A stretch of DNA of 64,000 bases, taken from a virus (lineage: Duplodnaviria; Caudoviricetes). A model generated the notes under the pieces. The model did no database searches. It saw only the letters and a list, made by a program, of their open reading frames with translations, and was not told where the DNA came from. The translations under genes were made by a program, and so were the position numbers. Shown piece after piece: positions 1 through 64,000 of the stretch. Where the stretch lies: IMG/VR virus record IMGVR_UViG_3300012979_000004, positions 1 to 64,000 of that record. One strand, written 5' to 3'. Within the stretch, counting starts at the first letter, position 1. Each line of letters opens with the position of its first letter.

Positions 1-273
1 AGTGAACTGACCACCGAGTGTAAGTTCCTGACCAGAACCAGTTACAAACTTAGTATCGATGAGGTTGAAGCTTGCTGCCTTCTCCTTAAGAATGCGGTCG
101 AATTCTCTGATACCCATTTCTCCAGTAAGGGCGATAAACTTACGCTCGTTTGTACCGAGGAGGTTGTAGCAGAGATCGAAGAGATAATCTTCGAACAACT
201 CAGCTGTCAGCTTAGTGTAGTAACGGATGTTAGCTGGGCTAACCTGCTCGAACAGACCAGCTGAAATTGCTAC
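1..273 (-). CDS. Major capsid protein, exon 2 (continues off the left edge)
   Basis: Open frame VAISAGLFEQVSPANIRYYTKLTAELFEDYLFDL...GQELTLGGQFT resumes right after the intron terminal G at 274 and joins in frame to ...KGTNGRP. Confidence 0.85.
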
Positions 274-1151
274 CATTGTGTTCAGTATAGGGCGCTAACC
301 TATACCCGTCACGATCAGCTGGTCTAATATATTTTATTTGTGACAGCTCTATATTTCTATAGAGATCAGACTATATCAAAACCCTCGACATTATATCGTC
401 GGTCGGGTTGTTTCCATTTCGGAACGCTTGTTCCTACTCCGCCGCCGCGGATAGTCGTTGAACCTTCTTGACAAGTTCTCTTTCTATAAACCATCCTGCA
501 AAAAAACCATTGGTTGGAGTTTTTCCAGTATTTGCATATTTTATAATGGTTGTACACTGATACGACGCGCCAAAATATTTACACGCTTTCGCAGCATTGC
601 TGAATGTTAACACGTCTCCTGTAAGACTGTTGATAAATTTATATCTATACCAGTCTCTATTTCCTAGTTTTAGAGAATGCTACGTGTTCTATTTCGGCGT
701 CACCCATCTCAGGTTTTCAACACAATTATTTGTACGATTACAATCTATGTGATCCACCTGAGTAAAAATATCAGGGTTGCTATTTTCTATAAAAGCCAAT
801 GCTACTAATCTGTGCACCATAAACTTTTTATTCCTATCACCAAAGTTTACTTTTACTCTTAAATAGCCACCTTTCGAATAATAAGGCTTCATAAAATCTT
901 GCAAATATTCCGACCAAATTCGTCCATCGTTTGAAACTTTATATTTTGTTTCATACCCGTCTAATTTTATCGGAAAAGGCTTGAGGATTATGTCAAGCTT
1001 GGCTGCTGATTGTCTATTCATCTTTGTATCCATATGATGTTTATACAAACTTAATTGTAATTATATTTAGATTTTCCAGCAATTAAGAAACTTAAACGCG
1101 TAAGGATTACGCCTTACGTGCCCATTTATAGATTATTGTTTTTCTAAGTTT
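274..1151 (-). mobile_element. Group I self-splicing intron in the major capsid gene
   Basis: Exon 1 ends in U (CCT at 1152) and the intron ends in G (274). Core elements on the minus strand: P AATTGCTGGAAA (~1073-1084), Q AATCAGCAG (~1003-1011), R GTTCAACGACTA (~452-463), S GATATAGTCTG. Confidence 0.9.
434..1048 (-). CDS. Intron-encoded HNH homing endonuclease (NUMOD4-like/HNH with C-terminal DNA-binding region), TAG read as Gln; 3' end uncertain
   Basis: VHRLVALAF...VDHIDCNRTNNCVENLRWVTPK continues through TAGs at 689 and 680 as QNTQHS. The next TAG is at 434; the first TAA is at 230. Confidence 0.85.
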
Positions 1152-2000
1152 AGGACGTCCGTTTGTACCTTTGAGTGCATATGTACCATCAGCATTACGG
1201 TTAGAGTGAGAGAACAAAAGGAACTTCTCTTCACGACGCTTCCATTCACGGAGAGCAACCCAATACTGATAATCAGACCAGAGGTAAGACTTCTTACCTG
1301 TTTCAGGATCTGTGAGTGCGATTGCCAATACTGTAGAGTAAGCATCACCAGTAATATCGTAAGTCAGACGCAGAGTCGTAAGGTTGTTACGCATCTTAAA
1401 TGGAGTCTGATAGTTGATGATATCTGCCTCGTCGCTGTACTCTTCGTAAGCAGAGCCGATACGGCTTACCTGACGACCTGGGAGGAGGTATTCACCTGGA
1501 ATATAAGAACCAGAGAAACCTTCTGCAACGTAACACTCGTAAACCCAAGTGCTACCATCCTGGTAAGGAACACCTGATACACGTACCTGGAAGTTGATGT
1601 TGTCAAAAGAAAGAATTGCACCTGCGCCAAACCATCTCTCTTCCAAACCGAGGTAAATAGGAGTACCGTTGATACCTGGAGTAAGTGTGCTGTAGTTTGA
1701 GAGGTCAATCTCTTGACCGTTATACTTTGCGTAACGAATGTTTACTGCATGTTCAGAGTCGATCATTACTGACCATTCGTATTCGCGGTTTTCGATAATC
1801 ATGGTCTTACCGAGACCACCTGTAATTAAATCGATAGCTGTTGACACACCGTCATCCTTAGTACCAAAAACGAGAGAAAGAAGACCTGCTACCTCGTGTG
1901 GCTTAGTGAGCAGTGCGTTAGAAATCATATTCTCATCAACCAAGTCGCTAAAACGACGACCGCGATAAAGCTGAAGGTTGTTAAGTAAATTGTTTGTCAT
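1152..2000 (-). CDS. Major capsid protein, exon 1
   Basis: MTNNLLNNLQLYRGRRFSDL...; crAss-type MCP by sequence character and by position downstream of TerL, portal and a scaffold-like gene. Confidence 0.85.
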
Positions 2001-2027
2001 AATTATATATTGATTAAAATAACATCA

Positions 2028-3188
2028 TCATTGAAACATTGACGCAAGTTCCAAAGCTGATCTTTGTTTATCTTCGTCGGCATTGAACGTAGAATGATTC
2101 TTGCTCTTATGCCTTAACATCTGTCTAAGTCTTTGAGCAGCTGTAGTCTCTCCAGTTTTCTTAGCTTCTGTAACAAAAGAATCTGCCTTCATTGTGAAGT
2201 ATGCTGACTCAATCAAGTTCTTTGATAAATTCTTGTTGAAATCTTTCTGATATTGAGTAACTCCGTTTGAATCTGTTTTGAAAATATATTCAAACAATTT
2301 CTTACGATCTTCTTTTGGGATGTTGATACCCCTAATATTAGTAAGATTGTTGATATTTGTACTCATTGTATCAAAAAATGCTTTTGTCTCTTCTTCATGT
2401 TGCCTTCTTGCAGCTTCTTGCTGTTGCAAAAGTCTTTCAGTTTCCTGCTGCTTAATAACCTTAAGTCGACTTAAAGCATCTTCGGCTTCTTCTTCAAGCA
2501 TGTCTGCGGATTCGTATCGATCTATTTTATTTGCGATTTGACTTTCTGTGTATCCGCTAGCTTTTAGGAGATCACGTATAACTGTTCGTTGATTACTTTC
2601 ATCACTGAGATCGACATTATCATAGTTAATCTGCTGTTGTTGAGCTGAGTAGAAATCTTCAAATTTGCCACCATTTTTAACGTATTCATCAAGAGCTTGT
2701 ATACGCTCATCTGCATACTCTGGTACTGAATTTTGATCTACCAGATCTCGTATATACGCAGTCAATCCGTCTACAGTGACGGGTTTTGTGTCGTCATCGA
2801 TCTCGTCTAAATTCCAACCAAACGATTCTCCAATGGCGTCAAATAATGCGCTTACTTGCTGAGCTTCGATTACATCGTCGCCCTGTATTTCAGTAGCATC
2901 ATTGGCATCGTTTGATTCGTTATTTACTTGCTGGCCGTTCATTCGGTCCAACACCTCTTGTGGAATATCAGTGTCGTCCACATTTGTAGAATACTGATTT
3001 TTCACTTTTTTATCCTCGTCCTCGGCACCCGTTGTCTGTACCGGATTGTTATTGTCAATTGGTTCCACATCTACAAACTCGTCTTGTGTATCCATGTTGG
3101 TAACCTCACCTTGATTTTCGACATTACCAAATCCAAGATCATTCAAAGCATTTTCAAATGCAGATGGAATTGCTTGTTTCTTCTTCAT
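2028..3188 (-). CDS. Acidic capsid-adjacent protein, putative scaffold
   Basis: 386 aa, acidic with coiled-coil character, immediately upstream of the MCP as in crAss-like phages. Confidence 0.65.
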   Translation of the reverse strand: MKKKQAIPSAFENALNDLGFGNVENQGEVTNMDTQDEFVDVEPIDNNNPVQTTGAEDEDKKVKNQYSTNVDDTDIPQEVLDRMNGQQVNNESNDANDATEIQGDDVIEAQQVSALFDAIGESFGWNLDEIDDDTKPVTVDGLTAYIRDLVDQNSVPEYADERIQALDEYVKNGGKFEDFYSAQQQQINYDNVDLSDESNQRTVIRDLLKASGYTESQIANKIDRYESADMLEEEAEDALSRLKVIKQQETERLLQQQEAARRQHEEETKAFFDTMSTNINNLTNIRGINIPKEDRKKLFEYIFKTDSNGVTQYQKDFNKNLSKNLIESAYFTMKADSFVTEAKKTGETTAAQRLRQMLRHKSKNHSTFNADEDKQRSALELASMFQ

Positions 3189-3251
3189 AATTATTTAAAT
3201 AATTAATGTTCAATATTTGTACGCTTATTGTTGCGTTGTATTTAAAACCAA

Positions 3252-3716
3252 TTACTGTATTGTAACAGATATTGTTTCACCTTTGTCGGCCGCATCTTTT
3301 AACATTGGATACAGCTTTTGAAATGTAGACTTACTTTCAGTAAGTTTTCCTACAACAGTGTTTTTACCCACGAGTATACAACCACTTGAGTCTTCGTCTG
3401 TGTTTCCAGGGTGGATGAGCACACCGTCGTAACCAGGCACATTTACAAACCTGGGCATCATCGCGTTACAGAAGTCAACATACCACTGGACTTTACTATA
3501 CCTATTAGACTTTATATTCATTGTAATAGTATAGGTGCCGGTAGGTATTGCTGTTCTATGCTTTATCTTTTTAGAAGCGATTTCTGTAGCGGACATCGAT
3601 TGGGTAAGCCCTCTATCAGTATCTTCGAGAGTATCACATACATATTTGTTATTTATGTACATCTTACCTATTGTATAGGTGTCGCGTTTAGCTATTCTTT
3701 TTATAAGTATTTCCAT
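3252..3716 (-). CDS. DUF5675-like protein (L,D-transpeptidase-like, candidate lysin)
   Basis: TLED...AIPTGTY...LIHPGNTDEDSSGCILVG His/Cys motif. Confidence 0.7.
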   Translation of the reverse strand: MEILIKRIAKRDTYTIGKMYINNKYVCDTLEDTDRGLTQSMSATEIASKKIKHRTAIPTGTYTITMNIKSNRYSKVQWYVDFCNAMMPRFVNVPGYDGVLIHPGNTDEDSSGCILVGKNTVVGKLTESKSTFQKLYPMLKDAADKGETISVTIQ

Positions 3717-4288
3717 TACACAACATAGTTTACAAAATCGATCAATAAAATATCCCTATCCGTACCCTTTTTGTAATTTTTCTTATTGTATTTCTTTGCA
3801 TAATACCTAGGATATACATCGTCTATTTTAGGCAATACCACAGAACTATACAATTCTTTACAAGTAGGGTTGTTCTTAAATTCATAGTCGGTACCCCAAT
3901 TGTACAAGTTTTTACCACACCAGAATTTAATATTTGGATATAGTTGTTCAAATGCAGCACAATCGCACCTAAAGTGTCTAATGCTACTCTTTTCATATTG
4001 CTTTTTATTGCGAACTTCGTGCAATAATCTTACGTATACATCACCCTTTGAATTAAGCCATTCGAGATCTTTAAGCAAATCAGCCACGTCTATTTTGTAC
4101 ACCATAGCTCCGTGCGCTACCTGCAGTTCATCTCCTTTGTATCTAATCCTTAGATCAAAACATCTAACACCACGTTCGTATTGAGTTTTTATATCCCAAT
4201 CCTAACACTGTGCTATAAATCTAAAAGGTCTCATGTACCACTTCTTTGGTGGTAAATAACTCCAGCTATTATGACTCCCTAGTATCAT
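3716..4288 (-). CDS. PI-PLC-like phosphodiesterase (TAG read-through)
   Basis: With TAG=Q the protein reads MILGSHNSWSY...IAQCQDWDIKTQYERGVRCFDLRIR...VAHG, matching the PI-PLC X-box pattern. Confidence 0.7.
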
Positions 4289-4505
4289 TTTCTTCCTCCT
4301 TTTCTTCAACATGACCCACAGTCATCCAAAGTACGATATCTGATTCAAGCCATTTGGAAAATGATGCTACAAACTCGTCGAGAAACTTTTTAAGATTTTC
4401 ATCGTGTTTGAAAAAAATACTATATCGTTTATCCTCAGGCGTAACTCCGTCAACCTTATCCGATTTTTTTATGGCATGCAAGCCTACGTTTACCATCTTT
4501 TTCAT
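4269..4505 (-). CDS. Hypothetical protein
   Basis: 78-aa ORF overlapping both neighbours in the operon. Confidence 0.55.
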   Translation of the reverse strand: MKKMVNVGLHAIKKSDKVDGVTPEDKRYSIFFKHDENLKKFLDEFVASFSKWLESDIVLWMTVGHVEEKEEENDTRES

Positions 4506-4888
4506 ACCCTTTTGTATCCTTTTTTATCTAATACGTTTTGTAATATCCACTGATGTAAATATGTAAATGCTTCATTTGAACCATTCACTTGGTACTCAAC
4601 TCCACAATAGTTTAACACATGAAACGTAGCGTGCAGCACTTCATGTCCAGCTACACTTATTTCGACAGGAGTCGTTGGCATTTTATATATATGCACAATG
4701 CCCGTGCCATCTCCTCTATAATAAAATGAAGCGTCGTAATCATCAGGATTTACGTTTTTAATAATGTCTAACAAGCAATCATCTTTTAAGTGTTTGTTAG
4801 CATATTTTAATAATTCCTCATGTGAACCTATAAACACGTCTATATCACGTCTATATGGATCACACGGTATTGTTTTTATTTTTGCCAT
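4502..4888 (-). CDS. Small zincin-like (HExxH) protein
   Basis: GHEVLHATFH...NEAFTYL. Confidence 0.65.
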   Translation of the reverse strand: MAKIKTIPCDPYRRDIDVFIGSHEELLKYANKHLKDDCLLDIIKNVNPDDYDASFYYRGDGTGIVHIYKMPTTPVEISVAGHEVLHATFHVLNYCGVEYQVNGSNEAFTYLHQWILQNVLDKKGYKRV

Positions 4889-5186
4889 GTTTATATTTGA
4901 GCATTTCTTTTACACATCGCTTCTACTAGTTTCTCGGCAGACGTCTAATGATTGATTTGAAGTAATTTTCATCATCATAGCCATACATAAACAAATCTAA
5001 AACCAATCTTAAATACGGAGATTGTTTACAGAAGCGACGTGTAATAATATTTCTAACAAACTTTACATTCTTATATAACCAGGTGATTGTAGATATAGTC
5101 AATAGGCTAAATGCTACTCTAGCAGCATAAATCAATCCTTGAGTTTTATATGCGTGTTTTATTTGTAGTATATCAAAATTTTTCAT
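4860..5186 (-). CDS. Hypothetical protein with hydrophobic segment (TAG TAG read-through to TGA)
   Basis: ORF 4926-5186 extends to a TGA at 4860 if TAG=Q. Confidence 0.45.
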
Positions 5187-6580
5187 CTTCTTGGCGGTTT
5201 GATAGATTTACCTTTATTGTGCTCTTGAAGTGCGCCAAACGTTCCTCCTGTGATTACAGCAGCTGGCAAAAAATTGCCAGTTAATACTTTCCAAGCATTG
5301 TGATAATCTTCTGGAGTGTCTAACTTTAGATCACCAGTCCAAGGATGTTTCTTAACTGCATCGTTGACAGTCTCCATGATTTTTCCAAAATCGACAATTG
5401 GAACACCTGTGTTATATGGATCAAATGTAGGTTCTTGTTGGTACGGTTTAAGACCGACCTTTCTCCCTGCCTATAAGCCGTGAACAACAAATTCGTGTGG
5501 TTGACGAATATATTCTTCCGCGTCATCTCTAAGCACGCTTTTGACTTTCTACTCAAGAAACTAGTTTGTAGCATCCGTCTATTCAAAAAGTTGGTTGTAA
5601 GCCTATTTTGCTGCATAGTAATCTCTTTTAGCATCACGTATCTACATAAACGGCGCACCAGATCTTTCTAACTATTCGAGTTTAAAGCCTTTTTCCTAAT
5701 AGTCGTCTAAGAGTGACCAGAGTTTTGGATAATCCCAATTTGTTTTCCCAAATCCTTGCAAATGCAGAGCTTCGTGGAATATGGTTGTAGGATCTGCAGA
5801 CTCTCTCGCCAACAACGAATAGCCGTCTCTTAGACCAATAACGTCTTTGCCTAATATTTTGTCGGCATCCACGTCTGGTACAATTTTTATCTACCCAGGA
5901 AACTTCCCATGTCCCATAGGTACCTATAAAGGAAACCCGGCTTCTTCAGACAATCTATCGACAAGATGTTTTCTTGCTGGGTTGTCAAACGCATCAAAAG
6001 CATCGAATATACCATTGCGCCTGAAAACCTCTTCTGTAAAAGGACCTTTCATCGAACCACTTTGATACGAACGGTGTGGTAGATTTAAATCTTGCCATAC
6101 CTGTTCCGCAACAGGCAATACTTTCGAAAACGTTGGAGTAGCAACAGCGTCGTCTATACTATTACTCAACGCCTTTGCAGCAAACCAATTGGTTACAGGT
6201 TTCATCGCTCTGCCTATATACGGCATTGCAAAATTTAAAGCTTTTCCACCAAGCCACCCCAGCCCCTTAAATATCGGACCAAGAGCTGCTCCTTCAACAA
6301 TTACCTATCCTACAGGGTCAGTTCCGCTTAATGGTAGATCTTTTTCATATACCGTATACGGCCTACCTGTTTGAGGGTTTATTGGTTCGTGATATGCAGG
6401 TTTTGTTGCTTCTGGTTGATTCCCGTATCCTATATAAGTTGTTCTAGGCTACATAGAAACAATAACTTCTTTGCTGTTTTCAGTTGGAACTTTAGTGCCT
6501 TTAGGTATCCATGGGTTACCGCCTGTACCGACGTCATATTGATATTTCGGCAAATATATATTTTTTAAATTATTGTCCAT
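5183..6580 (-). CDS. 465-aa protein with HExxH zincin motif (many TAG codons)
   Basis: ATG at 6580 is in frame with fragments 5924-6226 and 5183-5377; only TAGs interrupt; motif IFHEALHLQG. Confidence 0.7.
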
Positions 6581-7478
6581 ATAAAACAGGGTTTATTTTT
6601 ATTCCTGACTTCCAAACTCCATTTGGAGCTTCTTCGCGCATGACTGCTTCGAATGCTTTTGCATCTTGTATCCACTAATACGCATCACCAATTACGTCTA
6701 CAGCATTCAATGGCTTTATGATTTTAGCTAGCTTTTTGTTATAATACTCCGCATATTGTTTTGCAAGCGTTCCGTTGTTTACAGGGGTCTTTTTTTTACG
6801 GTTTAATAACAAACCTATTGTGCCTAGAACATCCGTACCATCACTTGTTCCAATTGCTTCGTCGTCTGGGCTAACACCCAATATGTCCGTGATGTTTGTA
6901 ATAGCTCTAGTTTGCGGAATAAACGAAGCAGTGCGATACAATAGATTTCCAAGAGCTTTACTGCTTTTTGGAAGCTCGCTTGGCGCATATACCATATCAT
7001 TATTTGCCTGTTGCTTATCGCCTGTACCACCATCATATTTAGGAATCGGCTTCGAGTGGTTGTATTTTGTACCAAACATCTGCCAATTTTGAGGATAGAA
7101 TTTATCATTTTCTCCCCAACTACCACCTTTAAGCCCTTCTGGATTAAACTTGGATTTCTTACCGCTGTATATAGATTGTTCACTGAACGTGGGATGATAT
7201 ACTGTTTTGAATTCATCGGTCCAATGAGTGTCTGCGTTAGCTTTAGACTTTGGGTATTTGTTATAATATCCACGATAATCATAGTCGTTTGCGTTCAGGA
7301 TTCTAGTAAGAGCTGCGTCTTCGCTAACGTCTTCCCACTTTTCCCAATTTTCTTTTGCAACATTCTCCATCGTCGAATAATATTCGTCATCGCTTATTGG
7401 TTTACCCGCATCATACACCTTTGCTCCGTTCTTCCACCTATTGAATCTTTGTCTGAATTGTGTAGAATCTTTAACCAT
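6570..7478 (-). CDS. Hypothetical virion-associated protein (302 aa with read-through)
   Basis: ORF 6675-7478 extended through one TAG to a TAA at 6570. Confidence 0.65.
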
Positions 7479-7635
7479 ACTTTTGATTATTAATCATTCT
7501 GGACGCTACCAAGTTAGCCACCACGTTTGATACAAAATCCTAAGTATCGTCATGTTTTGCTTCGTGTCGTAAATACGATAATATTTCTTTAAGCATCGCA
7601 TTGTTTTCGCGAGCTAATCTTAGTAGTTCGTCCAT
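7471..7635 (-). CDS. Small hypothetical protein (54 aa, one TAG)
   Basis: MDELLRLARENNAMLKEILSYL... fills the gap between portal and the next gene. Confidence 0.5.
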
Positions 7636-7642
7636 AAATTAA

Positions 7643-10129
7643 TTATTTTTTAGATTCACCTGAAACACGGTTCCTTAGTGCAGTTTTAGCTTTAAGCTCC
7701 TCTCGTTTATATGCAGCGTCGTCTTTCTGCTTCTGCAATTCTGTTTCATGCTTCATACGATCACGCTCAAGCTACATCTTCTTATCTTCTATCTCGCGTT
7801 TCTGTCTCTGTTCGTAACGTTTAATGTATGACTCTTCTGCTATCTTACGTTGAGCAGTAGCGTCCTTTGCTATTTCAATCGGATCTGGAATGCCGTTTCC
7901 GTCAGCGTCCTTTTCTTCAGAACCGCGATATGCACTAATTTCAGCAACTACAATTCTAGTCTGGTTATCTTGATCAATCTTATATCGTTCGAGATCCATC
8001 TTCGCTTCTTCTAACATGAGCTCTTGTTCACGCTGTTCGTTTTGCATTTGCTGTATTTGTACAGCCTGTTGCTGTTCAGCTTCTTGTTGAGCTTTTTGAG
8101 CTTGTTCTTGACGCTCCTGCATGTCTACTAATTTCTGTTTAAGCAGATTGAGGTTGTCTGTAGTAAGAACCTCTGCAGCTTCTAATAACGAAGCACCGTT
8201 TTGCATAGCAGGTTGAATGAGTTGTTTGAGGGCTTGAATATTCTCAAGATCTCTAGATGTATCGCTTACAAACACATCCATATCTTCGTAATAGAATTTA
8301 GGATCTATATCCAAGAACGCTCTTTCGCCTGTGTCGAATACGTAAGACAGCTTCTGTTTACCAGTCTCTTCCCAAGCACCTTTTGCTGTATTCAACAACA
8401 TATTTAACGCTCTACGTTTGCATTGCGCGTGTACCCAGAACAAAGGTTCTGTGATGTGAGAAGACTGTAACACAGATCTTTCCACATTTCCAACAAGCTC
8501 ACTTGTACTCACCTGTCCTTGTCGTTGTTCTGTAATACCCGATATAGTTCCAGCAAGATGTTCAATCTTGTCCATCAACTGTATGTATTCAGCAATAACG
8601 TTGCCCATAGTCAAGTCTGCCTAACCAAATTGGTTGAATGCGGCAGCTCTGGTTCCATTCGGATCCGATGGGTTTCCTTCGTATGGATTCACAAAGTTAA
8701 CTCCTACCGAAGATAAATAGTGTAACCACCTCTCTGGTGTAATTCCCATTGATTTTGGAATTTGTGTAATGTCCATAGTTATAACCTTACCTTTATCTCT
8801 GGCTATAGCTAATTCCAATCTGTACCATAGTACTATGTACATGTACTGGAGAGGTTTTAGAATGCTAACCAACGAACGTGGTTTACTATTCGTATTGCTG
8901 TATATTGCCCCTGTGTACGGTAACTTTTGTGAATTTGGATTGTCTATAGATACGTGTTGGTACTCTACTGGCTGTATACCGAAATATAAATCTGTACCTG
9001 CGCGATATCCTTCCCAAACTTCTACAACCCAATCGATGTCTATAGAAAGTTCGGTTCCTGTCTTTTGATAACCTTCGTCTTCTATTGTCACCTGAGGTTG
9101 ACCGGACTCGTCTAGATATGTTATGTAATATATCTTTTTAAACGATTTCCAGCAGCAATGCCACACGTTTATACAACCTCTTGTGTTTTGATCATATATC
9201 GGATTGTCGTATATACGCATGCTGATGTGGTTAAAATCGTCAACCGGACCTTTGTCTCCGAGGTCGTTCGAGGGTCTTCCCGTCATCATCTCCTCAAGCT
9301 TGTTCAAATCTTTTTCTGTAAGCTTGTCGTAATACCGATCGTATATCTCTGTGTATGGCATTCTCATTCTACGACAACACCAAGCACCGTCTTCTATAAA
9401 TTCCAAATCTGGGCTTTTGTCGTATGAAAAATACAATGGGTTCACACGTTCCAAATAAGGTTCGCTGTTCATTACACCAACGTAATAAATTTCGGTTCCT
9501 GATATAAGTGCGTCCTTCCAACCTTTTATAAACTCGTTGTCAAAACTGAGTTTTTCTCTGAGGTATGTTAGAGTATGGTATGCTGTATTTTCAATTACGT
9601 CCTTGTAGCTTTTGTTCAAATACTTGCCGATTTCTTCAGGAGGCATGATCTCGCCGCTTTGAATCTGTTGTTGATACGCAGCAGCCTCTTCTTCACTCAT
9701 TCTGGCAGTAATGGAAGCCATGATGTAGCTCAACAACATCTCTTTACCTTTTTCCTATATTTCAGATACAGATTCTTGAGAAGTTCTTACGACTTTAAAA
9801 TTTAAAGGACGTTTTGTTTCCTCGCCTATCAATAGATCTATCTTAGGTCGAATGATGTTGAAATCCTATGGCGTTGCCGGAAATCCATCCTCGACTTTAA
9901 ATGGATTTGTTATCTTTTTAAAATCCTTTTCGTCGAATATACTATTATATAAATTATAACAGGTCTACATCTCTCCATATCTAGTTTTCGTTTGCCCACC
10001 AGATACCACGTTGCCTTCGCCTATTATGTAATTTACACAATCGTGTTGCCACTTTTCATTTTTCTTTTTTAGCGAAAGTTTCTGTCGAGGGAATGAAGAG
10101 TTGTATAAATTGTCTTCTATTCGTATCAT
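7643..10129 (-). CDS. Portal protein (828 aa, TAG=Gln)
   Basis: Fragments 8621-9739 and 7772-8614 are in one frame from ATG 10129 to TAA 7643, directly downstream of TerL. Confidence 0.85.
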
Positions 10130-10131
10130 CG

Positions 10132-12195
10132 TTAAAACGTGAATAACGGTACATCACTCTACGTGTTCTGTTCGCCGGTCTACCAATATTTAGATCCGAA
10201 CAGCGGCAGTTCGAAGAGTTCAACCTATTTGTTTTTTTCTTTTGCAGCCTACACCTTTACTTGATATAATTCTTCTCTGTATATCATTACCATACATAGT
10301 GCTATCAATCTATCCACGTTTCGTATACCATCGTTTTCGATCAATTCCTCAAGCAACGGTTCGCTGTATATTCTCTCTACATTAGGGTGTCCAGGTTCGT
10401 ATTCGTCCATCAACCATTCTAGAATAAGACCTTCTCCATATGCCCTAATTGCTTTTGTCATGTGGCAGCCTTTTCGGCGCTGCACTTTACTGTCTTTAAA
10501 GACTTCCGTAATCACTTTATCTGGCTAGTCTGCAAGCAGATAGTCACAATGTTTATTTGTGAAGTATGGGTATATACCTTTACGTTCGTTCTCAAATAGC
10601 AATCTTGCGTTGTACAACATCAATAATTTGCGAACGTTTTCATAATATTCTTCGGCAGTAGACGGTCTACCTGAATACTCTGCTACTATGACGTCATTCC
10701 ATGTTTCTCCGGCCTACACTCGTTTGAATATGAAAGTAGACCCTAATGAATTCGTAAAAGACTCATCGTGATCATAGGGGTCACACCCAGCTATGTATAA
10801 TCCGAACGGAGGATCTTCTACTGGAAACTCCCATATTACAACACTTCCTTCAGGTTTATCATCCTTCTTTAAATGAAACGTTGTTATGTCACCACTTTTC
10901 TTTTCTCTAGCCTCTACTCTACCGCTACCATCCCACACTAAATCTACAACGTGTTTCATACTACGCAGCTTCTCGCTGGTTCGTAGTCTTGTCAACTGGT
11001 CCATGAGTAATTTTCTAGGAAATATGTTTTTTCCAAGTTCGAGTACTGCTTCTTGCGGTTTTGTTGGTCGTTCTGATATAAATCGGTCGATTGATTGTTG
11101 AGATGCTCCACCGTCCTTGATGATGTTGCGTTGTGCCATTAATTCTTCAATTGCTTTATCTTTTAAAGAATTACCGTCTTTATCCATAAACCTAGGTTGA
11201 CCGGTTTCATCAACACCTTCCATGTTCATATAAGATGGGCTGAAGAACGCACACTTTGTATCCTGTCTTCCGTCGTCCCATATGTTTGGAAAGCTTAGAA
11301 CGTTGAACGCTTCCGGATTGTAGAATATGGTTTTCAATCCGTCGAAGCTAGCACCTTCTGTACCGCCTGTTCCAAATGCTATAAGCAATCCGAATGCTAC
11401 ACCGTCGTCTGTTTCAACAGCAGGTTGTTCTACTCGCCACGCAGTCTCTAGATTTGGAAACTTACCGCCTTCTTCAAACAATACTAGTTTACCACGAGTA
11501 CCTCTAAGTCGCTCTGGGTCGTTTTTAAGAGTAATGCCTGTAATACTGGATAAATATCCCTGTTCTGTTTGTTTACCAAACTCATCCGTCACCTTAAAAC
11601 CAGATACACGTTCCATTCGCGTAGACGTAAGTCTTTGTTTAGACCAAGCGGTATGTTTGTCTATAAAGTCCATTATCTACCAGGCTTTTGTTAATATGCC
11701 GTCTCCAACCAGAAACTTCTGCTCAGAAGCTACTGCAAAGTTTTTAGATCCTGGTATAAGTTCGTAATTTCTAACCAACATAGACGCGCCTTTGAAACTA
11801 TATCCTTTCTAACGCGCTTTTAACACAGCCATGTGTTTTCCAGAATCTTCTGCTTCTTCTATGGCATTGTAATAATAATAATCGCCATCCCAAAATCTAG
11901 GAAAATCAAACACACGTTCTCGTCTAGTTCTCTTCTGACCGTATCTATCTGTGTATTCAACTTCTTTTAGAAGCATGATTGGGCTGTAATTTAAATAAAA
12001 ATAATGGTATCCTGTAATAGCGTCCCCGTCTGGAGCCACATACCCATGTAAGCATCTTTCTGTTTCCCTGTCCCAATATCTCACATAATCGGTAGTTCCT
12101 CTTGGGGCAAGGGTATAACAGCCGTGCTCTTTAAAGAAGTTAGCAGCCTCACAAAACTTCTAACTGTTATATATCTTTTTATTAAAATCTACCAT
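10132..12195 (-). CDS. terL: Terminase large subunit (687 aa, TAG=Gln)
   Basis: Walker A KAR[TAG]KGYS, Walker B LVLFEEGG, nuclease motif YIAGCDPY; three track fragments in one frame. Confidence 0.92.
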
Positions 12196-12198
12196 ACA

Positions 12199-12717
12199 TT
12201 ATCGTACTGTTTCGTACAAGCCTATAGTTCCACCGCCTTTGATTTTTCCAGATTCAAGCTGTTCTGCACGAGCTTGCTTCATTGCGACATCTAGCGATTT
12301 TACTATGCTTCCCACATCTTTCAATATCCTCGTAACCTTTATAGCTGTATCTATATCCATTGCTTCTCTAGAGTAGTCGTTTAACGCAGCTATAAGACCT
12401 TCAGCAGCAGTTCTAGATGCTGTTAATAACCTTGTGCCAGGTGTTTCTTGAAATTCATTAAAACGTTGAGCAAGAGTTTGAACTTCAGCGGAAGGAATAT
12501 AATTTTCATTTTTGAACACGTCCTTGGCTACAACCGAAGGTCGTTCTTTTGTAGAATACGCTTCATACGGAGTATTCCACTTGTGTAGCCAAATAACGTA
12601 TTCTATTTCTTTCAATGCTTGACTTTTATCTTTTGCATTGTTGTAATGATCTTTGAAAGGAGGAATTGATAGATCTTCTGTGTTTAATCTTATTTTATCC
12701 CCTTGTATGTCAAACAT
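12199..12717 (-). CDS. Protein upstream of TerL (possible small terminase)
   Basis: 172-aa helical ORF abutting TerL. Confidence 0.5.
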   Translation of the reverse strand: MFDIQGDKIRLNTEDLSIPPFKDHYNNAKDKSQALKEIEYVIWLHKWNTPYEAYSTKERPSVVAKDVFKNENYIPSAEVQTLAQRFNEFQETPGTRLLTASRTAAEGLIAALNDYSREAMDIDTAIKVTRILKDVGSIVKSLDVAMKQARAEQLESGKIKGGGTIGLYETVR

Positions 12718-13105
12718 ATCGTTTTACTAATTTTTCAAAAAATCTATACATTCTTTGTATGATATGTCCTATCAAATACGCAGCTGTCTCACTGCGCTCG
12801 TCTATATCATAGTACGAACATATGTGGGACTGTACATGCTTGGCCTCATGTATTACAGTACTTACAAATTGTTCAACATCTGTAGCGGCTCCTATACAGA
12901 CAATACTCATCAGATAATCTGTATTGCTAAACGTAAACCCTGTGTTTTTATATCTGAGTGTACGAAAAGCCTTCTTTATGAACTTAGGAGGGCATTCTAT
13001 TTGCTACAACACATCCACAACTTCAACGTAGTCATCTACTGTAACATTGTAGTACACAAGCACATTCCATTCACCATTGCCTAATTGTATATACTGCGCA
13101 GTCAT
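12710..13105 (-). CDS. Small zincin-like (HExxH) protein (one TAG)
   Basis: VIHEAKHVQ...SETAAYL; start extended upstream through a TAG. Confidence 0.6.
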
Positions 13106-13106
13106 A

Positions 13107-13487
13107 TCAAACAAATTCAGACCAATCTACAGTTGTACGCGTTCCTTTTACATCAGAAATCCATCTGTTGAACACTTGTCCATCATATCCATCTGGATCA
13201 TCGATTACATTTTTGACATACATGCACAAATGCATATCGTCATTTGGTACAGATTTACCTAAGAAGTCTGCCTTACACATATTAGCAACATAAACCGCAT
13301 CGTACAACTTATCGTACTATAGTTTTATATTACACTGCTTCAGCTTAGCTTCTAGTTCTTCTTTTGTAATCATTTTTATCTCACCCTGTTCGTCTTCCAT
13401 GAGACTTACTGCAAATTCGCATAGTTTTTTGGTGAAATGAGGACCGTACAACTTTAGGTATTTTTTATACATTCTAGTTGTCTCCAT
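13107..13487 (-). CDS. Bacteroidota-phage-type hypothetical protein (one TAG)
   Basis: YGPHFTKKLCEFAVS...YDAVYVANMCKADF in one frame across a TAG. Confidence 0.6.
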
Positions 13488-13989
13488 GTGCATTCTGTTT
13501 GGTTAACAATGATTCAAGCCTAGTAAGCACGCTTTGTACATCATCTACACGTTTTGTAAGACTGTCTATTGCTTCATCTCGCTCCGTTTCTTTAGCATAT
13601 ACCGGATTTAAATCTTTCAGTATCTTTTCACACGCAGCAATGTTTGAACGATGTTGTTCTACACTTGCTATCACGTTTTTACTATTCTAAAGCAGAGCGT
13701 CTACTTCTTGAATCATGCCTTCTTTTGTTTCACAGATGACATAATCTCCATACGAGTGTATTGTATTTATACTAGGTACTCCGATGAATTCCTTCCTCTC
13801 GTTGTCTATTGTTACAACAATGTCAACCACCGTCTGTAAATTAGTGCCGAAGCTGACAGAAGGATTGAATGTCTTGTACATAGGGTGTGGTGGTGTTATA
13901 TTATCTACATAACCCACGACAACTTTTGGGTCTTCGCTTTTGTCCAATATATAAAGCGCGGTTCCTTGACGTAATCCTGAAAACATAAT
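13465..13989 (-). CDS. Hypothetical protein (TAG read-through joins two track ORFs)
   Basis: 13687-14019 and 13474-13674 are in frame; likely start MFSGLRQG. Confidence 0.65.
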
Positions 13990-14055
13990 AATCTTGAATT
14001 GTGTCGTCGGGCGGGGCAATACCCCGCCATAGACACGTGTTAATTCTAATTAAAC

Positions 14056-14370
14056 TTAAGCATATCTGCGTGAACGCACCCCTCTGCCAGAACGCATGCG
14101 CATACCGGACATTTCAGAGTTTTGCGAACCTTTGCGCATTCCTGATCTATATGACTTGTTGCGAAAGTCAGCTTCGTAGCTCTCTCGCTCACCATACATA
14201 TCTTCATACTCATCATCCTCGTACTCATCTTCAGAGGATTCAAAACATTCGTAAAGCGTTTCTTTTAATTCGTGCATGTACTGCTTCTTTTTGCGACCGA
14301 GGTCTTCGATCTCCCCAAACAGGTCAAACACTTTGTCTTTAGCAGCCTTACGTAATTCTATTACCATCAT
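14056..14370 (-). CDS. Hypothetical protein with acidic and Arg/Gly-rich tail
   Basis: 104-aa ORF within the operon. Confidence 0.6.
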   Translation of the reverse strand: MMVIELRKAAKDKVFDLFGEIEDLGRKKKQYMHELKETLYECFESSEDEYEDDEYEDMYGERESYEADFRNKSYRSGMRKGSQNSEMSGMRMRSGRGVRSRRYA

Positions 14371-14386
14371 AGTGTTATAATGTATT

Positions 14387-14743
14387 TTATGCTGGGATTT
14401 GAGTCGTTAACAGCTGTACCAAATTACTATTTTTATCATAGTGAACGAGGTAGATTCCTGTATCTGGAATCTGGGATACTGTTATGTCATCTCCTCCAAC
14501 ATTGGTTAAAGGTTGTGTAAAATCGTTAGCCGAAAATACGATCGGCAGCGTGTCAGTTGTTCCGTCTGGTATAACCTGATTAAGTCTTATGAGGGCAAGA
14601 CCTCTTGTCTCTAAAAACCTAAACGCTCTATTTGGTAAAGCTAGAACAACATTGTCTGTACCAACAGTCACTGAAGTTGTTTCCAGTAAAGGAATTGTAG
14701 TCCTGTTACAGAAATTATATGGATATATAGTACTTCCAAACAT
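14387..14743 (-). CDS. Hypothetical beta-rich protein
   Basis: ORF within the operon, start MFGSTIY. Confidence 0.6.
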   Translation of the reverse strand: MFGSTIYPYNFCNRTTIPLLETTSVTVGTDNVVLALPNRAFRFLETRGLALIRLNQVIPDGTTDTLPIVFSANDFTQPLTNVGGDDITVSQIPDTGIYLVHYDKNSNLVQLLTTQIPA

Positions 14744-14760
14744 AAGTACCTCCTTCCTTA

Positions 14761-15645
14761 TCAATTCCAAAAACTGTTAGAGCCAACATTAGCAAGACCA
14801 CACAATGTATTGATTGTAGGTGTTGTGTTTATTGCTGTAAGATTTGGCCACTGTACAGGCACTGTGTGAGGTTGACACGCCTTGAGTGAAGTGAGCTCGT
14901 TCTGGATTTCATTGAATCTCTGGTTGATAAGAACAGTCTGACGTTCGTTGTTTGCATTAGAACGCAACAGTGCGTTGTCTGCAACAAGTGAGTCGATCTT
15001 ACCCTGGAGTTCACGTTTCTCAAGATCAAAGAAACGATTGTTAATCATAACACTCTGAGCGTTAATAGCATCTGTGATGTCACGAGTATTGCGCTCTGCC
15101 TGATTCATTAGCGTGTTTGTTTGCTGACATGATGCAAGCTGATCTGCTGCATGGTTAGACGCCATTACAGACTGCAATGAGTTAGTTTGCTGTGCAATAG
15201 CGAGTCTGTTCTCGCAGCAGCACTGACAGATCTGTGATGCAAGTGAAGCATTACCTGCCTGTATTGCGTTCTGAATCTGTAAGCCGCTCATGCCTACCTG
15301 AGTACCAACAGAAGTGATAGCGCCATTGAGGGCACAAATACCATTCTAGATAGAAGTAAGGTCTGTGTTAAGCAGGTTTGACAAGCTGTTGATTGATTCA
15401 CGATTACCCTGAATTGCATTCATAAGTAATTCGCGACCAGTATCGTTGCTAAGTTGATTTTGCAACAGTCCTGTACCATTACCTGCACCATACCCGTTGT
15501 TACCCCAAAGAAGCCACAAGAACAAAATCCAGATCCAGTTATTACCACCGAATCCACCATTGTTATTCAGGGCGAGCATGAGGTTTGGGTCAATGCCGCT
15601 GTTTGTTCCATACTCAGGGAACATCATAATTTTTGAACTTTCCAT
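14761..15645 (-). CDS. Gly/Asn-rich membrane-anchored protein with CCC motif (294 aa, one TAG)
   Basis: NNGGFGGNNWIWILFLWLLWG...QICQCCCENRLAI; two track ORFs in frame across the TAG at 15346. Confidence 0.7.
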
Positions 15646-15963
15646 AATTAGAAATTTAAAGGTTGAATATTAAAGGTTAAAAATAAGTACAGGCCCCGCA
15701 GGGCCTATACAACAAATACTCTATGTTTAAACAGCCGAGTCTGCTGCATGCTTGTCTTAATATCAACCTTAACACATGTCCAAGATGTGTAAATTCGAAA
15801 CATGGTTGTTTTGATACAACCTAGGATTACGTAAATATAAATTCACATGCTTTCATAAAACCTGTTTCGATAGTAATGTTACTAACATGTGAATAAAAAT
15901 AGACAAAGGGGCTTGAAGCCCCAGCGTCTAAATCAAGTTATATATATGAATTTTTTTTCATTA

Positions 15964-16461
15964 TCAAGCATTAGTATCAGTAACTTCTGCTTTATTGTCA
16001 GCTGCGACATCTACGTTAGTGTCAGCAGCATCTGTAGATCCAAAACCACCATCACCACGATCTGTTTCTGTCAGTTCTGATGCTTCTGTGATCGTTATTT
16101 CTGGTATTGCTACAATTACAAGTTGTGCAAATCTTTCTCCAGGTTTGTATATCGCTGGGACTACATCTGTAGTAGATCTCATCTTTGCTATCACTTCGCC
16201 TCTAAATCCAGCGTCTATCACACCTACACAATTTGTAAGGGTGAGTGATTTTTTAGAAATGCTAGATCTTGGAAACAGCAGACCTACATGTCCTTCTGGA
16301 ATCTCCATGGACAACCCTGTATGATATACTATAATCAATTGTCCAGCTTCGTTGAGTTCCTGAGTAATGTTTGTGCATGTTAAATCGATTCCAGCGTCTG
16401 TCTTATGTGCGCGAATCGGTAGGATTGCCTCCTCTGTAAGTCGTTTGATTTTTAATTCCAT
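15964..16461 (-). CDS. dut: dUTPase
   Basis: Motifs AGIDL, PRSSIS, GVIDAGFRGEV, RFAQL, RGDGGFGST. Confidence 0.95.
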   Translation of the reverse strand: MELKIKRLTEEAILPIRAHKTDAGIDLTCTNITQELNEAGQLIIVYHTGLSMEIPEGHVGLLFPRSSISKKSLTLTNCVGVIDAGFRGEVIAKMRSTTDVVPAIYKPGERFAQLVIVAIPEITITEASELTETDRGDGGFGSTDAADTNVDVAADNKAEVTDTNA

Positions 16462-16506
16462 TGTATATTGTTTTTAATGTGTTCACAGCGTATACAGCTG
16501 TATTAG

Positions 16507-16578
16507 TCGCCCCACCATCGAATCGGACCCGGTCCTGGGAGGTTAGAGCTCCCCGTGCTACCATTACACCATAGGGCA
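16507..16578 (-). tRNA. Amber-suppressor tRNA (anticodon CUA), Gln-like body
   Basis: TGCCCTA-TG-GTGTAATGGTAGCAC-G-GGGAG-CT-CTA-AC-CTCCC...TGGGGCG-A; T arm distorted. Confidence 0.85.
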
Positions 16579-16766
16579 ATATGTTTGCAGTACATATAGA
16601 CTGTATATCAGCCCTCGTATCGAGGGCGGGACTTGGTTTATCCCAACCAAGCGGATTAAGTGCAGCTTTACGCAGCAGATTACCAGTAACATCTCCAGTC
16701 TGCACTACGTCTTATGTGTATGTATCTAGAATATACTTCCAGCGGCATAAGAATCAGCTGTATTTG

Positions 16767-16844
16767 TGCGAAGAATGGGATTTGAACCCATAGACACCAA
16801 TGTTTGTAACATGGTTGCTGAATACCAATATCAGCTTTCTTCGC
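16767..16844 (-). tRNA. Atypical tRNA, anticodon ACA
   Basis: GCGAAGA/TCTTCGC acceptor stem, GCTGA/TCAGC D stem, anticodon loop TTACAAA, T arm ATGGG-TTCAAAT-CCCAT. Confidence 0.65.
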
Positions 16845-16885
16845 CAGCAAGATTACTTTTTCGCCATCTTGTGAGGCGATTGTTA

Positions 16886-17224
16886 TTACTTACCTGTGAT
16901 CCAATTCCAGAACCTCTTATACCAAGGCTTCTTTTTCACCTCGATCTTTACTGCTGTAAACGGTACAGGTTCTCCATTTTCAATCACAACTGCGTTATGA
17001 CCGTCAAATAATGCATCGATTACAGAATCTGTTACAGATTCGATTGTATCGTTGACGATTACATCCACCTCGCGACTGGTAAGGTCAAGACCTGCTTCAT
17101 GTTTTGAATAGATCATCTCAAGGAGAGCGTCTTCTTCTGTTTCGCAATTTGTAAGGTCTACTGTAAACACAGGCTTAAATTCTACCTTTACTGACTTCTT
17201 GTTATTCTTCTTTGTAGCTTTCAT
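16886..17224 (-). CDS. Hypothetical protein with KKPWYKRFW amphipathic tail
   Basis: ORF within the operon. Confidence 0.65.
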   Translation of the reverse strand: MKATKKNNKKSVKVEFKPVFTVDLTNCETEEDALLEMIYSKHEAGLDLTSREVDVIVNDTIESVTDSVIDALFDGHNAVVIENGEPVPFTAVKIEVKKKPWYKRFWNWITGK

Positions 17225-17229
17225 ATATT

Positions 17230-17592
17230 TTAATTTTTTAAACTGATACTTTCTGTGGCGCAGCACTTTTCGCAATCACAATCGCAAATACCACATCTCT
17301 GTGCTTCATCGAGTTTGTGTTGAGCTTCTATGTTTTCAATCCACTCTTTGCTAGTCACCACGATAGCTGCGTGTTTAGGAGCTGCACTATTGTAGAACAG
17401 TATTATGAAATCGTCTTTTTTAACTTCTTTGTTTTTAAAATCTGTATCCTGAATACTAACGATTCCATCTTCAGGTACTCTGTATACCCAATCGATTCCG
17501 GTTGACAAGTATGATGTCACATTCAGATCGTTTGTTTCTGTATCTACTGATATAAGGCCGGCGTGTCCTCGTTTTATTAAATACTTCTTCAT
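17230..17592 (-). CDS. Hypothetical protein with Cys-rich C-terminus
   Basis: 120-aa ORF ending in CGICDCDCEKCC-containing tail. Confidence 0.6.
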   Translation of the reverse strand: MKKYLIKRGHAGLISVDTETNDLNVTSYLSTGIDWVYRVPEDGIVSIQDTDFKNKEVKKDDFIILFYNSAAPKHAAIVVTSKEWIENIEAQHKLDEAQRCGICDCDCEKCCATESISLKN

Positions 17593-17807
17593 ATTTTTGG
17601 ACTATATTTTTTATTTTTGTTATCTTTAAATCTACTCTTTAGTTTAAATTTAAACAGCCTATTGAATAGTATTTCATGTGTGTCGTTGCCATCTTTCATT
17701 ACGTCTGTTGTAAATGCAAATGCGTGTTTACAAATTTTATCCACAACATCCCGGTTTACATTCGTACGGGCCGACACCTCTTTGATTACGTCATCTATAT
17801 CTATCAC
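17589..17807 (-). CDS. HU/IHF-like DNA-binding protein
   Basis: 72 aa; two helices followed by EILFNRLFKFKLK; basic. Confidence 0.55.
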   Translation of the reverse strand: MIDIDDVIKEVSARTNVNRDVVDKICKHAFAFTTDVMKDGNDTHEILFNRLFKFKLKSRFKDNKNKKYSPKI

Positions 17808-18229
17808 TTTTCTACAGCAATGATGTCGTAATATCTAATAAGCTTGCTGTCCTTAAGTAAATCGAAGTACTTACCGTGTGTATCTGGAAACAGAACAATG
17901 TCTCCAACCTTTATCTTGTAAGTCATACCAGCTACCTTTTCATCGTTGATTTGATTTTGGTACGAAGTTGGGATTTTCAACACAACGCCTTTTCTTACGT
18001 CTGCATCTACTTCCTTTACCTCTGTCTCAACTTTATCAAAATCCACAGCTGTTATACCGTTTTTGTCTTTAGTAGGAGTCTCTTTATTTGCGACTGGACT
18101 ACTAAACTCTTTCTTTACTTTGATCGGATCCAGGGGTTTTACCAAGAAAAAATCAAGAAACTCGTATGGAATCTTGCTAGCTACATCCTCAGCTAATCCC
18201 GATTGATCAATAATTTTATTTTCTTCCAT
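17804..18229 (-). CDS. GroES-like co-chaperonin
   Basis: FLVKPL...KGVVLKI...IKVGDIVLF...YYDIIA pattern. Confidence 0.55.
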   Translation of the reverse strand: MEENKIIDQSGLAEDVASKIPYEFLDFFLVKPLDPIKVKKEFSSPVANKETPTKDKNGITAVDFDKVETEVKEVDADVRKGVVLKIPTSYQNQINDEKVAGMTYKIKVGDIVLFPDTHGKYFDLLKDSKLIRYYDIIAVEK

Positions 18230-18230
18230 G

Positions 18231-18641
18231 TTACTTCTTAAGTGTTTTCAAATAAGATAAAACTTTGATCATGTTCTGCAATACTGTTGTTTTTTCGACC
18301 TTTAGGCACATTGGGATATCCTCTTCATCCTTGTTCACATTGGCCAATTCAACTACGTATTTGTTGAGAAGATTATCAATTTCATCAAACACGTTTACAA
18401 ATTTCTGAGAATTCTGTGTAACCGTTGACAAATAACCCTCTTCGATCAGTTCTTGTACGTAATTTGGTGAGAATGTTAACGATTCTTTGTATGTAGAATC
18501 GTATGTTTCACCATTACTGCCAGTGCGATCAAATTTCTCCTCCTTGGCATAAACGTACATGTTATCTTTTTCCGAATATTCTAAAACATCGCCTTCTTTA
18601 AGTACAAAGAAAGGCTTAATTACCTTTAAAGTTTTGCTCAT
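18231..18641 (-). CDS. Hypothetical protein, first gene of the leftward late operon
   Basis: ORF starting MSKTLKVIKPF. Confidence 0.65.
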   Translation of the reverse strand: MSKTLKVIKPFFVLKEGDVLEYSEKDNMYVYAKEEKFDRTGSNGETYDSTYKESLTFSPNYVQELIEEGYLSTVTQNSQKFVNVFDEIDNLLNKYVVELANVNKDEEDIPMCLKVEKTTVLQNMIKVLSYLKTLKK

Positions 18642-18846
18642 TTCAATACTTGTTTTTAACAATGACACCCCCTTAACGCATAAATACATAAAAAGGGTTG
18701 CAAGTGCAACAAAAAAGTCAAAACTTACGTTATAGTAGTAACACTTTAAAGCAGCTCACAAAAGAAAGTAGCAAAGAAAATAAATATATATTATATATTA
18801 TAAAGCTATACAGAATAAGTAAGACTATCTATATTAGTAAGAAGAT

Positions 18847-19359
18847 ATGTTAGATATAATAGAACATAATGCTGTACTATATTATGCTGATTTTTTAAGT
18901 CTTAAAGAAGAAAGTATAACAGTAACAGATAATTGTAAGTACTACTTTATCCATAAAGCCCCTATAAATTCCGCATATGTAGCAGATGTTTAGCCGTTTT
19001 ATGACGTACATAACAAATACTACATTCAATCCTACAATGAATGTATGTCTTTAAAAGATAAACTCGGCGTAGAGGGTATGGTAGACTACGTGAAAGACGT
19101 ATGTAATTTAGCTGCTTTAGGGTGCATTGATGCATATTAGATGCTGAGTTGTATCCACCACTATAGTACCAAATACGATAGAAATTAGGCTTTTAAAACC
19201 TACGAAAAGTGGATAAATAATCAAATTTATACACACCTTGAAACAGATGAAAAAGGAAACCCCAAACGAACAGAATGTACAAGATACGTAGCTCACGCAG
19301 AATATGGAACAAACACAGAACCGAGGGTAGAGTACAATTTTAAGCCTACTAAAAAATAA
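18847..19359 (+). CDS. Hypothetical protein (170 aa, three TAGs), absent from the ORF track
   Basis: MLDIIEHNAVLYYADFLSL... open to TAA at 19357 if TAG=Q. Confidence 0.7.
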
Positions 19360-19418
19360 AGCGTATCTAGATGCTTTAGAAACGTTAAAACAAGTACAAA
19401 AACATAATAGAAAACACT

Positions 19419-19868
19419 ATGGGTAAAATTAACAAATTTGCTAATATTTACGATAAGGACGGCAATCTCATACGTCATGTTGGCGATGATGGAAAGCTTA
19501 AGAACTACACAACAGAAGAACTAGAACAGCTAGTAGACAAGTTGGCCGAAGATAAAGACGAAAACGGTAATGTAAAAGACCCACAGGCGTTAAATAACGT
19601 GCATTCAATCCTGTTCCAATACTACCAGAAGTATGGAAATCCACACGAAACAGAGCTTATTCAAAAGCTTAAAGAAATACAAGAACAGAAGAAGTCTGGA
19701 GAAGTAACAATGGCTGATAAAGCCGATATTGAAGAGGTAGAAAAAGCACTGTCTACTGTATCTGAAGAGCTTGATTCTGAACATCTTGTAGACAGAGAAA
19801 CAGATTATAAACCAGATAGTTACGTAGATTTTGAGGAAATTACAGATTCTAACGAATCCTCTAAATAA
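19419..19868 (+). CDS. Hypothetical acidic protein
   Basis: 149-aa ORF. Confidence 0.7.
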   Translation: MGKINKFANIYDKDGNLIRHVGDDGKLKNYTTEELEQLVDKLAEDKDENGNVKDPQALNNVHSILFQYYQKYGNPHETELIQKLKEIQEQKKSGEVTMADKADIEEVEKALSTVSEELDSEHLVDRETDYKPDSYVDFEEITDSNESSK

Positions 19869-19889
19869 CTAAAAGAAAGGACTTAAGCG

Positions 19890-20078
19890 ATGAAACAATT
19901 TTGGAAATATTTTTGGGTATCTTTTGAAGTAAACACATTGTGGTGTTTTGGACTTCTAGCAGGAGGATGGTTATCAGAAACAGGTTGGAGTTTAAGGACG
20001 ATACTCGCCTTTATAATAGGCTTTTTAACAGTAGAGACGTTTAAATCAAAGTACCTAAGTAAAATGGTAGAGAGATGA
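19890..20078 (+). CDS. Small two-TM membrane protein (holin-like size)
   Basis: 62 aa with two hydrophobic segments. Confidence 0.5.
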   Translation: MKQFWKYFWVSFEVNTLWCFGLLAGGWLSETGWSLRTILAFIIGFLTVETFKSKYLSKMVER

Positions 20079-20374
20079 AAAAAGGAGTAAAATACGATAC
20101 AGAAAAAGCACGATGGGATTTACTCCCTCTGCCTGAAATAGCAGACATTGTAGATGTATACACAGCAGGTGCTATTAAATATGCACCAAACAGCTGGCAG
20201 CATCTAGAAGATGGTTATAATCGCTATAAAGCAGCTTTATTTAGACATTTACTGGAATACGAAAACGGTAATGAAATAGACGAAGAAACAGGCTGTAAAC
20301 ACTTAGCACAAGTAGCTTGGAATGCGATAGCTATGCTGTATTACTCAAAAAAGTATGACAACGAAGAGAAGTAA
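20075..20374 (+). CDS. dATP/dGTP diphosphohydrolase-domain protein (DUF5664-like)
   Basis: KYDTEKARWDLLP...GAIKYAPNSW...RHL...DEETGCKHLAQVAWN. Confidence 0.8.
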   Translation: MKKGVKYDTEKARWDLLPLPEIADIVDVYTAGAIKYAPNSWQHLEDGYNRYKAALFRHLLEYENGNEIDEETGCKHLAQVAWNAIAMLYYSKKYDNEEK

Positions 20375-20659
20375 AGGAGGCAGCATAATGTACAGCTATT
20401 TAGACTATAATTGGGAAGAGTGTACCGAGGATGAATACAAATCCCTAAAAGACAGCGAAGACATAATTACTCGTAAAGAGCCGTTCTTTAAAGAAGGATA
20501 GGGTATAATGTGGCAAATAGAACATTATAACGACCCTCCAGAAGGATACAAATATTACAAAGCTCGTAGAGATAGTTGTCATTATGTTTTCGTATGTAAT
20601 TCTAAAACGATAGAAGGACTAAACGATTTGATTAAAGACGACCTTTTTGAGACAATAAC

Positions 20660-20851
20660 ATGTTTAATATAGGAACTGAAATGCGAGCATATCTCGAATG
20701 GAGATGCAGAAGAAACTGGCACACAAAATACTACAAATACATCGACGAATGGATAGCTGGTATTACAGAGCAACAGTTGAATTATTTCTATAATGAATGT
20801 AGACACCTTGTCGATAGAGGTGTTTATTCAAATGAGAGACTTAGTGTTTGA
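20660..20851 (+). CDS. Hypothetical protein
   Basis: 63-aa ORF just before the terminator. Confidence 0.5.
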   Translation: MFNIGTEMRAYLEWRCRRNWHTKYYKYIDEWIAGITEQQLNYFYNECRHLVDRGVYSNERLSV

Positions 20852-20884
20852 ACCCATAAAAAGTGAAAAGCTAAAAGAGGCATT

Positions 20885-20932
20885 AATCCAGGGATTCTAA
20901 AAGAGTCCTTGGATTTTTTTTTATTTTTTTTT
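20885..20932 (+). terminator. Rho-independent terminator at the late/early boundary
   Basis: AATCCAGGGATTC...GAGTCCTTGGATT hairpin followed by long T runs. Confidence 0.75.
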
Positions 20933-21081
20933 ATTACGTTATGCGTGTAGAAACGGGGAATACCCTAATACAACCCCCCCACGGCAAATAATCCGCCAAG
21001 CCTACCCCCATAGTCAATCTAAAGACGTGCAAAGCATACTGTTTGTAGTTGTTGCATTATTAACTAAAAAACAAACGTAAC

Positions 21082-21255
21082 ATGGAAAAGTACATCGTTG
21101 TTAAAAAGAACTCTTTATTCTCTATGCCAGACACAGAGTGCACATTCAACACACTCGAAGAAGCGCGTCAGTTTGCAAACCTCCTAAACAAGAACCGTGG
21201 GGACGAGTACAATTCGTACCATGTCTATTCACTAGTAGAGGAGGAACAGGCATGA
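21082..21255 (+). CDS. Small early protein (57 aa)
   Basis: MEKYIVVKKNSLF...EEEQA, downstream of the first motif copy. Confidence 0.55.
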   Translation: MEKYIVVKKNSLFSMPDTECTFNTLEEARQFANLLNKNRGDEYNSYHVYSLVEEEQA

Positions 21256-21367
21256 TTTACGAAGAGAACTTAACGGACGAGCAAAATGAGTACATTGACG
21301 CTCTCGAAGAGTGGCTGGCGCATTGACGCCAGCTACTCCAAACACGTAACCATTTAATCACAATCAT

Positions 21368-21622
21368 ATGAAGTACATAGCCTTATCACTAATCGTATTG
21401 TTTGCGCTCATTGTGCTGCAAACCTATCAGTCTAACAAACGAACAAAACGCTACAAAGAAGCAGCATGTGTGTTGTCAACCCTCTGTCAAACAGCTCTAC
21501 AGAAAGAACACTTGGATGCCACATCGTTCGAAGAGTTGTACTACGATACAGTAGACAACATGGATTGTCACGGGTTATCCATAGACAGAGACTTTATCGA
21601 AGATCTACGTTGGGCTTATTAG
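21368..21622 (+). CDS. Early protein with N-terminal TM segment; TAG stop
   Basis: 84-aa ORF ending in TAG at a hairpin. Confidence 0.65.
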   Translation: MKYIALSLIVLFALIVLQTYQSNKRTKRYKEAACVLSTLCQTALQKEHLDATSFEELYYDTVDNMDCHGLSIDRDFIEDLRWAY

Positions 21623-21698
21623 GCCCAATGTAGTCCTTTTGACGTGCAAAGTGTACTTTATGTAGATGTTGTTTGTGTCATATCACAGCCCAAATTAT

Positions 21699-21890
21699 AT
21701 GTACGTACAAAAAGTGTATCTCGGAATACGAGACAAGAAAGATTGGAGTAAATGGTCATTCAGCCCTGATTTCGACAACGCTGAAGCATGTTTTAACCAA
21801 TACAAATCTTGGATAGCAGAACATCCAGGAGCTGTAATATCGTTCATGACACGTAGTGTATGGGTACCAGATCCTGAGCCAGCCAAATAG
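21699..21890 (+). CDS. Small early protein; TAG stop
   Basis: Likely start MYVQKV. Confidence 0.55.
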   Translation: MYVQKVYLGIRDKKDWSKWSFSPDFDNAEACFNQYKSWIAEHPGAVISFMTRSVWVPDPEPAK

Positions 21891-22335
21891 GCTGTGCTTG
21901 GGGTCTAAAACCCTAAAAACTCTCTCTTATTCTTTCTCTTTATATATTTCTCTTTCTTGTTCTCTCTCAAAAGAAACTAATATATAAATATATACAAGAA
22001 AAGATCTCTCTCTTTCCTTCATGTGTTTTCACATCAAATTAGATCCTCTGACGTGCAAATGATACACAGTCGTGTCCGTCCTCCTTCGTCGGACGTTCAC
22101 TCCTGCCTTTCGGGCGTGTTTGATTCCAACTTAGGTTGTTTTTTGACGTGCAAATGATACTTTTTGTAGCTGTTGCATATTTATATTTTAAACAAAAATA
22201 TGTGCATGTTGATGCATTTGGTGGAGAGAATTCACACCAACGCATTTTACACGCTTCCAGCTCATGAAACAAAACCGAGCACACTTAATATATAGCGTTT
22301 GAAACATTTATTAACAAACTAAATACTTTCAGCTT

Positions 22336-23016
22336 ATGCGTTATCTATTAAAGAACATCACTATTTACGAGAGAACAAACACTCGTGGCAGCTACAAATG
22401 GTTGTATGCAAATCTGTTTAACGATGCAGATATCTTCGCTAACCCAAGTCCACTTCCATCCTATTACATGGTATTACCAGAAATGGTGGAAATGTACACT
22501 CCGTATACCAAATTGGATGCGTCTCGCACAACAACAGACCAAAAGGTATACACAATCGATGAAGCGGCAATAAACACTGCAATCAGCGAAAACAAGATAC
22601 CAGACCTTATGCATATCGACCATGTGTTCGCAATCACACTGCCTCTTCCAAAAACGTATGCAAGAGTACACAAATCAGACAGAATTGAAAACAACATGCT
22701 TGTAGCCAAAGCTGGTGATTTTGTGAAAAATTCACAAGGAGAGATAACACCTGTGAACACTCTTACACTGTACATCAAGAAGCGTTTTGACCCAGAAATC
22801 CAGGACACAACAAAACAATGGGATTGGGTAAGAGCACCAGAAGATGTGATGCGAGACACAATCTCAAGGTCGTACAAAGAGTACAACGTAGCACCAGTAG
22901 CCACAGAAGCAGTACAAGACACAACGCCAGCACCAGAGACTACTTCTGCCCAAACAACGACAGAAGAAGAAATCGAACGAGCTCGTGCAATCCTTGCTGC
23001 AGCAAACAGTAATTAG
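22336..23016 (+). CDS. Early hypothetical protein
   Basis: 226-aa ORF with AT-rich leader. Confidence 0.8.
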   Translation: MRYLLKNITIYERTNTRGSYKWLYANLFNDADIFANPSPLPSYYMVLPEMVEMYTPYTKLDASRTTTDQKVYTIDEAAINTAISENKIPDLMHIDHVFAITLPLPKTYARVHKSDRIENNMLVAKAGDFVKNSQGEITPVNTLTLYIKKRFDPEIQDTTKQWDWVRAPEDVMRDTISRSYKEYNVAPVATEAVQDTTPAPETTSAQTTTEEEIERARAILAAANSN

Positions 23017-23071
23017 TGATAATGGCGTGTACCTCTACAAAGAGGGCACGCCTCTTTTGAAATCAATTCAC

Positions 23072-23272
23072 ATGGACCAAATGATTGAGACAAGAGAATT
23101 ACTTCGTAAGAATCTTATCAATCACAAGAGCAGTGAGAAGAAGGAATATCTCACAGACGAACAGCTTACAAGCATCTTCTCAATCTTCGTCAGATTGACA
23201 GACAGCAGACAGATGCAAACAACAAATTCGTTCAAAACCGTAGACTTAGAAACTGAACTAAATCTCGGCTGA
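23072..23272 (+). CDS. Small hypothetical protein
   Basis: Likely start MDQMIETR. Confidence 0.55.
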   Translation: MDQMIETRELLRKNLINHKSSEKKEYLTDEQLTSIFSIFVRLTDSRQMQTTNSFKTVDLETELNLG

Positions 23273-23317
23273 CAACGAGGTCCTGGGTAAGACTAAAAAC
23301 TGCCCAACTTTCAAATA

Positions 23318-23374
23318 AACTGTCGGGTTCACCAAGACCCCTGATGAGTCGCTGAAAATTGCGACGAAACAGTT
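23318..23374 (+). ncRNA. Type III hammerhead ribozyme 1 (predicted cleavage after GUC, 23324)
   Basis: AACTG-TC / GGGTT..GACCC / CTGATGA / GTCGC..GCGAC / GAAA-CAGTT. Confidence 0.9.
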
Positions 23375-23875
23375 AACATCCGTAGCCAATTATCAAGAAT
23401 TGTCTGTAGTAATAACAGTCAAGTTGTCGGTAAGATAAACTGAAACCGTCTAATTAATCCACTGATAAATAGGTGGACCATTTAAAAACCTCTAAAGAAT
23501 AAACCACTATATTCGTACTATACCCGTTTGTTAGTGGTTTATGTATGCACAAATTCATTATCATTATTATGTCGTACGGTGGTGTAAGTTTGGTCGCTTA
23601 TGCCACTTCTGAGTGACATTAAATTGTACACACATGCAGCAGATCCTAAATTAGCTGCATTGAGGGGCTAAAACAGTTTAGACCGACATTGAAAGACCAA
23701 TGTAAACTGTTGATGCCTGTGTGTACTAGTCTCGATTGCATGACGAAAAAATGAACTTGGTTAGTCATTAGGAGCAATCTAAATGCAATGCTGCGATGTT
23801 GGTCTATACTCAACAACAGCAAAGAAAACACCAAAGGAACGGTTTATGACCGTTCCTATTGGTTGTTTGATACAA

Positions 23876-23930
23876 CCTGTCCTCACGTAGATGTGGGCTG
23901 ATGAGTCTTGGCAGATTAAGACGAAACAGG
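23876..23930 (+). ncRNA. Type III hammerhead ribozyme 2 (predicted cleavage after GUC, 23881)
   Basis: CCTG-TC / CTCAC..GTGGG / CTGATGA / GTCTT..AAGAC / GAAA-CAGG. Confidence 0.9.
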
Positions 23931-24197
23931 ATTAACACTTTATTCATAATAAGAAAAAATTAGGTTTCTATGCACAGTTATAATAAACCCTCAAAAAGCG
24001 TTTTGACTCGGTATATCTGTATATAGAGCCACCAATGTGATTGTTTGTGAAAATAGTCACATTTATTATTAACCAAAAAATTGGTAAAATGTTACATAGC
24101 TGTAAAATTGTGTTGTAAAAATTACACAGCCGGTATAAGTCGTGAGATTACATGCTGGCATTCTTTAGAAAATCAATAAACACCAAATACATAAAAA

Positions 24198-24473
24198 ATG
24201 AAAAAAGAAATTGCAAAAGAAACAAAAATCGTGTTGTCTGGACTAAATCAGTCTGAACTCAACACACTGGCATCATTGTCTGATTCAGTGCGTAAGTGTT
24301 TAGCATCATTTGATACAGAACATCCAATGTATCTTCAAAAAGCTGAATATCAGCTATTAAATGCTGTTTTCTGCGTATTACTTGAAAATACAACCACTGA
24401 ACCAGAATTGAATCGCTTTGAACTTGCTAAATCTGACCTATGCCCACAACAACAAGGTAGATTTGCATATTGA
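24198..24473 (+). CDS. Hypothetical protein
   Basis: 91-aa ORF with A-rich leader. Confidence 0.65.
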   Translation: MKKEIAKETKIVLSGLNQSELNTLASLSDSVRKCLASFDTEHPMYLQKAEYQLLNAVFCVLLENTTTEPELNRFELAKSDLCPQQQGRFAY

Positions 24474-24868
24474 ACAAACGCTTCCGTGTGGGCGTACAAA
24501 AACGCACGAACCAACTCAACTTTTAACCAAACCAAAACATGTGTGCGACAAACAATTAACAAAATGTCTATAGAGTAAACCTTTTCGTCTATTATGTCGC
24601 ACACAGCGCTGAGGTAGTTTACTACCACCGCAGACGGAGCCTTTTGAACGTTGTGTAACAGCAATGTTCTTAAGGCTTTGATTGAACTAAATTCAACACT
24701 ATATGAAACCGTCGTCATTTTTAGTTCTATTTATCTGTCTGGCCCTATTTATAGTGGGCATCGCTCTCATCATTACTCCTATTTTAAACAAGTTTATTTT
24801 AGGGGTATTTACACACTAACGTGAGTGGAAAATCCACTTGTGTATCAAACATTTAATAATCATTAAAC

Positions 24869-25063
24869 ATGAAATTAAGCAAAGAATCTTCAAGACTAAT
24901 TGCTGAGTATCAACGTGCACAAGAAGAAGGCAATATGCCATCTTATCTAAACCCTGAAAAATTAGATGAGACTTTAGGTGCAGTTCGTCGTATATCAACA
25001 TGTGTAGATGAAATATTCGGACAAGTTGTATACAAAATACTCGAGCAAAACAAATTGAACTAG
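24869..25063 (+). CDS. Hypothetical protein; TAG stop
   Basis: 64-aa ORF. Confidence 0.6.
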   Translation: MKLSKESSRLIAEYQRAQEEGNMPSYLNPEKLDETLGAVRRISTCVDEIFGQVVYKILEQNKLN

Positions 25064-25125
25064 ACTAACACAATTACCTATCAAAGGTATTTGTCTTCTT
25101 ATGCTTATATTTCAAAAACAAACCT

Positions 25126-25308
25126 ATGGCAAAATTCATAAAGATAAACAAACAAAAAGAAGGCTGTACGGCCGTAAATGTAGACGCCATTACGTCAATC
25201 TATTTTTACGATGACGAAGAATACGCAACATTGTGTTTAGAAGACGGTATGGAGTTCACAATTGATAACAATGACGAGATAGAAGAACTAAAAAAGCTTG
25301 TATCATGA
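25126..25308 (+). CDS. Hypothetical protein
   Basis: 60-aa ORF coupled to the next gene by ATGA. Confidence 0.65.
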   Translation: MAKFIKINKQKEGCTAVNVDAITSIYFYDDEEYATLCLEDGMEFTIDNNDEIEELKKLVS

Positions 25309-25565
25309 AACAAATGTTATTCAAGACGTTAAAAAGGTTGTTCCAAACAATCTTTCTATCAGTGTGCACAATTGCTATACTGTTGACAATAGCTTTTTCA
25401 TCAATCTTAATCTCTTGTAAAACTGTATCGAAATTAAAGTTATACAAAGATTATTACAATGCTACAGAAGAATTATTGGATTCATTAGAATCTGAATTCA
25501 ACTGGATAGATAGATATGATGGAGAGGCTTTGTACAAATATGAAGATGCAGTAAAAAAGATATGA
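25305..25565 (+). CDS. Membrane-anchored hypothetical protein
   Basis: N-terminal hydrophobic segment. Confidence 0.65.
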   Translation: MKQMLFKTLKRLFQTIFLSVCTIAILLTIAFSSILISCKTVSKLKLYKDYYNATEELLDSLESEFNWIDRYDGEALYKYEDAVKKI

Positions 25566-25736
25566 CAGAAAATGATTATTTCATAGAATGGCATTTAGCA
25601 CTAGTTGCTATATTGGCTGTTGTGTGGTTAATTCTTTACTTTTTAACAAGAAAGTGAGAATTATAAAAATGACGACGATGCTAAGCACAGATAGCAAAAG
25701 GTTCTGTGCAAGTTAAGTTTATCAAAAACAAAAAAC

Positions 25737-26312
25737 ATGAAAAATTACAAAATGGTGTATCGCATCATAGATGATGCAAAAACAATCGAAGAGACTTTTG
25801 AAGCAAAAGACATTAACGATGCCGACAAAGTAGCAGGACGTTTGTTGTCTATGATAAGAAAGGCAACAGACAGAGGCTGTGAAATAGTGGAACTAAGTGA
25901 ACTTTGTAAATCAAAGTTTAACGAATCTACAACACAGGTCAACGAAATGGAAGTAGTTTCATCAGATGTCGTAGGTGTTAGGATTGAAGCAAAAGACAAT
26001 GCGTTGGTATTCTCTATGAATACGGTAGTTCCAAAAACTTGTAACGTTGCAACAGAATTAACAGCACTTACAAATGCAACATGTAGTCAATCTATAGTAA
26101 ACCTAAAGGGTGATGATGAAACTACAGGTGTTGTAAGGCTGGTAAAAGTAACTAAAGTACTGCCAAACAACATGAAATTAGGAGATCTCGTTAACATGAG
26201 AATTGCTATTTCAAACATTTGTGCTGTTTGCGCAGGAAGAATCTTCAACGCAGATTGCGATAAAGTTATTTCAGAAGCGATTAAAGTGTTCAATGCAAAT
26301 GGAAAATACTAA
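25737..26312 (+). CDS. Hypothetical protein
   Basis: 191-aa ORF. Confidence 0.75.
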   Translation: MKNYKMVYRIIDDAKTIEETFEAKDINDADKVAGRLLSMIRKATDRGCEIVELSELCKSKFNESTTQVNEMEVVSSDVVGVRIEAKDNALVFSMNTVVPKTCNVATELTALTNATCSQSIVNLKGDDETTGVVRLVKVTKVLPNNMKLGDLVNMRIAISNICAVCAGRIFNADCDKVISEAIKVFNANGKY

Positions 26313-26517
26313 AATAAAAAACCAGTTGTTTAAACCCAGAGGGCCATATCCAACTGAAGACAAAAAGGTAAGATTGTACTATAAATCTGGAAATAGTACA
26401 ATGCTGCTGTGCAAGAACATCACATCGCTTTATGCGACATCTCTTTGTTTGTTTATAAGAAGTTTTTGTAAAAAACATGGTTCTAAACTAGAAGGAACCT
26501 TTATTCAAACGCGATAG
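26299..26517 (+). CDS. Hypothetical protein; TAG stop
   Basis: Likely start MENTKIK; the TAG is followed 1 nt later by the next ATG. Confidence 0.55.
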   Translation: MENTKIKNQLFKPRGPYPTEDKKVRLYYKSGNSTMLLCKNITSLYATSLCLFIRSFCKKHGSKLEGTFIQTR

Positions 26518-26518
26518 T

Positions 26519-26716
26519 ATGAAACTAAAACCTGGTCAATTGTGCACGATTAATGGGGTTTTATATCGTGCTATGAAGAAGGAGATGTTCATGTCTTGCT
26601 TTGGATGTGCGTTTAACAATGCGTTCTCGTGTCCGAACATCAAATTTACAAATGATGTAAAGAACGAACCGTATATAAACTGTCAACAAAATGATTTCAT
26701 TCTTGTAAAAATATAA
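26519..26716 (+). CDS. Small Cys-containing protein
   Basis: 65-aa ORF with CxxC. Confidence 0.6.
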   Translation: MKLKPGQLCTINGVLYRAMKKEMFMSCFGCAFNNAFSCPNIKFTNDVKNEPYINCQQNDFILVKI

Positions 26717-26720
26717 AATT

Positions 26721-26963
26721 ATGAAACCTGAAGACTGCACTTTACAAGAAGTCATTAGGATAACGTTTGTTAACAATATGACTGTTTATCACAAAGAACG
26801 TTTTGTGGACGCAAGATGGATATGTATATGGTGTAGAATACGAATGTATATCGGACAACCATATAAAAATGTTCCAGAAGATCTAAATGCATATTTCCTC
26901 TCGCCACAACAATATGAGGAATATTGCAAAGCTCTAAACTATTTCAAAGAGGGTGTGTTTTAA
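26721..26963 (+). CDS. Hypothetical protein
   Basis: 80-aa ORF. Confidence 0.6.
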   Translation: MKPEDCTLQEVIRITFVNNMTVYHKERFVDARWICIWCRIRMYIGQPYKNVPEDLNAYFLSPQQYEEYCKALNYFKEGVF

Positions 26964-26976
26964 ACACACTCTCTTA

Positions 26977-27016
26977 TCCTTAATGGCATACACTTAAGTT
27001 CGAGTCTTAAGAAGGA
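26977..27016 (+). ncRNA. Mini tRNA-like element (acceptor stem and T arm only)
   Basis: TCCTT-AATGGCATACA-CTTAAG-TTCGAGT-CTTAAG-AAGGA. Confidence 0.5.
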
Positions 27017-27095
27017 ACGGCGTTATAAAAGCAGTTGAGTGAAAGCCTCAACACGAGTTAATTAACATTTTTATTACATCTTAAATTTATCAAAA

Positions 27096-27611
27096 ATGAA
27101 AAGATTAAAAGATTTTATCACAATGCTTGTACTTAGCACTATTGTACTTGCAACAGGGTTTGTGAGTTCTTGTACTGACTACTGCACTCCAAACAAAAGT
27201 GAAGTAGAAACACAAGTAAAAAATGCCTTGCCTAACGCTTTGTCAGAAGTGTTACCAGACATGCTAGAAGAACTAAGCACACCTAAGTTTTATGATTCGA
27301 TTGATGCCATTGTATACAAAATGGAACGATCGAAACGGGCTGCAGACGATTCTATATTCTTAAGTTTGCCGGATGAAACAATTGCAAACATCTCACATGT
27401 ATTAGTAAATTATCAAAAAACATGTACTGTATCAGATATAGTAAATGAATATACTGAATATAAACACATTTATGATAATTTACCACAAGAGATGTATCGA
27501 ACTTTGAATGAACCGTCAACAATGCCGAAGCAAATACTGCAAGTAGACGATACGTTGAACAAATCTAAATCAGAATCGTATGCAAACAAGGGCGATAGTA
27601 CTGGTCTATAA
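27096..27611 (+). CDS. Putative lipoprotein
   Basis: Signal peptide ending FVSSC. Confidence 0.65.
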   Translation: MKRLKDFITMLVLSTIVLATGFVSSCTDYCTPNKSEVETQVKNALPNALSEVLPDMLEELSTPKFYDSIDAIVYKMERSKRAADDSIFLSLPDETIANISHVLVNYQKTCTVSDIVNEYTEYKHIYDNLPQEMYRTLNEPSTMPKQILQVDDTLNKSKSESYANKGDSTGL

Positions 27612-28032
27612 AGGCAGTGAAATTCAATCAGACGATAAGTATCGTTTGATACAATGTTTAGCAAACGCAAACATTATTACAGACGGTAGTGTGACAACGT
27701 ACACTTTGTCAGAAGAAGATCTTATAAAAGCATCTGTAAAAGAGGTGTTAGACAATAGGCTCAACACAAGCATGAGTGAAAAAGAGATTTTGCAAAAGGC
27801 TGCAAATTTCATAATGACAAAGTATCCTAAAAGTGTACAGAGTAGTGGAGCACACTTGATAGTGCAAATAATATCGGATATTCACAACAACAATGATGAT
27901 GCAGAAATGCTTAAACAGTCCATAATCGCACTATCTGAGTATCCAGACGAGGCATTTATTATCAGCAATAAAATAATGCCGAAAAACGTGTTGACAACTA
28001 TTAAACTTATTTACACCAATCATCTCGTATAG
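27580..28032 (+). CDS. Hypothetical protein; TAG stop
   Basis: 150-aa ORF. Confidence 0.7.
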   Translation: MQTRAIVLVYKGSEIQSDDKYRLIQCLANANIITDGSVTTYTLSEEDLIKASVKEVLDNRLNTSMSEKEILQKAANFIMTKYPKSVQSSGAHLIVQIISDIHNNNDDAEMLKQSIIALSEYPDEAFIISNKIMPKNVLTTIKLIYTNHLV

Positions 28033-28122
28033 TCATGTGTAAAACTTATAGAAAAGAACGAGACTTGTACGAGGGTCAGAAAACAAAAAAAGCTCCATAT
28101 AAAAGACAAAAATACAAATATT

Positions 28123-28311
28123 GTGAATATGAGCGAAATCAAAATCTATAAACGATTGAATGACGGAAATCGAGGATCTCTTTTAACGACGATTAAGTAT
28201 CCAACAAAAGATGCTGCCGACTTAGCAAAACAGTCTTTAATACATCTTTGTAAGAATCAATATCGTTTTAAAAAAGAATGGTCCATGAAAAATGTCATCA
28301 TCGTGGGTTAA
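28123..28311 (+). CDS. Hypothetical protein
   Basis: 62-aa ORF. Confidence 0.5.
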   Translation: MNMSEIKIYKRLNDGNRGSLLTTIKYPTKDAADLAKQSLIHLCKNQYRFKKEWSMKNVIIVG

Positions 28312-28348
28312 TTAACATTTTTATTCATTACCAAAAATTATCAAAATT

Positions 28349-28954
28349 ATGGCAAAAGAAAAGAAAGACGTAGCAGTAGCTACTGAAGTACAGAGCACAT
28401 CTGCAGAAAACATCCGTGAGCAGCTTGACAACGCAAGCATGGGTCGTGTAGAACTTGCAAAAGCAGCACTCGAAAAGATCAGCAAAGATCGTGATGAGAG
28501 AACTCAGAAAGAAATGATGGTACGCTTCCAGAAGGCGCAGTATCGCATCGATCAGGGTTATCTCAACCTTCGCAGAGAGCGCGACATCGCAAAGATTACA
28601 CAGGCTGAACTTGCTCACACAGACCGACTCGCACGTTATCTTATGGGCTTCGAAGTCACCGAAGAAAAGATCAAGCACATCATAAAGACACCAGATGTGA
28701 TCTTCGAAAAGGAAACAGTCGATGAGAAGAACAAGACTGTGACGGTTGTATTGACCGACGGTGAGAAGAAGACATTCAAGGTAGGCGAACAGGTTCCGCC
28801 AATCATCGACTATGTCGATTATGATAGCCTCTATACAAAGATTCGTGATTACACGAGAAAAGAATCCGACAAGATCGAAAAGGAGCACAGCAACTATACT
28901 AAGAAGCTCCAAGCTAAGTATGGAGAGTATTGGAACCATTCTTGGTACTATTAA
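28349..28954 (+). CDS. Hypothetical coiled-coil protein
   Basis: 201-aa ORF with AT-rich leader. Confidence 0.8.
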   Translation: MAKEKKDVAVATEVQSTSAENIREQLDNASMGRVELAKAALEKISKDRDERTQKEMMVRFQKAQYRIDQGYLNLRRERDIAKITQAELAHTDRLARYLMGFEVTEEKIKHIIKTPDVIFEKETVDEKNKTVTVVLTDGEKKTFKVGEQVPPIIDYVDYDSLYTKIRDYTRKESDKIEKEHSNYTKKLQAKYGEYWNHSWYY

Positions 28955-28957
28955 TTT

Positions 28958-29291
28958 AGCGACAGGAAACTATATCTAAAGCGCAGAATCTTAGAATCAG
29001 TCGTTTGTAATGTAAGATAAATCGCATCAGAGGGCATGGGGCCGAGTATCCGAATTTTCTTACAGATAGTTGAATCAACAACATCGGCATCGAGTCACTG
29101 AACCATATGTCGAGGATGTATACTCTCTGATCTCACGGAGTATAAACTATGAGACCATTTGATCAAACCAAAGAAAATATGAGAATCTTAGAATCTGTTT
29201 TGAAATAAATTGAAAAATATTAGATTCAAAACACATGTTTTCATCAAAAATGCGAATACACCTATTACAGAATCTTAGAATCAGCTAATAG
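28958..29291 (+). repeat. Array of hairpins with repeated loop AGAATCTTAGAATC
   Basis: Exact copies at 28985, 29182 and 29269 and a variant GAGTCACTGAACC at 29092, each inside a different stem. Confidence 0.7.
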
Positions 29292-29442
29292 TCACTGTAT
29301 TATTAACAATAGCCAAAAACGCTCTGTATTGCGATATATTTGACGGTATGAAGTAGCTACCACACCAGATAAGAAATCACCACACAGAGCCAAATAAAGG
29401 CTATTTAGAGCATAATCTGATCAATTATGTTTCTATCGAAGT

Positions 29443-29650
29443 TCTAGCTTGTGTGAAATAAACTATTCGGACGAGGGGGCAGTACCCTCGCGGTCCACAA
29501 AGAAAGAATGTAAGATTTTGGGCCGCAAATAGTGTTTGACGGGTAGTGGATATAAACACGTTAAGCTATTACATAAATCTAACTGGCAATTCTTATATTG
29601 CTGACTACACTAAGCTGGCAGCTTAATGGTTCTCTAATTGAGATTTAAGT
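29443..29650 (+). ncRNA. ssrA: Circularly permuted (two-piece) tmRNA; outer ends approximate
   Basis: Acceptor piece first (GAGGG-GGCAGTA-CCCTC-GCGGTCC-A, ends 29497), 22-nt spacer, then coding piece GGGCCGC (29520) giving G3-U70. Tag GGC..GCA GCT TAA at 29585-29626. Confidence 0.88.
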
Positions 29651-29676
29651 CACGTGCTAACTACGAAAGTGAGGAC

Positions 29677-29735
29677 GGAGATAACTAAGTTTAACGTTAA
29701 CTGGAGTTTTGGCGGTTCGAATCCGCCAATCTCCG
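29677..29735 (+). ncRNA. D-armless tRNA-like element directly after the tmRNA
   Basis: GGAGAT...TGGCGG-TTCGAAT-CCGCCA-ATCTCC-G. Confidence 0.6.
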
Positions 29736-29746
29736 CATCTACAAAA

Positions 29747-30217
29747 ATGAAAAAAGGTGGATATAAAGAAATGCTAAGAGATCGCTGTCCAAGGACAGTA
29801 TCTGCAGCACTAATATGGTGTAAAGCAAAACAAAGATGGATAGACCATGTCTACGACAACTTTGTAAGATTCTTAATGTACGATAAAAAAGCTAAAGATC
29901 AACAAGTTAGAACCTTGTTAGGACTTAGTAAAAATAATCGTAACATGGAATTCAACAGCACCATAAATTGGGAAGATCTTTCAAAAGAAGAAAAAGAATA
30001 CTGGGAATCTGTTTCAAAATGGGTAAAATGGTTCGAAAAAAATATAATAATTATTGCAGAATTATACACCCACTATTACATAACAGTTCATGGTAAATTC
30101 AGCAATGATTTTGTAAAAAACCGTATAATAAATACGGCATTTACAAACATTGATAAAAGTCTTCATGAAAAGCTTTATAAATATACAATAGAACACATTA
30201 AAAAATATTATGTATAG
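29747..30217 (+). CDS. Hypothetical protein; TAG stop
   Basis: Likely start MKKGGYKEML after the RNA element. Confidence 0.7.
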   Translation: MKKGGYKEMLRDRCPRTVSAALIWCKAKQRWIDHVYDNFVRFLMYDKKAKDQQVRTLLGLSKNNRNMEFNSTINWEDLSKEEKEYWESVSKWVKWFEKNIIIIAELYTHYYITVHGKFSNDFVKNRIINTAFTNIDKSLHEKLYKYTIEHIKKYYV

Positions 30218-30665
30218 TGTATTTTCCCAACAATTGATTGAACATTGGTGTAATGTGTACAAAGCACAACATCGATGTAAAGACGTACCAACGGAAATCA
30301 TACCATCTATAGAAGAAATATTGATGGAAAAACCAAGCATGATACCATGTGTCATGTATTGTAACGTGATTTCAACTTTAGACTATATTGCGGAAGAAGC
30401 AATTTATACATATTGTACTAAAAGTGAAGTAAGAAAAGTAGGGGAATGGATTCACAAGAATTTAGTAATAGAGATGCCAAACATGAAAAACCGTAAAACG
30501 GTTGATGTTAAGCTTCGAATTGCTGTAGACATGTTGAATAAACTAGAATATAATGGTATAATAACAAAAGATATAAACTTGTTTTACTTTCACAATATAG
30601 TAACAAATCTCTTAGATCTATGGGTATGTATACATTTGGCACAATATGACGAATTACCTTTCTAA
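30210..30665 (+). CDS. Hypothetical protein ending YDELPF
   Basis: 151-aa ORF. Confidence 0.7.
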   Translation: MYSVFSQQLIEHWCNVYKAQHRCKDVPTEIIPSIEEILMEKPSMIPCVMYCNVISTLDYIAEEAIYTYCTKSEVRKVGEWIHKNLVIEMPNMKNRKTVDVKLRIAVDMLNKLEYNGIITKDINLFYFHNIVTNLLDLWVCIHLAQYDELPF

Positions 30666-30672
30666 GAGATAT

Positions 30673-30757
30673 ACCAAGATGTCGGAATTGGTATACGAGA
30701 CAGACTTAAACTCTGTTGGTCATATCGACCGTGTGGGTTCGAGTCCCATTCTTGGTA
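30673..30757 (+). tRNA. tRNA-Leu(UAA)
   Basis: Cloverleaf with long variable arm; anticodon loop CT-TAA-AC. Confidence 0.9.
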
Positions 30758-30816
30758 CAGCGGCTAACATCCGTTACGCGAGTGACACGCTAATAACTGT
30801 TAAAAACTTAAAGCTT

Positions 30817-31377
30817 ATGAAAAACCCTAAAATTACTCCAGAAGAAATTAAGGTTATCAAAGCTGCACAAAATGGAAGCATACCAGCTTTCAATTGTATA
30901 TTTAAAAGATACAAATCGTTTGTAAGCAATATATTATATGGCTACATTAAAGATAAAGATGAAGCTGATGATATAACAAATATTGTATTTTTAAAAGTAT
31001 ACGATAAACTACAGAAATTCACAGCCTATGACTCTTTCGGAGGATGGTTGAGAATTATAGCTAATAATACAGCTGTAGATTATTTACGTAGAACAAAACA
31101 CACACCTATTGTGATTGATAATGTAGATGTCCGACTAACATCTTCAAGATCAATTAGTTCAGATGAAAACGACATTGTCAACCGTTTAACATATGAACAG
31201 ATACTCAAAGAGTTTAACGCCCTCTCTGAGCAAGCACAAAAAGTATGTGAATTGTTTTATATAGATAATATGACATCTGAAAAAATTAGCGAAGTGTTGC
31301 AAATACCAATAGGTACAGTGAAATCACATTTATCTAGGTCACGCAACAAATTACGTAAACAATTTAAAACAATTTAA
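30817..31377 (+). CDS. ECF-type sigma-70 factor
   Basis: Region 2 DEADDITNIVFLKVY...FGGWLRIIANNTAVDYLR; region 4 EKISEVLQIPIGTVKSHLSR. Confidence 0.9.
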   Translation: MKNPKITPEEIKVIKAAQNGSIPAFNCIFKRYKSFVSNILYGYIKDKDEADDITNIVFLKVYDKLQKFTAYDSFGGWLRIIANNTAVDYLRRTKHTPIVIDNVDVRLTSSRSISSDENDIVNRLTYEQILKEFNALSEQAQKVCELFYIDNMTSEKISEVLQIPIGTVKSHLSRSRNKLRKQFKTI

Positions 31378-31379
31378 CT

Positions 31380-31751
31380 ATGGTCTTAACTTGGTTAATA
31401 GTAGGTTTAGCCATCGCTGTAGCGATAGCACGAATCAACCAGAGCAACAAATTGTTCTGGGCTGCATTCACATCTTTGATGTTAGGAATTGCAGTAGGGT
31501 CGTTAATCAACCGAGTGGATCAGGATGAAGAGAGCCTCACACAAGTGTGCCCCACACAGATGGTAGTTGAAACACCAAGCTGTTATAGCTTTTTGGCAGA
31601 TGTTCCAACTACAACCCAGAGCTTTGTGCCAAACACTGTGAGTAAGGATTCCACACTTATAATAAGTGAGGTAACCTCTCTTCACAAAGAGCCATTTAAG
31701 AAAACTCTTACAGATCCACCAGATTGTAAAAACACACTAAAAACAGATTAA
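31380..31751 (+). CDS. Two-TM membrane protein following the sigma gene
   Basis: Two hydrophobic N-terminal helices. Confidence 0.7.
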   Translation: MVLTWLIVGLAIAVAIARINQSNKLFWAAFTSLMLGIAVGSLINRVDQDEESLTQVCPTQMVVETPSCYSFLADVPTTTQSFVPNTVSKDSTLIISEVTSLHKEPFKKTLTDPPDCKNTLKTD

Positions 31752-31789
31752 ACAAACATAGTATTAACTTTTATAAATCCGTAATCAAT

Positions 31790-33169
31790 ATGGGTAAGAA
31801 TAAAACAAAAGGAGCAGTACCTCCAGCACCAAAAGAAGAAAAACCAAAAGTAATCGAGCCAGAAGTAATTGAGACTAAGAAGACTCGTCCAATTAACGTA
31901 ATTGATGCTGACAAGTTGGCAGAAATGAAGCCTATGCCAGGATTGAGTCCAGACAGCATGGTAAACGTAATAAACGGGTTGGATCGTCATTTTATGCAGC
32001 CAAGTGCAGCAGAGAAACTTGGTCTTACACAGGAAACTGTAGACAAGATAAACTCATTCTCAGCACACGCATGGGTAGCAATCGCAACAACAGAAGTGAT
32101 GTTTGGAACAAGCCAGTTTGCACAGACTATTAGACTGTCTCAACTACCAGGTGTTACAGAAGCTGCTAGAAGCATGGGTATCATTATCGACCAGAAAGCT
32201 CTTCCGGCACCGAATGAAGAAGGCCTCATTCAGATTCCTTCCACAGCAATAAAGCCTTCAAAAGAAGCAAAAGAAGCTTTGGAAAAGGAGCATGCAATTC
32301 TTGTAAAGAAGCCAGAAGTAGATCCAAATAGTATTAAAGACGAAAATGGATTGAAGGATGCATTATCATTCATCATGGCAGATCGTGCTAACACAATCGA
32401 CAAGATTGCAGACAGTATCGCATTCTACAAGTCTTATCTGAAGATTCAGGCAGAAAAGTCTGAAAACGCAGAAGAAGAAAAGAAGCGCATTGACGAAATG
32501 AACAATGTTGAAACTCTCAACAAGATTCGTAACATTGTAAAGGAATGTCCTCTTGTCTTATCAGGAATCGGTCGTTCAATGAGCACCTTTGTTGGGAGTT
32601 CCAAAAGTCCTGTTTCAGCATTCTGTATGTTGCGTAACTCCGCTAAGAATCGAAAGACAGGCGAGTATCGTCTTACAGATCGAGAAATTGCAGATTATAC
32701 GCAGATTCTTGTTTCTTGGGCAAATGATTTGAAGATTGCTGACTATAAGAAGCATATTGAAAATCATGAAAAGAACCTTAAGGAGCTTTCTAAGAACAAG
32801 AAAGATAACGCTAAAGGTATCGAAGATGTAAAAGAAAAGATTGAATCTTGTAAAGCTTCTATTAAGCACCTTGAAGAGGTTACAGAAACAATTTTCAATT
32901 CGTCTTCAGATTTCGTAGACGCTCTTCTTGAAAAGTACGCAGAAAAGGACCGACTTGCTACAACAACGTTCAAACACGTACTCGAAGGTTACTATGCTGA
33001 CGTAGATGTAGAAAAGACACCTATCGATACAATCAAGCATAATGTAAAACAGCGTGCAGGTATCATTACAAATTTGTTCCGCAATCCAAGTACACCTATT
33101 ATGGAGTACAGCGAGGCAAACCTTGTAGATGTAACTAAAGTAAAGGAGGACGAAGACTCAAAAAAATAA
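31790..33169 (+). CDS. Hypothetical protein (459 aa)
   Basis: Long intact ORF with coiled-coil segments. Confidence 0.85.
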   Translation: MGKNKTKGAVPPAPKEEKPKVIEPEVIETKKTRPINVIDADKLAEMKPMPGLSPDSMVNVINGLDRHFMQPSAAEKLGLTQETVDKINSFSAHAWVAIATTEVMFGTSQFAQTIRLSQLPGVTEAARSMGIIIDQKALPAPNEEGLIQIPSTAIKPSKEAKEALEKEHAILVKKPEVDPNSIKDENGLKDALSFIMADRANTIDKIADSIAFYKSYLKIQAEKSENAEEEKKRIDEMNNVETLNKIRNIVKECPLVLSGIGRSMSTFVGSSKSPVSAFCMLRNSAKNRKTGEYRLTDREIADYTQILVSWANDLKIADYKKHIENHEKNLKELSKNKKDNAKGIEDVKEKIESCKASIKHLEEVTETIFNSSSDFVDALLEKYAEKDRLATTTFKHVLEGYYADVDVEKTPIDTIKHNVKQRAGIITNLFRNPSTPIMEYSEANLVDVTKVKEDEDSKK

Positions 33170-33260
33170 CCACCACACATAAGCGTTCGTTGTTAAACAG
33201 AATAATCACAAAAGTGAAGACTATGTTTTAACTTATGTGTGGATAAAACGCATAATCAAT

Positions 33261-33731
33261 ATGGCAAAGAAAATAACAACGATCATTTGCTGCATTGCAT
33301 TTACGATTGGAGGATATTTTATATCTTCTATGAATAACGCCAGCTTAACAATCAATAATGCAAAGACAGCAACAGCTGCACCACTGCCACAGGCAGTGAT
33401 ACAGTATCCGAAAGATCTTTTATTAGGTCATACGAACGATGTGGGTCTTATTACAGTCCGTGACACAATCCGTGACACAATTCCACTAGAAATACGTCAT
33501 GATACAATAACAAAGACAAAATACGTAACAAAGTGGAAAACAAAAATAGAATATGTACGAGATACATGTTTTATTGAACAACCAATGGACACCCTATGTG
33601 ATTCGTCACATATGTGTAATGTTGTAGACACAGTTCCAAAAATACAACCAATAGACACTGTGTATGTAACAAAACCAACGTTGGTTATTCCAATACTAGA
33701 ATCTAATGATTCAACAACCGTATCGCTTTAA
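33261..33731 (+). CDS. Secreted or membrane-anchored protein with DT-rich repeats
   Basis: Signal-like N-terminus; VRDTIRDTI, HDTI, DTVYV. Confidence 0.7.
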   Translation: MAKKITTIICCIAFTIGGYFISSMNNASLTINNAKTATAAPLPQAVIQYPKDLLLGHTNDVGLITVRDTIRDTIPLEIRHDTITKTKYVTKWKTKIEYVRDTCFIEQPMDTLCDSSHMCNVVDTVPKIQPIDTVYVTKPTLVIPILESNDSTTVSL

Positions 33732-35850
33732 AGGGTCTCATTAGCCCTTGATACAAATCGCTATCTTATTGTAGTTCGACTCTGCACACCCCACAACTTA
33801 TAGCACGGCGTAATATTCTTTACGCTGTGCTATCTTTAACAAGGGGTGCCGGGAAGATAGCACCTTATACTTGATCCGAGAATATGTATATCTCCACTGG
33901 AGACGAATAGCTTGAAAATAGAGCTACAAAAGGTAGGATGGAAGACACTGAGGCGTGAAGAACCTCTTTGTATTAGGGAGAGCGTTGTATACAAACCCTA
34001 TTCTGATATATGAGAACCGTCTGGTGATATATTCAAGAGAAGACGCATAAGACTCAAAAGGAGCAAAACTGTAAACCGTATCGGACATGTTATATCGATG
34101 TGCATAGATGTAATATAACGAAACACGAGCTGAAACATACTTAAACCAAGACCCAAGTAGAGAAGGATGGAAGGAGTCCATTCACATATCTGAATAGAGG
34201 AACAGTTACCAAAATAAGTATGATGTACAAATTATAGCTGTATCACAGTGTTTGCGAGGTCCAAACTCGTTATAAAGGTGAGACATAAGTTGTGAATAAA
34301 CATTAATGCAGATTCAGATTAGTTCTAACTGAATGCGTACCGTAACTACGTAGCCTAGGTAAGTCCAAACTGGTGCAAATCCAGTGCCTCTCGTTGCCAC
34401 GCGAAGGGGAGTAAGAGGGTAATACGGCTGATTTAATGTGAATAGCAGACCGCCAGGCTTTACTCGTTTATGCGGTTATATAAAAGTAAATGAGTAGGAA
34501 AACGATGCAGGTTTTCATGCGGAACGAGCCCGCGTTCAAAGGCTGATTCAAATACAGCAAATTAGGTAAGCGTAATCTTGTTGTATACGGTAGATTGGAC
34601 AAAAACCAATCGCCCTTAGGTGACCACTATACAGTCAAAAACAATAATTATTTATGCGGATATTATTTGTCTCCACACCCGGTGGATAACACAACTATAT
34701 CTACATTGCAGATTTAGTAAGTACCTTTGAAGGGTTTCAATTATAACCATACATTATGTCCTCTATGGAGTAGTAAGCCAGCATGATATAATTGGTGTTA
34801 TGATTTTTAACCAAAAATACTTCAAATGAAAGCGAAGATTGAATAAAGAATTTAAAAACATGTTTAACAAAATTAGGTGTCCCCTGATAGGGAAAAACTT
34901 ACGTTGTAAGTAAGCAGTACTGAAGTCAGAAACCTGAGTGCCAACCGTAACTCTGAAAAAATTAGACAGAATGCGAAACGAAATGAAGCGTGAGCCAGCA
35001 AGCAGCGTGGATGGAAAGCATAGAGTCGTATACGTCAAAATCGATGGGCAGCTAATCGTAGCCATTAGACGCAGTGCTTGTAGCGTATGCAGGTAATCAC
35101 TATCGCCTGTCTCGCGATGTGTGATAAGCAAGATTAGTGGGTGACAAGAAAATAGACGTATGGGTTGAATTCCCGAGTGTTCGTGCACTATAAACAAAGA
35201 GATGTTTTAGTAAGGTTTATCTCATGACACGAAATAAAACCCCCGTAAGGTCGCAAACAATAGTTGAGAAGAGTTCTGGAGCTCCTAGATCGTTCGATAA
35301 TGAAGCGTACTCCTCACGCAAGCACCCAAAAGCATAAAAAGTTAGGAAACGAGGCCCGTAAGCCAGCGCAATAAACTTACGGCACCAGAGTAAACTGCAA
35401 ATCATTTTAGGAAGATACGTCTTTTGTAAACGGGAAAATATCAAAGATATATCAACCAAAGACATACATTTTACATAATATAGGATATCTCAGCTAGTGA
35501 ACCCTCCACGAATCCTGAATCATTAGAGCACTTAGTGGATAAACTATATCGTTTTTAAATTATAAAAAACAAGTTCATGGATCTTAGTATTCGAGTATAC
35601 ATTTCGACATTCAAAGCTTTAAAAAACGCCATAAATTACGGGCCAGGATGATCTTACCAGTAGATCCCCGCTATATTGTCTATACGATGTAGCTATTTTG
35701 TGACGAAAGCGTGTTAACCATTAGAACAACAATCGAAAACATAATAAGTTAAATGAACAAACTATAACATTTATATATACACGCAGAGTGTATTTCAATT
35801 ATAAGTTTAATCTATCGTTGGTGGAATCAACCACGATATCAAAAAGGATA
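33732..35850 (+). ncRNA. Candidate very large structured ncRNA(s)
   Basis: 2.1 kb without a credible gene; many hairpins, T-loop-like motifs and long-range complementary segments. Confidence 0.6.
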
Positions 35851-35855
35851 GAAAA

Positions 35856-36497
35856 ATGGAAAAAGTAGATTTAAGTCGCATAACAGCAGATAACCGCCCA
35901 GAACTTCGTCTGTTGGGTGGAACATTAGGTACAAAGTATTTCAAGGCAGAAGCACGTGCTGCAATTCTCAATTTTGAGGAACGAAAGGTTGAAGTAGAGC
36001 GCAATGGTAACATTGACATGATTCTCAACCGAACACCACGACGCTTCTATGTCAAGGATTATGATGTACAGAGCGTAGCTCTTGTAACTGATGCGCTCGG
36101 TAGTGCAAAAGTAGTCCTCAACCAGGGTAAGGATGAGGCAGTGTCTATTCCAATCTCTAGCGATGGAAAGACATTCAGCAATGTAACAGATGACGCTCTC
36201 GGAAAGGCTCTTCGTGGAGATCAGAGTATTGTATTCAGCAACGCAAAGAAGCTTGTTGATCAGGTCAATACACTCAACCGCGATGAGAAGGAGCGTTTGC
36301 TCAAGATTGCAGAAGAGATTAAGAAGTCTATTCAGCAGATTGACTCTGCTATCGCAAGCAACGAAAAGAAGGTATCTGATTACTATAAGGAACTCGCAAA
36401 GAGTACTTCTACAGACGATTCTACAACAGTAGTGTTGAATGTAGATGGTAGTTCAGAAACACTGAAGTCTGACGAAATCATTGTAGTAAATAGCTAA
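35856..36497 (+). CDS. Hypothetical protein
   Basis: 213-aa ORF. Confidence 0.8.
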   Translation: MEKVDLSRITADNRPELRLLGGTLGTKYFKAEARAAILNFEERKVEVERNGNIDMILNRTPRRFYVKDYDVQSVALVTDALGSAKVVLNQGKDEAVSIPISSDGKTFSNVTDDALGKALRGDQSIVFSNAKKLVDQVNTLNRDEKERLLKIAEEIKKSIQQIDSAIASNEKKVSDYYKELAKSTSTDDSTTVVLNVDGSSETLKSDEIIVVNS

Positions 36498-36499
36498 CT

Positions 36500-37090
36500 A
36501 TGAGCAAATCGATCAGTGATCGTAGCAAGCTTGTAATTCAGTTATTACTCACAGACAGTAAAATAGCAGAGAGAGTGTTCGAAAACGTAGACGACAAGGA
36601 AAAGTACAAGATTTGTACTATCAAGAACAGCGGAGCTGTAATCCTTGGTAAGACCAGTTGTCGGTTTTGGAATCAACTGTTAAACTGTCAAGATAAGATA
36701 CCGTTTGAGAGCTTTGCTCTAAAAGTATGGGATTCTTTGGTAGATGCTTCAAGTGGTGTAAACAATACCGCTATAATGAAGGGTTTATCTCAAGAAATCA
36801 TCATGAAGTCTGTTCGTGAACATGAATATGACTGGGTTGTAGGGCGTCTTTATGACTGTTGGCGACATGTGGCGCAGAAAAGTGAAGGTTATCAACAAAA
36901 CGTAGCTCCTGCGGGAGCACCGGTTAATCACCAAGGCGTAGAGAAGGTAACAATCACAGATAATGGGCCACGAAAAATCGTCCTCAATATAAACGGTGTA
37001 GAAAAGACAATTCCTATTTTAGATAGCATTGGAGATACATTCAACATAGGCCTTGATTTTGGTATTACTGGAGTGCATCGAATTTACTAA
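36500..37090 (+). CDS. Hypothetical protein
   Basis: 196-aa ORF. Confidence 0.8.
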   Translation: MSKSISDRSKLVIQLLLTDSKIAERVFENVDDKEKYKICTIKNSGAVILGKTSCRFWNQLLNCQDKIPFESFALKVWDSLVDASSGVNNTAIMKGLSQEIIMKSVREHEYDWVVGRLYDCWRHVAQKSEGYQQNVAPAGAPVNHQGVEKVTITDNGPRKIVLNINGVEKTIPILDSIGDTFNIGLDFGITGVHRIY

Positions 37091-37191
37091 ATCTGAGGAT
37101 TTAAGACAAATTCCTGAGGGACATGCGTCTATTTGATAAGATGTATAATAGTAAAATCAACATAAGCTGTTGAATTTCTTCAACACGACAT

Positions 37192-37239
37192 AAAACAAAA
37201 GGTAAAGTTGCGTGCGCGCAATCTAGCCTTTTGTTTTTG
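37192..37239 (+). terminator. Intrinsic terminator-like hairpin
   Basis: AAAACAAAAGG...CCTTTTGTTTTT inverted repeat. Confidence 0.5.
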
Positions 37240-37327
37240 CTTATTGATATGTGAATATCATTTAGCAACTGGCAAATGACTACTCGAATTCAACTATAAA
37301 TTTATGTTTAATTTTAATCAAATCTAT

Positions 37328-37876
37328 ATGAATAAGAAGACATCAATCAAGTTGAACTCAAGTAACATTATTAACATTCGTAAGAACCTTGACACAGAAA
37401 TAACAAAAGCATGGAAGACAATTCGCAATGAAAATGTAATGTCATTCAAGGAAATTAAAGCAGGTCTTGGTTCTGGTAAAGATCTGAAAGCTTTGTATAA
37501 TTATATCACACAGCTTCAGGAAAAACGAATTAAAATTAAGGGTATGCTCATGTATCTAAATATGGGTATTACTACATTTAATTTTGATGAATTTGTTAAA
37601 ACAAATAACTATAATATCTTTGCTGCATGTGAGGCTAAGGAAGCAATTACTCAGCTTAGCTTAATACCAACTTTGAATCCAACCGAAAAGGCAAAGAAGG
37701 GTAAGAACAACATGACTAAGAAAGAAACGTTTACAAGTGCCAAGATTGCTTCATTAAAGAAGAGCTTACAGCTCGAAGCAAATAAGCACGATGCAGCGCT
37801 CGAAAAGTTTAACAAAGAAACAGATATCGATATCACAGGTCTTGAAGAAGATTTCAAGCTTGAACTTACACTATAA
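37328..37876 (+). CDS. Hypothetical coiled-coil protein
   Basis: ORF starting MNKKTSIKL. Confidence 0.8.
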   Translation: MNKKTSIKLNSSNIINIRKNLDTEITKAWKTIRNENVMSFKEIKAGLGSGKDLKALYNYITQLQEKRIKIKGMLMYLNMGITTFNFDEFVKTNNYNIFAACEAKEAITQLSLIPTLNPTEKAKKGKNNMTKKETFTSAKIASLKKSLQLEANKHDAALEKFNKETDIDITGLEEDFKLELTL

Positions 37877-37980
37877 TATCGATATAGTTTGAAGCATGAG
37901 GGCTTTTATGACGGTCGGTTCGTCACAAACTACAAAATACATATTTTCCCACAGTATTAATTCTCTTAAACATAATCAAT

Positions 37981-38523
37981 ATGAAAACAAAGAAGAAGGT
38001 AGATGTAGCAGCAAAACTTGCAGCTCGTCCAAAAAAATATAACCTTATGGTTGGATACGACGAAATACTTGAAACAGAAATCCAAGCTATATTAAAAGAA
38101 AACAAGATAAAGACACAGATCACGACCGCTTGTTACTTTTATATCAAGGGTTTGACAAAAGAAGAAGCAGAACGTATCGGAAACCTGGTGAAAGATGTGA
38201 AATTTGAATTTACATCTCCAAAAACAAACAAATCTAAGGTTTATAAGTTACGATATATATCAATACTACTTGCACCAGACCTGGCTCTTGGTAAAATTAA
38301 ACGAATGCACAAGAAGAAGACATCTGGAACAATACACAGTGCTGGTACAAAAACTACTACATATCAGAAGAAAGTAAAATCCCGAGCTAAGAAGGCGACA
38401 TTGGCTATTCTAAAAGCTGAGAAAAATAAAAATAATTTAAAGAAAGCTATATCTAAGAAAAGCGAATTACATAAAACAGTAAAGCCGATACAGCAGAAAA
38501 TTAACTTTAAGAAAGCAGCGTAG
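37981..38523 (+). CDS. Lys-rich basic protein ending KKAA; TAG stop
   Basis: 180-aa ORF. Confidence 0.75.
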   Translation: MKTKKKVDVAAKLAARPKKYNLMVGYDEILETEIQAILKENKIKTQITTACYFYIKGLTKEEAERIGNLVKDVKFEFTSPKTNKSKVYKLRYISILLAPDLALGKIKRMHKKKTSGTIHSAGTKTTTYQKKVKSRAKKATLAILKAEKNKNNLKKAISKKSELHKTVKPIQQKINFKKAA

Positions 38524-38525
38524 CC

Positions 38526-39074
38526 ATGGGAAAGAAGACCGTAAATAAAAAGCTTAAAAAGAAGCTGAATCGTATACGAAATCAGAAAAACTGTATTCCA
38601 CCTAAAATACAAGCCAATGTTTGGGATATAGATAACGATGGAGTAGAAGCATATCGTAACACACGTCCGTACCAAGAACATGTACCAATAATGGAACGGA
38701 AAGGAAAGTTAAATAAAAAACCTTGGTATATTCTTACTAAAGAAGAACATATCACAATTGACAAATTACGTAAATCTACAAAGATGACACGTGATGATTA
38801 CATTAAAGGGTACATAAAACAAAAAATGGATAAATGGGAGTTAAAACATAAAAAACCACAAGAAAACGATTTATTCTACAATCAAGAACTCCCAAAATGG
38901 ACAAGTGACCGTGAACAACATCACGATAACATAATGTCTATTATATCTAAAAAGTATATAAAACGTTACACAAAACCGTTAATAAATTATGTATTCGACT
39001 CTAAGCATACGTTAAAAAATAATGTAACTAAAAAGCAGGTGAGCACCCGATATGGACTGGGAATAGCTGCATAA
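38526..39074 (+). CDS. Basic protein ending GIAA
   Basis: 182-aa ORF. Confidence 0.75.
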   Translation: MGKKTVNKKLKKKLNRIRNQKNCIPPKIQANVWDIDNDGVEAYRNTRPYQEHVPIMERKGKLNKKPWYILTKEEHITIDKLRKSTKMTRDDYIKGYIKQKMDKWELKHKKPQENDLFYNQELPKWTSDREQHHDNIMSIISKKYIKRYTKPLINYVFDSKHTLKNNVTKKQVSTRYGLGIAA

Positions 39075-39153
39075 TTTATAAAACAAAAAGATTTAATAGT
39101 TTTCCAGGATACCACTGGGCATGTTAAAATATAATCTAGGACACCACTAGATT

Positions 39154-39223
39154 TTGGACATTCTGCTGGTAGAAGTAGTTAAATTTAATTTAACTATGAT
39201 TGGTTCGACTCCGATCTGTCCAA
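39154..39223 (+). ncRNA. Non-canonical tRNA-like cloverleaf with UUA at the loop centre
   Basis: TTGGACA / TTCT-GCTGGT-AGAA / TAGTTAA-ATTTAAT-TTAACTA / GATTGG-TTCGACT-CCGATC / TGTCCAA. Confidence 0.6.
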
Positions 39224-39275
39224 CATATTTATGGTATCTTGCAAAAAATAATAAACAATTTAAAATAATAAAAAG

Positions 39276-39635
39276 ATGAAAAAAACGGAATTACAATTAT
39301 TACTAAAAGATCTTTGCGCAAGAGTACCATATGGCGTAAAGTGCAATGTTGACGGCAGAATAAGACTGTTAACAGGTGTACAATCAGACGGAACATTAAA
39401 GTTTAAAAGTTCAAAATTATCATTTTCGATAAAAGAATGTTGTATAAAACCATATCTATATCCAATAAAAAATATGACAAAAATCGATTTTCTAAAATTT
39501 TGCTCTATAACAGCGGATGATACGATGTTGTTAGTGAAAAAACAAATTGATTTTTTGGAAGAGCACAATTATGATCACGGACATTTGATTGAACACGATT
39601 TGGCGATAGACGCTACAGGTTTAGATGTATACTAA
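39276..39635 (+). CDS. Bacteroidota-phage-type hypothetical protein
   Basis: LLLKDLCARVPYGVKC...IKPYLYP...LIEHDLAIDA. Confidence 0.7.
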   Translation: MKKTELQLLLKDLCARVPYGVKCNVDGRIRLLTGVQSDGTLKFKSSKLSFSIKECCIKPYLYPIKNMTKIDFLKFCSITADDTMLLVKKQIDFLEEHNYDHGHLIEHDLAIDATGLDVY

Positions 39636-39875
39636 AATATGATAACAAATGCGATTGTATTAAATAACACAATACATGTGTTTATAAAAAGTGACTCAAA
39701 TTGTTTAAAGTGTTCATTGCGAAATAAATGTAAGTCTTTTCATGAAGATTCACCATGTATGATATTTGAAGATCATGGGCATTTTGAAATAAAAAAGACT
39801 TGATTTTATCGCAAAATTAAAGTGTAGGGTTTATACATTCCTATAACAAAGTATTAACGCAAAGAACTATAAGTC

Positions 39876-41753
39876 ATGTGTATACGAAATTGTAGGATAG
39901 ACGTCTATGATATAGAAGTTTTTCCAAATGTATTTCACTGTTGTACAAAAAATACCGAAACTGGAGAAATAAGTAAATTTGAAATATCTGAAAGAAAAAA
40001 TCAATTAGATGAATTGGTATCATATTTTACCAATAAAGAATCAAAGATAATCTGCGGATACAACAATCATCATTATGACGATGTTATAATAAATTATATA
40101 ATAGATTATCATTCTAAACTAATTAGATTGCCATACTGGAAGATATGTAAATCTTTATTCGGTTTATCACAAACTATTGTAACAGCAGAAGATGGAGACG
40201 TTGACAGATTTAAAAAATGGAAGTATGCGCATTACTTCTATTCTATAGATTTGTTAACTATGCAATTTAGTTCTAAATTACGAGTAGGTCTAAAAGAACT
40301 TCAATTAACCATGCATTATAAAAATGTGCAGGAATATGAAGGTGATTTTGAAAACAATCTTCCTACAAATGAAATAGACAAAATGATCGCATATAATATA
40401 AACGATGTAAATTCTACAACAGAGCTATTAAACATTCTTAAAAAAGATATAGAATTACGTTTGTTTATATACGATGAATATCACATTGACGCATTGTCGA
40501 TGGATAGTGTTAAGTTTGGAGAAAAACTACTAGCAGAACGTTATTGTGAAAGCGCACGCATACCAATGCGATTGTTAAAGACAATGCGTTCACCAATGGA
40601 CAATATCCCTTTAAAAGATGTTATATTTCCATTTATAGAATATAAAAATCCAAAATTAAAAGACGTTCTCGAAGATATGAAAAGGCAAATAGTATCTTCA
40701 AAAGAACGCAAAGGCTACGAGAAGAAGTTTGTTCTCTCGAACGTGGTGTATTCAATCGGAGTTGGTGGTATACATTCAATACACGATCCAGAAATATTCC
40801 ATCCGGGACCTGACGAGTATATCGGACACAGTGATGTGGCGTCGATGTATCCGAGCTTACTGATAAAGTATGAACTTACTCCCAGACACTTAGGTAAAAC
40901 ATTTTTGAAAGTCTATTCTAAACTATATGAAGAACGAATAGAAGCAAAACATAGCGGACAGAAACTTAAGAATCTTGCCTTAAAATTGACTCTTAACTCT
41001 GTTACGGGGAAAATGCAAGAAGAAACAAGTTGGATGTACGACCCATTTAACGTTTTCAAAATACGTATTAACGGACAGTTGATACTATTGATGTTGGTGG
41101 ATCGTTTGCTGGAACTTAATTGTAAGATTGTACAAGTAAATACAGATGGTGTTGTTTATATCGCTAAGAAAACCGCTTCTGAGGCCATTCAGGGGGCTAT
41201 TTCAGAAGTAGAGCGTATAACACAACTTGTTTTTGAAAGCGACAACTATGAGGCGTTTTATCAATACGCAATCAACGATTATTTTGGAGTTGTTGAGGGT
41301 TATTCGCAATCTAATGACCCTAAATTGATAGAAAAGAAAGGAATGTTTATCACTGAAACAAAAATAGGTAAAGGACTAGCACCGGTTATTATACCTAAAG
41401 CAGTGATTAATTATTTCTTAACAAAACAGCCTGTATCTGAATATATCAGACAGCAGACCGATATAAAAGATTTCTTAATGGCACAAAGAGTCAATAAGAA
41501 ATTCAAAGTCCGACACGGCAATCAATTTGTACAACGTATAAATCGATATTATGCTAGCACAAACGGTTATTCACTTTATAAAGTAGATTCAGACGGTAGT
41601 GAAACAAACATGTTAACTAAATCTGGAGTAACAATACTTAATAAAATGGACGACTTAAATATACAAGACAGGCATATAAATTATAACTATTATATAAGCG
41701 AAGCTAATAAGATAGTATATGATTTAGCTTGTCAACAATTAACTCTATTTTAA
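39876..41753 (+). CDS. DNA polymerase family B
   Basis: Exonuclease motif YDIEVF; polymerase motifs DVASMYPS, KLTLNSVTG, VNTDG. Confidence 0.92.
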   Translation: MCIRNCRIDVYDIEVFPNVFHCCTKNTETGEISKFEISERKNQLDELVSYFTNKESKIICGYNNHHYDDVIINYIIDYHSKLIRLPYWKICKSLFGLSQTIVTAEDGDVDRFKKWKYAHYFYSIDLLTMQFSSKLRVGLKELQLTMHYKNVQEYEGDFENNLPTNEIDKMIAYNINDVNSTTELLNILKKDIELRLFIYDEYHIDALSMDSVKFGEKLLAERYCESARIPMRLLKTMRSPMDNIPLKDVIFPFIEYKNPKLKDVLEDMKRQIVSSKERKGYEKKFVLSNVVYSIGVGGIHSIHDPEIFHPGPDEYIGHSDVASMYPSLLIKYELTPRHLGKTFLKVYSKLYEERIEAKHSGQKLKNLALKLTLNSVTGKMQEETSWMYDPFNVFKIRINGQLILLMLVDRLLELNCKIVQVNTDGVVYIAKKTASEAIQGAISEVERITQLVFESDNYEAFYQYAINDYFGVVEGYSQSNDPKLIEKKGMFITETKIGKGLAPVIIPKAVINYFLTKQPVSEYIRQQTDIKDFLMAQRVNKKFKVRHGNQFVQRINRYYASTNGYSLYKVDSDGSETNMLTKSGVTILNKMDDLNIQDRHINYNYYISEANKIVYDLACQQLTLF

Positions 41754-41784
41754 TAACCAACTTGCTAACCTAAGAGTATAAGAG

Positions 41785-42348
41785 ATGATTATTGAAGTAA
41801 ATACAAAACTCTTGCACATGCAAGAAAACATCAATCTGAATCAACTATTCTTCTTAAGTACTGTATTGGATAAGAATCAAAAAACTAATCAAGACGTCCG
41901 CAAGATTGTCAGCCTAATTAGCGACGACGAAATACAGTATTTAATAAATCAGAATCTAATCTCTTCAACTGTAGAAAGAGATGCTATTATATATCGGCCA
42001 ACAGAAAAATTAACAAATTTCTTAAAGCCATCTAAGACTTATTTTGAAGTCTTTAAAGATATATACCCATCATATGTTACACGACCAGATGGTTCGAAAG
42101 GATACCTACAAACCAATATAAACAAATGTCGTCATTTATTTGATCTGTATACAGGATTAAGTGAAGCGATGGCACAGCATTTAATTGATTGTCTTACATT
42201 TGAGATAAACAAGAAGATGAATACTGGTAAAATAGGATATATGAAAACTATGTATAAATGGTTAATAGAACATCAATGGGAAGAATCTGAAGCGGAAATG
42301 CAAGATGAAAGTAAAACAACATCAGCATATGGAACAGAACTCGTTTAA
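41785..42348 (+). CDS. Replication-associated protein (putative helicase loader or initiator)
   Basis: 187 aa between PolB and DnaB. Confidence 0.55.
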   Translation: MIIEVNTKLLHMQENINLNQLFFLSTVLDKNQKTNQDVRKIVSLISDDEIQYLINQNLISSTVERDAIIYRPTEKLTNFLKPSKTYFEVFKDIYPSYVTRPDGSKGYLQTNINKCRHLFDLYTGLSEAMAQHLIDCLTFEINKKMNTGKIGYMKTMYKWLIEHQWEESEAEMQDESKTTSAYGTELV

Positions 42349-43252
42349 AATAAAATCTATGCGAGACGTGACTCAAGAAGCAATCTCGTATATAGCTGGA
42401 AGAAGAGAACATAATATAGTCTCTTTAAAGACCAGATGGAATAAGTTTAACAAACAGTGTATGGGAGGAATTGAACCAAATACTGTTTATACCATAGCAG
42501 GCATTTCTGGAAGCGGAAAGAGTTCTATTGTAAACTCTATTCAAGTTGATTTAATTGATCTGAATCCTTCAGAAGAGATAATCATTTTATGTTTTTCATT
42601 AGAAATGGTTGGATTTAGGCAGGTCGGAAGAGTACTTTCTAACAGATTAAGAAAGACAACTTCTACCCTGTATAGTGCGGAAACGGACCTCGATGACAAG
42701 ACATTTAAAGAAGTCATCTATGTATCCAATCAGCTAAAGGAATACCCAATCTACTTTGTAGACAATCCCGGTACTCCCAAGCAAACAGAAGAGATTATCA
42801 ATAATTTCTATGAACAGTATGTAAAAAATACAAACAAACATTTTGTAATCACATATGACCATACTCTTTTGACAAAACAAGTTGGATCTATTATAGAAAC
42901 AATTAGTGAATTAGAACGAGTATTTATACAAGCCAAAAAATATCCTTTGACTTCAGTCATACAAATTGCACAAATGAACAGAAACATAGAGCAACCTGAA
43001 CGGATTAACAACCCTTCGTCACACTATCCTATGAGAAGTGACATAAGTTCATCAGACGCTGTGTTTCAAGGTAGCGATTACGTATTTGTAATACACAGAC
43101 CAGAAACATTAGGTATTCAAGAATACGGACCAAGTCATTTGCCAACAGAAAACAAGGTTTATTTACACTTAATGAAAAACAGAGACGCAGGTAAACCTTG
43201 TATACTTGAATTCGAGAACGATCTTGCGTACAATAATATTATTGAAACATAA
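42329..43252 (+). CDS. DnaB-like replicative helicase
   Basis: AGISGSGKS, FSLEM, AQMNR, KNRDAG. Confidence 0.9.
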   Translation: MEQNSFKIKSMRDVTQEAISYIAGRREHNIVSLKTRWNKFNKQCMGGIEPNTVYTIAGISGSGKSSIVNSIQVDLIDLNPSEEIIILCFSLEMVGFRQVGRVLSNRLRKTTSTLYSAETDLDDKTFKEVIYVSNQLKEYPIYFVDNPGTPKQTEEIINNFYEQYVKNTNKHFVITYDHTLLTKQVGSIIETISELERVFIQAKKYPLTSVIQIAQMNRNIEQPERINNPSSHYPMRSDISSSDAVFQGSDYVFVIHRPETLGIQEYGPSHLPTENKVYLHLMKNRDAGKPCILEFENDLAYNNIIET

Positions 43253-43288
43253 GCGTTAAGTATTAACAAAAAAATATTTTGGCTGACT

Positions 43289-43780
43289 ATGACAAAGACA
43301 ACTTTTAAGATTACTAACAATAATTCTAACAACAATACAACATTTCCCATCACAAACTATTCTACGTTGCTTGATAACATTATTGCTACTAATATAGCAA
43401 AGACGAACAAGTATCTGTTTGATGATGGATCTTCGGATTTCTATACATTGTTGTTGAACGACTCTGCAAAGAAGCATACTTGTAATCTGTGTTGCCTCAC
43501 AAACAATAACGATAAGTTTACCAAAGCTGCAAACTTTATTGCTAACTATGGCAAGAATAAGGGTACAAAGCTGCCAATCAGTTTTGGTAAGATTTATAAG
43601 CTGTTAGATGGTACACCCATTGCTTTTTATGAAGATGAAATTCAGATCGGCATGGATTTGTACGCATACAGCGATTTTAAGGACATTACGTTCTTGAATT
43701 CTTTGCCTAAGAAGACAAAGAATATCATCATTAACATCTTCAATGCTAACGCAAAGAACATTGAGATTAACATCAACTAA
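43289..43780 (+). CDS. Hypothetical Asn-rich protein
   Basis: 163-aa ORF. Confidence 0.7.
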   Translation: MTKTTFKITNNNSNNNTTFPITNYSTLLDNIIATNIAKTNKYLFDDGSSDFYTLLLNDSAKKHTCNLCCLTNNNDKFTKAANFIANYGKNKGTKLPISFGKIYKLLDGTPIAFYEDEIQIGMDLYAYSDFKDITFLNSLPKKTKNIIINIFNANAKNIEININ

Positions 43781-43795
43781 AGTCTAAGAACTAAT

Positions 43796-44539
43796 ATGAT
43801 AGTACTACCTACATCTAAAGTCCAAGCAACTTCTACAAATCCGCAATATTTGATTTTATATGGATTGCCAAAAGCCGGTAAGACATCAGCAGTTGCGCAA
43901 CTGGAAAATAATCTTATTGTAGACCTCGAAGGCGGATCCAAATTCATTGACGCACTTGCCGTACAAGCTCGTACAATCAACGATTTAGGAGAAATTGCAC
44001 AAGCCATTAGAGCTAAGAATGCAGAAGTAGGACATAATTTTTATAAACACATTACAATAGACAATGCCACCAGATTAGAAGACATTTGTATGAGCTATGC
44101 ATGTAGTTTGTATCGTAAAACTGAACTAGGGAAGAACTGGAAAGGAGACGATGTAACAACTCTTGCAAGAGGAGCTGGTTATAAATACCTAAGAGATGCC
44201 GTTAAAAAGGTAATCGACATGTTTAAAGAGCTTTGTGATGAATTCATCTTAATTGGACATGTTAAAGATTCTCTAACAGAAAAAGACGGACAAGAAGTTT
44301 CAGCAAAAGAAATAGACCTTGTTGGAAAACTAGGTAAAATCATTTGCGGAATGGCCGATGCTGTTGGATACGTCTATCGAAAAGACAACGAAACACATAT
44401 TAGTTTTAAGTCTGGAGGAGATGGAACAATCATGGAAGCCCGCGCAAGACATATTGCTGGACAAGATGTCGTTATTGCAACTGGAAACCCAGATGGATCT
44501 ATAACAACTCATTGGGAACGTGTTTATAAACCAGAATAA
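43796..44539 (+). CDS. Sak4-like AAA_24 ATPase/recombinase
   Basis: YGLPKAGKT, DLEGGS, ITIDN, ILIGH. Confidence 0.85.
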   Translation: MIVLPTSKVQATSTNPQYLILYGLPKAGKTSAVAQLENNLIVDLEGGSKFIDALAVQARTINDLGEIAQAIRAKNAEVGHNFYKHITIDNATRLEDICMSYACSLYRKTELGKNWKGDDVTTLARGAGYKYLRDAVKKVIDMFKELCDEFILIGHVKDSLTEKDGQEVSAKEIDLVGKLGKIICGMADAVGYVYRKDNETHISFKSGGDGTIMEARARHIAGQDVVIATGNPDGSITTHWERVYKPE

Positions 44540-44564
44540 TAAGAACTAAAAGTCAAAGGAAATT

Positions 44565-45188
44565 ATGTATAGTACAAAAACAGCAACAACAAACAATAAT
44601 GAGTTTAATAGCTCATATATGCCCGTAGGTATCAACGATAACGTAAACTTGAGTGCAGTAAACGTACTTAAATCACAGCAAGGACGTGACTATATTGAGT
44701 TTGTATTTACAAACGAAAATGGTCAAACTGCATCATTTACGGAATGGAAGAATGAGAAAAACATGTGGATCAAAACTGACGAAGATTTACAACGTCGTGA
44801 CGATCAGCAGTTTGGTCGAATTCTTCAAATTATAAACTGTTTTTATGACAAAACTCCAGAATTTGAGGGAGCAAGCTTCTTTGAAATGATCAATTGGGTA
44901 AAGGCAAAACTTGACCAATTTATCAACAGCAACCTTCCTAAAAAGGATTTACGTCTTAAGGTAGTTTATGACAAAAAGGGATATACAAAAGTATCATCTC
45001 TTGGCGTATACGTTGAGCCTATGAGTATAGAAAAGTCTCAAATTAAGCTTTGGAAGAACGATCTTCTTGAGCGACCCGTCGTAGCCGATAAGGAAGACGA
45101 TCCGCTTGTTGCAGCAGCTAATGAAGCATTACTGTTGAACACTCCGGTAAATGAGACAACTACAGGTGCTGACGACCTTCCGTTCTGA
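44565..45188 (+). CDS. Single-stranded DNA-binding protein
   Basis: Follows Sak4; acidic tail ADDLPF. Confidence 0.7.
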   Translation: MYSTKTATTNNNEFNSSYMPVGINDNVNLSAVNVLKSQQGRDYIEFVFTNENGQTASFTEWKNEKNMWIKTDEDLQRRDDQQFGRILQIINCFYDKTPEFEGASFFEMINWVKAKLDQFINSNLPKKDLRLKVVYDKKGYTKVSSLGVYVEPMSIEKSQIKLWKNDLLERPVVADKEDDPLVAAANEALLLNTPVNETTTGADDLPF

Positions 45189-45243
45189 CAATATTTCAGT
45201 AACGACTAATGGTCAGTGGTGGAGGAATCTAGTGATTCCCTGG

Positions 45244-45286
45244 AGCATGTAAGGAACGTTGAGGGGTTCGATTCCCCTCCATGCTA
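45244..45286 (+). ncRNA. Mini tRNA-like element (acceptor stem and T arm)
   Basis: AGCATG-TAAGGAACGTT-GAGGGG-TTCGATT-CCCCTC-CATGCT-A. Confidence 0.6.
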
Positions 45287-45292
45287 CAAATA

Positions 45293-45396
45293 GCGGTGTC
45301 AGGATGTTGTGAAACATATGACAAGATAGGTTTTCTAATTTCAGGCATTTTCGACTCATTTTTCCTATCTGTTTGGTTCGATTCCAAACGACCGCA
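45293..45396 (+). ncRNA. tRNA-like RNA with expanded pyrimidine-rich loop
   Basis: GCGGT/ACCGC-A acceptor; GTTTGG-TTCGATT-CCAAAC T arm; AGATAGG/CCTATCT arm with a ~33-nt loop. Confidence 0.55.
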
Positions 45397-45592
45397 CAAC
45401 AGTTACTTGAAGTGAGAAAGCCTTGGAAGACGTATAGTACGAGGTAAATAGAATAGTAACACTCCTTGGTAGACTCACTACGCGAAGGAGGGCGCAGGAA
45501 AGATACCTGCAACGAAAGAGTGCCAAATAGATCAAATCTCTTTCACTCAGCACACAAGATAGGAGATGAACGCCCTTGCGTGTGCTGTTTAT

Positions 45593-45666
45593 GGACTTGT
45601 AGCTCAGTTGGTTAGAGCAACAGACTCATAATCTGGAGGTCCCTGGTTCAAGCCCAGGCTGGTCCA
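45593..45666 (+). tRNA. tRNA with anticodon CAU (probably Ile2, possibly Met)
   Basis: Canonical cloverleaf GGACTTG...CT-CAT-AA...CTGGTCC-A. Confidence 0.9.
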
Positions 45667-45695
45667 CAACTATAACAATAAAGAGCTATAAGCCT

Positions 45696-46673
45696 ATGTA
45701 TAGTACAAAAACAGCGATCACAATGAGTCTGAAAGACTTATTAGAAAAAGTTGATGACTATGCAATATATTCCTACTATCTTGGAGAATTTAAGATAGGA
45801 CAATTAATGAATAGTCCATTAAGATCTAACGATAAGATGCCATCTTTCGCTGTATTTAAAGGTAGAAATGGTGTATTGTTATTTAAAGATCATGGGACAG
45901 GAGAATATGGTAATGCTCTTAAATTCATGAAATTGTATAAAGGAATACAAACAAGAGATGAATTAGAACGAGAACTGTTGCGCATCGTCCGAAAAATGAA
46001 TCCTATGCGTGGTGAGGTAAAACCAACATACACGAAAACGGTGGATTTAGGGCCAACAGATATTGGAATAGTTCGTCAACCATTCACAGAAGTAGATAAA
46101 AGATATTGGAAGCAATTTCATATATCTTTAGACACTTTACGAAAGTTTAATGTTTTTAGTATAAAATACTTTCTTTGTAATAGAGTCGTCAGAGGAACCT
46201 ACAAAGAAGCTAATCCTATGTATGCATATAAAGTGTATGATAAATTTAAAATATATCGTCCACTAGCCTCTAAGTATACTAAATGGCGTACCAATTTGAC
46301 AAATAGGCACGTTCAGGGTTTAGCCGAGTTGCCTAAAGAGGGTGGTAATCTCTTAATCATTACGAAATCTTTAAAAGACGTAATGTGTTTATATGAGATG
46401 GGGTTTTATGCTATATCTCCTTCAAGTGAAACAACATTTATTCCAAATGATATATTACAATCACTAAAGAATAAATGGAAAAACATTGTTATACTGTTCG
46501 ATAGAGATAAAACAGGAATGTTAAAGGCTAGAGAATATAGTAAACAGTATAAGTTTGATGCATTGTTTGTCAATAAGAAATTTAATGCAAAAGACATATC
46601 TGATGCAATTATGTATAACACATTCATTCAAGTTAGAACCTGGATGATAAAAGAAACTGAAAAATATTTATGA
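45696..46673 (+). CDS. DnaG-like primase
   Basis: SPLR..DKMPSF..FKDHG N-terminal region; TOPRIM motifs IITKSLKDV and LFDRD. Confidence 0.85.
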   Translation: MYSTKTAITMSLKDLLEKVDDYAIYSYYLGEFKIGQLMNSPLRSNDKMPSFAVFKGRNGVLLFKDHGTGEYGNALKFMKLYKGIQTRDELERELLRIVRKMNPMRGEVKPTYTKTVDLGPTDIGIVRQPFTEVDKRYWKQFHISLDTLRKFNVFSIKYFLCNRVVRGTYKEANPMYAYKVYDKFKIYRPLASKYTKWRTNLTNRHVQGLAELPKEGGNLLIITKSLKDVMCLYEMGFYAISPSSETTFIPNDILQSLKNKWKNIVILFDRDKTGMLKAREYSKQYKFDALFVNKKFNAKDISDAIMYNTFIQVRTWMIKETEKYL

Positions 46674-46918
46674 TTGAAACTTTGATTCTAGGCACATTAG
46701 CCGTTGTAGCAAGTGCCATCGTTGGATATTTTTGCGGTAAAATAAAATCAGACAACCTACGTTGCAAATACAATGGTTGGGAATTCACTGCGTTTAAAGG
46801 AAACATTACAGATCGATTCTATTTTGATATTCAAAAAGATGAACAACGTATAACTTTAGTTTTTGATTACAATACTGGAAAAGTTAGTATTGATATAACA
46901 AAAGAGATCGATGAATAA
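46670..46918 (+). CDS. Small membrane-anchored protein
   Basis: 82 aa with N-terminal TM segment. Confidence 0.6.
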   Translation: MIETLILGTLAVVASAIVGYFCGKIKSDNLRCKYNGWEFTAFKGNITDRFYFDIQKDEQRITLVFDYNTGKVSIDITKEIDE

Positions 46919-47291
46919 CGGTAAAGTGAAAAATGCGACAAAGGTCGATAAGTATGGGCTACATTTTCGTAGCAAACTCGAATGCTATACTTATGAAGCT
47001 TTTATGAAAGCTGGAATACCAGTTAAATATGAGCCAAAGCATTTCACATTACTTCCTAAGTTCGAGTATTTAGGGGAAAAATTACGTCCTATAACATATC
47101 TTCCAGACTTTATTGGTAAAGGTTTTGTAGTAGAATGTAAAGGTCTCATTGGAGATTCTTTTCCTCTTAGATATAAACTGTTTAAGTATTATCTAAAAAG
47201 GCACAACAGTAAAATGAAGTGCTATCTTGTTAGAAATCATAAACAGGTAGATGAAATGATTGAAGAACTATTAAGTCAAAAGAAATCATGA
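46911..47291 (+). CDS. PD-(D/E)xK endonuclease (T7 endonuclease I/DUF1064-like)
   Basis: FRSKLE...YEP...YLPDF...VECKG. Confidence 0.8.
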   Translation: MNNGKVKNATKVDKYGLHFRSKLECYTYEAFMKAGIPVKYEPKHFTLLPKFEYLGEKLRPITYLPDFIGKGFVVECKGLIGDSFPLRYKLFKYYLKRHNSKMKCYLVRNHKQVDEMIEELLSQKKS

Positions 47292-48073
47292 CGACAAATT
47301 TTCTAAAAGTAGGTGATAAGATTATGTTTAAACCGTCTACAGACGGGTTAGATTATGAATTAGAATGCGGAAAAACATACAATGTAAAATATAATCGTTT
47401 TACAGGTGACATTCTGTTTGAACCAGCACGTATGTTTACGTTACCACCTAAAATATATAACACTGAAAAAGATATTGCGTTTATCGATAAGATTACAAAT
47501 CGATATAGTAATATCAACGATGGTGTATTAGGTGTAATGCTATCTGGTTTAAAAGGTAGTGGAAAAACAGTTACATTGAAACAAATAGCATTAAAATCAA
47601 ATTTACCAATTGTATTGTTGGATAATGAATTTCCAGAATATAAATATAAATCCTTATTTCAAGGATTGGTAAATACAGAGGTATGCTTTGTATTTGATGA
47701 ATTGGATAAAGCAAATAATCATTTTAATATGGGAGATTTACTACAAGTATTAGATGGAATGAATACGGTAGGTAAAAAACTCATGTTGTTTGCATGTAAC
47801 GATGAAACAAAAATAAACCAATTCTTGGTTGATCGATGTTCCCGCGTTCGATATTGGAAACGTTTTGAAAAAATGTCAGAAGAAGCAATTCTACAAGTAG
47901 TTGAAGATAAAATCGAAGACAAAGAAAAAGCAATGGAGGTTGGTATATTTATATATAACAACTTCAAATGTGCTAGCTTTGATAATATTTTATCATTTAT
48001 AGACGAAATTAAAGCATTTCCGAACGAACAATTAAAAGATTTGTTCGAAGATATGAATCTAACAAAGAAATGA
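47288..48073 (+). CDS. AAA+ ATPase
   Basis: GLKGSGKT, FVFDELDK, DRCSRVRY. Confidence 0.85.
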   Translation: MTTNFLKVGDKIMFKPSTDGLDYELECGKTYNVKYNRFTGDILFEPARMFTLPPKIYNTEKDIAFIDKITNRYSNINDGVLGVMLSGLKGSGKTVTLKQIALKSNLPIVLLDNEFPEYKYKSLFQGLVNTEVCFVFDELDKANNHFNMGDLLQVLDGMNTVGKKLMLFACNDETKINQFLVDRCSRVRYWKRFEKMSEEAILQVVEDKIEDKEKAMEVGIFIYNNFKCASFDNILSFIDEIKAFPNEQLKDLFEDMNLTKK

Positions 48074-49071
48074 TGGATTTAAGCATACCTTATTACTCAG
48101 ATTTTTCGCGCATCAGTAACTCAAATGTAGGTTGGTTTATAAAAAAAGGACCAACTTATCTACATAAGATGCTCACAGATCCACCTCCAGAGGAAAAAAA
48201 TAGTACTCTGGAGCGTGGAACTATGATACATTCTTATTTGCTACAACCCGAAGAGTTCCAAAAAGACTATGTAGTCTGGGACAAACGTAGACCATCTTCT
48301 GCTCAGCAGGAAAAGTTCTGTCAGGAGTTAGCAACTAGCCTTGAAATAGAGCCGAATAAGGCCGTTCTAAGCGCATATAAAGCATCTTATAGTACAACTA
48401 ACAAGTCCGAAGAGAAAATGCTCTCAGAGGGCCTTAAAATAGCTTCTGAGCTATCTGAATATATTCAATTCTTAAAATCCAATGATAGTCGAAAGATGAT
48501 TGGAGTTTGGGATGTTAAAATGTTAGAAACTATCTCACAAAACATTAACGATCATAAACTTGCATGGAAAATTATTAACCCTCCTGAGGTAAATGAAAAT
48601 GGTGAAAATCATCATGAATTTCATATAAATTGGGAGTATGAAACACTCGATCAAGGTACGATAAAATGTAAATCATTACTTGACGGTTTTACTATTGATT
48701 TTAAAAGCAAAACGATAACTATATACGATTTGAAAACTACAGCTAAATTATGGCATTTTGAAGACAGTATGTTAGAATATGACTACTGTCGTCAATTGAT
48801 GTATTATAAAATGGCAGTAGAATGGTATATGTTGAATGAAAGAAATGTTGATGTTTACGATGGTTGGAAATTTATATTTTATGTCATAGGTATAGATACA
48901 GTAGAAGATTACTCTATACGTGTATTCGAAATACCATTTGCTAATATTGCAGAACGTGAATATACTATAATACAAGCGTTAAATAATATTGCATGGCATC
49001 AAAATACAAGTAAATGGAGACATTCTAAAGAATATTACAGTAACAACGGAAGCGAAAAATTAAACTTATAA
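48070..49071 (+). CDS. RecE/DUF3799-like PD-(D/E)xK exonuclease
   Basis: ISNS, GTMIH, KSLLD, DLKTT, YCRQLMYY. Confidence 0.8.
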   Translation: MMDLSIPYYSDFSRISNSNVGWFIKKGPTYLHKMLTDPPPEEKNSTLERGTMIHSYLLQPEEFQKDYVVWDKRRPSSAQQEKFCQELATSLEIEPNKAVLSAYKASYSTTNKSEEKMLSEGLKIASELSEYIQFLKSNDSRKMIGVWDVKMLETISQNINDHKLAWKIINPPEVNENGENHHEFHINWEYETLDQGTIKCKSLLDGFTIDFKSKTITIYDLKTTAKLWHFEDSMLEYDYCRQLMYYKMAVEWYMLNERNVDVYDGWKFIFYVIGIDTVEDYSIRVFEIPFANIAEREYTIIQALNNIAWHQNTSKWRHSKEYYSNNGSEKLNL

Positions 49072-49085
49072 GAATCTTTGAATCA

Positions 49086-49601
49086 GTGAGTTTACATTTT
49101 AAGTTAATAATACCACTATTAGACAATTCTATAACAAAAAACAATTTAAGTACTAAAGCTGGATTTGTAGATGCATTTTCTGCAGATATAAATAGGCCAT
49201 ATCTCGATAATCATATATTTTTATTATATGCATACAATGTGTTAACGAATGAAGCTTTTGATACTTATAAAAAACTAAAAAGCGCAAAAGGATTATACGG
49301 TGTATATAAGTTTAAAATAAAAGGAATCCCATTTATTATGTTTGCTTTTACAATAACAAATAAAACTATTAAAAATATAATGAGTGGAGCAGTAGCATTA
49401 AGTGATGTAGAAAAAATGCGAGTTTTTGCATTTTGGAATTTGCAAGATTCTGATATAAATAGATATATGCTAAATTCAACATATGCTTGGAATAGTAAGT
49501 TTGTTAATAATGTGATCCCAGAAGAAGATTATCAACCAGATACTGAAATCTTCTGGGATAAAAAAAGCGGAGCACTCCAATACAGGAGTGTCCCGCTTTA
49601 A
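49086..49601 (+). CDS. Hypothetical protein
   Basis: 171-aa ORF, last gene of the rightward block. Confidence 0.65.
   Translation: MSLHFKLIIPLLDNSITKNNLSTKAGFVDAFSADINRPYLDNHIFLLYAYNVLTNEAFDTYKKLKSAKGLYGVYKFKIKGIPFIMFAFTITNKTIKNIMSGAVALSDVEKMRVFAFWNLQDSDINRYMLNSTYAWNSKFVNNVIPEEDYQPDTEIFWDKKSGALQYRSVPL
49564..49599. terminator. Bidirectional terminator between the convergent modules
   Basis: AAAGCGGAGCACTCC...GGAGTGTCCCGCTTT hairpin flanked by A and T runs. Confidence 0.6.
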
Positions 49602-49667
49602 TTCTTTATACGCATAATCCATCGTGACGATAGATCGGGATGCCAGAAGATAAATTAGAAAGACAAA

Positions 49668-52600
49668 TCAAAAGTTCATTACTGTAGAATTTGCCTTATT
49701 TGTTTTTGCTTTATTTGTTTTTCTGGAATTGTTTTTGTTCATAGCGTCCGAGTCGTTATCAATGTAACCAAAAAATGTTTGTTTCAATCTCTATTCCACA
49801 CTGGCGTTAGGATCATAAAAATATTCAGAAAAACTTGTGCCTTTCGGATTATAAACCATACCGTATACACCACGTTGCGGTTTTAACTCACCGTCTTTTG
49901 CTTTACGTAACTGTCCCTTTTCGGTAGTCACCTAAGGTCTATAAACAAGCATATTTGTAGGAAACACTTGATAATACCAAGTCGCTGTTGAACGTAAACC
50001 GTGAACAGATCCGTCAATTGCGCCTTGTCTATACAGATTGTCAAAACCTAACTCAGATACACCAGGTATCAACGCTGTTGTTCTAGACATGTCTCGCATC
50101 CATTTTTCTTTACCTTTATATGAACCTGTTTTGATTTGCTGGTACGCTTCGATATTCCCATTTCCTCCAGTAGCGTCATCGTAAATCATTGCAGCCAAAT
50201 CTCTAAGAGCGTCTACAGCGTAACCAAAATCTTGATAATACGCTGTAAGAACAGCAGGAGATTTTATAATGTCTGTAAGAGTAAACACTAAACCGGCAAA
50301 CCACAGCTATGCAGAAGTTTCAGAAATAGCAGTCGTAGCCGCTGTATATAGCAACCAGTATACCCAATTGTCAGGATCGTCTTCAATAAGCTTTCCGGTT
50401 GTAAACGTAAGTAGAGAAGTTGCTAAAACAGAGAATATGGTACAATTCATCCTAATGATAACATACTTTTGTTGATCGGTCAACGTACTACTTTCTGCTC
50501 CTATTTTATCCAACATAGAATCTGATAATGCAAATTTAATAAGATTCCAATCCTAAAATAGTTTTGAGTACGCTTTTATAAACGGTATGACCGTCCAAGC
50601 ACCCTGTCTCGTACCTCCAGCTAAGAAGTCATACTATCCTCGGTATTCATCTGCAGCTTCCTGACGTATCAATCCGACACCAGAATCATAAACACTTCTC
50701 ATAGCTCGCCCATATAATTTTTCTAACGCACTCTTACTCATGTCTGTGTTATCGTCGTCATATACAGCAAAGTCGTGTCCGTCTTTATTATAGTCAACCT
50801 GTTGAGCAACAGCCCACCCACGCATCTATAATACAGCAGCACCTATAAAGGTGGTGTGCATACCATTTCTATCATAGGTATCAAGAATACCATTGATGAC
50901 CGATACACGTTCTCTAATAAATCCTTCCACTTGTGTTTCAAGTTTATTTGTTCTACGACCAGTCTCTTCGTTTATTACAGGGCGAACAAGATCTTCGAAT
51001 TCTGGTTTCAGTGTATATTTACCATCCTCGTCTACATAAAAAGCATCAGCGAGGGTTGTTCTTGAGTATACGGTTTTACCAAGGTCATCGACATGAGCTA
51101 TGCCTCTTCGCCATGCTTTTTTACCGTCGCCTGCCGTGTAACCAGCTCTTGTGTAATAATACTAAGCTTGTTGTTTTGTTGCAAAAACAGGCTTACCACT
51201 CTAAGGATCTTCTATCAATCTTACACTGTTGTAGATCATTTGGGTTATCAACCCTTTGTATAAATAATCCACCAAGTTGTATTCTCCCATAGAGCCATGA
51301 TTTTTCAGTACTCTACGTACCCACCATTTATTGGTATCTTTAAATATTTCGCTTATAGAAGAGCTTATTCCGTTTGCCTACATCATTGCAGCTGTTTCAC
51401 TACGAGTATTATATCTACCAAGCGGTATTGATTTTATAGTATTTGGTATGTCTTTTCCTATTCTTTTAACAGCTTCTTTAAAACAGGAAATATCAAAATC
51501 TCGACCTGATGCTATTTCAGCATAAAGAGTTACGCCAGAACTATACCAGTTTCTAAGTACAGAAGGCCATTTATGTACCATAAGTTTACTATGTGCAAGA
51601 CCCATCATCTTATATATACTTTTTGATATAAGTTGCTACACACGACCCATTTTTACACCTGGGTTTACGCCCTGACGCATACGGCCATACATATACATAC
51701 TCTTATGTGTATCAAATCTCTTTGATTGATCGCTAACGCCCTCAGAGCGGCCTGCAAATCCACCTTTAAGTTGAAATCCAACAAGCTCCCATAAAGGCTA
51801 CATTATAGACTTGTTTTCGAAGTTACAAGCCGTTTCTGTAAAGTCTACGAGCAAACTTATGAGATCTGTCTTTATCATGTTTTTATCGTCAAGATCTCTC
51901 ACACCGCGTATTGGTATTGTTTCTACATAGGTTCCGTCAGGTCGTAATTGAAATTCTTCATTGTACTCCAAGTCTGTTTCATTTACACCAGATTCACCTA
52001 TAATCGCCTTCCACAGTGTCTTAGCTCCATGTTTTCTTGTAAATAGTGAACCAAACTCGTCTCTTTGTTGCGGTAACCGATACCTGTTTTTTCTATAGGT
52101 GGATGGCAGTTTTGCCCACATTTCATCTAAAACATTTAAACAATCGTCGTAGAAATCCTTTATTTTAGAATTGTTGTTTAATATTTCTTCAAATTCACGA
52201 TCGCGGTACATTTCTTCGTCGACTTGTATGTGCTCTGGTTTCGTAGGGTCATACTTCTAGTCTACAAATAAAGATGATTCTTCGTCTATTTCTGAAAATA
52301 TACCTGTTCCACTAGGACTTTCAACCCACATTGGATTTACAGGAGCGCTGTATGAAAAAGCACTCAACGGTGTTATTACTTTTTTACCGTCTTTGGTAGT
52401 TTTTGTATATGTGAATTTGTCATTAAATTCACTTTCCTTCCCTGCCGCAACATACTAATCGTATAACCAGCTGTAATACGATTGAGATGTTCCAAACTTT
52501 TTAACTTGCAGTCGATTTGTTATCGCATTAAGATCCTCAACATCCTGTTTTGTCAACTTTTTAGAAGTGTCGCGATTCTTGTATATCTGCTCATCTATGC

Positions 52601-55514
52601 GTTTCAATTCAGCCCACGCTTCGTCGTTGAGTTTATCCAAATTTGGCTCAAAATACCCACGTCTGTTAAAACACGATCTCAATATTGCATTTTTTCTGGC
52701 ATTTAACTCCGCAATAATGGGGTTTTTGTTGTTGCCAATGATTTTGTTTATTTCTTCATAGTACTCCTAAGATAACTAAGTGGTTGAGTTTTCGTAATCA
52801 AACGCGTTAAGAAGCTGTTGTACGTCAAGATCTGTATAAAGCTGGCCTGTTAATGGGTTGGTAGCAACTCCTATTTTAGCAGAATACTCGTTCTCCAGTT
52901 TCTCTCTAACTAATTTATAAGCCTGTGTGTTATTTGAATATGCCACACCTGACGAATTACGTAAGTATGCTTTCCAGTTGATTAATTCTTGTGCAATCCT
53001 AGCATCATCGCCAGATTTTGGTATAAATTTTGAAATTTTACCATAAGCGTCATGTACAACTACATACGGGTTGGACAGCTCCTCTTTTTGTCTACGAAGT
53101 TCTACAAGCCTTTCACGGTCCAATGGTTTTAATTTATACGTCAAAGGTGCTTTTATTGTGCGAGTTTTTCCATTTGGCAGAGTTATATCTACGTTGTCTA
53201 TACATTTGTTTTCTATTTCACGTATTTCTCTGTTGATGCCATCCAATTTGTCAATTGTAGTCTTAGATAGATACTGTCTACGGGTTTTATAATAATCCGC
53301 CTTATACCTTCTATGTCCTCCTATTTTTTCTATATAGTCATCAAGCTCGTCATTATAAGAACGCCAATCGTCACCATTGTTGAACGTTATTGTACCATCG
53401 TTTTCATCTACTTCGGCATTGTACTTCTCTAAAAGCTACTTCTTCTTACTTTCAATCTTTTTATCAAACGCACCTCTGTTTATAGAAGATCTAAGATTTC
53501 CAGTATAATCTCCATCTTCGTCGCGTTCGTATAACAATTTTACATAATTGCTAAACGGACCCATTATTTTCCTAAATTCTTTTTCTGCAGCTTTATATGA
53601 TTTACCAAGCCGCCTTCCTACAGTATCAACTTGATTTCTAGTAAGAGCGTTCTATTGCCTTAACGCAAAATCAAACATTCTTATTATCGGCGAATCTGAT
53701 GCAAATCCTCCTTTCAACAACCTGTCAAAAAACGACAAGTGTCCGCCGTTAATCTTGTTCTATAACCATTCAACCATGTTGTATATAAACCTGTCTTTAT
53801 CCCCAACAACAAGTTCTTCGGCTTTATTCTAAAGCATCTACTGTGTATACAACAGGTTTAGCTTATCGAACTCGTCTTCAATAATGCCCATCTTACCTCG
53901 AATAAGATCTACAGCATCCATAAACGAAGTTCCTTCTGAAGCAACACCGGTGGTATCCTCTTTAGCCCATTTTATAACCCATTCTTTGATAAGGTTTTTG
54001 TAAAAACCAATAACATTATGCCTAATATTATCAAGCTGCGCAGCATTAATTTGTTCTATTGGCATATTCTTCATCTGTTCGATTAACTAATACGCATTAG
54101 CAGTTTCTGACAAACCCTTTATGACAAACTATTCCATAGCGACAATTCTTGCAGAATCTTGTCGTGATTTATCTAGATTTTCAATAGCGTCTAATTGTGC
54201 TATTGTTTTCTTTAACTCTGCAATTTGTTCTAATTCGTTGCCAAGTAGTGCAGCAGGCTAAGATTTCTCTAAAGCTGTTATTCTAGAAACAAGGCCGCTT
54301 CTGATACGTGACACAACATTTTTTATCGTAACGTGCTGACTCTTTGGTCTAGTTATATAAAATATCGTGTTCAGCTCTTTGTCTGTAGATCTAATTAGGT
54401 CTTGAGCACAAGAAAAATATACAGCCAATGCGTCAAGCGTATTGCGTTGCAACTGCCTGTTTTCAGCACTTGTTTTACGTCTAAACAGCTCACGAAAAAA
54501 TTGTCCAACGCTAAACCAAAAGTTATTTAACTTTTGTTGTTTTTCAGTACGCTTAAGTTTACCAACTACATAATCCGTGGAAAGTTTTACTAATCTTTCT
54601 GGTCCGAGATCATTTCCGTGAACATCTTTAATAGTCTAAAACAATTTCTGCATGAAATCAGCATCGTAGAACATACGTATGTACTATTCTACTATGATTG
54701 GAATTGTGGTTGAAAGATCTCTGTTGTTTAAAACACTATTTAGAAGATGGACGCTTATAAGATGTTGTGTGTTCTAAACTACGGTAGACATGCCTGGATT
54801 AGCGAATCTGTATGATAAAGAGTTTAAGAAAGTTGCTCGCATGCTACCAAGTTTTGTAGAACCTGTATATCCGTCTAATGGGTTTCCATGAACGTCTACA
54901 AAACCTTCAGCAAGGTGTGTCTGAATGGTTGTTATTGCTTTATCTAGAGTTCTTTTATCGTAATCAGCTTCAGCCAACTATCTAACTCTTGCTATCTGTT
55001 CTGTCGTAGCGTCTGGGTTGTTATTTAATAAGTCTTCAACAGCCTGTTTGGCTTCAGCATCACGCTCTTCTCGCACAGCACTCAACACGACAGGTGTGCT
55101 GTTTACTACGTTAGACAGCTCTAGATTGGCCAATCGTTCCACAACCACCTAGTGGTTACTAAGTATGTCTTTTATAGCGGTATGATCAACCAATACTGGA
55201 TCCGACTACAATGTTGTTATAGACGGTTCTTCGCTACCGTTGGAGGCGTCATAGTTTTCATGCCAATTTCCATATTTGTCTACATATAAAGGAGTATAAA
55301 TTACAGATTTTGCAAACACTGCTTCCTCCTCTGTCATTCCGCTTGAAATTAGAGCTGAATATAATTCTGATTGGGTTCCGTCAGGAGCCTAATCCAAAGG
55401 CAGTCCATTATTCATAGACACAACATAATAGGCAGCACTTTCGCTGCCTAATATGTCTGTGTATTTTTTAAGTAATGCCTTAATTTCTGGGTGTGATTTT
55501 ACTAAACATTGCAT
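49668..55514 (-). CDS. Giant putative virion cargo protein (1948 aa, TAG=Gln)
   Basis: Ten track fragments share one frame from ATG 55514 to TGA 49668; adjacent to the vRNAP gene as in crAss-like phages. Not every codon was checked by hand. Confidence 0.8.
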
Positions 55515-55530
55515 AATTTATCATCCTTTA

Positions 55531-58500
55531 TTAAAATGGAAGATCTTCAAATCCGCCATTACATTTATCCTCTTGTTTTTTACCCAAATTGGACAAGTAA
55601 ACAATCTATTCCTTTCGTATCTCATCATCCAATTCGCTTATTTGCTAGCGAATGGCATCGGCAGAAGCATTAAGTTTTTCCATCGCTTCTCTGCCTGTCG
55701 ATATATCTTCTTCAGACCTATCATACTATTTAGAAATAGCACTTTTCACAAGTTGTATAACATCATTATCTACGTTTACGTCGTGGTTGCTTGCAATAAG
55801 ATTTGAAAATTTAGAAACGTTAATGACGAACTTGTAGAATGGTACAGTGACTTTCCCAAATACGGGGCTATACTCTTCTCTAACATCTTCTTGTATGTTT
55901 ATTAGATTTTCGATATCGTTTCCAAACATCTTTTTAAGATTTTCAACTCTCTCGTTCTTTTCGCTTTTTCCACGGTACCACTCAGACTCTACAGATTTAA
56001 AGCCGTTTAACTCTAAATAGTTCAAAATATTATACGCAATTGTGAAATAATTACTTTTTACGGAATTGTCCAATCTTGCAAAATTGTATTTATTGTCAAA
56101 TAGATGTTCTGTTGGAAATATGAAAGGTGAAGTAACAACATTTTCACTGATATTAATTCTCATACTAACGAGACCAAATATACTTTTACCGTTGTCTATA
56201 AATCCGTTTATACCTCTAAGCTTTCCTGCGGGAGTATTTATAACAAACGGATCGTGTTCTATCGGAGATATAAACTACTTTTGTACTACCTGTTTTTTAT
56301 TTACGACCTCTCTTAGTCGATTTGTTAAAATCCAACGTTGTTCGTGTAATGCTCCAATGCGGCCTTCGCCAAACGGAGATACTGGTTCTGAAACATCGTC
56401 AAAGATTTTCTGATCGTCATAAACAGACTTGGACGACGTAATCACCGGTCTTCCGTATTCATCGTTCTTGATTTCAAATATTGTAGACTATATCGCTTCA
56501 AGACTATATACTCTGAATGTAATTCTTGCGCTGGATTGGTCTTGTGTTAATTTTTCCACATTGCCTACAATAGACATAAACATAGGACCATCTCTAAAGA
56601 CTACTATTTGTCCGTCATTTAATTTACCTTCTTTGCCAGGCTCGGCCTCAAAAGAATAGTCTACTATATCTCTAGGAATATTTACAGTTACGTCTGCTGT
56701 ACTATTAGCAGAATCTAAATACTCATCAAAGCGTTCAAGTTGTGGCAATATCTGTTCGTATACAACCTTCTTGTTTACAAAAGACACTGTGTTGCTAGAT
56801 ATAAACAACTTGTAGTTTTCCTTAGCCCTGCGATTTTCTTCGGCATATTTGTCCATCAATTCCTTACTTGGATTTGTAAGAAGAGTGACCATTGCGTCTT
56901 TTATAGTCTTTTCTACAGATTTATATTCTTTCTATACTCCAAACAGTTTTAGTATTGCAGAAATAAGTTTGTCGAATATATTCTTACCTTTGTGTCTTCT
57001 ATCAAAATCACGAATGTGCGCCAAGAATTCAGGTTTTGATATTTCTGCAATCATTTCAATAGGGCTAGAATACCCGTAAAGATCGTCAGACTGTATCCAA
57101 AATTCAAACGCTTTTTCAACATTCATTCCACGACTCGATATACCTTTTTTATCGAAATGTTGTTCTATGAAATCTTGTTTAAGAAGGTCGTAGCAATATT
57201 CTATTTCTGTTATAGCTTGTTGAATTTCTTTAGGTAGATTAGACCTGTTTGCAGTTTTTAGATAATAACAAGTAACTGCATGAACGGATTCGTGTAATAA
57301 TGTATTTGGCTACAATGCGTCCGGGTTATACAATATCTTATTCTCACTAGCAACAAATCTACCACTAACCCCTTCTCCAAGATCTGCGGATTCAAACGTG
57401 ACACCAGTACCATCTAACGCATTAAATACAAGTTCTGTTAATTTTGCATTAGGCGCGCCTTCTCCGAATTGCTATATTAACTGTTGCTTAACACCTTGTA
57501 TAGAACTTTCACCGCGTTTTCTGTCGTCAAGTTCTATCGGGGTTTCGATATAAGAAGAGCCATATAACTCTCCGTCATAAAATTGAGAATCTCTAATAGG
57601 AGCATCTATATTATAAAACTCTTTTATATATTTTACAACAAACGGTGTGTGTAAATCTTTATAATTTTTATAAATATTTGCGTATTTGTATAAATCAGAT
57701 GGTTCTTTTGTTCTAGAACCAAGCATTAAATTGGCGTGTTCGGCAGAATTCTATAATTCTTTCAACTGTTTATGAAGTGATAATAACTGTTGTGATGCAT
57801 TATCCGGTAATTGAACATCTGCGGCGCTAAACATGTTTTCCATAATTTTTCGTAGCACGACATATGTTTTGGATCTACGAGCTATTCTATTATAGTCGCG
57901 TCTGCTTTTATCCAGATCTCTCACAACATTTAACACACTAGGGTCTACTTCTTTTGACCTTCCGGCATGCATTCTTGCGAGAACGGATGGCGGCAATGAT
58001 CTTTCATCGGTTACACTATTCTACTTCTTCCACTCTTCATATTCAGAATCCGTCATATTCTAGTATACGTTTTCATACTCAGTAGCTCCTTTCTTGATAA
58101 GTCTCGGTTTGCGTTCTTCTTGTACACTATTTTGTTCTGCTCTAAGTTCTTCGCGTACTTCCATGAGAATTCTTGGGAACTCCCTAGAATATTCTTTTCT
58201 GCCACGAGTATGTGTCAACTTAACATTACCGGTAGAAAGAAGTCTATTTCGTGCAGTTTCATTTTGTTCAAACGAAGCCTTGATAAGATCTTTCAATATC
58301 TCATATTTATAAGTATTCCAATCTGTTATATCTAACTTAGGAACTTCTCCTCCTAATTGTTTAGCTTTTGCAGAAGTAGCGGCGTTCTATATGCTTTTAA
58401 ACCATTGATCTCTTTCTTCTGCCATCATGTCTGTATAGAACACCTTTGCAGCCTGGAAAGCTCTTTCTACAGATTTAAATTCATATTCTTCGTTGCTACC

Positions 58501-61500
58501 AGGAGCTCCTATAACAGAACCTTTAATCTTGAACGGACGTTCCGCAAAATTACTTAAATCTGGATTAGATCTGTTAGGATCGTTGTCACTACTACCATAC
58601 CATATTTCCATTGGTCTTACCCCGTTTGCTCCGCCAGAATGAAGAGTATGACCGTCATATGGCATGTCATATGTACCAGGAGTATTTACTTTAGGTTCCT
58701 GTATCGTCTAATCAAACATTCCTGTACTAACCCACGCTCTACTAAAATGCACATTTGTTGGAATTGGGCCAGCTTCTTTGAACATGGCGATCATTTCGGC
58801 ACCAACATAACCATTGAGTGTCAATTCTGTCAACCCGTTTGTATATGCGACTTTAAATACTTTTTCAGGAGTTTGTCTAGCAGCTTCATATAAACTCTTT
58901 ATTGATTTTACTATGTCGTCTGGAGAAATAGTACGTTTTACAGGATTGCTCTTAACCTGGTCGTATGTAATATTAGAAGGATCGAACTCAAATCCACTTT
59001 GTTCTGCACGATAATGATCTAATACTTTTTGTCTTTGACGTTCACCTGGTCTATACCATTCAGTGCCTTTAGAAGCTTCTATATCTTTTGTAGGTAACGC
59101 GTAGGCGTTTCCGGTCATACCTTCTCCGACTCCTATTTTTGCTCCAAACATATCTTTAGCATATCGTGCAGCTCCAGCTCCATGGATACCCTAAGGATTA
59201 CTACCAAACACCATTATCGTACTTCCATCTGGAACAATATTACCGTCATAGTAGTTTGGTCGCTGAGTAAACGTTTGGTCGGATTCATATGAAGCTCCGG
59301 CAGATCTTTGTCTGTTTACACCCTCTACCATTGCTGCAAGGGTTTTGTCGACAATGTTGCTTTGCACAAGCACTGACAAATTTGTTTTGTGTTCATAAAC
59401 ATAATCTGCGATTGTAAGCAGCGCGTCTCCTGGAGTTGTTGCAGTTACACCTAATATGTCAAGTAGTGTTTTTAAACTACGATTCACCAACTCTTCTGAA
59501 TTACTACGCTCATTTGCATAATACTATAGAACACGCTCGCGCTTGTCATACACGCCACCTTTGTGATCTACTAACTAGTATATTGGGTAATTACTACCTG
59601 TTTTACTGCTGCCTGAGCTAACAAGCTTGTACATATTATATGCGTCCCTTCCTTTTATGGCACTCTGACTGTCGTACTTAGGAATCTTTATGTAAGTTTT
59701 TGGATTAGTTATTGTAGAATTTCCACTATTGTCAATACCTGCAATTAATAATGGAGTTCCGTTTACGTCCTTACCTGATGTAAACGATTGGAACACCGGC
59801 TTGTTCTTGTTATACATATTGTACTTTGGAACAATGCTATCGTTATACCAATTGTTTAAGACGATGTCTTCTATATCTTGGTCAGATATAACCTAAAAAC
59901 CATTCACACACTGTGTGTGCTAGTTTCTCATATGTTCCGAATACGAATTATCGTCATTATCAATCTTTCCAAGTTTCCAAGAGTTTGGTACGTATTTGAA
60001 CAGATTTTTACCTCCGTAATCTCCTGAAGTTATGAACGCGTATACAATCAACTCTCTTGCAAACTGTTGCAACTCTGGGTATCTTGAATCCGACAATAAA
60101 TCCTCCCAAGCCTAAGTAAGATCGTCAGCGTTAAATGTATCGTCTATTACAAAGTCTAATGACTAAATAAACTTAACTCCTCCGTCATATTCATATTTAT
60201 TGCCGCTAACCAACGCCTAAAGCAGGTAATTAATCGGACCACCGGTTCTACTATCGATCAGCTACCTGTATTTCTAATCGTTTATAAGGTTTGTCTTAAT
60301 CTACAACAGTTTGTCATATATTGTAGAGCTGCCTGAAATAAGACTTTCAGGATTTATTTTATACCTTTCACAGTATCCATTTTGACCGAAGAAGTATTTA
60401 GATTTAATCTTTGCCATAATGGCGTTTTGCACAAGATTGATAACCTTAGGATCTTTTCCTGTATTTCCAACTGTTGTCAACACTCTGTCTACATCCTATA
60501 CAAATTGATCGGTAGCTTCTATCATTTGATTACCAAGGACTTGTCTAAACAGGTTTGTTGCCACCTATGTTTGATGTTGTATGTAACTTTTTTGATACAT
60601 ATTATCTAGACTCTGTGTGTCAAATAGAGCTCTGTATTCACCTTGTGCATCTGGTTCAAACAATTCAGCAACACCCTACAAATACTTCTGCTATTCTACC
60701 AAGTTTTTACCTTGCTTCTTAGTATCAATTTTTGTATGTTGTACCAACGAAGATAGTGCCTTAGCATAAGGTTTAAATTGGGTATTAGCAAAATATACGA
60801 TCATCTGGATATCAAATGCAGACATTTTGTGTTTTTCGCCGTTTATTGTCAACTCATAGTCTTCAACATCGTCTTCTACACTAGTATACTTAGAACCAAA
60901 TTCTCCAATGTGCTTTTTTGCAACTTTTCGCATCACATCGCAGTCTTTTGCAAAAAGAGCCTGAATTGCATCATCTATGTTGAAATCGCACGTTCCTTGG
61001 TAGTACTTTATCGCAACGTCGTACGATTTGAACGCTTGACCAAAATGTGCGTCTATCATATTTTTTACAACAGCCTATTCAGCCTCTTCAGAAATCTTAG
61101 TCTTACTCTTAGACTAATCGTTCATGTATATACCATTTGCATTTTGATACGATATTGCCAATTGTCGCATTATAGGCTGAGTTGTAAAATAGAACGTGTC
61201 TTTTCCAAGACCAGCATGCGTTAACAAAGATACAAGATTATACGTATACTAATTAACATTCAGCTCCGGTATCCACGGATCTTTTGCTGCATCGACGTGA
61301 GCATTAATCAACCCTGAGAACCAACTCATGATAGATTTACCATATCTATCTTGATATCCACCTAAGTTTGTAAGACCAAGCCTTGTCATAATAGATTCAC
61401 TGTCGTCGAGCTTAACGTTATACAACTGCATCAATATATGCGTGTTGTTATTAAGTGCAAACGGGGCTATTCCGAATTTACCAGAAATAAATACATTCTT

Positions 61501-64000
61501 TGTGTTAGATTGTTCCCTAAGTATATATCCACTATACGGCATTAGCGTTTCTTTCTGAATACCTTCTCTGAGATCGTCTCGTATTTCAGTAAGAAATGAT
61601 GTATCGTTGTCAATGGAACCATTTAAATCTTGGAACGAGTGATCAGAATCTTTAAGTACAGAAAGATATGCATTTATCAACCTGTTTGCATACCATTCAT
61701 GAGTGCGCTCTTCAAAATCAACAGTTCCCTGTGGATTATAATATAATCTAGACAGGAACATCTTATCGATATCGTAGTCGGATCCAGTAATAGAGGTGAT
61801 TGCTTTAGGCATTATGATAGTGTCTCTAATCACCGGAATCACATCTACACAACGCATAGCGTGGATAGAAGATACAGCCTGTGTTGGGATACGGTATCCT
61901 ATTATATTTGCACTTGCGCCGGTACCAGGTATCGGTTTACCATCTTCATCATATTTAGGTCCGCCTATTATCTTATGATCAATGAGCCATTGACGTTGTT
62001 CTTCAAAAGACAAGCTGCTTACAGAAACATATTCATCTGTTTCATATTCTTCTTCAACTTGAACGTCGTGTGTGCGCGTATAGTCTGTATGCGGTACGCC
62101 GTATTTTTCGTACGTGTCGTATTCTTTCTTGACTACTTTTCTTGTCTTCTTGATTTTTTTTCCAGTCTTTACCTTGGCTTTCTTAAGAATATCTTCAAAA
62201 TAATCAATCGAAAGCACAACGTCCATAGAACCATCTTCATTCTTAACCTGTAACGGCTTTCCGTCATTTAACGACGGTGGTATATTTTCATCGCTGAGCA
62301 CAGATACACCCTCCATACCCCAAGGAGATCTTTGATAAAACGCCTTACCTGGTGTGTTCGTGTCTATCACACGCTTGTCTATCATAGACTTAATGATACT
62401 CTATATCCAATTCATTCCAGATAAAGCAGCCAAAGGAACTTTAAGTTGCCCGTTTTCAACGCTCACTGCGTCTATCATTTCTGCACTAGCCCCCCTGCCA
62501 ACAAGCTCTTTTGTAAGAACGCTGCTGAACTTATTAACGTCAAACTAGCCATCGGTAAAAAACAATTCTTTAGTAATCTACATGCCGCTATCACTCATAG
62601 CGTTGAGACATTCCATGATCCTGTTTCTAACCTATGTTGCGCTCAGATTCTCTCCACCAACAACATATGTTCTACCAGGAACCAGTGTAGACAAAGCAAC
62701 CTTTTTTGTTTGCGTACCGATAGACATTTCTTCTTTATCTTTCGGATCGGTGTTAAATTGCTTGCGAAGATACTTGATTTTCTGTGTATATGTATTAAAC
62801 TTAAGACTATCAATGTTGTTCCAATCTACAGAAACAGAACCCTGTCCTCCTACTTTCACAGCAGAACGCATCATGATCATATCTATATGATTGTTTTGCA
62901 TCTTTTGATAAAAATCTGCCAACGGTCCTGTTGCTATAGATTTGAATATTGGGAATAATGCGGTTTTGTTATAATAAGGAATATGTGTAATAGTTGTGTT
63001 TCCTTCAGCGTCTGTATGTTTGCGTTCTCTAAATCCAAATGCTGTGTATTTTTGTGCACCTATTACTGAAGTAAGCACAAGTTGATATGCTTTTGCCAAC
63101 TCTCGAATATCTTTAGTAGTGTATACTTTGCCATCTACTTCTTTGCCGGTAAGTATGTCGAATGCTCGTTTCACATCACCGTTGAAAGATCCAGCCATTC
63201 TGAGAAGGTTTTCACACATCTATTCAGATATATATGACGCACCGTCTGTTACGTTTATTTTCTTAAACGCGTTTACTTTTGAATTGACTGAGTTAGTAAT
63301 GACAGTTTTTACAACATCATCAAAAGTATTCCAAATGTCTTCGATTTCCATCTCATCCACCTCTTTTGACAACTGTTCGGCACGATCAACATCGTCGAAA
63401 GAAATACCTTCTTCAGCAATCCTGTTTTTCAGATAGGTATCACGAATAGTCCCTTCGTGTATAAGTTTATATAGTTCGTCGATATTATCCTCAGAAGCTT
63501 TTTCATCGTTGACTTCGGCGCAAACATAATCTTCTTCTATCCCAGGTAAAATAACGTTGTTAAAACCAGTAGACACAAGACCTCCGAGTCGTTTAGATTG
63601 GTCGTCGGTTCTGTTGTAAAGATGACCATTCTTGTCGTACTTAAAGCCGTAGAACGATGGGTGTCCGCTAAATACACGTTCGTACTCGTTCATAGATATG
63701 ATTCCCTTTGCAACAACATCGCCGACAAGCATCATCAATGCGGTTCTACGTAGTTTATCTTGATCTCCGTTTGGATACTTTGCTGCAAGTACGCCATAAA
63801 TAGAATCCAACTTTTTGTAATCCAGTCCGACGTTTTGGTATCTAAGCATGTTAGAATCTTGTTGGTTTTGTTTCCCCACATCCTGAATGATGCCTAGTTC
63901 GCATATATACTACAATTCTTTTTCGACCTGTCTTAAAAGAATCTCATTTATCATGTTTCTCTATTCTTCAGGACTCTTGTCGAAGAAATATTCATGCGCG
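55531..64000 (-). CDS. Virion RNA polymerase (fused two-barrel, >2800 aa, 5' end outside the window, TAG=Gln) with C-terminal macro-like, NADAR and zincin domains
   Basis: YRIPTQ and catalytic GSDYDIDK (~61770-61900); checked fragments are in one frame ending EDLPF-TAA. Confidence 0.88.

Follow-up and report, generated by a model that had tools for sequence, protein, structure and literature searches.

A pair of hammerhead ribozymes predicted to bound a conserved, structured and non-coding RNA of a crAss-like phage from the rumen

Two type III hammerhead ribozymes, here called HH1 and HH2, lie in the same orientation in the genome of a crAss-like phage, and the 557-nt piece between their predicted cleavage sites is, as judged by comparative sequence analysis, a member of a conserved, phage-only structured-RNA family that is uncatalogued in Rfam 15. 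Based on the comparisons reported here, we propose as the probable account that self-cleavage by both hammerheads would free a discrete, linear and compact non-coding RNA of 557 nt, that HH2 would replace a terminator in this phage, and that the family would consist of modular RNAs of rumen crAss-like phages.

The phage and its hammerhead ribozymes

The window, which denotes the whole stretch of 64,000 nt that was analysed, covers the initial 64 kb of a virus record that is 99,927 bp long and has terminal repeats of 123 bp. The minus-strand late genes (1-18700 and 49600-64000) are open only when TAG is read through, with stop-free frames of up to 6227 codons, and only under TAG=Q do the portal (7772-10153) and the large terminase (10132-12198) match PHROGs strongly (E 7e-160 and 4.5e-144). 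The terminase shares 83% identity with its counterpart in the crAss-like phage cr272_1 (Crassvirales, Suoliviridae, Oafivirinae). The host of the hammerhead cassette is a TAG-recoded rumen crAss-like phage of 99.9 kb, Suoliviridae-like in its affinity. The cassette is located in a standard-code block of the plus strand, about 4 kb into the plus-strand gene block, where HH1 and HH2 occupy the 925-bp gap between the plus-strand ORFs 22985-23272 and 24198-24473, and a promoter of its own is not obvious. The neighbouring ORFs gave only weak, sub-threshold matches to Pfam and PHROG, and a search for related loci through single neighbouring proteins (the 226-aa ORF and the sigma factor) returned none. 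The 226-aa upstream ORF was also considered as a partner of the RNA and dropped, because its homologues at 64% in L198 and L199 are found without an adjacent cassette.

Other RNA elements were recorded in the window. A permuted two-piece tmRNA is predicted at 29446-29626 on the plus strand (RF04321, 58.1 bits, above the cut-off), with the tag GNSYIADYTKLAA according to ARAGORN, and a tmRNA is also present in the related phages L060 and L082. Sub-threshold group I intron matches (RF00028, 37.9 and 24.7 bits) lie in the late-gene region at 347-590 and 955-1081, both on the minus strand. A weak tRNA with a poorly aligned anticodon arm at 16766-16844 on the minus strand (36.2 bits; Cys(aca) in ARAGORN) could be a TAG suppressor tRNA.

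A preliminary description of this DNA had noted two complete type III hammerheads in the same orientation, with predicted cuts after 23324 and 23881, and both stand up to closer analysis (Table 1). In an Rfam scan the two match RF00008 (Hammerhead_3), HH1 with an E value of 5.9e-8 over the whole window and HH2 with 3e-4 over the 64-kb window and 1.9e-5 locally; HH1 scores above the gathering score of 48.5 bits and HH2 below it, and many hammerheads of sister phages score 37-46 bits against the same model. Each contains, by hand and in the Rfam alignment, the full catalytic core CUGAUGA...GAAA (CUGAUGAG...CGAAAC) and a GUC triplet (NUH class), and each is built of a stem I of 5 bp with a 6-nt loop, a stem II of 5 bp with an 8-nt loop and an open stem III of 5-6 bp. 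The minimum-energy fold is a three-way junction in both cases. The stems and loops of HH1 and HH2 are unlike, and the two are not repeat copies of each other. On this combination of core, fold and model match, HH1 and HH2 are genuine type III hammerhead motifs for which self-cleavage is predicted.

Table 1. Predicted RNA elements of the hammerhead cassette, in window coordinates
Feature	Position	Strand	Details
Upstream motif, read as H-type pseudoknot	23279..23306	+	GGUC/GACU, UGGGUA/UGCCCA, A-rich third loop
Hammerhead 1 (HH1), type III	23317..23375	+	predicted cleavage after C23324; loop I CACCAA, loop II UGAAAAUU; RF00008 49.7 bits
Predicted excised RNA, 557 nt	23325..23881	+	from the two cleavage sites; 5'-OH, 2',3'-cyclic phosphate
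A module	23420..23477	+	hairpin with invariant 15-nt loop UAAGAUAAACUGAAA and covarying 3-5 bp stem; then hairpin CCAC-UGAUAAAUAG-GUGG
Hairpin AAACCACUA/UAGUGGUUU	23500..23541	+	unseen in the relatives examined except for its last bases
Conserved family core	23549..23789	+	hairpin GGUGGUGUAAG/CUUAUGCCAC, helix GUACACA/UGUGUAC, nested hairpin 23664-23713, 3' domain
Terminal hairpin	23790..23820	+	near-invariant apical CGAUGUUGGUCUAUACUCAACAAC; stem GCUG/CAGC, no U tract after it
Extra hairpin GGAACGGU/ACCGUUCC	23835..23857	+	weak U-rich tail; common only to L196 (97% relative)
Hammerhead 2 (HH2), type III	23874..23932	+	predicted cleavage after C23881; loop I GUAGAU, loop II GGCAGAUU; RF00008 36.7 bits

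A pattern built from HH1 and HH2 has matches at 33 IMG/VR loci, often on records of 95-106 kb, and two fixed loop pairs recur among these loci, namely CACCAA(A) with UGAAAAUU, the type to which HH1 belongs, and GUAGAU with GGCAGAUU or UGCAAAUU, the type of HH2. The stems under the fixed loops vary with compensation, as judged by eye: with the loop GUAGAU, stem I reads, for example, CUCAC/GUGGG, GUGGU/GCCAC, GGGAU/GUCCC or CCAGU/GCUGG, stem II also varies, and the loop pair of HH2 sits on other stems in L004, L008 and L023. About 25 distinct phage hammerheads share the HH1/HH2 design; most records of this subfamily contain a single hammerhead only, and those with the GUAGAU loop are usually positioned at the 5' end of units. 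In all six records with a terminase 77-84% identical to that of this phage the hammerhead lies in the block opposite the terminase, and four reference Oafivirinae genomes (pig, human, macaque) have no hammerhead save one 21.6-bit match. Variant hammerhead cores that RF00008 misses were observed behind the same upstream motif in L060 (~5330-5440), L061/L186, L059, L150 and L170, examples being CUGAUGA-U-GGCAUGAGCC-GAAA and a core with two extra hairpins before stem II.

Clustered hammerheads that flank genes in prophages, with transcript processing as their proposed function, were described by Perreault et al. 2011 (PMC3088659). As in those clusters, at least two same-strand hammerheads stand within ~2 kb of one another in one phage transcription unit, the cleavage sites here being 557 nt apart on the plus strand of a Crassvirales-like genome, and the core and the three-stem architecture are the same. 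However, the earlier clusters flank protein genes, whereas the unit flanked here is a conserved structured non-coding RNA without a conserved ORF, and the hammerheads of this phage belong, unlike those of the published clusters, to a close-knit subfamily of crAss-phage hammerheads in which two loop pairs are fixed. Another comparison is offered by the Theta (HDV-like) ribozymes beside tRNAs in recoded gut phages, reported by Kienbeck et al. 2024 (PMC10879173) in a study that does not mention hammerheads. In both systems small self-cleaving ribozymes would trim the ends of non-coding RNA in TAG-recoded gut phages, but the Theta ribozymes are of the HDV-like class, cut at their own 5' end and have tRNA as cargo.

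The bracketed RNA and its family

The 557-nt fragment has a fold energy of -157.3 kcal/mol (z -4.9 against shuffles), and the five hairpins listed in the preliminary description were all found again, each within the minimum-energy fold. The fragment had also been said to lack a plus-strand ORF of 60 aa or more, and in table 11 none reaches even 40 aa; when TAG is translated, no plus-strand ORF exceeds 50 aa, and the one of that length is in a frame that is not kept in relatives. A mini-ORF with an AGGAG and an ATG at 23784 was tried as a coding sequence and rejected, as a 4-nt indel puts it into another frame in relatives and HH2 would cut it. Since the frame of this mini-ORF is shifted in relatives, conservation is taken to act at the RNA level.

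The apical part of the terminal hairpin is the most conserved block, and a pattern for it has 11 matching loci in IMG/VR, 50 in metagenomes of rumen type and none in 185,579 bacterial and archaeal genomes; blocks shared between the insert and the hammerhead loci were found by BLAST as well. The family alignment (A4), in which the variable region is roughly aligned, comprises 35 non-redundant members (<97% mutual identity) that are 41-77% identical to the RNA of this phage. From the alignment, RNAalifold predicted the nested hairpin of the centre as well as the terminal hairpin. In a hand-drawn structure of 41 pairs in seven helices, 95.4% of cells over the 35 members are paired, versus 25-62% when the partners are slid, and 19 pairs are compensatory versus 4.9±1.7 in shuffles, none of the 500 shuffles reaching 19, with controls that leave some phylogenetic signal. 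The long-range helix is supported by GCACACA/UGUGUGC in most members and GUACACA/UGUGUAC here, and the conserved helices were recovered independently by the single-sequence fold of this phage's RNA. G-U pairs and terminators both indicate that the RNA is encoded on the plus strand.

A model of the 50-position central domain (R1) gives a single match per genome, which in this phage is at 23664-23713 with 62.5 bits; it hit 8 of 38 records and none of the four reference Oafivirinae genomes. No Rfam family, ROOL and GOLLD included, was matched by the insert (E<=1 over 22000-26000; E<=0.5 over the whole window), blastn of 22300-24500 in near and distant modes gave no match among the INPHARED phages, and we found no earlier account in the literature that describes this RNA or reports hammerheads from crAss-like phages. 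A search of the phage genome for sites complementary to the invariant loops returned none.

ROOL (RF03087) and GOLLD (RF02032) are large ornate RNAs (Weinberg et al. 2017, PMC5737381; Kretsch et al. 2025, PMC12286853), of which ROOL, initially discovered in the rumen, has a mean length of 581 nt. The RNA described here is like them in being about 0.5 kb long, highly structured, phage-associated and without an assigned function, but it matches neither covariance model, contains other helices and other invariant sequences, and has ends that would be set by ribozymes. A GOLLD-like match was observed in a related 104.6-kb phage (L062, 158-555 on the minus strand; RF02032, 96.3 bits against a cut-off of 150 bits, E 4e-24), 1.1 kb downstream of the terminal hairpin of its family RNA.

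Ends and modules among the relatives

At the 3' side, 33 of the 35 members end in a last hairpin with the stem GGGAGAG/CUCUCCC followed by a U tract, that is, in an intrinsic terminator, and a discrete RNA is therefore indicated. The two members without a terminator are this phage and L181, in which the stem is GCUG/CAGC and the U tract is absent. Here the terminal hairpin is followed by the extra hairpin and then by HH2, and no other member has a hammerhead in the 400 nt downstream. In L181 (~1560-1740, minus strand) an apparent tRNA-like element with a GGUUCGAUUCC T arm follows the terminal hairpin, as seen by eye; ARAGORN calls no tRNA there.

At the 5' side, a canonical hammerhead lies 380-940 nt before the terminal loop in about half of the members for which at least 700 nt of upstream sequence are available, and several other members have variant hammerhead cores upstream that are missed by Rfam. 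The A module, the stems of which covary (CGG/CCG, GCG/CGC, GGG/CCC, AGG/CCU), is found elsewhere 3' of a ribozyme, a hammerhead in many loci, and 5' of differing RNAs; in L131 it is preceded by a twister-P1 match of 41.5 bits, below the twister-P1 gathering score. The elements 5' of the modules vary in this way among canonical hammerheads, variant hammerheads and a sub-threshold twister-P1 match. Further upstream stands a 28-nt motif that ends 18 nt before the cleavage site of HH1, has a single copy in the genome and is present 5' of the ribozyme in at least 13 other loci. Its pseudoknot reading leaves 93.6% of cells paired versus 21-40% when slid, with four compensatory pairs, and three of the four pairs of one helix covary. 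The motif was considered as a phage promoter and rejected on account of its single genome copy and its covarying helices. After the HH1 cut the RNA fragment on the upstream side would have this motif as its 3'-terminal structure.

The two nearest relatives, L196 and L197, were reached via homologues of the 226-aa upstream ORF. L197, with flanks ~91% identical, shares the upstream motif and has HH1 unchanged, followed by a different 300-nt module and then the A module, and both the family core RNA and HH2 are absent from it. In L196, with flanks 92-98% identical, the upstream motif is kept, homology breaks at the HH1 cleavage site, and ~285 unrelated bases take the place of HH1 and the A module; the core RNA and then HH2 follow, HH2 being altered by U4-to-C in the core and by a neutral change in a stem. 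Immediately past the HH2 region, L196 also has a 920-bp insertion (its 4923-5844, at about window position 24078) with a 308-aa ORF that has no Pfam match. Since L196 and L197 keep one hammerhead each, HH1 and HH2 occur independently, the pair being seen only in this phage, and double-end excision is therefore not a conserved requirement. The locus is put together as a mosaic from RNA modules that can be exchanged, and it differs between phages that are otherwise 90-97% identical.

Release of the RNA and rival readings

Based on this work, we propose that a plus-strand transcript through 23.2-24.0 kb would cut itself at HH1 and HH2, freeing a linear RNA that begins at G23325 with a 5'-OH and terminates at C23881 in a 2',3'-cyclic phosphate. 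In most relatives the 5' end would be made by a self-cleaving ribozyme and the 3' end by the intrinsic terminator; in this phage, where the terminator U tract is missing, HH2 would take over the 3'-end role and would also free the downstream mRNA. The preliminary description had viewed the pair as protein-free processing of the earliest transcript, which possibly produces a stable or circular RNA. The placing in the earliest transcript gains no support, as the cassette stands about 4 kb inside the plus-strand gene block. The processing part fares well, as the ribozymes are complete and the piece that they bracket is conserved, structured and non-coding, and release of a discrete RNA is the natural reading of such a layout, with the cleavage itself predicted; the circular product is weighed below. 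We infer that the cleavage would occur in vivo, that the unusual ends together with the compact fold may stabilise the RNA and slow the usual decay pathways, and that the RNA may act in trans during infection. As a guess, it may be a protein- or RNA-binding scaffold, broadly like other large phage RNAs.

HH2 might instead serve the unit downstream of it by leaving a clean 5'-OH on the mRNA of ORF 24198-24473, in which case the RNA would end at hairpin 23835-23857 or by decay. The usual placement of GUAGAU-loop hammerheads at the 5' end of units speaks for this, as do a hammerhead in G031 (L037) that shares the design and precedes a 117-aa ORF by 23 nt, the two hammerheads in each of G020 and G030 that each head their own downstream unit, and the terminator-like score of the hairpin at 23835-23857. 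However, a weak U tail (ATTGGTTGTTT) follows 23857, the 265 nt 3' of HH2 are not conserved with any hammerhead-downstream sequence, and HH2 travels with the core RNA in L196. We consider this reading unlikely, though worth a small share of credence, and a downstream role and a role at the 3' end of the RNA are not mutually exclusive. Slightly less credence is given to the hammerheads as punctuation of a polycistronic transcript in which the conserved RNA would be a cis leader or trailer regulating the neighbour genes. It would fit the place of the cassette between two plus-strand ORFs with no obvious promoter and the processing proposed for clustered prophage hammerheads (Perreault et al. 2011, PMC3088659), but a terminator separates the RNA from the downstream genes in 33 of the 35 relatives, the flanking genes differ among relatives, and the size of the RNA and the number of its covarying helices are atypical for a leader.

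The double-cut RNA might also be closed into a stable circle, either by a host RtcB or by the reverse hammerhead reaction. Hammerhead products carry 5'-OH and 2',3'-cyclic phosphate ends, as used by RtcB-type ligases, and such ends are predicted here; RtcB is present in the control genome of Bacteroides thetaiotaomicron, and the minimum-energy fold pairs the first five bases of the RNA with nearly its last. The phage itself, however, has neither an RtcB (PF01139) nor an RNA ligase (PF09414), the two-ribozyme layout is present in no relative, most of them using a terminator, and no hammerhead fold is taken up by the sequence across the ligated junction. Viroid-like RNAs and retrozymes are similar in that a non-coding RNA some hundreds of nucleotides long lies between type III hammerheads and has ligation-compatible cleavage ends. 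Unlike them, this RNA is encoded once in a dsDNA phage, its relatives combine one ribozyme with a terminator, and its bounding hammerheads are not copies of one repeat, as those of viroids and retrozymes are, but differ in stems and loops and would give a junction that folds otherwise. Circular products of clustered phage hammerheads were moreover sought by Perreault et al. (PMC3088659) and none was detected. We therefore regard the circle as very unlikely. The same very low credence is attached to a bolder scenario, in which this phage, by losing the terminator and acquiring a hammerhead at the 3' side, would have made a linear phage RNA into a doubly self-excised one that is circularised by the host RtcB, and in which modules would, more broadly, be swapped at ribozyme cleavage sites; if true, it would imply a DNA-phage-encoded, viroid-sized circular structured RNA, and a locus that is a combinatorial set of RNA modules.

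Under the favoured account, the release of a linear RNA by HH1 and HH2, bacterial and phage hammerheads, the purpose of which has been obscure since the 2011 catalogue, would here have an identifiable cargo, a phage-only structured RNA of ~0.4-0.6 kb, and the role offered for phage ribozymes would be to give phage non-coding RNAs defined and unusually capped ends. Gene-flanking clusters in prophages were already known; a structured RNA as the hammerhead cargo, with interchangeable 5' ribozymes and interchangeable 3'-end formation, would be new. The mosaic differences among phages that are 90-97% identical suggest a fast-evolving locus, which is typical of phage-host conflict genes, and the crAss-like phages, a major group of gut viruses, would gain an uncatalogued family of large RNAs.

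Follow-up and report, generated by a model that had tools for sequence, protein, structure and literature searches.

Compact tRNA-like elements as probable RNase P/RNase Z punctuation signals in a phage of the Suoliviridae

In mitochondrial tRNA punctuation and in bacterial tRNA-mRNA co-transcripts such as the tufB operon, excision of tRNAs by RNase P and RNase Z defines mRNA ends. In the mammalian nuclear RNAs MALAT1 (mascRNA) and MEN-beta, RNase P makes the 3' end of the upstream RNA and a tRNA-like module, with an anticodon loop that is reduced or absent, is released as a small RNA. Minihelices consisting of acceptor and T arm serve in the laboratory as model substrates for RNase P, RNase Z and the CCA-adding enzyme. 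The plant-mitochondrial t-elements are non-canonical tRNA-like folds with the motif GGTTCRANYCC which lie beside mRNA ends. Cleavage by RNase Z and RNase P is believed to be guided by them, as shown for cox1, ccmC and nad6, a task that falls to real tRNAs at other genes (Forner et al. 2007, PMC1920247). No paper describing minihelix punctuation in phages was found. Here we analysed a stretch of 64,000 nucleotides (the window) from the genome of a crAss-like gut phage that carries at least five tRNA-like elements; five of these, el1 to el5, we consider to be probably RNase P/RNase Z punctuation signals, analogous to t-elements and mascRNA.

The five elements, proposed in an earlier note on this DNA, were all found at their sites (Table 1), and the minimum free energy (MFE) fold of every isolated element was the proposed one (5/5). 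All are intergenic, in the same orientation as the genes, and lie 10-78 nt 5' of the next start codon. Their common core is a T loop TTCGANT followed by a continuous 3' strand of 12 nt (11 nt in el1) and a discriminator, which is A in four of the five (A or G in the family) and is followed by CA, again in 4/5. The acceptor/T stack comprises 11-13 bp among the five. The linkers retain WWYGG(TA) with its D-loop-like GG, a D-loop remnant. The inserts of el3 are a 5-bp hairpin with a CUGG loop and an arm of 8-10 bp with the apex AUUUAAU, joined with zero connector nucleotides; that of el5 is composed of a 27-nt hairpin with a GG bulge and a GUGA loop, and a 6-bp stem bearing a 35-nt loop. These larger inserts are unaccounted for by a pure cut-here role. 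Fold z-scores ranged from −2.7 to −4.0 for el2 to el5 and reached −0.85 for the AU-rich el1, which is thermodynamically weak (−6.4 kcal/mol) with a stack of only 11 bp.

Table 1. Coordinates of the tRNA-like elements and neighbouring features in the window
Feature	Position	Strand	Description
Strong hairpin	26948..26975	+	Spans stop codon of ORF 26721-26963; abuts el1
el1	26977..27017	+	Minihelix TCCTT / 11-nt AATGGCATACA, containing GG / CTTAAG-TTCGAGT-CTTAAG / AAGGA; split 5/6 (acceptor 5 bp, T arm 6 bp); then A
Permuted (two-piece) tmRNA	29446..29626	+	Tag GNSYIADYTKLAA, then stop; Rfam RF04321, 58.1 bits
Conserved tmRNA 3' block	29651..29674	+	CACGTGCTAACTACGAAAGTGAGG; identical in 17 IMG/VR contigs
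el2	29676..29736	+	tRNA-like module; acceptor 6-7 bp, T arm 6 bp, 27-nt linker forming one composite arm
tRNA-Leu(UAA), canonical	30673..30758	+	About 58 nt 5' of likely sigma-factor start
Orphan T arm	33770..33793	+	TGTAG-TTCGACT-CTGCA + CACCCC-A-CAA; sixth, incomplete member
el3	39154..39224	+	Four-way tRNA-like RNA; acceptor 6-7 bp, T arm 6 bp
Leader	45208..45243	+	Invariant AAN-GGTCAGTGGTGGA + covarying hairpin + CCCTGG; abuts el4, 0 nt gap; not coding
el4	45244..45286	+	Minihelix AGCATG / 11-nt TAAGGAACGTT / GAGGGG-TTCGATT-CCCCTC / CATGCT; split 6/6; then A-CAA
el5	45293..45396	+	tRNA-like RNA; acceptor 5 bp, T arm 6-7 bp, 72-nt insert; then A-CAA
tRNA-Met(CAU), canonical	45593..45667	+	Primase-upstream slot; ARAGORN and Rfam
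Conserved short leader	45668..45695	+	From 3' end of tRNA or tRNA-like element to primase ATG

The T-arm motif GGTTCRANYCC is present in el2 (GGTTCGAATCC), el3 (GGTTCGACTCC) and both el4 and el5 (GGTTCGATTCC), and the T arm of el1 (AGTTCGAGTCT) matches it partially. By fold and T-arm motif the phage elements (el1 in part) therefore resemble t-elements and would be cut in the same manner. They differ in belonging to a phage and not to an organelle, with no common descent, in often being minihelices of 41-43 nt with a GG linker and a strict 12 + A + CA pattern, and in the link of one type to a tmRNA gene. With the minihelix model substrates, el1 and el4 share the 12-bp stack and the T loop, but the natural elements add an 11-nt GG bulge at the helix junction.

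Both strands of the window were scanned for T arms, defined as a TTCRANY loop on a stem of at least 5 bp. Eight were found on the plus strand and two on the minus strand; nine had a directly stacked acceptor stem, compared to a mean of 0.72 and a maximum of 4 in 200 dinucleotide shuffles of the window. Three of these nine are ordinary tRNAs, and one, on the minus strand at 24367-24502, looks like a chance match. The other 36 kb of the genome held no T arm. The expectation that standard tRNA finders would miss the five elements proved right for ARAGORN and Rfam (0/5): ARAGORN called none of them a tRNA, with or without introns allowed, and Rfam gave no match to them at the gathering threshold (RF00005, 29 bits) nor at E up to 10, the sole match nearby being to tRNA-Sec (21 bits, E = 4.2, 45215-45285). 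The elements share with canonical tRNAs the 12-bp acceptor/T stack, the TTCRANY loop and the discriminator; as ARAGORN and Rfam remained silent, a canonical tRNA with full cloverleaf (D arm, anticodon stem of 5 bp, anticodon loop of 7 nt) and a score above the Rfam threshold was ruled out for all five. Neither are they tRNA-Sec or allo-tRNA (8/5 or 9/4, with a 13-bp stack, a long D stem and the anticodon UCA), since 12 nt of stack precede the discriminator and a UCA loop is absent. Intron-containing tRNAs were rejected likewise: with introns of 0-150 nt ARAGORN reported only tRNA-Leu and tRNA-Met between 26 and 46 kb.

The slot upstream of the primase gene was sampled in Suoliviridae relatives through the primase protein, which makes the sample of 74 distinct loci independent of RNA structure. 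In 57/74 a T-arm element ended about 25 nt (16-30) before the primase ATG. Ten loci carried a real tRNA, the identity differing between loci (Met, Leu, Lys, Thr, Trp, Gln), 47 a non-canonical element and two the GGTCAG motif only, with none detected in 15; real tRNAs and tRNA-like elements are thus interchangeable at this position. Acceptor closure of at least 7 bp was seen in 62% versus 10% of controls, and 40 of 55 elements had ACA as nucleotides 13-15 after the T loop. In the alignment of elements with an 11-nt linker, 99% of cells pair (36-55% in the slid-pairing control) and both sides have changed in 10 of 12 pairs, a covariation that represents few independent events because most of these relatives stand close to one another (primase identity 89-99%). 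Within the L034 group the leader between element and primase ATG is 100% identical, and identity drops to about 55% in the sequence 5' of the element.

Elsewhere in the closest relative, G001, the slots of el1 and el3 are occupied by other elements or by tRNA-Met. At the el1 position the arrangement of hairpin plus minihelix is kept with a different sequence, here a 7/5 minihelix with the 7-nt linker GGTTAAA, and the el3 slot harbors tRNA-Met(CAU), as it does in G002; a homologue of el3 itself was not found in IMG/VR. The orphan T arm at 33770 has an orthologue in G001 with a fully changed T stem (GCGGGG/CCCCGC) and TCTCCC-A-CAA. In the window, no 5' acceptor strand to pair with its 3' strand occurs inside 1.5 kb, so that it is not a possible RNase P substrate as drawn. 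Orthologues of el4 have a 30-nt hairpin (L005, L009, L028) or 10 nt (L050) in place of the 11-nt linker, and the L005 orthologue of el5 retains the helices with a diverged 35-nt loop. From these comparisons the bottom halves appear to vary freely. Structural conservation in related phages was thus present, with structure-preserving substitutions. Two statements of the earlier note have to be narrowed. Its stem split of about 6/6 describes the five elements of the window and fails for the wider family, in which many relatives split 7/5; the split is therefore not family-defining, and the constant feature is the 12-nt stack that the note had given as a total of about 12 bp, followed by A or G and usually CA. 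The description of the stem sequences as unrelated holds within the window, but for el4 and el5 the closest relative has clear orthologues.

The second slot, that of el2, was sampled via the conserved 24-mer next to the tmRNA. A permuted tmRNA was found in five of five tested contigs bearing this block, and a tRNA-like element starts 1-2 nt 3' of it in all 18 contigs (el2 begins 1 nt past it). Four unrelated designs can be told apart among the modules, their acceptor stems differing throughout; none is called a tRNA, and the composite arm seen in el2 differs in each. We rejected the assignment of el2 to the tRNA-like domain of the tmRNA. Both combine an acceptor stem and a T arm with a D-loop analogue and lack an anticodon arm, but the domain maps separately (ARAGORN, 29462-29498 and 29520-29547) and contains G3-U70. 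The acceptor stem of such a domain is formed with the tmRNA 5' end, whereas that of el2 (CGGAGAT/ATCTCCG) pairs within the module and lacks a G-U at position 3. As with mascRNA, the module in this slot directly abuts the 3' end of a non-coding RNA, at a position conserved in 18/18; the upstream RNA differs in being the coding piece of a phage two-piece tmRNA, from which the module would be cleaved.

Given their siting between genes or behind a tmRNA gene, in slots of real tRNAs, the elements most likely mark cut sites for the host's tRNA-trimming enzymes. On the comparative evidence, which is strong, we favor the interpretation that they are tRNA-derived 'top-half' mimics acting in cis on phage RNA. 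We infer that they are transcribed within longer RNAs and cut by host enzymes. The mimics would keep only the parts recognized by host RNase P, RNase Z and the CCA-adding enzyme, namely the 12-layer acceptor/T coaxial stack, the canonical T loop, the D-loop-like GG that can close the elbow, and the discriminator. An RNase P cut at the 5' edge of the element would give the upstream RNA a defined 3' end, often just past a protective hairpin; in the case of el2 this end would be that of the tmRNA coding piece. An RNase Z cut after the discriminator would leave a short defined leader on the downstream message. As in mitochondrial punctuation and the tufB operon, tRNA-shaped units lie between genes; the units there are functional tRNAs, whereas most phage units cannot decode.

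Once released and CCA-tailed, the mini-RNAs might in addition be functional products in trans, either sponges and decoys or carriers of payload loops (el5, el3). Targets could be the CCA-adding enzyme or tRNA toxins of the nucleotidyltransferase or pyrophosphokinase type that act on the acceptor end or the elbow. Such a role is compatible with punctuation and would add to it, and it would suit the elaborate stable inserts of el3 and el5, unnecessary for a cut signal, the conservation of the el5 helices in L005 and the retained GG/T-loop elbow. We nevertheless consider it unlikely, as the payloads lack conservation (a divergent el5 loop, no homologue of el3, and an el2 arm that varies per design) and the neighboring genes show no evident partner protein. 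Without an anticodon-like arm, el1 and el4 cannot mimic the targets of anticodon nucleases. The earlier note had offered processing signals or decoys for tRNA-targeting defence enzymes; context and comparison (intergenic siting, tRNA slots, tmRNA 3' end) agree with the former, and the latter found no support.

The element slots are hot spots of tRNA turnover, and some elements may therefore be decaying tRNA genes. That all are functionless remnants of rapid gain and loss at recombination hot spots would fit the real tRNAs that relatives carry in the same slots, the appearance of el4, which looks as if the 63-nt L005 form had undergone a deletion, and the sequence identity that stops exactly at the element 5' edge. 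Decay should not, however, keep the 12-nt stack, T loop, GG and A-CA while stem sequences change freely, nor a tRNA-like module of four designs at a fixed offset behind 18/18 tmRNA genes, and the orthologues of el1 and of the 33770 element retain the fold with different sequences. This explanation is accordingly improbable for the elements as a whole.

It is highly doubtful that el3, and possibly el2, is an unusual decoding tRNA with anticodon UUA, reading UAA/UAG in the TAG-recoded late phase. The apex loop AUUUAAU does place U33 and A37 around UUA, ARAGORN in mitochondrial mode calls el3 and el2 tRNA(tta), and the 8-bp arm on a connector-less junction would approximate the canonical distance from junction to anticodon; TAG is a sense codon here, with 74 TAGs in one ORF of 6227 codons. 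But the minus strand encodes, at about 16504-16578, a conventional amber suppressor tRNA(CUA) with orthologues in G001 and G003, so that an extra suppressor is unneeded, and TAA is not recoded. Moreover, the el2 arm is unconserved in G001 and the other designs, el3 offers no homologue for checking loop conservation, and its MFE fold closes the arm to a 3-nt loop. Action as DNA, for example as sites of recombination or integration or as signals for replication close to the primase gene, is very unlikely as well: homology breakpoints fall on element edges and one cluster adjoins replication genes, but the elements are confined to the gene strand, their borders lack target-site duplications, compensatory changes maintain an RNA-type fold including G-U pairs, and other copies adjoin unrelated genes and a tmRNA.

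Extending punctuation by top-half mimics to a modular RNA-processing grammar of the Suoliviridae is speculative, and we give it a low probability. In this view the mimics would define the ends of mRNAs for early and replication functions as well as the 3' end of the two-piece tmRNA; once cut out and CCA-tailed, the mini-RNAs would go on to work in trans. Possible means would be a 35-nt loop of el5 that evolves fast, display of UUA by el3, and base pairing between the invariant leader GGUCAGUGGUGGA and 3' ends of the form ...UCC-A-CCA, which together would tune or protect translation during the switch into the TAG-recoded late phase.

The crAss-like phages rank with the most abundant human gut viruses and, to our knowledge, almost nothing is known about their transcript maturation. 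A T loop followed by 12 nt, A and CA, with the acceptor closed at any distance, is a practical search descriptor that finds elements missed by tRNA finders and Rfam. If RNase P and RNase Z do cut the elements, the phage would rely at defined sites on the tRNA-processing enzymes of its host for gene expression, many intergenic regions now taken for empty would consist of functional RNA, and the odd tRNA 'pseudogenes' of annotation pipelines would be explained. The fixed tRNA-like module behind the two-piece tmRNA would represent a new route to a tmRNA 3' end.

All five tRNA-like elements (el1 to el5, see table) were present where the earlier note had placed them, and each, taken in isolation, folded exactly as proposed. 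Both strands of the window and the genome outside it (36 kb) were scanned for T arms combining a TTCRANY loop with a stem of 5 bp or more. The plus strand of the window had eight, namely the two real tRNAs, el1 to el5 and an additional one at 33770; the minus strand had two, and the genome outside the window had none. Nine of the window T arms carried an acceptor stem stacked directly on them, as compared to a mean of 0.72 and a maximum of 4 in 200 dinucleotide shuffles. As had been anticipated, standard tRNA finders missed the elements: none was called by ARAGORN in default or intron mode, or by Rfam up to E = 10. Intron-containing tRNAs were not found in the ARAGORN intron mode.

Coordinates of the tRNA-like elements and associated RNA features in the window
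Feature	Position	Strand	Description
el1	26977-27017	+	tRNA-like element
el2	29676-29736	+	tRNA-like element
el3	39154-39224	+	tRNA-like element
el4	45244-45286	+	tRNA-like element
el5	45293-45396	+	tRNA-like element
Incomplete sixth member	33770-33793	+	T arm, 3' acceptor-like strand and A-CAA, without 5' strand
tRNA-like domain of tmRNA	29462-29498 and 29520-29547		carries G3-U70
Leader before el4	45208-45243	+	AAN-GGTCAGTGGTGGA motif
tRNA-Met(CAU)	45593-45667		
Primase leader	45668-45695		highly conserved
Amber suppressor tRNA(CUA)	~16504-16578	-	anticodon loop CTCTAAC
tRNA(ACA)	16766-16844	-	called Cys by ARAGORN; Rfam 36 bits
Type III hammerhead ribozyme	23317-23375	+	49.7 bits, over Rfam gathering score

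The whole genome measures 99,927 bp, of which the window covers the first 64 kb, and is that of a crAss-like phage whose nearest named relatives are the Suoliviridae/Oafivirinae cr130_1, cr272_1, cr124_1 and Bohxovirus. Its plus-strand block between 25 and 47 kb codes for an ECF-type sigma factor, a DnaB-like helicase, a RecA-like ATPase and the primase. The late genes on the minus strand read TAG as sense, one frame of 6227 codons containing 74 TAGs. Standard tools detected tRNA-Leu(UAA), tRNA-Met(CAU), an odd minus-strand tRNA(ACA), a permuted tmRNA and the hammerhead, the latter being a further self-processing RNA upstream of the studied region on the same strand as the elements. The suppressor tRNA(CUA), orthologous to the tRNA(CUA) of the relatives G001 and G003, was missed by ARAGORN and Rfam in the window genome, probably due to its weak T arm with the loop TCCGATT. 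The tRNA with the unusual anticodon ACA sits about 190 nt from it. The tRNA-Met aligned over its full length with tRNA-Asn(GUU) of the closest relative (L005, 2248-2322), with acceptor and D arm in common, which looks like an anticodon switch (remoulding) at one slot.

In the window and in about 100 related loci, the invariant core consisted of the T loop and a continuous 3' strand of 12 nt, made up of the 3' halves of the T stem and of the acceptor, followed by a discriminator, mostly A, and by CA. At the primase slot, just upstream of the primase ATG, ACA occupied positions 13-15 past the T loop in 40 of 55 distinct elements. This 3' context is common to the elements, the phage's real tRNAs and the tmRNA. 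The proposed division into stems of about 6/6 bp applied to the five window elements but not to the family; since relatives often split 7/5, it is a habit local to the window and not the rule. Short linkers and the beginnings of long ones kept WWYGG(TA) (AATGGCATACA, TAAGGAACGTT, TTTGGAACAAG, AATGGTTTTA, TATGGTA...), a remnant of the D loop; its pairing with the T loop, and with it an elbow, may still be possible. The minihelices were ruled out as AlaRS substrates, as they are devoid of the G3-U70 pair.

For the primase slot, 80 loci were collected via the primase protein, so that the sample was independent of RNA structure. In 57 of 74 non-identical regions a T-arm element ended 16-30 nt upstream of the primase ATG and was followed by a conserved short leader. 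Only 10 of these elements were tRNAs according to ARAGORN (Met, Leu, Lys, Thr, Trp and Gln); the Rfam tRNA model accepted a few more and rejected most. The acceptor was closed over 7 bp or more in 62% of them; when the 3' strand was shuffled as a control, this was the case in 10%. In the lineage of L004 and L034-L066 the element is a 6/6 minihelix of 42 nt, its linker measuring 11 nt, in which every substitution preserved the structure. When these minihelices were aligned with el1 and el4, which had been picked for their structure, 99% of the cells were paired (36-55% in slid controls) and both sides had changed in 10 of 12 pairs, the genomes being closely related. Between lineages, homology broke off precisely at the element's 5' border, and element, leader and primase gene moved as a unit. 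A covariance model (R1) built from the 11-nt-linker elements fitted a single lineage too closely and detected other designs weakly, at 17-27 bits; a structural descriptor script was used in its place.

The conservation of the primase leader extended to the equivalent 25 nt of L005-L070, many relatives having CAATACAAAAGAGCTTATAAGCC-ATG. The core of this leader, a short palindrome in which lineages differ symmetrically (GCTTATAAGC, ACTTATAAGT, AGCTTAAGCT), may serve as an operator or form a small hairpin. A similar AAGCTT-ATG is located ahead of the likely sigma-factor start at ~30817.

In the leader before el4, the invariant AAN-GGTCAGTGGTGGA is followed first by a hairpin of varying sequence that shows compensatory changes, and next by CCC(C)T(GG) or CCCCTAACAA. 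The motif recurred in L005 (1611 and 1763) and in roughly 40 of the 80 primase loci. It was invariably oriented like the genes and placed between the gp05-like ORF and the array of tRNA-like elements. Often a tRNA or tRNA-like element starts right behind it, with a gap of 0 nt, as at el4, the L006 tRNA at 2139 and the L005 tRNA at 1644. In L022, L064 and L068 it immediately preceded the primase leader, and no T-arm element was detected there. The leader had no Rfam match. A coding role for GGTCAGTGGTGGA (peptide NGQWW) was rejected, the frame being closed 0-4 codons upstream in several loci, with no consistent start codon; many IMG/VR matches to a 16-mer of the motif were chance occurrences inside unrelated coding sequences. 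We infer that UGGUGGA of the GGUCAGUGGUGGA leader is complementary to a mature ...UCC-A-CCA 3' end.

G001, the closest relative, was compared as a whole genome. Its el1 slot contained a different minihelix (7/5, linker GGTTAAA); as at el1, a strong hairpin spanning the stop codon upstream lay directly ahead of it. The el3 slot was occupied by tRNA-Met and another element in G001 and likewise by tRNA-Met in the relative G002; a pattern scan for el3 homologues yielded unrelated matches only. Sequence orthologues exist for el4 and el5. At el4, L005, L009 and L028 have a linker of 30 nt that forms a hairpin, and L050 has one of 10 nt; the el5 orthologue kept all helices with a diverged 35-nt loop. 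As linkers and loops changed with the folds kept, the acceptor/T stack is constrained and the linker or arms inserted within the element are not.

The incomplete member at 33770 opens a gene-poor stretch (33.7-35.8 kb), and a conserved hairpin (GTATCGCT..AGGGTCTCATTAGCCCT..GATAC) lies ahead of it. G001 has a T arm at the same position, its stem sequence being entirely different. No distant 5' acceptor strand was found within 1.5 kb. In the window genome, a GGGGTG some 70 nt further downstream is complementary to its CACCCC, and the two can form a stem that encloses a strong terminator-like hairpin.

Protein searches with the ORFs at 27096-27611 and 29747-30217 found no orthologues of el1 and el2, which were compared instead through a DNA pattern from the tmRNA block and the whole genomes of three relatives. 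El2 is not the tRNA-like domain of the tmRNA, which lies elsewhere (table). A 24-nt block closes the tmRNA region, and el2 begins 1 nt past it. The exact block was present in 17 IMG/VR contigs, all 17 with a tRNA-like element 1-2 nt after it. Four unrelated designs, with wholly different acceptor stems, were found there: the el2 type of the window, one with a normal D arm whose anticodon arm is replaced by a mere 4-bp/4-nt stub, one split 7/6 and having a linker of 18 nt, and one with a 20-nt linker. All five block contigs tested had a permuted tmRNA, and none of the five modules was called a tRNA. A fixed offset together with free sequence is as would be expected of a structure-specific cut site. 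At mascRNA, RNase P makes the 3' end of the RNA upstream, to which the arrangement of tmRNA block and el2, with its predicted cleavage, would be parallel. In IMG/VR contigs of related phages (L106-L122), permuted tmRNAs encode differing tags (GNNFVTDYTQLAVA, GNINVNDYTKLAA and ANYESEDYLVE, each followed by a stop); the two-piece tmRNA is therefore recurrent in this phage group.

RNase P, RNase Z and the CCA-adding enzyme accept acceptor/T minihelices, and the features kept in the elements are their known determinants. The elements are intergenic, on the gene strand, 10-78 nt ahead of the next start codon, and in relatives their slots can be taken by real tRNAs of any identity. We therefore interpret them as punctuation signals at which RNase P and RNase Z would cleave. 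RNase P would set the 3' end of the upstream RNA, either an mRNA with a terminal hairpin or the tmRNA coding piece, and RNase Z the short 5' leader of the downstream gene. Plant-mitochondrial t-elements are thought to work as such punctuation (PMC1920247), by the same scheme as predicted here.

In addition to punctuation, the released RNAs, especially el3 and el5, may act in trans. A decoding tRNA(tta) is suggested for el3 by its apex loop AUUUAAU, and the mitochondrial mode of ARAGORN calls both el3 and el2 so; however, the phage already has a conventional suppressor tRNA(CUA), TAA is not recoded, and the el2 arm is not conserved. The same ARAGORN-missed tRNA(CUA) weakens the case for el5 or el3 as a "missing" amber suppressor. 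Pure decay of tRNA genes would leave unexplained the 12-nt strand with A and CA, the kept GG and the tRNA-like module at 18 of 18 tmRNA genes. Decoys for anticodon nucleases, as had also been suggested, are impossible for el1 and el4 because these have no anticodon arm.

Punctuation by tRNA-like structures is known from organelles and MALAT1. A literature search for tRNA-like punctuation in phages or beside tmRNA, and for Crassvirales tmRNA, found no description, although such absence is not proof.

Follow-up and report, generated by a model that had tools for sequence, protein, structure and literature searches.

A structured non-coding RNA domain with four related hairpins precedes the permuted tmRNA of a crAss-like phage and shares its loop motif with replication-gene starts

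Related RNA systems and the genomic setting

The regulatory RNAs CsrB and RsmZ, which act on CsrA and RsmA, carry several hairpins whose stems are unrelated but whose loops share one conserved element. This element also overlaps the translation starts of the targets, and the copies on the sponge look stronger than those on the mRNAs. The phage locus analyzed here is alike in each of these respects. It is unlike CsrB/RsmZ in that the loop element of the 109 hairpins gathered in this study lacks the GGA (A-N-G-G-A) motif, in that the conserved element is a structured mini-helix and not a single-stranded loop, and in that the RNA follows a coding gene, apparently lacks a promoter of its own, and is probably fused to the transcript of a tmRNA. 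Phage translational operators offer a second comparison. The coat proteins of MS2 and PP7 act on the replicase start, RegA and gp43 of T4 have operators of this kind, and in T4 one repressor covers several replication genes. As in these systems, hairpins with bulged bases contain or abut the start codon of a polymerase or another replication gene in the genome studied here. The motif, the host phylum, and the phage family are different, however, and there is in addition an array of four operator-like copies on a non-coding RNA; no homologue of RegA or of a coat-type binder was identified.

The 5′ region of permuted tmRNAs (RF04321; PMC11915505) is similar in position, immediately preceding the acceptor piece on the strand of the latter, and the region described here resembles it further in possessing an H-type pseudoknot. 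In contrast to the ~70 positions that lie 5′ of the matched part in the alphaproteobacterial model, however, it spans ~490 nt, it is covered by no Rfam model (the RF04321 match begins only where the domain ends, leaving the whole of the latter outside the family model), it bears four copies of a motif shared with mRNAs, and in some relatives it precedes a tRNA. Its one pseudoknot lies outside the tRNA-like domain and is not equated here with any of PK2-PK4. Long intergenic RNAs, expressed above most genes, have also been reported from the early/middle region of the crAss-like phage phi14:2 (bioRxiv 10.1101/2020.03.07.982082). Compared by description only, these are alike in being long and non-coding and in their place in the early/middle part of a crAss-like genome, but their description mentions neither hairpin arrays nor a link to tmRNA. 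Our search of the literature and of Rfam 15 found no description of the motif or of the domain.

The window, that is, the 64,000-nucleotide stretch of DNA analyzed here, covers the first 64 kb of a virus record that is 99,927 bp long and carries direct terminal repeats, and the nearest named relatives of the phage are crAss-like phages from the pig and human gut (cr272_1 and cr273_1; Suoliviridae). The tmRNA that follows the domain (Table 1) is itself followed, all on the + strand, by a tRNA-like element, two small genes, a tRNA-Leu, and an ECF-type σ-factor. In relatives, the place of the tRNA-like element is taken by tRNA elements called by ARAGORN or Rfam (L126 Ile, L122, L133). The longest ORF call for the σ-factor, 30646-31377 (+), overlaps the tRNA-Leu (30673-30758); its true start is probably an ATG ~20 nt upstream of 30844 (M-K-N-P-K-I-T), matching the relatives. 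Elsewhere in the window, a type III hammerhead ribozyme at 23317-23375 (+) scores 49.7 bits, barely above the Rfam gathering score of 48.5. At 16766-16844 (-), ARAGORN predicts a tRNA-Cys of 79 nt whose anticodon, at position 38, is ACA; Rfam gives it only 36 bits, and with its odd anticodon and length, it may be a miscall or a recoding tRNA. The late region on the minus strand (window 50000-64000; G000 64001-95000), read with table 11, contains short, fragmentary ORFs with few matches in relatives, a pattern consistent with stop-codon reassignment in the late genes of this phage group.

The array and the RNA domain that contains it

An earlier note on this stretch of DNA, made by inspection of the sequence, had pointed out a 14-mer that occurs three times upstream of the tmRNA. 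All three copies, at 28985, 29182, and 29269, are exact, and copies 1 and 3 have a 17-mer in common. Throughout the 99.9-kb genome, the 14-mer is found only at these three sites and, with one mismatch, at 49071, in every case on the + strand. Three exact copies within 300 nt cannot be chance. A shuffle test that allowed up to 3 mismatches was uninformative (19 matches vs. 12.4 expected), and a scan of viral contigs for the exact 14-mer returned single scattered matches only, equivalent to chance. The variant that the note had listed at 29092 is a true member of the family, with the letters G-A-G-U-C, 3 nt, G-A-A-C-C, bringing the array to four hairpins. The stems proposed for copies 2, 3, and 4 are borne out by folding and by the relatives; the stem of copy 1, in contrast, is a proximal one (28979-28984 with 29000-29006) and not the distal one that had been drawn from 28959-28964. 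The note's view that the array is not a CRISPR also stands: the exact copies are spaced 197 and 87 nt apart, only the loops are conserved, and the intervening parts are themselves a conserved, structured RNA.

Table 1. Features of the domain, its neighbors, and the gene-start copies of the motif. Positions are those of the window; the start-codon offset is the first base of the codon, counted from the base after C13.
Feature	Position	Strand	Remarks
201-aa gene	28349..28954	+	always ends a few nt 5′ of hairpin 1 in relatives
Structured non-coding RNA domain (5′ domain)	28955..29445	+	between 201-aa gene and permuted tmRNA; conserved
Hairpin 1	28974..29010	+	stem 28979-28984 with 29000-29006; core 28986-28998, then A at 28999
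Small hairpin 5′ of hairpin 2	29069..29079	+	in relatives, covarying stem and conserved A-A-U-U-A-A-type loop (alignment by inspection)
Hairpin 2	29080..29116	+	stem 29084-29090 with 29107-29113; core 29092-29104; G-U / A-C variant of the R-Y pair
H-type pseudoknot	29119..29154	+	stem 1 29119-29125 with 29138-29144; loop 29131-29135 with 29150-29154
Palindromic U-G-A-U-C-A element	29158..29167	+	palindrome 29160-29165; nearly invariant; follows pseudoknot
Hairpin 3	29171..29207	+	stem 29174-29179 with 29196-29201; core 29183-29195
Hairpin 4	29258..29294	+	stem 29262-29267 with 29286-29291; core 29270-29282
3′ subdomain	29321..29429	+	long helix 29321-29340 with 29371-29390 around conserved G-U-A-G-C-U-A-C-C (29353-29361)
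Hairpin with C-U-G-A-U-C-A loop	29411-29429	+	second U-G-A-U-C-A copy at 29420-29425, beside tmRNA body
Circularly permuted tmRNA	29446..29626	+	Rfam RF04321, 58 bits vs. cut-off 47
Permuted tmRNA by ARAGORN	29408-29717	+	
Permuted tmRNA, parts	acceptor piece end ~29498; coding piece from 29520; tag reading frame 29585-29626	+	
tRNA-like element with perfect T arm	29677-29737	+	directly 3′ of tmRNA coding piece; not called tRNA here
Motif at polB	39864..39878	+	offset 1; A after motif is the A of ATG at 39876; U-A inner closing pair
Motif at 207-aa replication-module gene	44543..44567	+	ATG, offset 11
Motif at 325-aa gene	45683..45698	+	ATG, offset 2
Motif at 261-aa gene	47265..47290	+	ATG, offset 11
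Motif hairpin at 171-aa gene	49060..49096	+	core 49072; in 14-nt gap between two genes; GTG, offset 2

The feature extends beyond the limits first given for it (28958-29291). It is real but larger, bounded by the stop codon at 28954 and by the tmRNA that begins at 29446, and in place of the free RNA of ~350 nt that had been envisaged, the data indicate an element of ~490 nt that is contiguous with the tmRNA. This entire stretch is homologous across an alignment of 23 diverse loci, which share not only the hairpins of the array but also the small hairpin before hairpin 2, the H-type pseudoknot, the two U-G-A-U-C-A elements, and the long helix with its G-U-A-G-C-U-A-C-C segment. The two U-G-A-U-C-A copies could pair with each other, either as a long-range contact or between molecules. 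When the pseudoknot was scored on a MAFFT alignment fitted to no structure, 84% of cells were able to pair, compared with 60% in shuffles, all 10 of its 10 pairs had changed on both sides, and the pairing collapsed once one partner was slid along the other. Because it contains this covariation-supported pseudoknot, the region 28955-29445 is a structured RNA; it is not a DNA operator.

By thermodynamic folding, the hairpins are weak, and neither they, taken singly, nor the domain reach a significant z-score. For hairpins of the A-U class, RNAfold favors an in-register pairing that is impossible for the G-C class, and covariation backs the slipped register. Even at a permissive threshold, Rfam 15 has no family for 28955-29445, where the only row at E <= 10 is a chance-level microRNA on the opposite strand (E = 7.2), and the large ornate RNAs (GOLLD, ROOL, and the others in Rfam 15) have no match at E <= 10 in 28900-29800. 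The + strand of the domain contains neither a σ70-like promoter nor an intrinsic terminator, and the only promoter-like site nearby sits 5′ of the 201-aa gene. Thus, with no promoter-like or terminator-like site on the + strand within the domain, it is likely that the 201-aa gene, the 5′ domain, and the tmRNA are cotranscribed.

Conservation and pairing of the loop motif

A first search for related loci that used the 201-aa protein as the query found nothing. Relatives were instead reached through the σ-factor, which led to 15 and later to 80 related loci on viral contigs, and four further loci came from close relatives of the 201-aa gene. In ~70 of the 80 loci from the second σ-factor scan, three or four hairpins with the same loop design are present between the 201-aa homologue and the tmRNA. 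Where ARAGORN missed a tmRNA, Rfam gave either a tmRNA or a group I intron at that position. The introns, which score 82-84 bits and occupy the expected site of the permuted tmRNA in L121/L151 (L121 1833-2129), L150 (2120-2365), and L205 (1558-1884), probably split the T-loop of the tmRNA; ARAGORN finds no tmRNA there. In L203 and L210, the domain precedes a tRNA-Arg, and no tmRNA was found in the locus. ARAGORN calls the tRNA 3′ of the L203 array tRNA-Arg(tct), and thus not a suppressor. One lineage (L138; genome G011) has kept the RNA scaffold but has other loops in most of its hairpins, and a model scan of the whole 91-kb G011 genome gave no motif match. Weak variants of the motif remain at a few gene starts of this genome, such that the joint loss is not clean.

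The record of L164 (G015; 162,493 bp), which is 60% longer than its relatives, contains two separate arrays, one at ~24.3-24.6 kb and the other at ~133.0-133.3 kb; it may be a concatemer, or a chimera assembled from two phages. L264, L265, and L266 each have one more strong hairpin (1501-1537) that does not mark a gene start but lies in non-coding sequence ~7 kb 3′ of the array, perhaps as part of a different non-coding RNA. These three loci belong to the U class defined below.

Reduced to its constant features, the loop motif reads G-W-R-Y-C, 2-4 mostly U-rich nucleotides, G-W-R-Y-C, and then A. The actual letters vary from genome to genome and from hairpin to hairpin within a genome (A-A-U, A-G-C, A-G-U/A-A-C, U-A-U, and U-G-C). 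To examine how they vary, 109 distinct hairpins were gathered with a search pattern in which the variable positions were specified only as purine or pyrimidine, a selection that by itself gives complementarity in about half of the cells for each pair and in about a quarter for both. Complementarity was far more frequent: both R-Y pairs are strictly complementary in 104 of the 109 hairpins vs. ~1/4 expected. At R3:Y12, the combinations are GC (61), AU (46), and GU (1), with a single mismatch; at Y4:R11, they are UA (59), CG (47), and UG (3). C5:G9 switch together to U:A, while G1 and C13 are invariant. Positions W2 and W10 always agree: 75 hairpins have A,A, 34 have U,U, and none is mixed. Because R3:Y12, Y4:R11, and C5:G9 covary and G1 and C13 do not change, the best model of the core is a G1-C13 pair, a bulged W2, R3-Y12 and Y4-R11 pairs, a bulged W10, a C5-G9 pair, and a short apex. 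The “loop” is therefore a small inner helix with two bulged W residues and not a single-stranded motif. Judged by inspection only, the core does not appear to be a T-loop, a sarcin-ricin motif, or a kink-turn in all classes; for the kink-turn, the invariant G1 and A14 could pair, but the second pair would be W-C (W standing for A or U), and the bulge is of 1-3 nt and on varying sides.

The outer stems differ completely in sequence between copies and contain compensating changes. At a fixed register only 53% of outer-stem cells pair, because the length of the internal loop varies; in the slide control, pairing was 72-75% at register 0 and dropped to <41% at every other register. A covariance model built from the hairpins recovered 91 matches at E <= 0.05 in 37 loci (400 kb, both strands), and 91 of the 91 are on the strand of the tmRNA. 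Collectively, these results uphold part of the interpretation in the earlier note, an RNA-level multi-hairpin element with conserved loops on variable stems, for which covariation analysis now shows compensation. The note had regarded nonconservation of the motif, or stems not maintained in homologous loci, as the observation that would speak against it; both the motif and the stems are kept.

The same data bear on the possibility that the repeats constitute an element of double-stranded DNA, such as iterons, an operator cluster, or a cluster of GANTC methylation sites, the last two of which the note had offered as its alternative. There are indeed nine GANTC sites in ~300 bp, all within 28986-29282, and the motif can be written as a direct repeat of a pentamer. 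However, relatives carry G-A-G-C-C or G-U-A-U-C in place of GANTC, and the window as a whole is not enriched in the site (196 GANTC vs. 221 expected). The pentamers are complementary midway and not identical (G-U with A-C), a pairing scheme that cannot be read as a direct repeat or as a palindrome in duplex DNA; the strand bias is complete, and the compensating stems include coding bases. The duplex-DNA reading, and that of GANTC methylation with it, is thus largely refuted.

Gene-start copies and a candidate control circuit

The motif is not confined to the array. Counting only full motifs with complementary R-Y pairs, this genome has 16 on the + strand and 5 on the - strand; of the 16, four make up the array and five lie at gene starts in the replication module (Table 1). 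These five copies are 0-11 nt before the start codons and, except for that at 49072, have a weaker U-A inner closing pair. In the gene-start hairpins, the start codon or codons 2-4 provide the 3′ strand of the outer stem, as in the hairpin at the 171-aa gene, where the GTG start at 49086 falls within the 3′ strand of a 9-bp stem. Whole-genome model scans were carried out on 18 related records in addition to this genome, and most of the 18 relatives have matches outside the array on the same strand. In the ten relatives whose flanks were read, the extra matches coincide with the ATG of two genes, polB and the one for a Sak4-like ATPase. Moreover, the A or U class of the W positions is concordant between array and gene starts: where the array is of the U class, the Sak4-like start is likewise of the U class. 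On the σ-factor tree, the U class appears in at least two places, a pattern that mosaic genomes could give without independent switches. A motif-like string before the σ-factor gene of relatives is coding sequence (K-N-P-R-I-T) and was discarded as a false positive of both pattern and model.

Strand-specific hairpins at the starts of replication genes could in principle be promoters of the kind known from N4, formed in single-stranded or extruded DNA and read by the phage virion RNA polymerase. The virion polymerase of crAss-like phages transcribes denatured DNA, and no linear early-promoter consensus was found in phi14:2 (bioRxiv 10.1101/2020.03.07.982082); Watson-Crick covariation would also suit a DNA hairpin. 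The motif, however, abuts or contains the start codon at polB and at the Sak4-like gene, leaving no room for a downstream start site, and replication genes are middle genes transcribed by the host polymerase in crAss001 and phi14:2 (PMC8375218; bioRxiv 10.1101/2020.03.07.982082). With the array, in addition, inside a covarying RNA fold that includes a pseudoknot, we consider a hairpin promoter very improbable.

The explanation that we favor, tentatively and at slightly less than an even chance of being right, is that the hairpin is a recognition site for a trans-acting RNA-binding factor and that the array is a four-site decoy or platform for that factor. In this model, the array would form the 5′ domain of a long non-coding transcript that runs into the permuted tmRNA, and each of its four hairpins displays one small RNA structure, consisting of a variable outer stem, a short internal loop ending in A, and the core, whose apex is 2-4 U-rich nucleotides and which is followed by the invariant A. 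What reads this nearly two-fold symmetric element would most likely be a trans-acting RNA-binding factor, probably a dimeric protein of the phage. The weaker form of the element, with the U-A inner closing pair, places replication start codons inside or just after a hairpin, where binding would gate translation, while the four strong copies beside the tmRNA would serve as a multivalent decoy or loading platform that sets the level of free factor. The symmetric structure, the strand bias, the position at start codons, and the genome-wide concordance of the letters all argue for an RNA element that is read by a trans-acting factor whose specificity can change. The copies in the array have the stronger C-G inner pair and cleaner stems than those at gene starts, as decoys should. 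The comparison with CsrB and RsmZ, which the earlier note had drawn, is in part retained, as the occurrence of the same motif at replication-gene starts supplies concrete candidate targets for a sponge. Nevertheless, the element is sponge-like only and not a member of the Csr/Rsm family, because it has no GGA motif, its loop is an inner helix, and CsrA (PF02599) has no match in the phage genome or in the Bacteroides thetaiotaomicron control.

By synteny, the 201-aa protein, whose gene lies 5′ of the array in every lineage, is the obvious candidate for the factor. It is predicted to form a long helical hairpin and a small β-domain (pLDDT 84) and has a conserved basic, arginine-rich patch (LRxRRRE-like). 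However, it has no match in Pfam or PHROG and none to any known fold, RNA-binding ones included, its top PDB rows are nonsignificant coiled coils, some of them from ribosome-quality-control factors (E 0.16 or worse), and it is also present in the motif-poor lineage. A comparison of gene content, in genomes too divergent for a clean test, revealed no gene that is common to the motif-bearing genomes and absent from G011, and thus no gene lost along with the motif; no candidate for the factor emerged from the family, fold, and gene-content searches. The thermodynamic weakness of the hairpins and the persistence of weak gene-start variants in the motif-poor lineage also count against a recognition hairpin with a decoy, and a pure sponge would leave the constant linkage to a tmRNA or tRNA unexplained.

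That linkage would fit a hairpin that is an RNA processing or stability element, a signal for cleavage by, or protection from, a host or phage ribonuclease. Such a signal would have long middle-class transcripts cut near start codons and the precursor of the tmRNA or tRNA trimmed, or would shield newly made 5′ ends from decay. The sites are at gene junctions and beside tRNA-like elements, and in one relative a T-arm-like hairpin directly precedes the polB site. The array is always 5′ of an RNA that needs processing, be it the tmRNA or, in L203/L210, the tRNA-Arg, and the lack of an internal promoter or terminator makes a long precursor likely. On the other hand, the total helix of ~10-12 bp is short for sites of the RNase III type, cleavage at sites that overlap start codons would destroy or strip the initiation region, the need for four sites in a row is unexplained, and no nuclease candidate was found. 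We regard a processing element as unlikely.

Alternatively, the 5′ domain might be an integral part of an outsized, two-piece tmRNA, taking the place of its pseudoknot ring, and its hairpin a structure bound by the 30S subunit or a ribosomal protein. In hosts that make no use of Shine-Dalgarno pairing, the hairpin would serve phage mRNAs as well, by recruiting ribosomes to them. The domain adjoins the acceptor piece without an intervening terminator and contains a bona fide pseudoknot; permuted tmRNAs are known to have protruding 5′ regions outside the Rfam model (PMC11915505). The distance between the motif and the start codons is that at which ribosome-binding elements sit, and the phage encodes no SmpB of its own. 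In L203/L210, however, the domain can evidently exist without a tmRNA, a start codon buried in a stem suits repression better than recruitment, and the switches between A and U class look like coevolution with a variable partner and not with the conserved ribosome. We consider such a role in the tmRNA unlikely, and slightly more so than one in processing. The more specific proposal that the hairpin is a ribosome-docking structure that replaces the Shine-Dalgarno sequence for replication genes in Bacteroidota hosts, with the four copies tethering the tmRNA to ribosomes, appears distinctly improbable. If it were true, then the array and the tmRNA would together be one functional two-piece tmRNA of giant size (~0.75 kb) that has a new domain for targeting.

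No viruses are more abundant in the human gut than the crAss-like phages, and to our knowledge almost nothing is known of the post-transcriptional control of gene expression in them. The present study defines a compact, covariation-supported RNA motif, a four-site non-coding RNA that is physically linked to a phage tmRNA, and a candidate regulon that comprises polB, the gene for the Sak4-like ATPase, and other genes for replication. New here are the model of an inner helix with bulged W residues, the agreement in A or U class between an array and the gene starts of its genome, the lineage poor in the motif, the pseudoknot, and the loci in which the domain stands before a tRNA. The array and the gene-start copies point to a previously undescribed circuit of control at the RNA level, and the motif is short and modular and hence directly testable. 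If a protein does bind it, as the recognition model supposes, the phage would carry an operator-plus-decoy circuit of its own, in a phylum without CsrA, and this would give a first handle on the purpose of phage tmRNAs and of their long leaders.

Follow-up and report, generated by a model that had tools for sequence, protein, structure and literature searches.

A predicted circularly permuted tmRNA gene shared by Suoliviridae crAss-like phages

The closest described systems are the two-piece tmRNAs. In the alphaproteobacterial form (Caulobacter type, RF01849; Keiler et al. 2000, cited in PMC9004378), a permuted gene order goes with a GGCRGUA-type T-loop and the D-loop sequence AAAUAG, three features that recur in the gene described here. 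Phages carry such genes as well. Marine T4-like phages, such as the OM43 phage Melnitz and the pelagimyophages, have two-piece tmRNA genes, and the two-piece type accounts for 53 of the 133 unique phage tmRNAs in one survey (PMC9004378). A tmRNA database of 2025 holds 79 phage sequences, and also 48 permuted hits in Bacteroidota genomes (PMC11915505). Among the crAss-like phages, the most abundant viruses of the mammalian gut (PMC7886860), six Oafivirinae genomes bear the RefSeq label "tmRNA, SsrA": cr130_1, cr131_1, cr272_1, cr273_1, cr7_1 and cr124_1. The Suoliviridae, formerly the Delta group, are the largest crAss-like group of the human gut (PMC7886860). The main crAss-like genomics paper makes no mention of tmRNA, and no description of a Suoliviridae tmRNA family was found in our literature searches. 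An earlier note on the DNA studied here, made from its letters, had suggested that such a case was undescribed; this claim of novelty was too strong, since six sister phages are labelled in RefSeq and phage two-piece tmRNAs have been published (PMC9004378).

The window, that is, the whole stretch of 64,000 nucleotides that was analysed, is the first 64 kb of an IMG/VR record representing a complete crAss-like phage genome of 99,927 bp with direct terminal repeats. The source phage is a member of the family Suoliviridae (Crassvirales); its DNA polymerase shares 64-74% identity with the polymerases of Suoliviridae/Oafivirinae crAss-like phages and with that of Dulem virus 42, which is unclassified. 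Cattle-gut metagenomes from about ten studies contain the locus again, and none of the runs listed as carrying it is an RNA run. The locus very probably comprises a functional, circularly permuted ssrA gene, the parts of which are as follows.

29411 to 29429, plus strand: conserved hairpin, some 15 nt ahead of helix 2, with the stem CATAAT/ATTATG and the loop CTGATCA
29445 to 29497, plus strand: core of the acceptor piece (helix 2 3' strands, GAC, T arm, acceptor 3' strand, A73)
29445 to 29450, 29451 to 29454 and 29462 to 29469, plus strand: helix 2 3' strands TAGCTT, GTGT and ACTATTCG
29473 to 29489, plus strand: T arm GAGGG-GGCAGTA-CCCTC (5 bp, 7-nt loop)
29490 to 29496, plus strand: acceptor 3' strand GCGGTCC, followed by the discriminator A73 at 29497
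29498 to 29519, plus strand: spacer of 22 nt, with predicted removal when the precursor is cut into two pieces
29520 to 29568, plus strand: 5' part of the coding piece (acceptor 5' strand, D-loop analogue, helix 2 5' strands)
29520 to 29526, plus strand: acceptor 5' strand GGGCCGC (7 pairs including G3-U70)
29527 to 29539, plus strand: D-loop analogue AAATAGTGTTTGA, with no D stem and no anticodon arm
29540 to 29547, 29556 to 29559 and 29563 to 29568, plus strand: helix 2 5' strands CGGGTAGT, ACAC and AAGCTA
29585 to 29626, plus strand: tag reading frame (resume codon GGC, 12 sense codons and TAA at 29624 to 29626), encoding (A)GNSYIADYTKLAA
29627 to 29675, plus strand: 3' tail of the coding piece, with a small conserved hairpin CGTG...CTACG and then AAAGTG
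29676 to 29737, plus strand: tRNA-like minihelix, acceptor stem CGGAGAT/ATCTCCG, T arm GGCGG-TTCGAAT-CCGCC, no usable anticodon arm
29747 to 30217, plus strand: first protein gene downstream of the tmRNA, 156 aa, no family match

The order is permuted, the tRNA-like 3' half (29445-29497) being followed by the spacer, the 5' half from 29520 and the tag at 29585-29626. The T arm, the two acceptor strands and their separation by 22 nt all lie where the earlier note had placed them, and its reading of a 7-bp acceptor stem with G3-U70 (GGGCCGC/GCGGTCC) and of a resume context AACT|GGC at 29585, opening a tag that ends in TAA, holds as well. Helix 2 pairs across the pieces in three segments of 8, 4 and 6 bp, ACTATTCG/CGGGTAGT, GTGT/ACAC and TAGCTT/AAGCTA, as had been proposed; RNAcofold, run without constraints on the two predicted pieces, returns all these helices at -61.8 kcal/mol. 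CCA is not encoded after A73, where the next bases are CA. In tmRNA mode, ARAGORN calls a permuted tmRNA at 29408-29717 with the tag GNSYIADYTKLAA, which together with the gene order bears out the view of a compact permuted tmRNA in a gut phage. The Rfam model RF04321 (tmRNA_permuted) matches with 58.1 bits against a cut-off of 47 (E = 1.1e-8 for the 64-kb window and 4e-12 for the genome). The standard one-piece model RF00023 has no match in the window at the gathering threshold. The alphaproteobacterial model RF01849 stays just below its cut-off (49.3 against 50 bits) and covers only model positions 70-183 of 355, the tRNA-like domain. Neither of the two Rfam families named in the earlier note, tmRNA and alpha_tmRNA, thus reaches its threshold, whereas the permuted model does.

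Certain aspects of the structure speak against activity. Since only 16 A/U-rich nucleotides separate helix 2 from the resume codon, no candidate for pseudoknot 1 was found there by inspection and MFE folding; this gap measures 17-28 nt in most relatives and about 38 nt in the Bohxovirus group. The first tag codons are predicted by RNAalifold to pair as a hairpin, GGCAAT/ATTGCT, with one compensatory pair. The lack of room for pseudoknot 1 and a resume codon within a hairpin, as far as both predictions go, would be unusual for an active tmRNA. The hairpin in the 3' tail has a C-G outer pair here, G-C in the cr7/Bohxovirus types and A-U in the cr130/cr131 types, a tentative comparison made by eye. 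Upstream of helix 2, the stem of the 29411-29429 hairpin differs between relatives and is still complementary (GTTCTGA/TCAGAAC, ATTCTG/CAGAAT, TTCTAT/ATAGAA, GAGGAG/CTCCTC), while the loop keeps a GATC core. This hairpin may extend the acceptor piece at its 5' end, or serve as a signal for processing or transcription. A pairing of its CTGATCA loop with the 3' tail was sought by eye, with unconvincing results. A scan for sigma-70-type promoters and terminators, the consensus of which is not that of Bacteroidota, gave nothing on the plus strand, and no glutamine riboswitch was found in or around the gene at Rfam thresholds.

The gene belongs to a family. At the syntenic site, RF04321 matches are present in all five nearest records (35-71 bits), and ARAGORN calls a permuted tmRNA in four of these as well as in cr7_1 and cr124_1. 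The record missed by the program, Bohxovirus PV686213.1, is unannotated at the locus and has the top RF04321 score (70.6 bits). Homologues occupy the syntenic site in 7 of 7 Oafivirinae records checked, further copies occur in cr10_1 (Boorivirinae) and cr52_1 (Loutivirinae), and a family-specific pattern retrieves 23 further IMG/VR contigs. Most Suoliviridae checked thus keep the gene at a common genomic place. It is absent from three related Suoliviridae, cr4_1, cr113_1 and cr6_1, and is therefore dispensable, which counts against the functional reading. The six RefSeq copies and the source copy represent one gene family at one place, with the permuted order, the helix 2 layout, the tag core and the downstream tRNA-like element in common. 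The source copy differs from them in its very short 22-nt spacer, its LAA tag end and a GGCAGTA/TAG instead of a TTCGA/TGG combination of T- and D-loop, and it has diverged from them beyond the reach of blastn, which found nothing similar to the window locus in 50,697 phage records. Nor did IMG/VR contain an exact copy of a 29-mer from the tRNA-like domain. When the family pattern was run against bacterial and archaeal genomes, every one of the matches listed (at least 120) was due to chance and failed the family filter.

For the analysis of covariation, 28 sequences were parsed by sequence anchors, yielding 16 distinct helix sets. Pairing served in part to choose the acceptor and T stems, while segments 2a and 2b of helix 2 were taken at fixed offsets from the anchors. 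Pairs were counted on this parse instead of a covariance model because a whole-gene MAFFT alignment had put the acceptor 5' strand and the outer segment of helix 2 in the wrong place. In the 16 distinct sequences, 99% of the 384 pair cells are paired. Sliding the partners lowers this to 41-55%, and exchanging strands from one sequence to another lowers it to 71% (at most 80% in 1000 trials). Compensatory, double-sided changes occur in 17 of the 24 core base pairs; covariation across Crassvirales homologues, which the earlier note had suggested as a check, thus supports the gene, with acceptor pairing and tag frame conserved. G1-C72, G2-C71, G3-U70 and A73 are invariant, while acceptor pairs 4-7 covary. 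The inner helix 2 segment exists in 13 different sequences, all of them paired, and the outer one in versions such as TAGCTT/AAGCTA, ACGC/GCGT, TAGCAT/GTGCTA, GAAATC/GATTTC and TGAACC/GGTTCA, all complementary as judged by eye. For four short-spacer members, RNAalifold gives core helices identical to the parsed ones. The spacer itself ranges from 15 to 230 nt in the relatives and has no conserved sequence.

Variation between strains follows the same lines. Contigs from four cattle-gut metagenome runs differ from the window at nine substitutions. Three of these are in the spacer, which also bears a 67-nt insertion, and four are in the downstream tRNA-like element, where 29713 C>T keeps a G-U pair. 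The changes 29477 G>A and 29485 C>T, seen in two runs, compensate each other in the loop-closing pair of the T stem. No difference falls in the acceptor stem, in helix 2, in the loops or in the tag in any of the four runs.

These data bear on the question of whether the locus is a non-functional relic, either a host ssrA fragment left at an attachment site or a pseudogene in decay. Temperate phages commonly carry host ssrA fragments (PMC9004378), and the gene is missing from some relatives, as could be expected of a relic. However, the locus has its two halves and a complete tag frame, base pairs often change in a compensatory way, no identity element varies, and strain variation avoids the structured parts or compensates there. 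Moreover, the host tmRNA genes are one-piece, so a fragment could not yield the permuted arrangement. We consider a relic highly improbable and retain the reading of a functional gene.

The T-loop sets the source copy apart from most of its family. While 14 of the 16 distinct members combine a T-loop TTCGANN with a D-loop TGG, the source copy and one other, L113 (a 56.6-kb IMG/VR contig, at about 7540-7760), have GGCAG together with a D-loop TAG; in L113 the T-loop reads GGCAGAG. The alteration of the T-loop thus co-varies with a GG-to-AG change in the D-loop. The nearest sisters of L113, L019 and L109, have TTCGAGT and TGG, with identical helix 2 strands and near-identical tags. As these sisters keep the canonical pair, the elbow switched on at least two occasions. 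A search with a stricter pattern of the altered loop yielded L113 and, apart from it, a single chance match in GC-rich coding DNA (L443). The alpha-type T-loop described in the earlier note is therefore a property of the source copy, not a trait of the family, and it is uninformative on ancestry. Its departure from canonical TTCGA could also be held against activity, as could the VA end of most family tags. Recombination with an alpha-type gene is a less likely alternative source of this loop.

As judged from their sequences, the family members fit none of the alpha, beta and cyano subtypes of permuted tmRNA. The relatives score best, yet weakly, on the beta model RF01850 (27-49 bits against a cut-off of 84), while the best subtype model of the source copy is the alpha one. 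Apart from the ordinary T-loops and this weak beta preference of its relatives, the source gene is distinguished from the Caulobacter type by an unencoded CCA, resumption at GGC instead of GCN and the lack of an ANDN...ALAA tag. Seventy-two alpha-type viral copies, by comparison, encode CCA, resume at GCN and have ANDN...ALAA tags. The marine T4-like phages share with the source phage a permuted tmRNA gene in a lytic phage without a phage SmpB. Their genes, however, are alpha-type and match a plausible alphaproteobacterial host lineage, whereas the predicted hosts of the source phage, Bacteroidota, have a one-piece tmRNA.

With this one-piece tmRNA (RF00023), the tRNA-like domain has several features in common. 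Some family members match its acceptor stem GGGGCTG/CAGCTCC exactly and its D-loop TTTGGTTTTGAC almost exactly, and CCA is unencoded in both groups. The resume context TAACT|GGC is likewise common to Bacteroidota tmRNA and the family, and the 10-mer TCTAACT|GGC of the window equals that of one Bacteroidia genome. Unlike the Bacteroidota RNA, the phage family has a permuted order, about half the total size, no evident pseudoknots and another tag body. The similarities in acceptor stem, D-loop, resume context and CCA point to a separate permutation with a tRNA-like domain and resume context that look Bacteroidota-derived; the comparison comprised four Bacteroidota one-piece tmRNAs and the 72 viral copies, and its ungapped identities are crude and give a direction only. 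It could be imagined, at somewhat less than even chance, that this is a fourth bacterial-type two-piece origin, made in the phage lineage from a Bacteroidota one-piece ssrA gene, in which the pseudoknots were stripped, a tRNA-like end marker was gained and the elbow switched at least twice, each time independently, from canonical TTCGA/GG to GGCAG/AG, a combination that elsewhere characterises Alphaproteobacteria. If there was indeed a separate origin with a repeated switch, the two elbow designs would be interchangeable for SmpB, AlaRS and the ribosome.

The end marker in this scheme is the minihelix downstream of the coding piece, with a predicted fold of -22.9 kcal/mol (z = -2.8). Of 28 distinct sequences scanned downstream of the tmRNA, 23 contain an element of this type, in which the acceptor stem has 7 bp and the T arm 5 bp; of the five loci without it in the scan, at least two end too soon. 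In the relatives the element is 41-80 nt long, has a covarying acceptor stem and lies 4-12 nt ahead of the next ATG. It corresponds to an annotated tRNA-Cys in cr7_1, scores 48 bits as a tRNA in cr10_1 and has no anticodon arm in cr130_1. It may be a decayed tRNA that was retained as a cutting signal. We predict that it acts as punctuation for RNase P and RNase Z, setting the 3' end of the coding piece and freeing the downstream mRNA. Punctuation elements such as mitochondrial tRNAs and mascRNA sit where RNase P and RNase Z would cut. By analogy, the minihelix resembles mitochondrial tRNA punctuation and the mascRNA at the MALAT1 3' end as an acceptor/T-arm mimic between two RNA products; by contrast, its cutting is a prediction, and in some relatives the element is still near a real tRNA. 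The long spacers of cr130_1 (L008) and cr10_1 (L251) hold an extra hairpin resembling a T arm, for example AGAGG-TTCGACT-CCTCT in cr10_1, so that tandem tRNA-like cutting signals are possible. Other structured RNAs are encountered in these genomes. RAGATH-20 (119.6 bits) in cr52_1 (L252, 2116-2218) and RAGATH-9 (97 bits) in cr10_1 (L251, 2934-3112) lie upstream of the tmRNA gene, at distances of a few hundred to about 1,200 nt, and the window itself has a type III hammerhead ribozyme at 23317-23375 (49.7 bits against an Rfam cut-off of 48.5).

As to its surroundings, the tmRNA gene closes a gene-free stretch of about 790 nt, in whose upstream part (28955-29410) the motif GAATCTTAGAATC occurs three times, near 28986, 29183 and 29270. 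The protein of 156 aa encoded downstream has no relatives in IMG/VR. Next come a second unknown gene, tRNA-Leu(TAA) and a gene for a sigma factor, an order that relatives share; cr7_1 and cr124_1 keep the order of tmRNA, two unknown genes and sigma factor. The tRNA-Leu(TAA) gene (30673-30758) directly precedes the sigma-factor gene (30793-31377; PHROG 1740, E = 1e-25).

The phage reads TAG as an amino acid. With TAG as sense, giant leftward reading frames of 1,949 and more than 2,800 codons are open that are otherwise closed, and in the whole genome the content of ORFs above 300 aa rises 3.3-fold. By ARAGORN, no tRNA with a CTA anticodon exists in the whole recoded genome; 8 of 10 relatives scanned have one. 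The sole odd tRNA of the source phage, called as Cys(ACA) at 16766-16844 on the minus strand, is unlike the suppressors of the relatives. The minihelix was considered as the missing amber suppressor and rejected, as it lacks a CUA within a proper anticodon loop, and the element of cr130_1 is without any anticodon arm. In Bohxovirus PV686213.1, the ORFs are short even with TAG or TGA as sense. It could further be thought that the tmRNA is an accessory to the reassignment, rescuing ribosomes that stall at TAG or that run through TAG-ended host or early messages. The recoding of the source phage agrees with such a role, and so do the tag frames, none of which ends in TAG: in the 19 distinct versions, the stop is TAA (13) or TGA (6). 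Across 11 genomes, however, the presence of the tmRNA does not track recoding. Phage cr10_1 uses the standard code and has the gene, while cr4_1, cr113_1 and cr6_1 are TAG-recoded and lack it. A link between tmRNA and TAG recoding is thus not supported across these genomes, and we regard an accessory role as improbable.

The preferred reading of a functional tmRNA is favoured by the tag itself. The frame is retained in 19 distinct versions, with synonymous codon changes at N, V, D, Y, T and A, and shares the core ..[IV][VAT]DYT... This conservation of tag frame, resume context and stop in the presence of synonymous substitutions argues that the tag is translated and under selection. Most tags of the family end in VA, and that of the source copy ends in LAA; an AA end is usual for protease recognition of tmRNA tags. 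The native Bacteroides tag, GETNYALAA, is strongly degradative, and the family tags (...DYT.VA) differ from it. The Bacteroidota-type tag that the earlier note had seen in this gene is thus Bacteroidota-like in its Gly start and, for the source copy, in its LAA end, but not in its body. In view of this difference from GETNYALAA, a different fate of the tagged proteins or a competition with the host system is possible, and the phage-specific tag may direct proteins to a fate other than that given by the host tag.

A competition of this kind would make the RNA a decoy or modifier of host trans-translation, competing for SmpB, AlaRS or stalled ribosomes and giving either no tagging or a non-degrading tag, and thereby letting truncated phage products or ribosomes evade the host system. 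No SmpB gene was found in the source phage genome, so the phage must share that of its host, and both the missing pseudoknot 1 and the tags unlike GETNYALAA are in line with such a role. There is a precedent in mycobacteriophage DS6A, whose CDS-less tmRNA is reported to inhibit host tmRNA (PMC11915505). Contrary to a decoy, on the other hand, the family keeps its tag frame, resume context and stop codon while codons change synonymously, and the source tag has the LAA end of ordinary degradation tags. A decoy therefore seems unlikely, if somewhat less so than the role in TAG reassignment.

For a functional permuted ssrA gene, the following route can be proposed. A single precursor would be transcribed rightward and be cut by host RNase P 5' of G29520 and 5' of the downstream minihelix. 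A 3' tRNA-maturation activity would trim after A29497 (or C29498), and the CCA-adding enzyme would complete the end. CA also follows the discriminator in the tRNA-Met and tRNA-Leu genes of the phage, which fits a shared 3' maturation route. The 22-nt spacer would be discarded, leaving two RNAs: the acceptor piece, some 55-90 nt in length, and the coding piece, with about 156 nt. Sequence, covariation and folding show the pieces to be held together by the 7-bp acceptor stem and the three-part helix 2. From established tmRNA biology, host AlaRS would charge the RNA via G3-U70 and A73, host SmpB and EF-Tu would deliver it to ribosomes stalled on broken mRNA, and translation would resume at GGC, adding AGNSYIADYTKLAA. 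The most likely benefit is an extra capacity for ribosome rescue during host mRNA degradation and bulk phage mRNA synthesis.

By every sequence test, the source copy is an ordinary member of its family, and the gene is already labelled publicly. In no paper found, however, are the family's misfit to the known subtypes, its Bacteroidota-like domain and resume context, the lack of room for pseudoknot 1, the minihelix or the joint switch of T- and D-loop described, and these family-level features merit a proper description. Most Suoliviridae are predicted to possess a ribosome-rescue RNA of their own, a property that is undiscussed in the papers searched. With about 210-250 nt in two pieces and no evident pseudoknots, the family represents a natural minimal tmRNA, which could reveal the essentials of trans-translation. 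The repeated co-switch of T-loop and D-loop is a natural test of the tmRNA elbow, and, given the phage-specific tag, one may ask whether tagged proteins are redirected by phages to another fate.

Follow-up and report, generated by a model that had tools for sequence, protein, structure and literature searches.

The 2124 nt that separate two small genes of a cattle-gut crAss-like phage very probably constitute a locus for a very large structured non-coding RNA of several modules on the plus strand, which the Suoliviridae, the crAss-like "delta" phages, keep between a sigma-factor block and the replication genes. The family is undescribed in Rfam or the literature searched, and the locus is phage-encoded, lying in a complete 99,927-bp record (IMGVR_UViG_3300012979_000004) of which the first 64,000 nt form the window analysed here. 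It is bounded on the 5' side by a stop codon (33729-33731) and on the 3' side by an ATG (35856), and its parts are listed in Table 1. A preliminary description of this DNA had seen no credible gene over 2.1 kb, and this holds: the longest ORFs in the gap are 52 aa on the plus strand and 144 aa on the minus strand. Codon reassignment deserves attention, given that TAG or TGA is often reassigned in delta-group crAss-like phages (PMC7886860), and short ORFs are annotated in some homologous gaps. However, reading TAG as glutamine or TGA as tryptophan opens no long frame in the gap, and no ORF is conserved across the window and 30 representative homologues; ORFs of at least 60 aa in those homologues vary in strand, place and length, and three of the 30 have none. 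Conservation, moreover, takes the form of blocks with paired compensatory changes and without a codon period. That the gap is protein-coding after all, whether through gene decay, recoding or a multitude of small ORFs, is therefore extremely improbable.

An ORF-free gap of 2.0-2.5 kb is found at the matching syntenic site in more than 70 related loci, in the Suoliviridae subfamilies Oafivirinae (2025-2223 nt, 8 records), Loutivirinae (2125-2147 nt) and Boorivirinae (2456-2514 nt). Nearly all of 107 IMG/VR loci, which collapse to 30 clusters at 95% identity, have a gap of this size, and mean pairwise identity is 56% in the gap vs 46% in the flanking genes. Every locus was retrieved with one 17-mer search pattern, identical to the 17-nt loop of module 1a, so that the near-invariance of this loop is partly a search artefact; a search for related loci starting from the 213-aa neighbour confirmed no relatives. 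So far, the locus is confined to the Suoliviridae, abundant gut phages also known from cattle, pigs and primates, and it takes up about 2% of the genome in every member sampled.

Table 1 Features of the non-coding locus and its neighbours in the window (double-sided changes are given in the order of the helices).
Feature	Position	Strand	Structure or basis	Conservation and other observations
459-aa gene, conserved, no family	31790-33169	+	122 homologues, all without a name	
164-aa ORF directly upstream	33237-33731	+	Syntenic 113-190 aa ORF in relatives	
Whole non-coding locus	33732-35855	+	Stop codon of 164-aa ORF to start codon of 213-aa ORF	
5' hairpin	33733-33747	+	GGG-UCUCAUUAG-CCC, starting 2 nt past the upstream stop codon	Loop TCTCATTAG conserved; stem covaries (GGG/CCC, GAGG/CCTC, CGGG/CCCG, TGG/CCA, GTAGA/TCTAC)
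Window-specific insertion of ~105 nt ("expansion segment")	33760-33862	+	Three-way-junction fold	UUCGACU T-loop hairpin 33770-33786; 14-bp hairpin 33800-33833
Module 1a	33868-34035	+	33874-77/33936-39, 33891-94/33900-03, 33949-53/33963-67, 33975-78/33996-99, stem 34007-11/34027-31	Double-sided changes 9, 18, 28, 8, 32; last stem closes 17-nt loop UGAGAACCGUCUGGUGA (34011-34027), nearly invariant across homologues
Module 1b, five hairpins	34238-34410	+	34243-46/34278-81 around 34254-58/34266-70; 34306-10/34327-31; 34332-39/34347-52; T-loop 34368-72/34380-84	
CCAGGC, candidate pseudoknot partner of GUCUGG (34019-34024, 17-nt loop)	34453-34458	+	Pairable in 16-19 of 19	Both arms hardly vary among 19 sequences
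Module 1c	34460-34700	+	34462-69/34488-95, 34499-503/34511-15, 34527-30/34541-44, 34562-64/34573-75, 34621-25/34633-37	11-23 double-sided changes per helix
A+T-rich, weakly conserved linker	34700-34873	+	Conservation profile; 3' end is conserved block CATGTTTAACAAAA (34859-34872)	Hairpin 34753-60/34785-92 covaries, 27 double-sided changes
Module 2a (model R1)	34874-34958	+	34884-88/34925-29 enclosing 34898-902/34910-14, then GAGUGCCAACCG hairpin	
Module 2b	34988-35200	+	Hairpin 34988-92/35002-05; 35030-34/35157-61, 35051-53/35136-38, 35097-106/35114-24; T-loop 35162-64/35173-75	Conserved blocks GGGUGACAAG and UUCGUGCACUAUAAA
Module 2c	35244-35320	+	35249-52/35288-91, 35305-08/35316-19 around conserved GUUCGAUAAUGAAGCG	Double-sided changes 13, 8
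Second weakly conserved stretch	35340-35575	+	Conservation profile	No helix supported by covariation
Module 3	35575-35710	+	Hairpins 35587-90/35597-600, 35640-42/35667-69 with 35650-54/35662-66, 35670-75/35688-93	Double-sided changes 30, 19, 21
Terminal hairpin	35810-35853	+	34 double-sided changes over 7 pairs	3' arm GAUAGAA (35847-35853) overlaps purine-rich ribosome-binding tract and ends 2 nt 5' of the downstream ATG
213-aa ORF directly downstream	35856-36497	+	Start region covered by terminal hairpin	

The evidence for structure comes from covariation. In the gap, 31 helices have at least six double-sided changes; the flanking coding DNA of these genomes, aligned alike, has none, either upstream or downstream. 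With no structure assumed, 12 of the 13 column pairs with the highest mutual information can form Watson-Crick pairs in 15-19 of the 19 genomes; the top pairs include 34010/34028 in module 1a, 34523/34548 and 34618/34628 in module 1c, 35041/35149 in module 2b (second-highest) and 35811/35852 in the terminal hairpin (third-highest). Two sub-domains pass both shuffle and slide controls. For module 1b (alignment A8), 90.4% of cells are paired vs 67.0% after shuffling, a level reached by none of 500 shuffles, there are 106 double-sided cells vs 31 shuffled, and slid controls give 28-45% paired; the corresponding values for module 2a (alignment A6, 23 loci) are 95.5% vs 78.4% (0 of 500), 50 vs 12.6 and 26-60%. 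Shuffle controls overstate significance because the sequences are related, which the slid-partner and flanking-gene controls answer in part, and default MAFFT under-reports helices in the most variable hairpins. Compensatory pairing exceeds the shuffle, slide and same-genome coding controls, the generic mark of a structured non-coding RNA. In helices defined by strict Watson-Crick pairs, G-U outnumbers A-C (68 vs 33, p = 6e-4; 34 vs 12 in module 1 alone), which indicates the plus strand; this signal is marginal in module 2 (p = 0.058) and absent from module 3. Strong covariation across the gap, its constant size and position and the plus-strand G-U bias all support the preliminary reading of the gap as one or two very large structured RNAs. 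Because the replication module, with DNA polymerase B (39876-41753), lies shortly downstream of the locus, one could also think of a DNA-level element (a replication origin, packaging site or transcription-factor array) whose helices are DNA hairpins or chance. We regard this as very unlikely: compensatory changes maintain pairing in about 30 helices, G-U is preferred to A-C on one strand, iterons and tandem repeats were not found in the locus, no repeated 7-mer is enriched beyond A+T-rich shuffles, and cumulative GC skew climbs steadily through the region without a turning point. A protein-binding "sponge" with repeated motifs was rejected on the 7-mer and tandem-repeat results.

In the locus, conserved unpaired blocks alternate with about 30 compensating helices, and T-loop hairpins are present. 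UGUCCCC (34878-84) may in addition pair with GGG-UGACA (35139-46). The insertion near the 5' end, missing from L109, L106, Dulem virus 42 and L042, folds by itself and is tolerated much as expansion segments are by large RNAs; the 139 nt that include it (33732-33870) have a predicted energy of -49.4 kcal/mol (z = -5.7 vs shuffles). The two-domain picture drawn in the preliminary description is roughly right, but the boundaries rest on other helices than those claimed. Its closing helices of ~500-nt range are complementary strings in the window that are not conserved, several of them within the window-specific insertion; CACAACTTAT 33792 / ATAAGTTGTG 34285, for example, is inverted repeat I5. 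Perfect inverted repeats of at least 10 nt number three in the gap (I3, I4 and I5), with about 2 perfect 10-mer inverted repeats expected by chance in 2.1 kb (2124^2/2 x 4^-10), and their 5' arms lie inside the segment that relatives lack. In the 19-genome alignment, the positions of the long-range closing helices are pairable in 2-14 of 19, counts that are weak alone because the window is misaligned in the 5' segment. Likewise, the helices proposed for domain 2, GGCTGA/TCAGCT (~1-kb range), GGGTG/CACCC and AGACGTAT/ATACGTCT, pair in 4-17 of 19 genomes without consistent compensation. By contrast, the local hairpins stand. The T-loop-like ACTGG-TGCAAAT-CCAGT (34369-34385) covaries, being for example CTGT-TCGATTC-AG elsewhere, as does GGG-TTGAATT-CCC (35162-35174; GGG/CCC, GAG/CTC, GTG/CAC), and both the 14-bp and the T-loop hairpin of the insertion are present as local folds.

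To place the RNA among known families, 33400-36100 was scanned (cmscan) against the 4227 families of Rfam 15, yielding nothing at E<=10 other than two chance matches to unrelated families (16-18 bits) and nothing within the gap at gathering thresholds; eight homologous gaps gave no match at E<=1. The absence of any match in the gap at E<=10 argues that the locus is not ROOL or GOLLD, of which it had been thought a member or larger relative, and the likeness of domain 2 to ROOL suggested in the preliminary description finds no support. The resemblance goes no further than the general kind, that of a large, ornate, phage-encoded RNA, and our literature searches found no description of this RNA. 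A large, ornate, phage-encoded RNA with T-loops could in principle be a GOLLD or ROOL that has diverged strongly, or one or several self-splicing introns without ORFs, and many group I introns are known from delta-group crAss-like phages (PMC7886860). Such an origin is nonetheless most improbable, since the window (E<=10) and the eight homologues (E<=1) match none of the GOLLD, ROOL, OLE, raiA and group I/II models, the ORFs on either side have their own stop or start codon and are distinct genes in every relative examined, and the locus is 2.5-3 times longer than GOLLD and ROOL (about 600-800 nt; sizes from PMC12286853). A group I or group II intron was rejected on the first two of these grounds.

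Like the locus described here, GOLLD is phage- or prophage-encoded and very large, with an intricate fold, many conserved unpaired blocks and pseudoknot candidates. GOLLD and ROOL are often encoded next to tRNA genes; around the locus here, tRNAs lie in the wider neighbourhood, with protein genes between. GOLLD differs in its length (~800 nt vs ~2.1 kb), and our locus has no Rfam match and appears to lie inside a protein-coding operon among conserved genes without a family, not in a tRNA island, and so far in Suoliviridae. ROOL also comes from rumen and gut phages, is large with multiple pseudoknot candidates, and has no known protein partner or function (PMC12286853), but the 659-nt ROOL seen by cryo-EM has about one third of the length of the locus and other helices, again with no Rfam match between them. 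ROOL and GOLLD form closed RNA-only cages of 8 and 14 copies, respectively (PMC12286853). Within the Crassvirales, a precedent is the Cellulophaga phage phi14:2, which makes abundant, persistent early long ncRNAs from long intergenic regions; these run in the same direction as the genes beside them, outnumber most mRNAs and last through infection (bioRxiv 10.1101/2020.03.07.982082). A gene-free stretch of ~1.7 kb lies in its early region (NC_021806, 2905-4601), and its RNAs too are without known function. However, phi14:2 belongs to the Steigviridae, the genome position is a different one, and the evidence there comes from transcripts, here from covariation. Model R1 gave no match at E<=1 against the whole phi14:2 and Bacteroides phage crAss001 records, an empty answer that is no proof of absence, and an nhmmer profile did not match the first 9 kb of phi14:2. 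Long structured non-coding stretches in gut phages of Bacteroidota are also known as UG27 RT-associated ncRNA arrays (PMC9226505; bioRxiv 10.64898/2026.09.22.753630). This candidate was rejected: no reverse-transcriptase family (Pfam) matches any of nine neighbouring ORFs (30646-39074), and the locus has no repeated units, tandem or dispersed.

As to transcription, DNA runs from 11 studies contain this phage, and none of the sequencing runs listed as containing the stretch is on record as RNA. The contigs spanning the locus from runs X20, X1, X2 and X4 are DNA contigs, plus one low-depth X20 contig of 232 nt that is identical to 34973-35204 and is the only long X20 piece of the 8-kb stretch; with the RNA status of the run a guess, it is a weak hint at RNA only, and contigs are no readout of expression, ends or strand. 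A promoter scan of the locus found promoter-like sites at chance level. CATGTTTAACAAAA is not a repeated promoter motif, since the window has a single copy (at most one mismatch) and looser matches are no more frequent than chance. Inside the locus, neither a promoter nor a terminator proved to be conserved: the hairpin at 35670-35693, the only terminator-like site on the plus strand, has this character in this window alone, and the U-run after it is not kept in relatives. Because of this, and because the locus spans from a stop codon to a ribosome-binding site, it is probably transcribed within the operon of its neighbours, on the same transcript. Either a structured spacer would then be retained in the mRNA, or a stable RNA would be cut out of it. 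A long cis-acting leader or spacer whose sole job is to control downstream stability or translation agrees with a locus that adjoins both genes without a conserved promoter or terminator, and with a strongly covarying terminal hairpin over the ribosome-binding region of the 213-aa gene. Yet 2 kb with about 30 conserved helices, near-invariant unpaired blocks and T-loops far exceeds the needs of known leaders, and the genes that would be regulated are less conserved than the RNA; we therefore consider a purely cis-acting role improbable.

For the structured RNA itself, a single molecule of ~2 kb and two or three processed modules appear about equally plausible. The modules with the best support measure about 970, 480 and 280 nt, and no covariation-supported helix linking module 1 to module 2 was found, the candidates UAUCG 34079 / CGAUA 35295 and GUCUGG/CCAGGC being pairable but invariant; together with the two weakly conserved stretches (34700-34860 and 35340-35575), this suggests that the locus may be several RNAs. 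As to function, we tentatively propose, by analogy with what has been put forward for GOLLD and ROOL, a stable architectural RNA of infection that would act via its tertiary structure, whether assembled from RNA only or in complex with factors of the phage or the host, with the last hairpin in addition gating translation of the downstream gene. It is possible, if rather doubtful, that all of the 2.1 kb forms a single autonomous RNA, a machine of defined three-dimensional structure by which Suoliviridae take over their Bacteroidales hosts or protect themselves from them; such a machine could work as a ribozyme or as an RNA-only assembly, or it could be the core on which the neighbouring proteins that lack a family build a new RNA-protein particle. 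If it is one RNA, we know of no larger ornate phage RNA, its size being 2.5-3 times that of GOLLD, and the size range of such RNAs would reach well past GOLLD. Cryo-EM would gain a new target, and the RNA would offer a way to study how uncultured gut phages use RNA to act on their hosts.

Among the neighbouring genes, that of the 459-aa protein has no match in Pfam or PHROG, and the AlphaFold model of the protein is all-alpha (pLDDT 79.6), with no Foldseek match in the PDB at E<=0.001; homologues in the phage collection are from Suoliviridae only, at 21-34% identity. The 213-aa ORF has no family match; its syntenic counterpart measures 178-213 aa in the majority of relatives, and 400 aa in cr53_1. 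The ESM Atlas gives leads only for the two ORFs that adjoin the locus, DUF6808 (feature score 0.91, for the 164-aa ORF) and YonD_N (0.85). A tRNA-Leu gene lies ~3 kb upstream of the locus in the window, and in three relatives tRNAs lie 0.7-2.9 kb downstream of the gap, in both cases with protein genes between.

The gap that runs from the end of a 164-aa ORF (stop codon at 33729–33731) to the start of one of 213 aa (ATG at 35856) is not protein-coding, which bears out the gene-free region of the preliminary description. Its longest plus-strand ORF has at most 52 aa and its longest minus-strand ORF, with a TTG start, 144 aa, and no substantial frame appears when TAG is recoded as Gln or TGA as Trp. 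In 30 representative homologues, ORFs of at least 60 aa are inconsistent in strand, position and length and are absent from three; cross-genome BLASTP matches cover short stretches only, reflecting nucleotide conservation.

The phage record is complete (99,927 bp, direct terminal repeats), the window being its first 64 kb. DNA similarity places it with the crAss-like phages, in the Suoliviridae, subfamily Oafivirinae (cr273_1, cr272_1, cr131_1, cr130_1, cr7_1, cr124_1 and a Bohxovirus), with the unclassified Dulem virus 42 likewise among its relatives. Gene order is identical in eight of eight similar records (Oafivirinae and Dulem virus 42): a sigma factor, ORFs of about 125–140, 460–500 and 115–190 aa, the gap (2025–2223 nt), an ORF of about 200 aa and, in most records, one of about 190 aa. 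We scanned IMG/VR with a conserved 17-mer, TGAGAACCGTYTGGNGA, which returned at least 107 loci. Among the matches listed, all but about eight mark a plus-strand ORF-free gap of 2.0–2.5 kb, 190–385 nt from its 5' edge, and the other eight or so are chance occurrences inside ORFs. Complete gaps among the matches listed (73) form 30 clusters at 95% identity, the distant ones being Loutivirinae (cr53_1, cr4_1, others) and Boorivirinae (cr50_1, cr55_1, cr1_1, cr10_1); the five records examined (cr53_1, cr4_1, cr50_1, cr55_1, cr10_1) have similar synteny and gaps of 2125–2514 nt. Mean pairwise identity in the Oafivirinae-level set is 56% for the gap vs. 46% for the coding sequence next to it in these genomes. 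No Pfam or PHROG family assignment was found for the neighbouring proteins. The 459-aa neighbour, with protein identity to homologues down to 21–34%, has a confident all-alpha predicted model that matched no PDB fold (E ≤ 0.001), and ESM Atlas look-ups of two adjacent ORFs gave weak leads only. The start codon of the sigma factor probably lies downstream of a tRNA-Leu(UAA), since this tRNA lies within the ORF's first 113 nt (30646–30758) and the Pfam sigma-70 region 2 match begins at residue 86. Three relatives carry a tRNA gene 0.7–2.9 kb downstream of the homologous gap, beyond two to four downstream genes.

Evidence for base pairing comes from mutual information with average-product correction, computed pairwise over about 1,400 variable columns in an alignment of 19 genomes, with no structure assumed. 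Twelve of the 13 top column pairs are Watson-Crick-compatible, each with 3–5 pair types and 15–19 of 19 sequences paired. When a helix is taken as a stack of at least three pairs that 84% or more of the sequences keep, 31 with at least six double-sided compensatory cells lie in the gap, 13 of these with at least 12, vs. none in the coding regions flanking it up- and downstream (same genomes and alignment method). A formal pair counter was applied to two sub-domains with shuffle and slid-partner controls. At 34238–34410, in a plain MAFFT alignment fitted to no structure, 90.4% of cells are paired vs. 67.0 ± 1.6% in shuffles and 28–45% with slid partners, and double-sided cells number 106 vs. 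31 ± 5 (0/500 shuffles as high). The corresponding values for 34874–34958, from model R1 of this part (23 loci including Loutivirinae), are 95.5% vs. 78.4%, 26–60% with slid partners, and 50 vs. 12.6 (0/500). Covarying helices span 33874–35853 in segment-wise consensus folds. Helices defined by strict Watson-Crick pairs only favour neither strand; the remaining cells comprise 68 G-U vs. 33 A-C (p = 6e-4), which identifies the plus strand, on which all the neighbouring genes lie, as the one that folds. By module, this is clear for module 1 (34 vs. 12 over 33860–34700), probable for module 2 (23 vs. 11 over 34860–35340) and undecided for module 3 (9 vs. 10 over 35575–35855).

Features of the RNA locus and other RNA genes
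Feature	Position	Strand	Description
5' hairpin	33733–33747	+	conserved loop UCUCAUUAG, covarying stem
Insertion, ~105 nt	33760–33862	+	window lineage only, missing in relatives
Module 1	to about 34700	+	17-nt loop UGAGAACCGUCUGGUGA, nearly invariant among loci all retrieved by the same 17-mer
First linker	34700–34873	+	A+T-rich, weakly conserved, between modules 1 and 2
Module 2	34874–35320	+	nested hairpins, T-loop hairpin, blocks GAGUGCCAACCG, GGGUGACAAG, UUCGUGCACUAUAAA
Second weakly conserved stretch	35340–35575	+	no covariation-supported helix
Module 3	35575–35855	+	strongly covarying hairpin at end
tRNA-Cys, 79 nt	16766–16844	-	odd anticodon ACA (ARAGORN); Rfam tRNA 36.2 bits
Type III hammerhead ribozyme	23317–23375		49.7 bits, barely over Rfam gathering score 48.5
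Permuted (two-piece) tmRNA, phage-encoded	29408–29717		Rfam tmRNA_permuted 58.1 bits; tag peptide GNSYIADYTKLAA (ARAGORN)
tRNA-Leu(UAA)	30673–30758		overlaps sigma factor ORF (30646–31377)
Relatives' tRNA genes	L005 6337–6409; L117 5896–5969; L002 8967–9053

The 5' hairpin begins 2 nt past the upstream stop codon. Folded alone, the insertion that follows gives a three-way junction bearing a 14-bp hairpin and a canonical T-loop hairpin (UUCGACU), with z = -5.7 for the fold of 33732–33870, which spans it. It behaves as expansion segments of large RNAs do and is a natural marker of where the locus RNA tolerates additions. The preliminary description had noticed this 14-bp hairpin and two T-loop hairpins (34369, 35162); all are real. 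The long-range helices proposed there to close the domains fared differently: the strings are present, yet the relatives' positions pair in only 2–17 of 19 without compensation, though the 5' end of the window's copy is misaligned in that comparison. Arms of several of them fall in the insertion, and about two perfect 10-mer inverted repeats are expected by chance in 2.1 kb. Other helices hold the domains together. Nearly every lineage has its own version of the stem closing the 17-nt loop (AUAU/AUAU, CCA/UGG, CUUG/CAAG, others). Two pseudoknots could form, judging by complementarity, between the loop's GUCUGG and a conserved CCAGGC at 34453–34458 and between its UGAGA and the 5' hairpin loop; both remain candidates because the partners are invariant. 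The 3' arm of module 3's terminal hairpin takes in part of the purine-rich ribosome-binding tract and ends 2 nt before the downstream ATG. No promoter-like signal in the locus exceeds chance, and the sole terminator-like hairpin (35670–35693) has a U-run that is lost in relatives. A 19-nt motif, CTGARTGCNWACCGTAACT, has 84% identical copies in module 1 (34329–34347) and module 2 (34934–34952), and AGGATGGAAG, AATGAAGCGT and GGCTGATT occur twice each; such repeats may be the trace of an internal duplication or a recurring tertiary motif.

A cmscan of all 4227 Rfam 15 families gave no match in the gap at E ≤ 10, and eight homologous gaps from three subfamilies gave none at E ≤ 1. Membership of the locus in any curated family, GOLLD, ROOL, OLE, raiA and group I/II introns included, is thus not detectable, and the ROOL/GOLLD membership suggested earlier is not upheld. 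In kind the locus is like GOLLD and ROOL, being phage-encoded, very large, ornate and without assigned function (PMC12286853), but is 2.5–3 times longer and lies within a protein-coding operon. A UG27-type ncRNA array was rejected, as none of the nine neighbouring ORFs scanned has a reverse-transcriptase family match in Pfam and the locus lacks repeated units. Within Crassvirales, the closest biological precedent comes from Cellulophaga phage phi14:2, in which a gene-free stretch of about 1.7 kb gives rise to two abundant, early, persistent long non-coding RNAs (bioRxiv 10.1101/2020.03.07.982082). The stretch corresponding to these RNAs is 2905–4601 of NC_021806 (L123), in which every former ORF call was withdrawn in 2020. 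Comparison of our locus with phi14:2 and phage crAss001 found no similarity in sequence or model (R1 at E ≤ 1; profile on the first 9 kb of phi14:2).

Most public DNA runs containing the stretch are bovine gut metagenomes, and none of the listed runs is recorded as RNA. In a run whose RNA status is a guess, a 232-nt contig identical to 34973–35204 (module 2) is the sole long piece over an 8-kb stretch, at most a weak hint of expression. The locus has neither a GC-skew turning point nor a tandem repeat array, so a replication origin is not suggested. A protein sponge was also considered and rejected, the locus having no enriched repeated motif. By analogy and position, we tentatively propose, as a possibility on the doubtful side, that a stable architectural RNA of the early/middle operon might act through its tertiary structure, with the 3' hairpin gating translation of the next gene. 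Among the other RNAs of the window, the tRNA with the ACA anticodon may be a misread, or a non-standard or suppressor tRNA.
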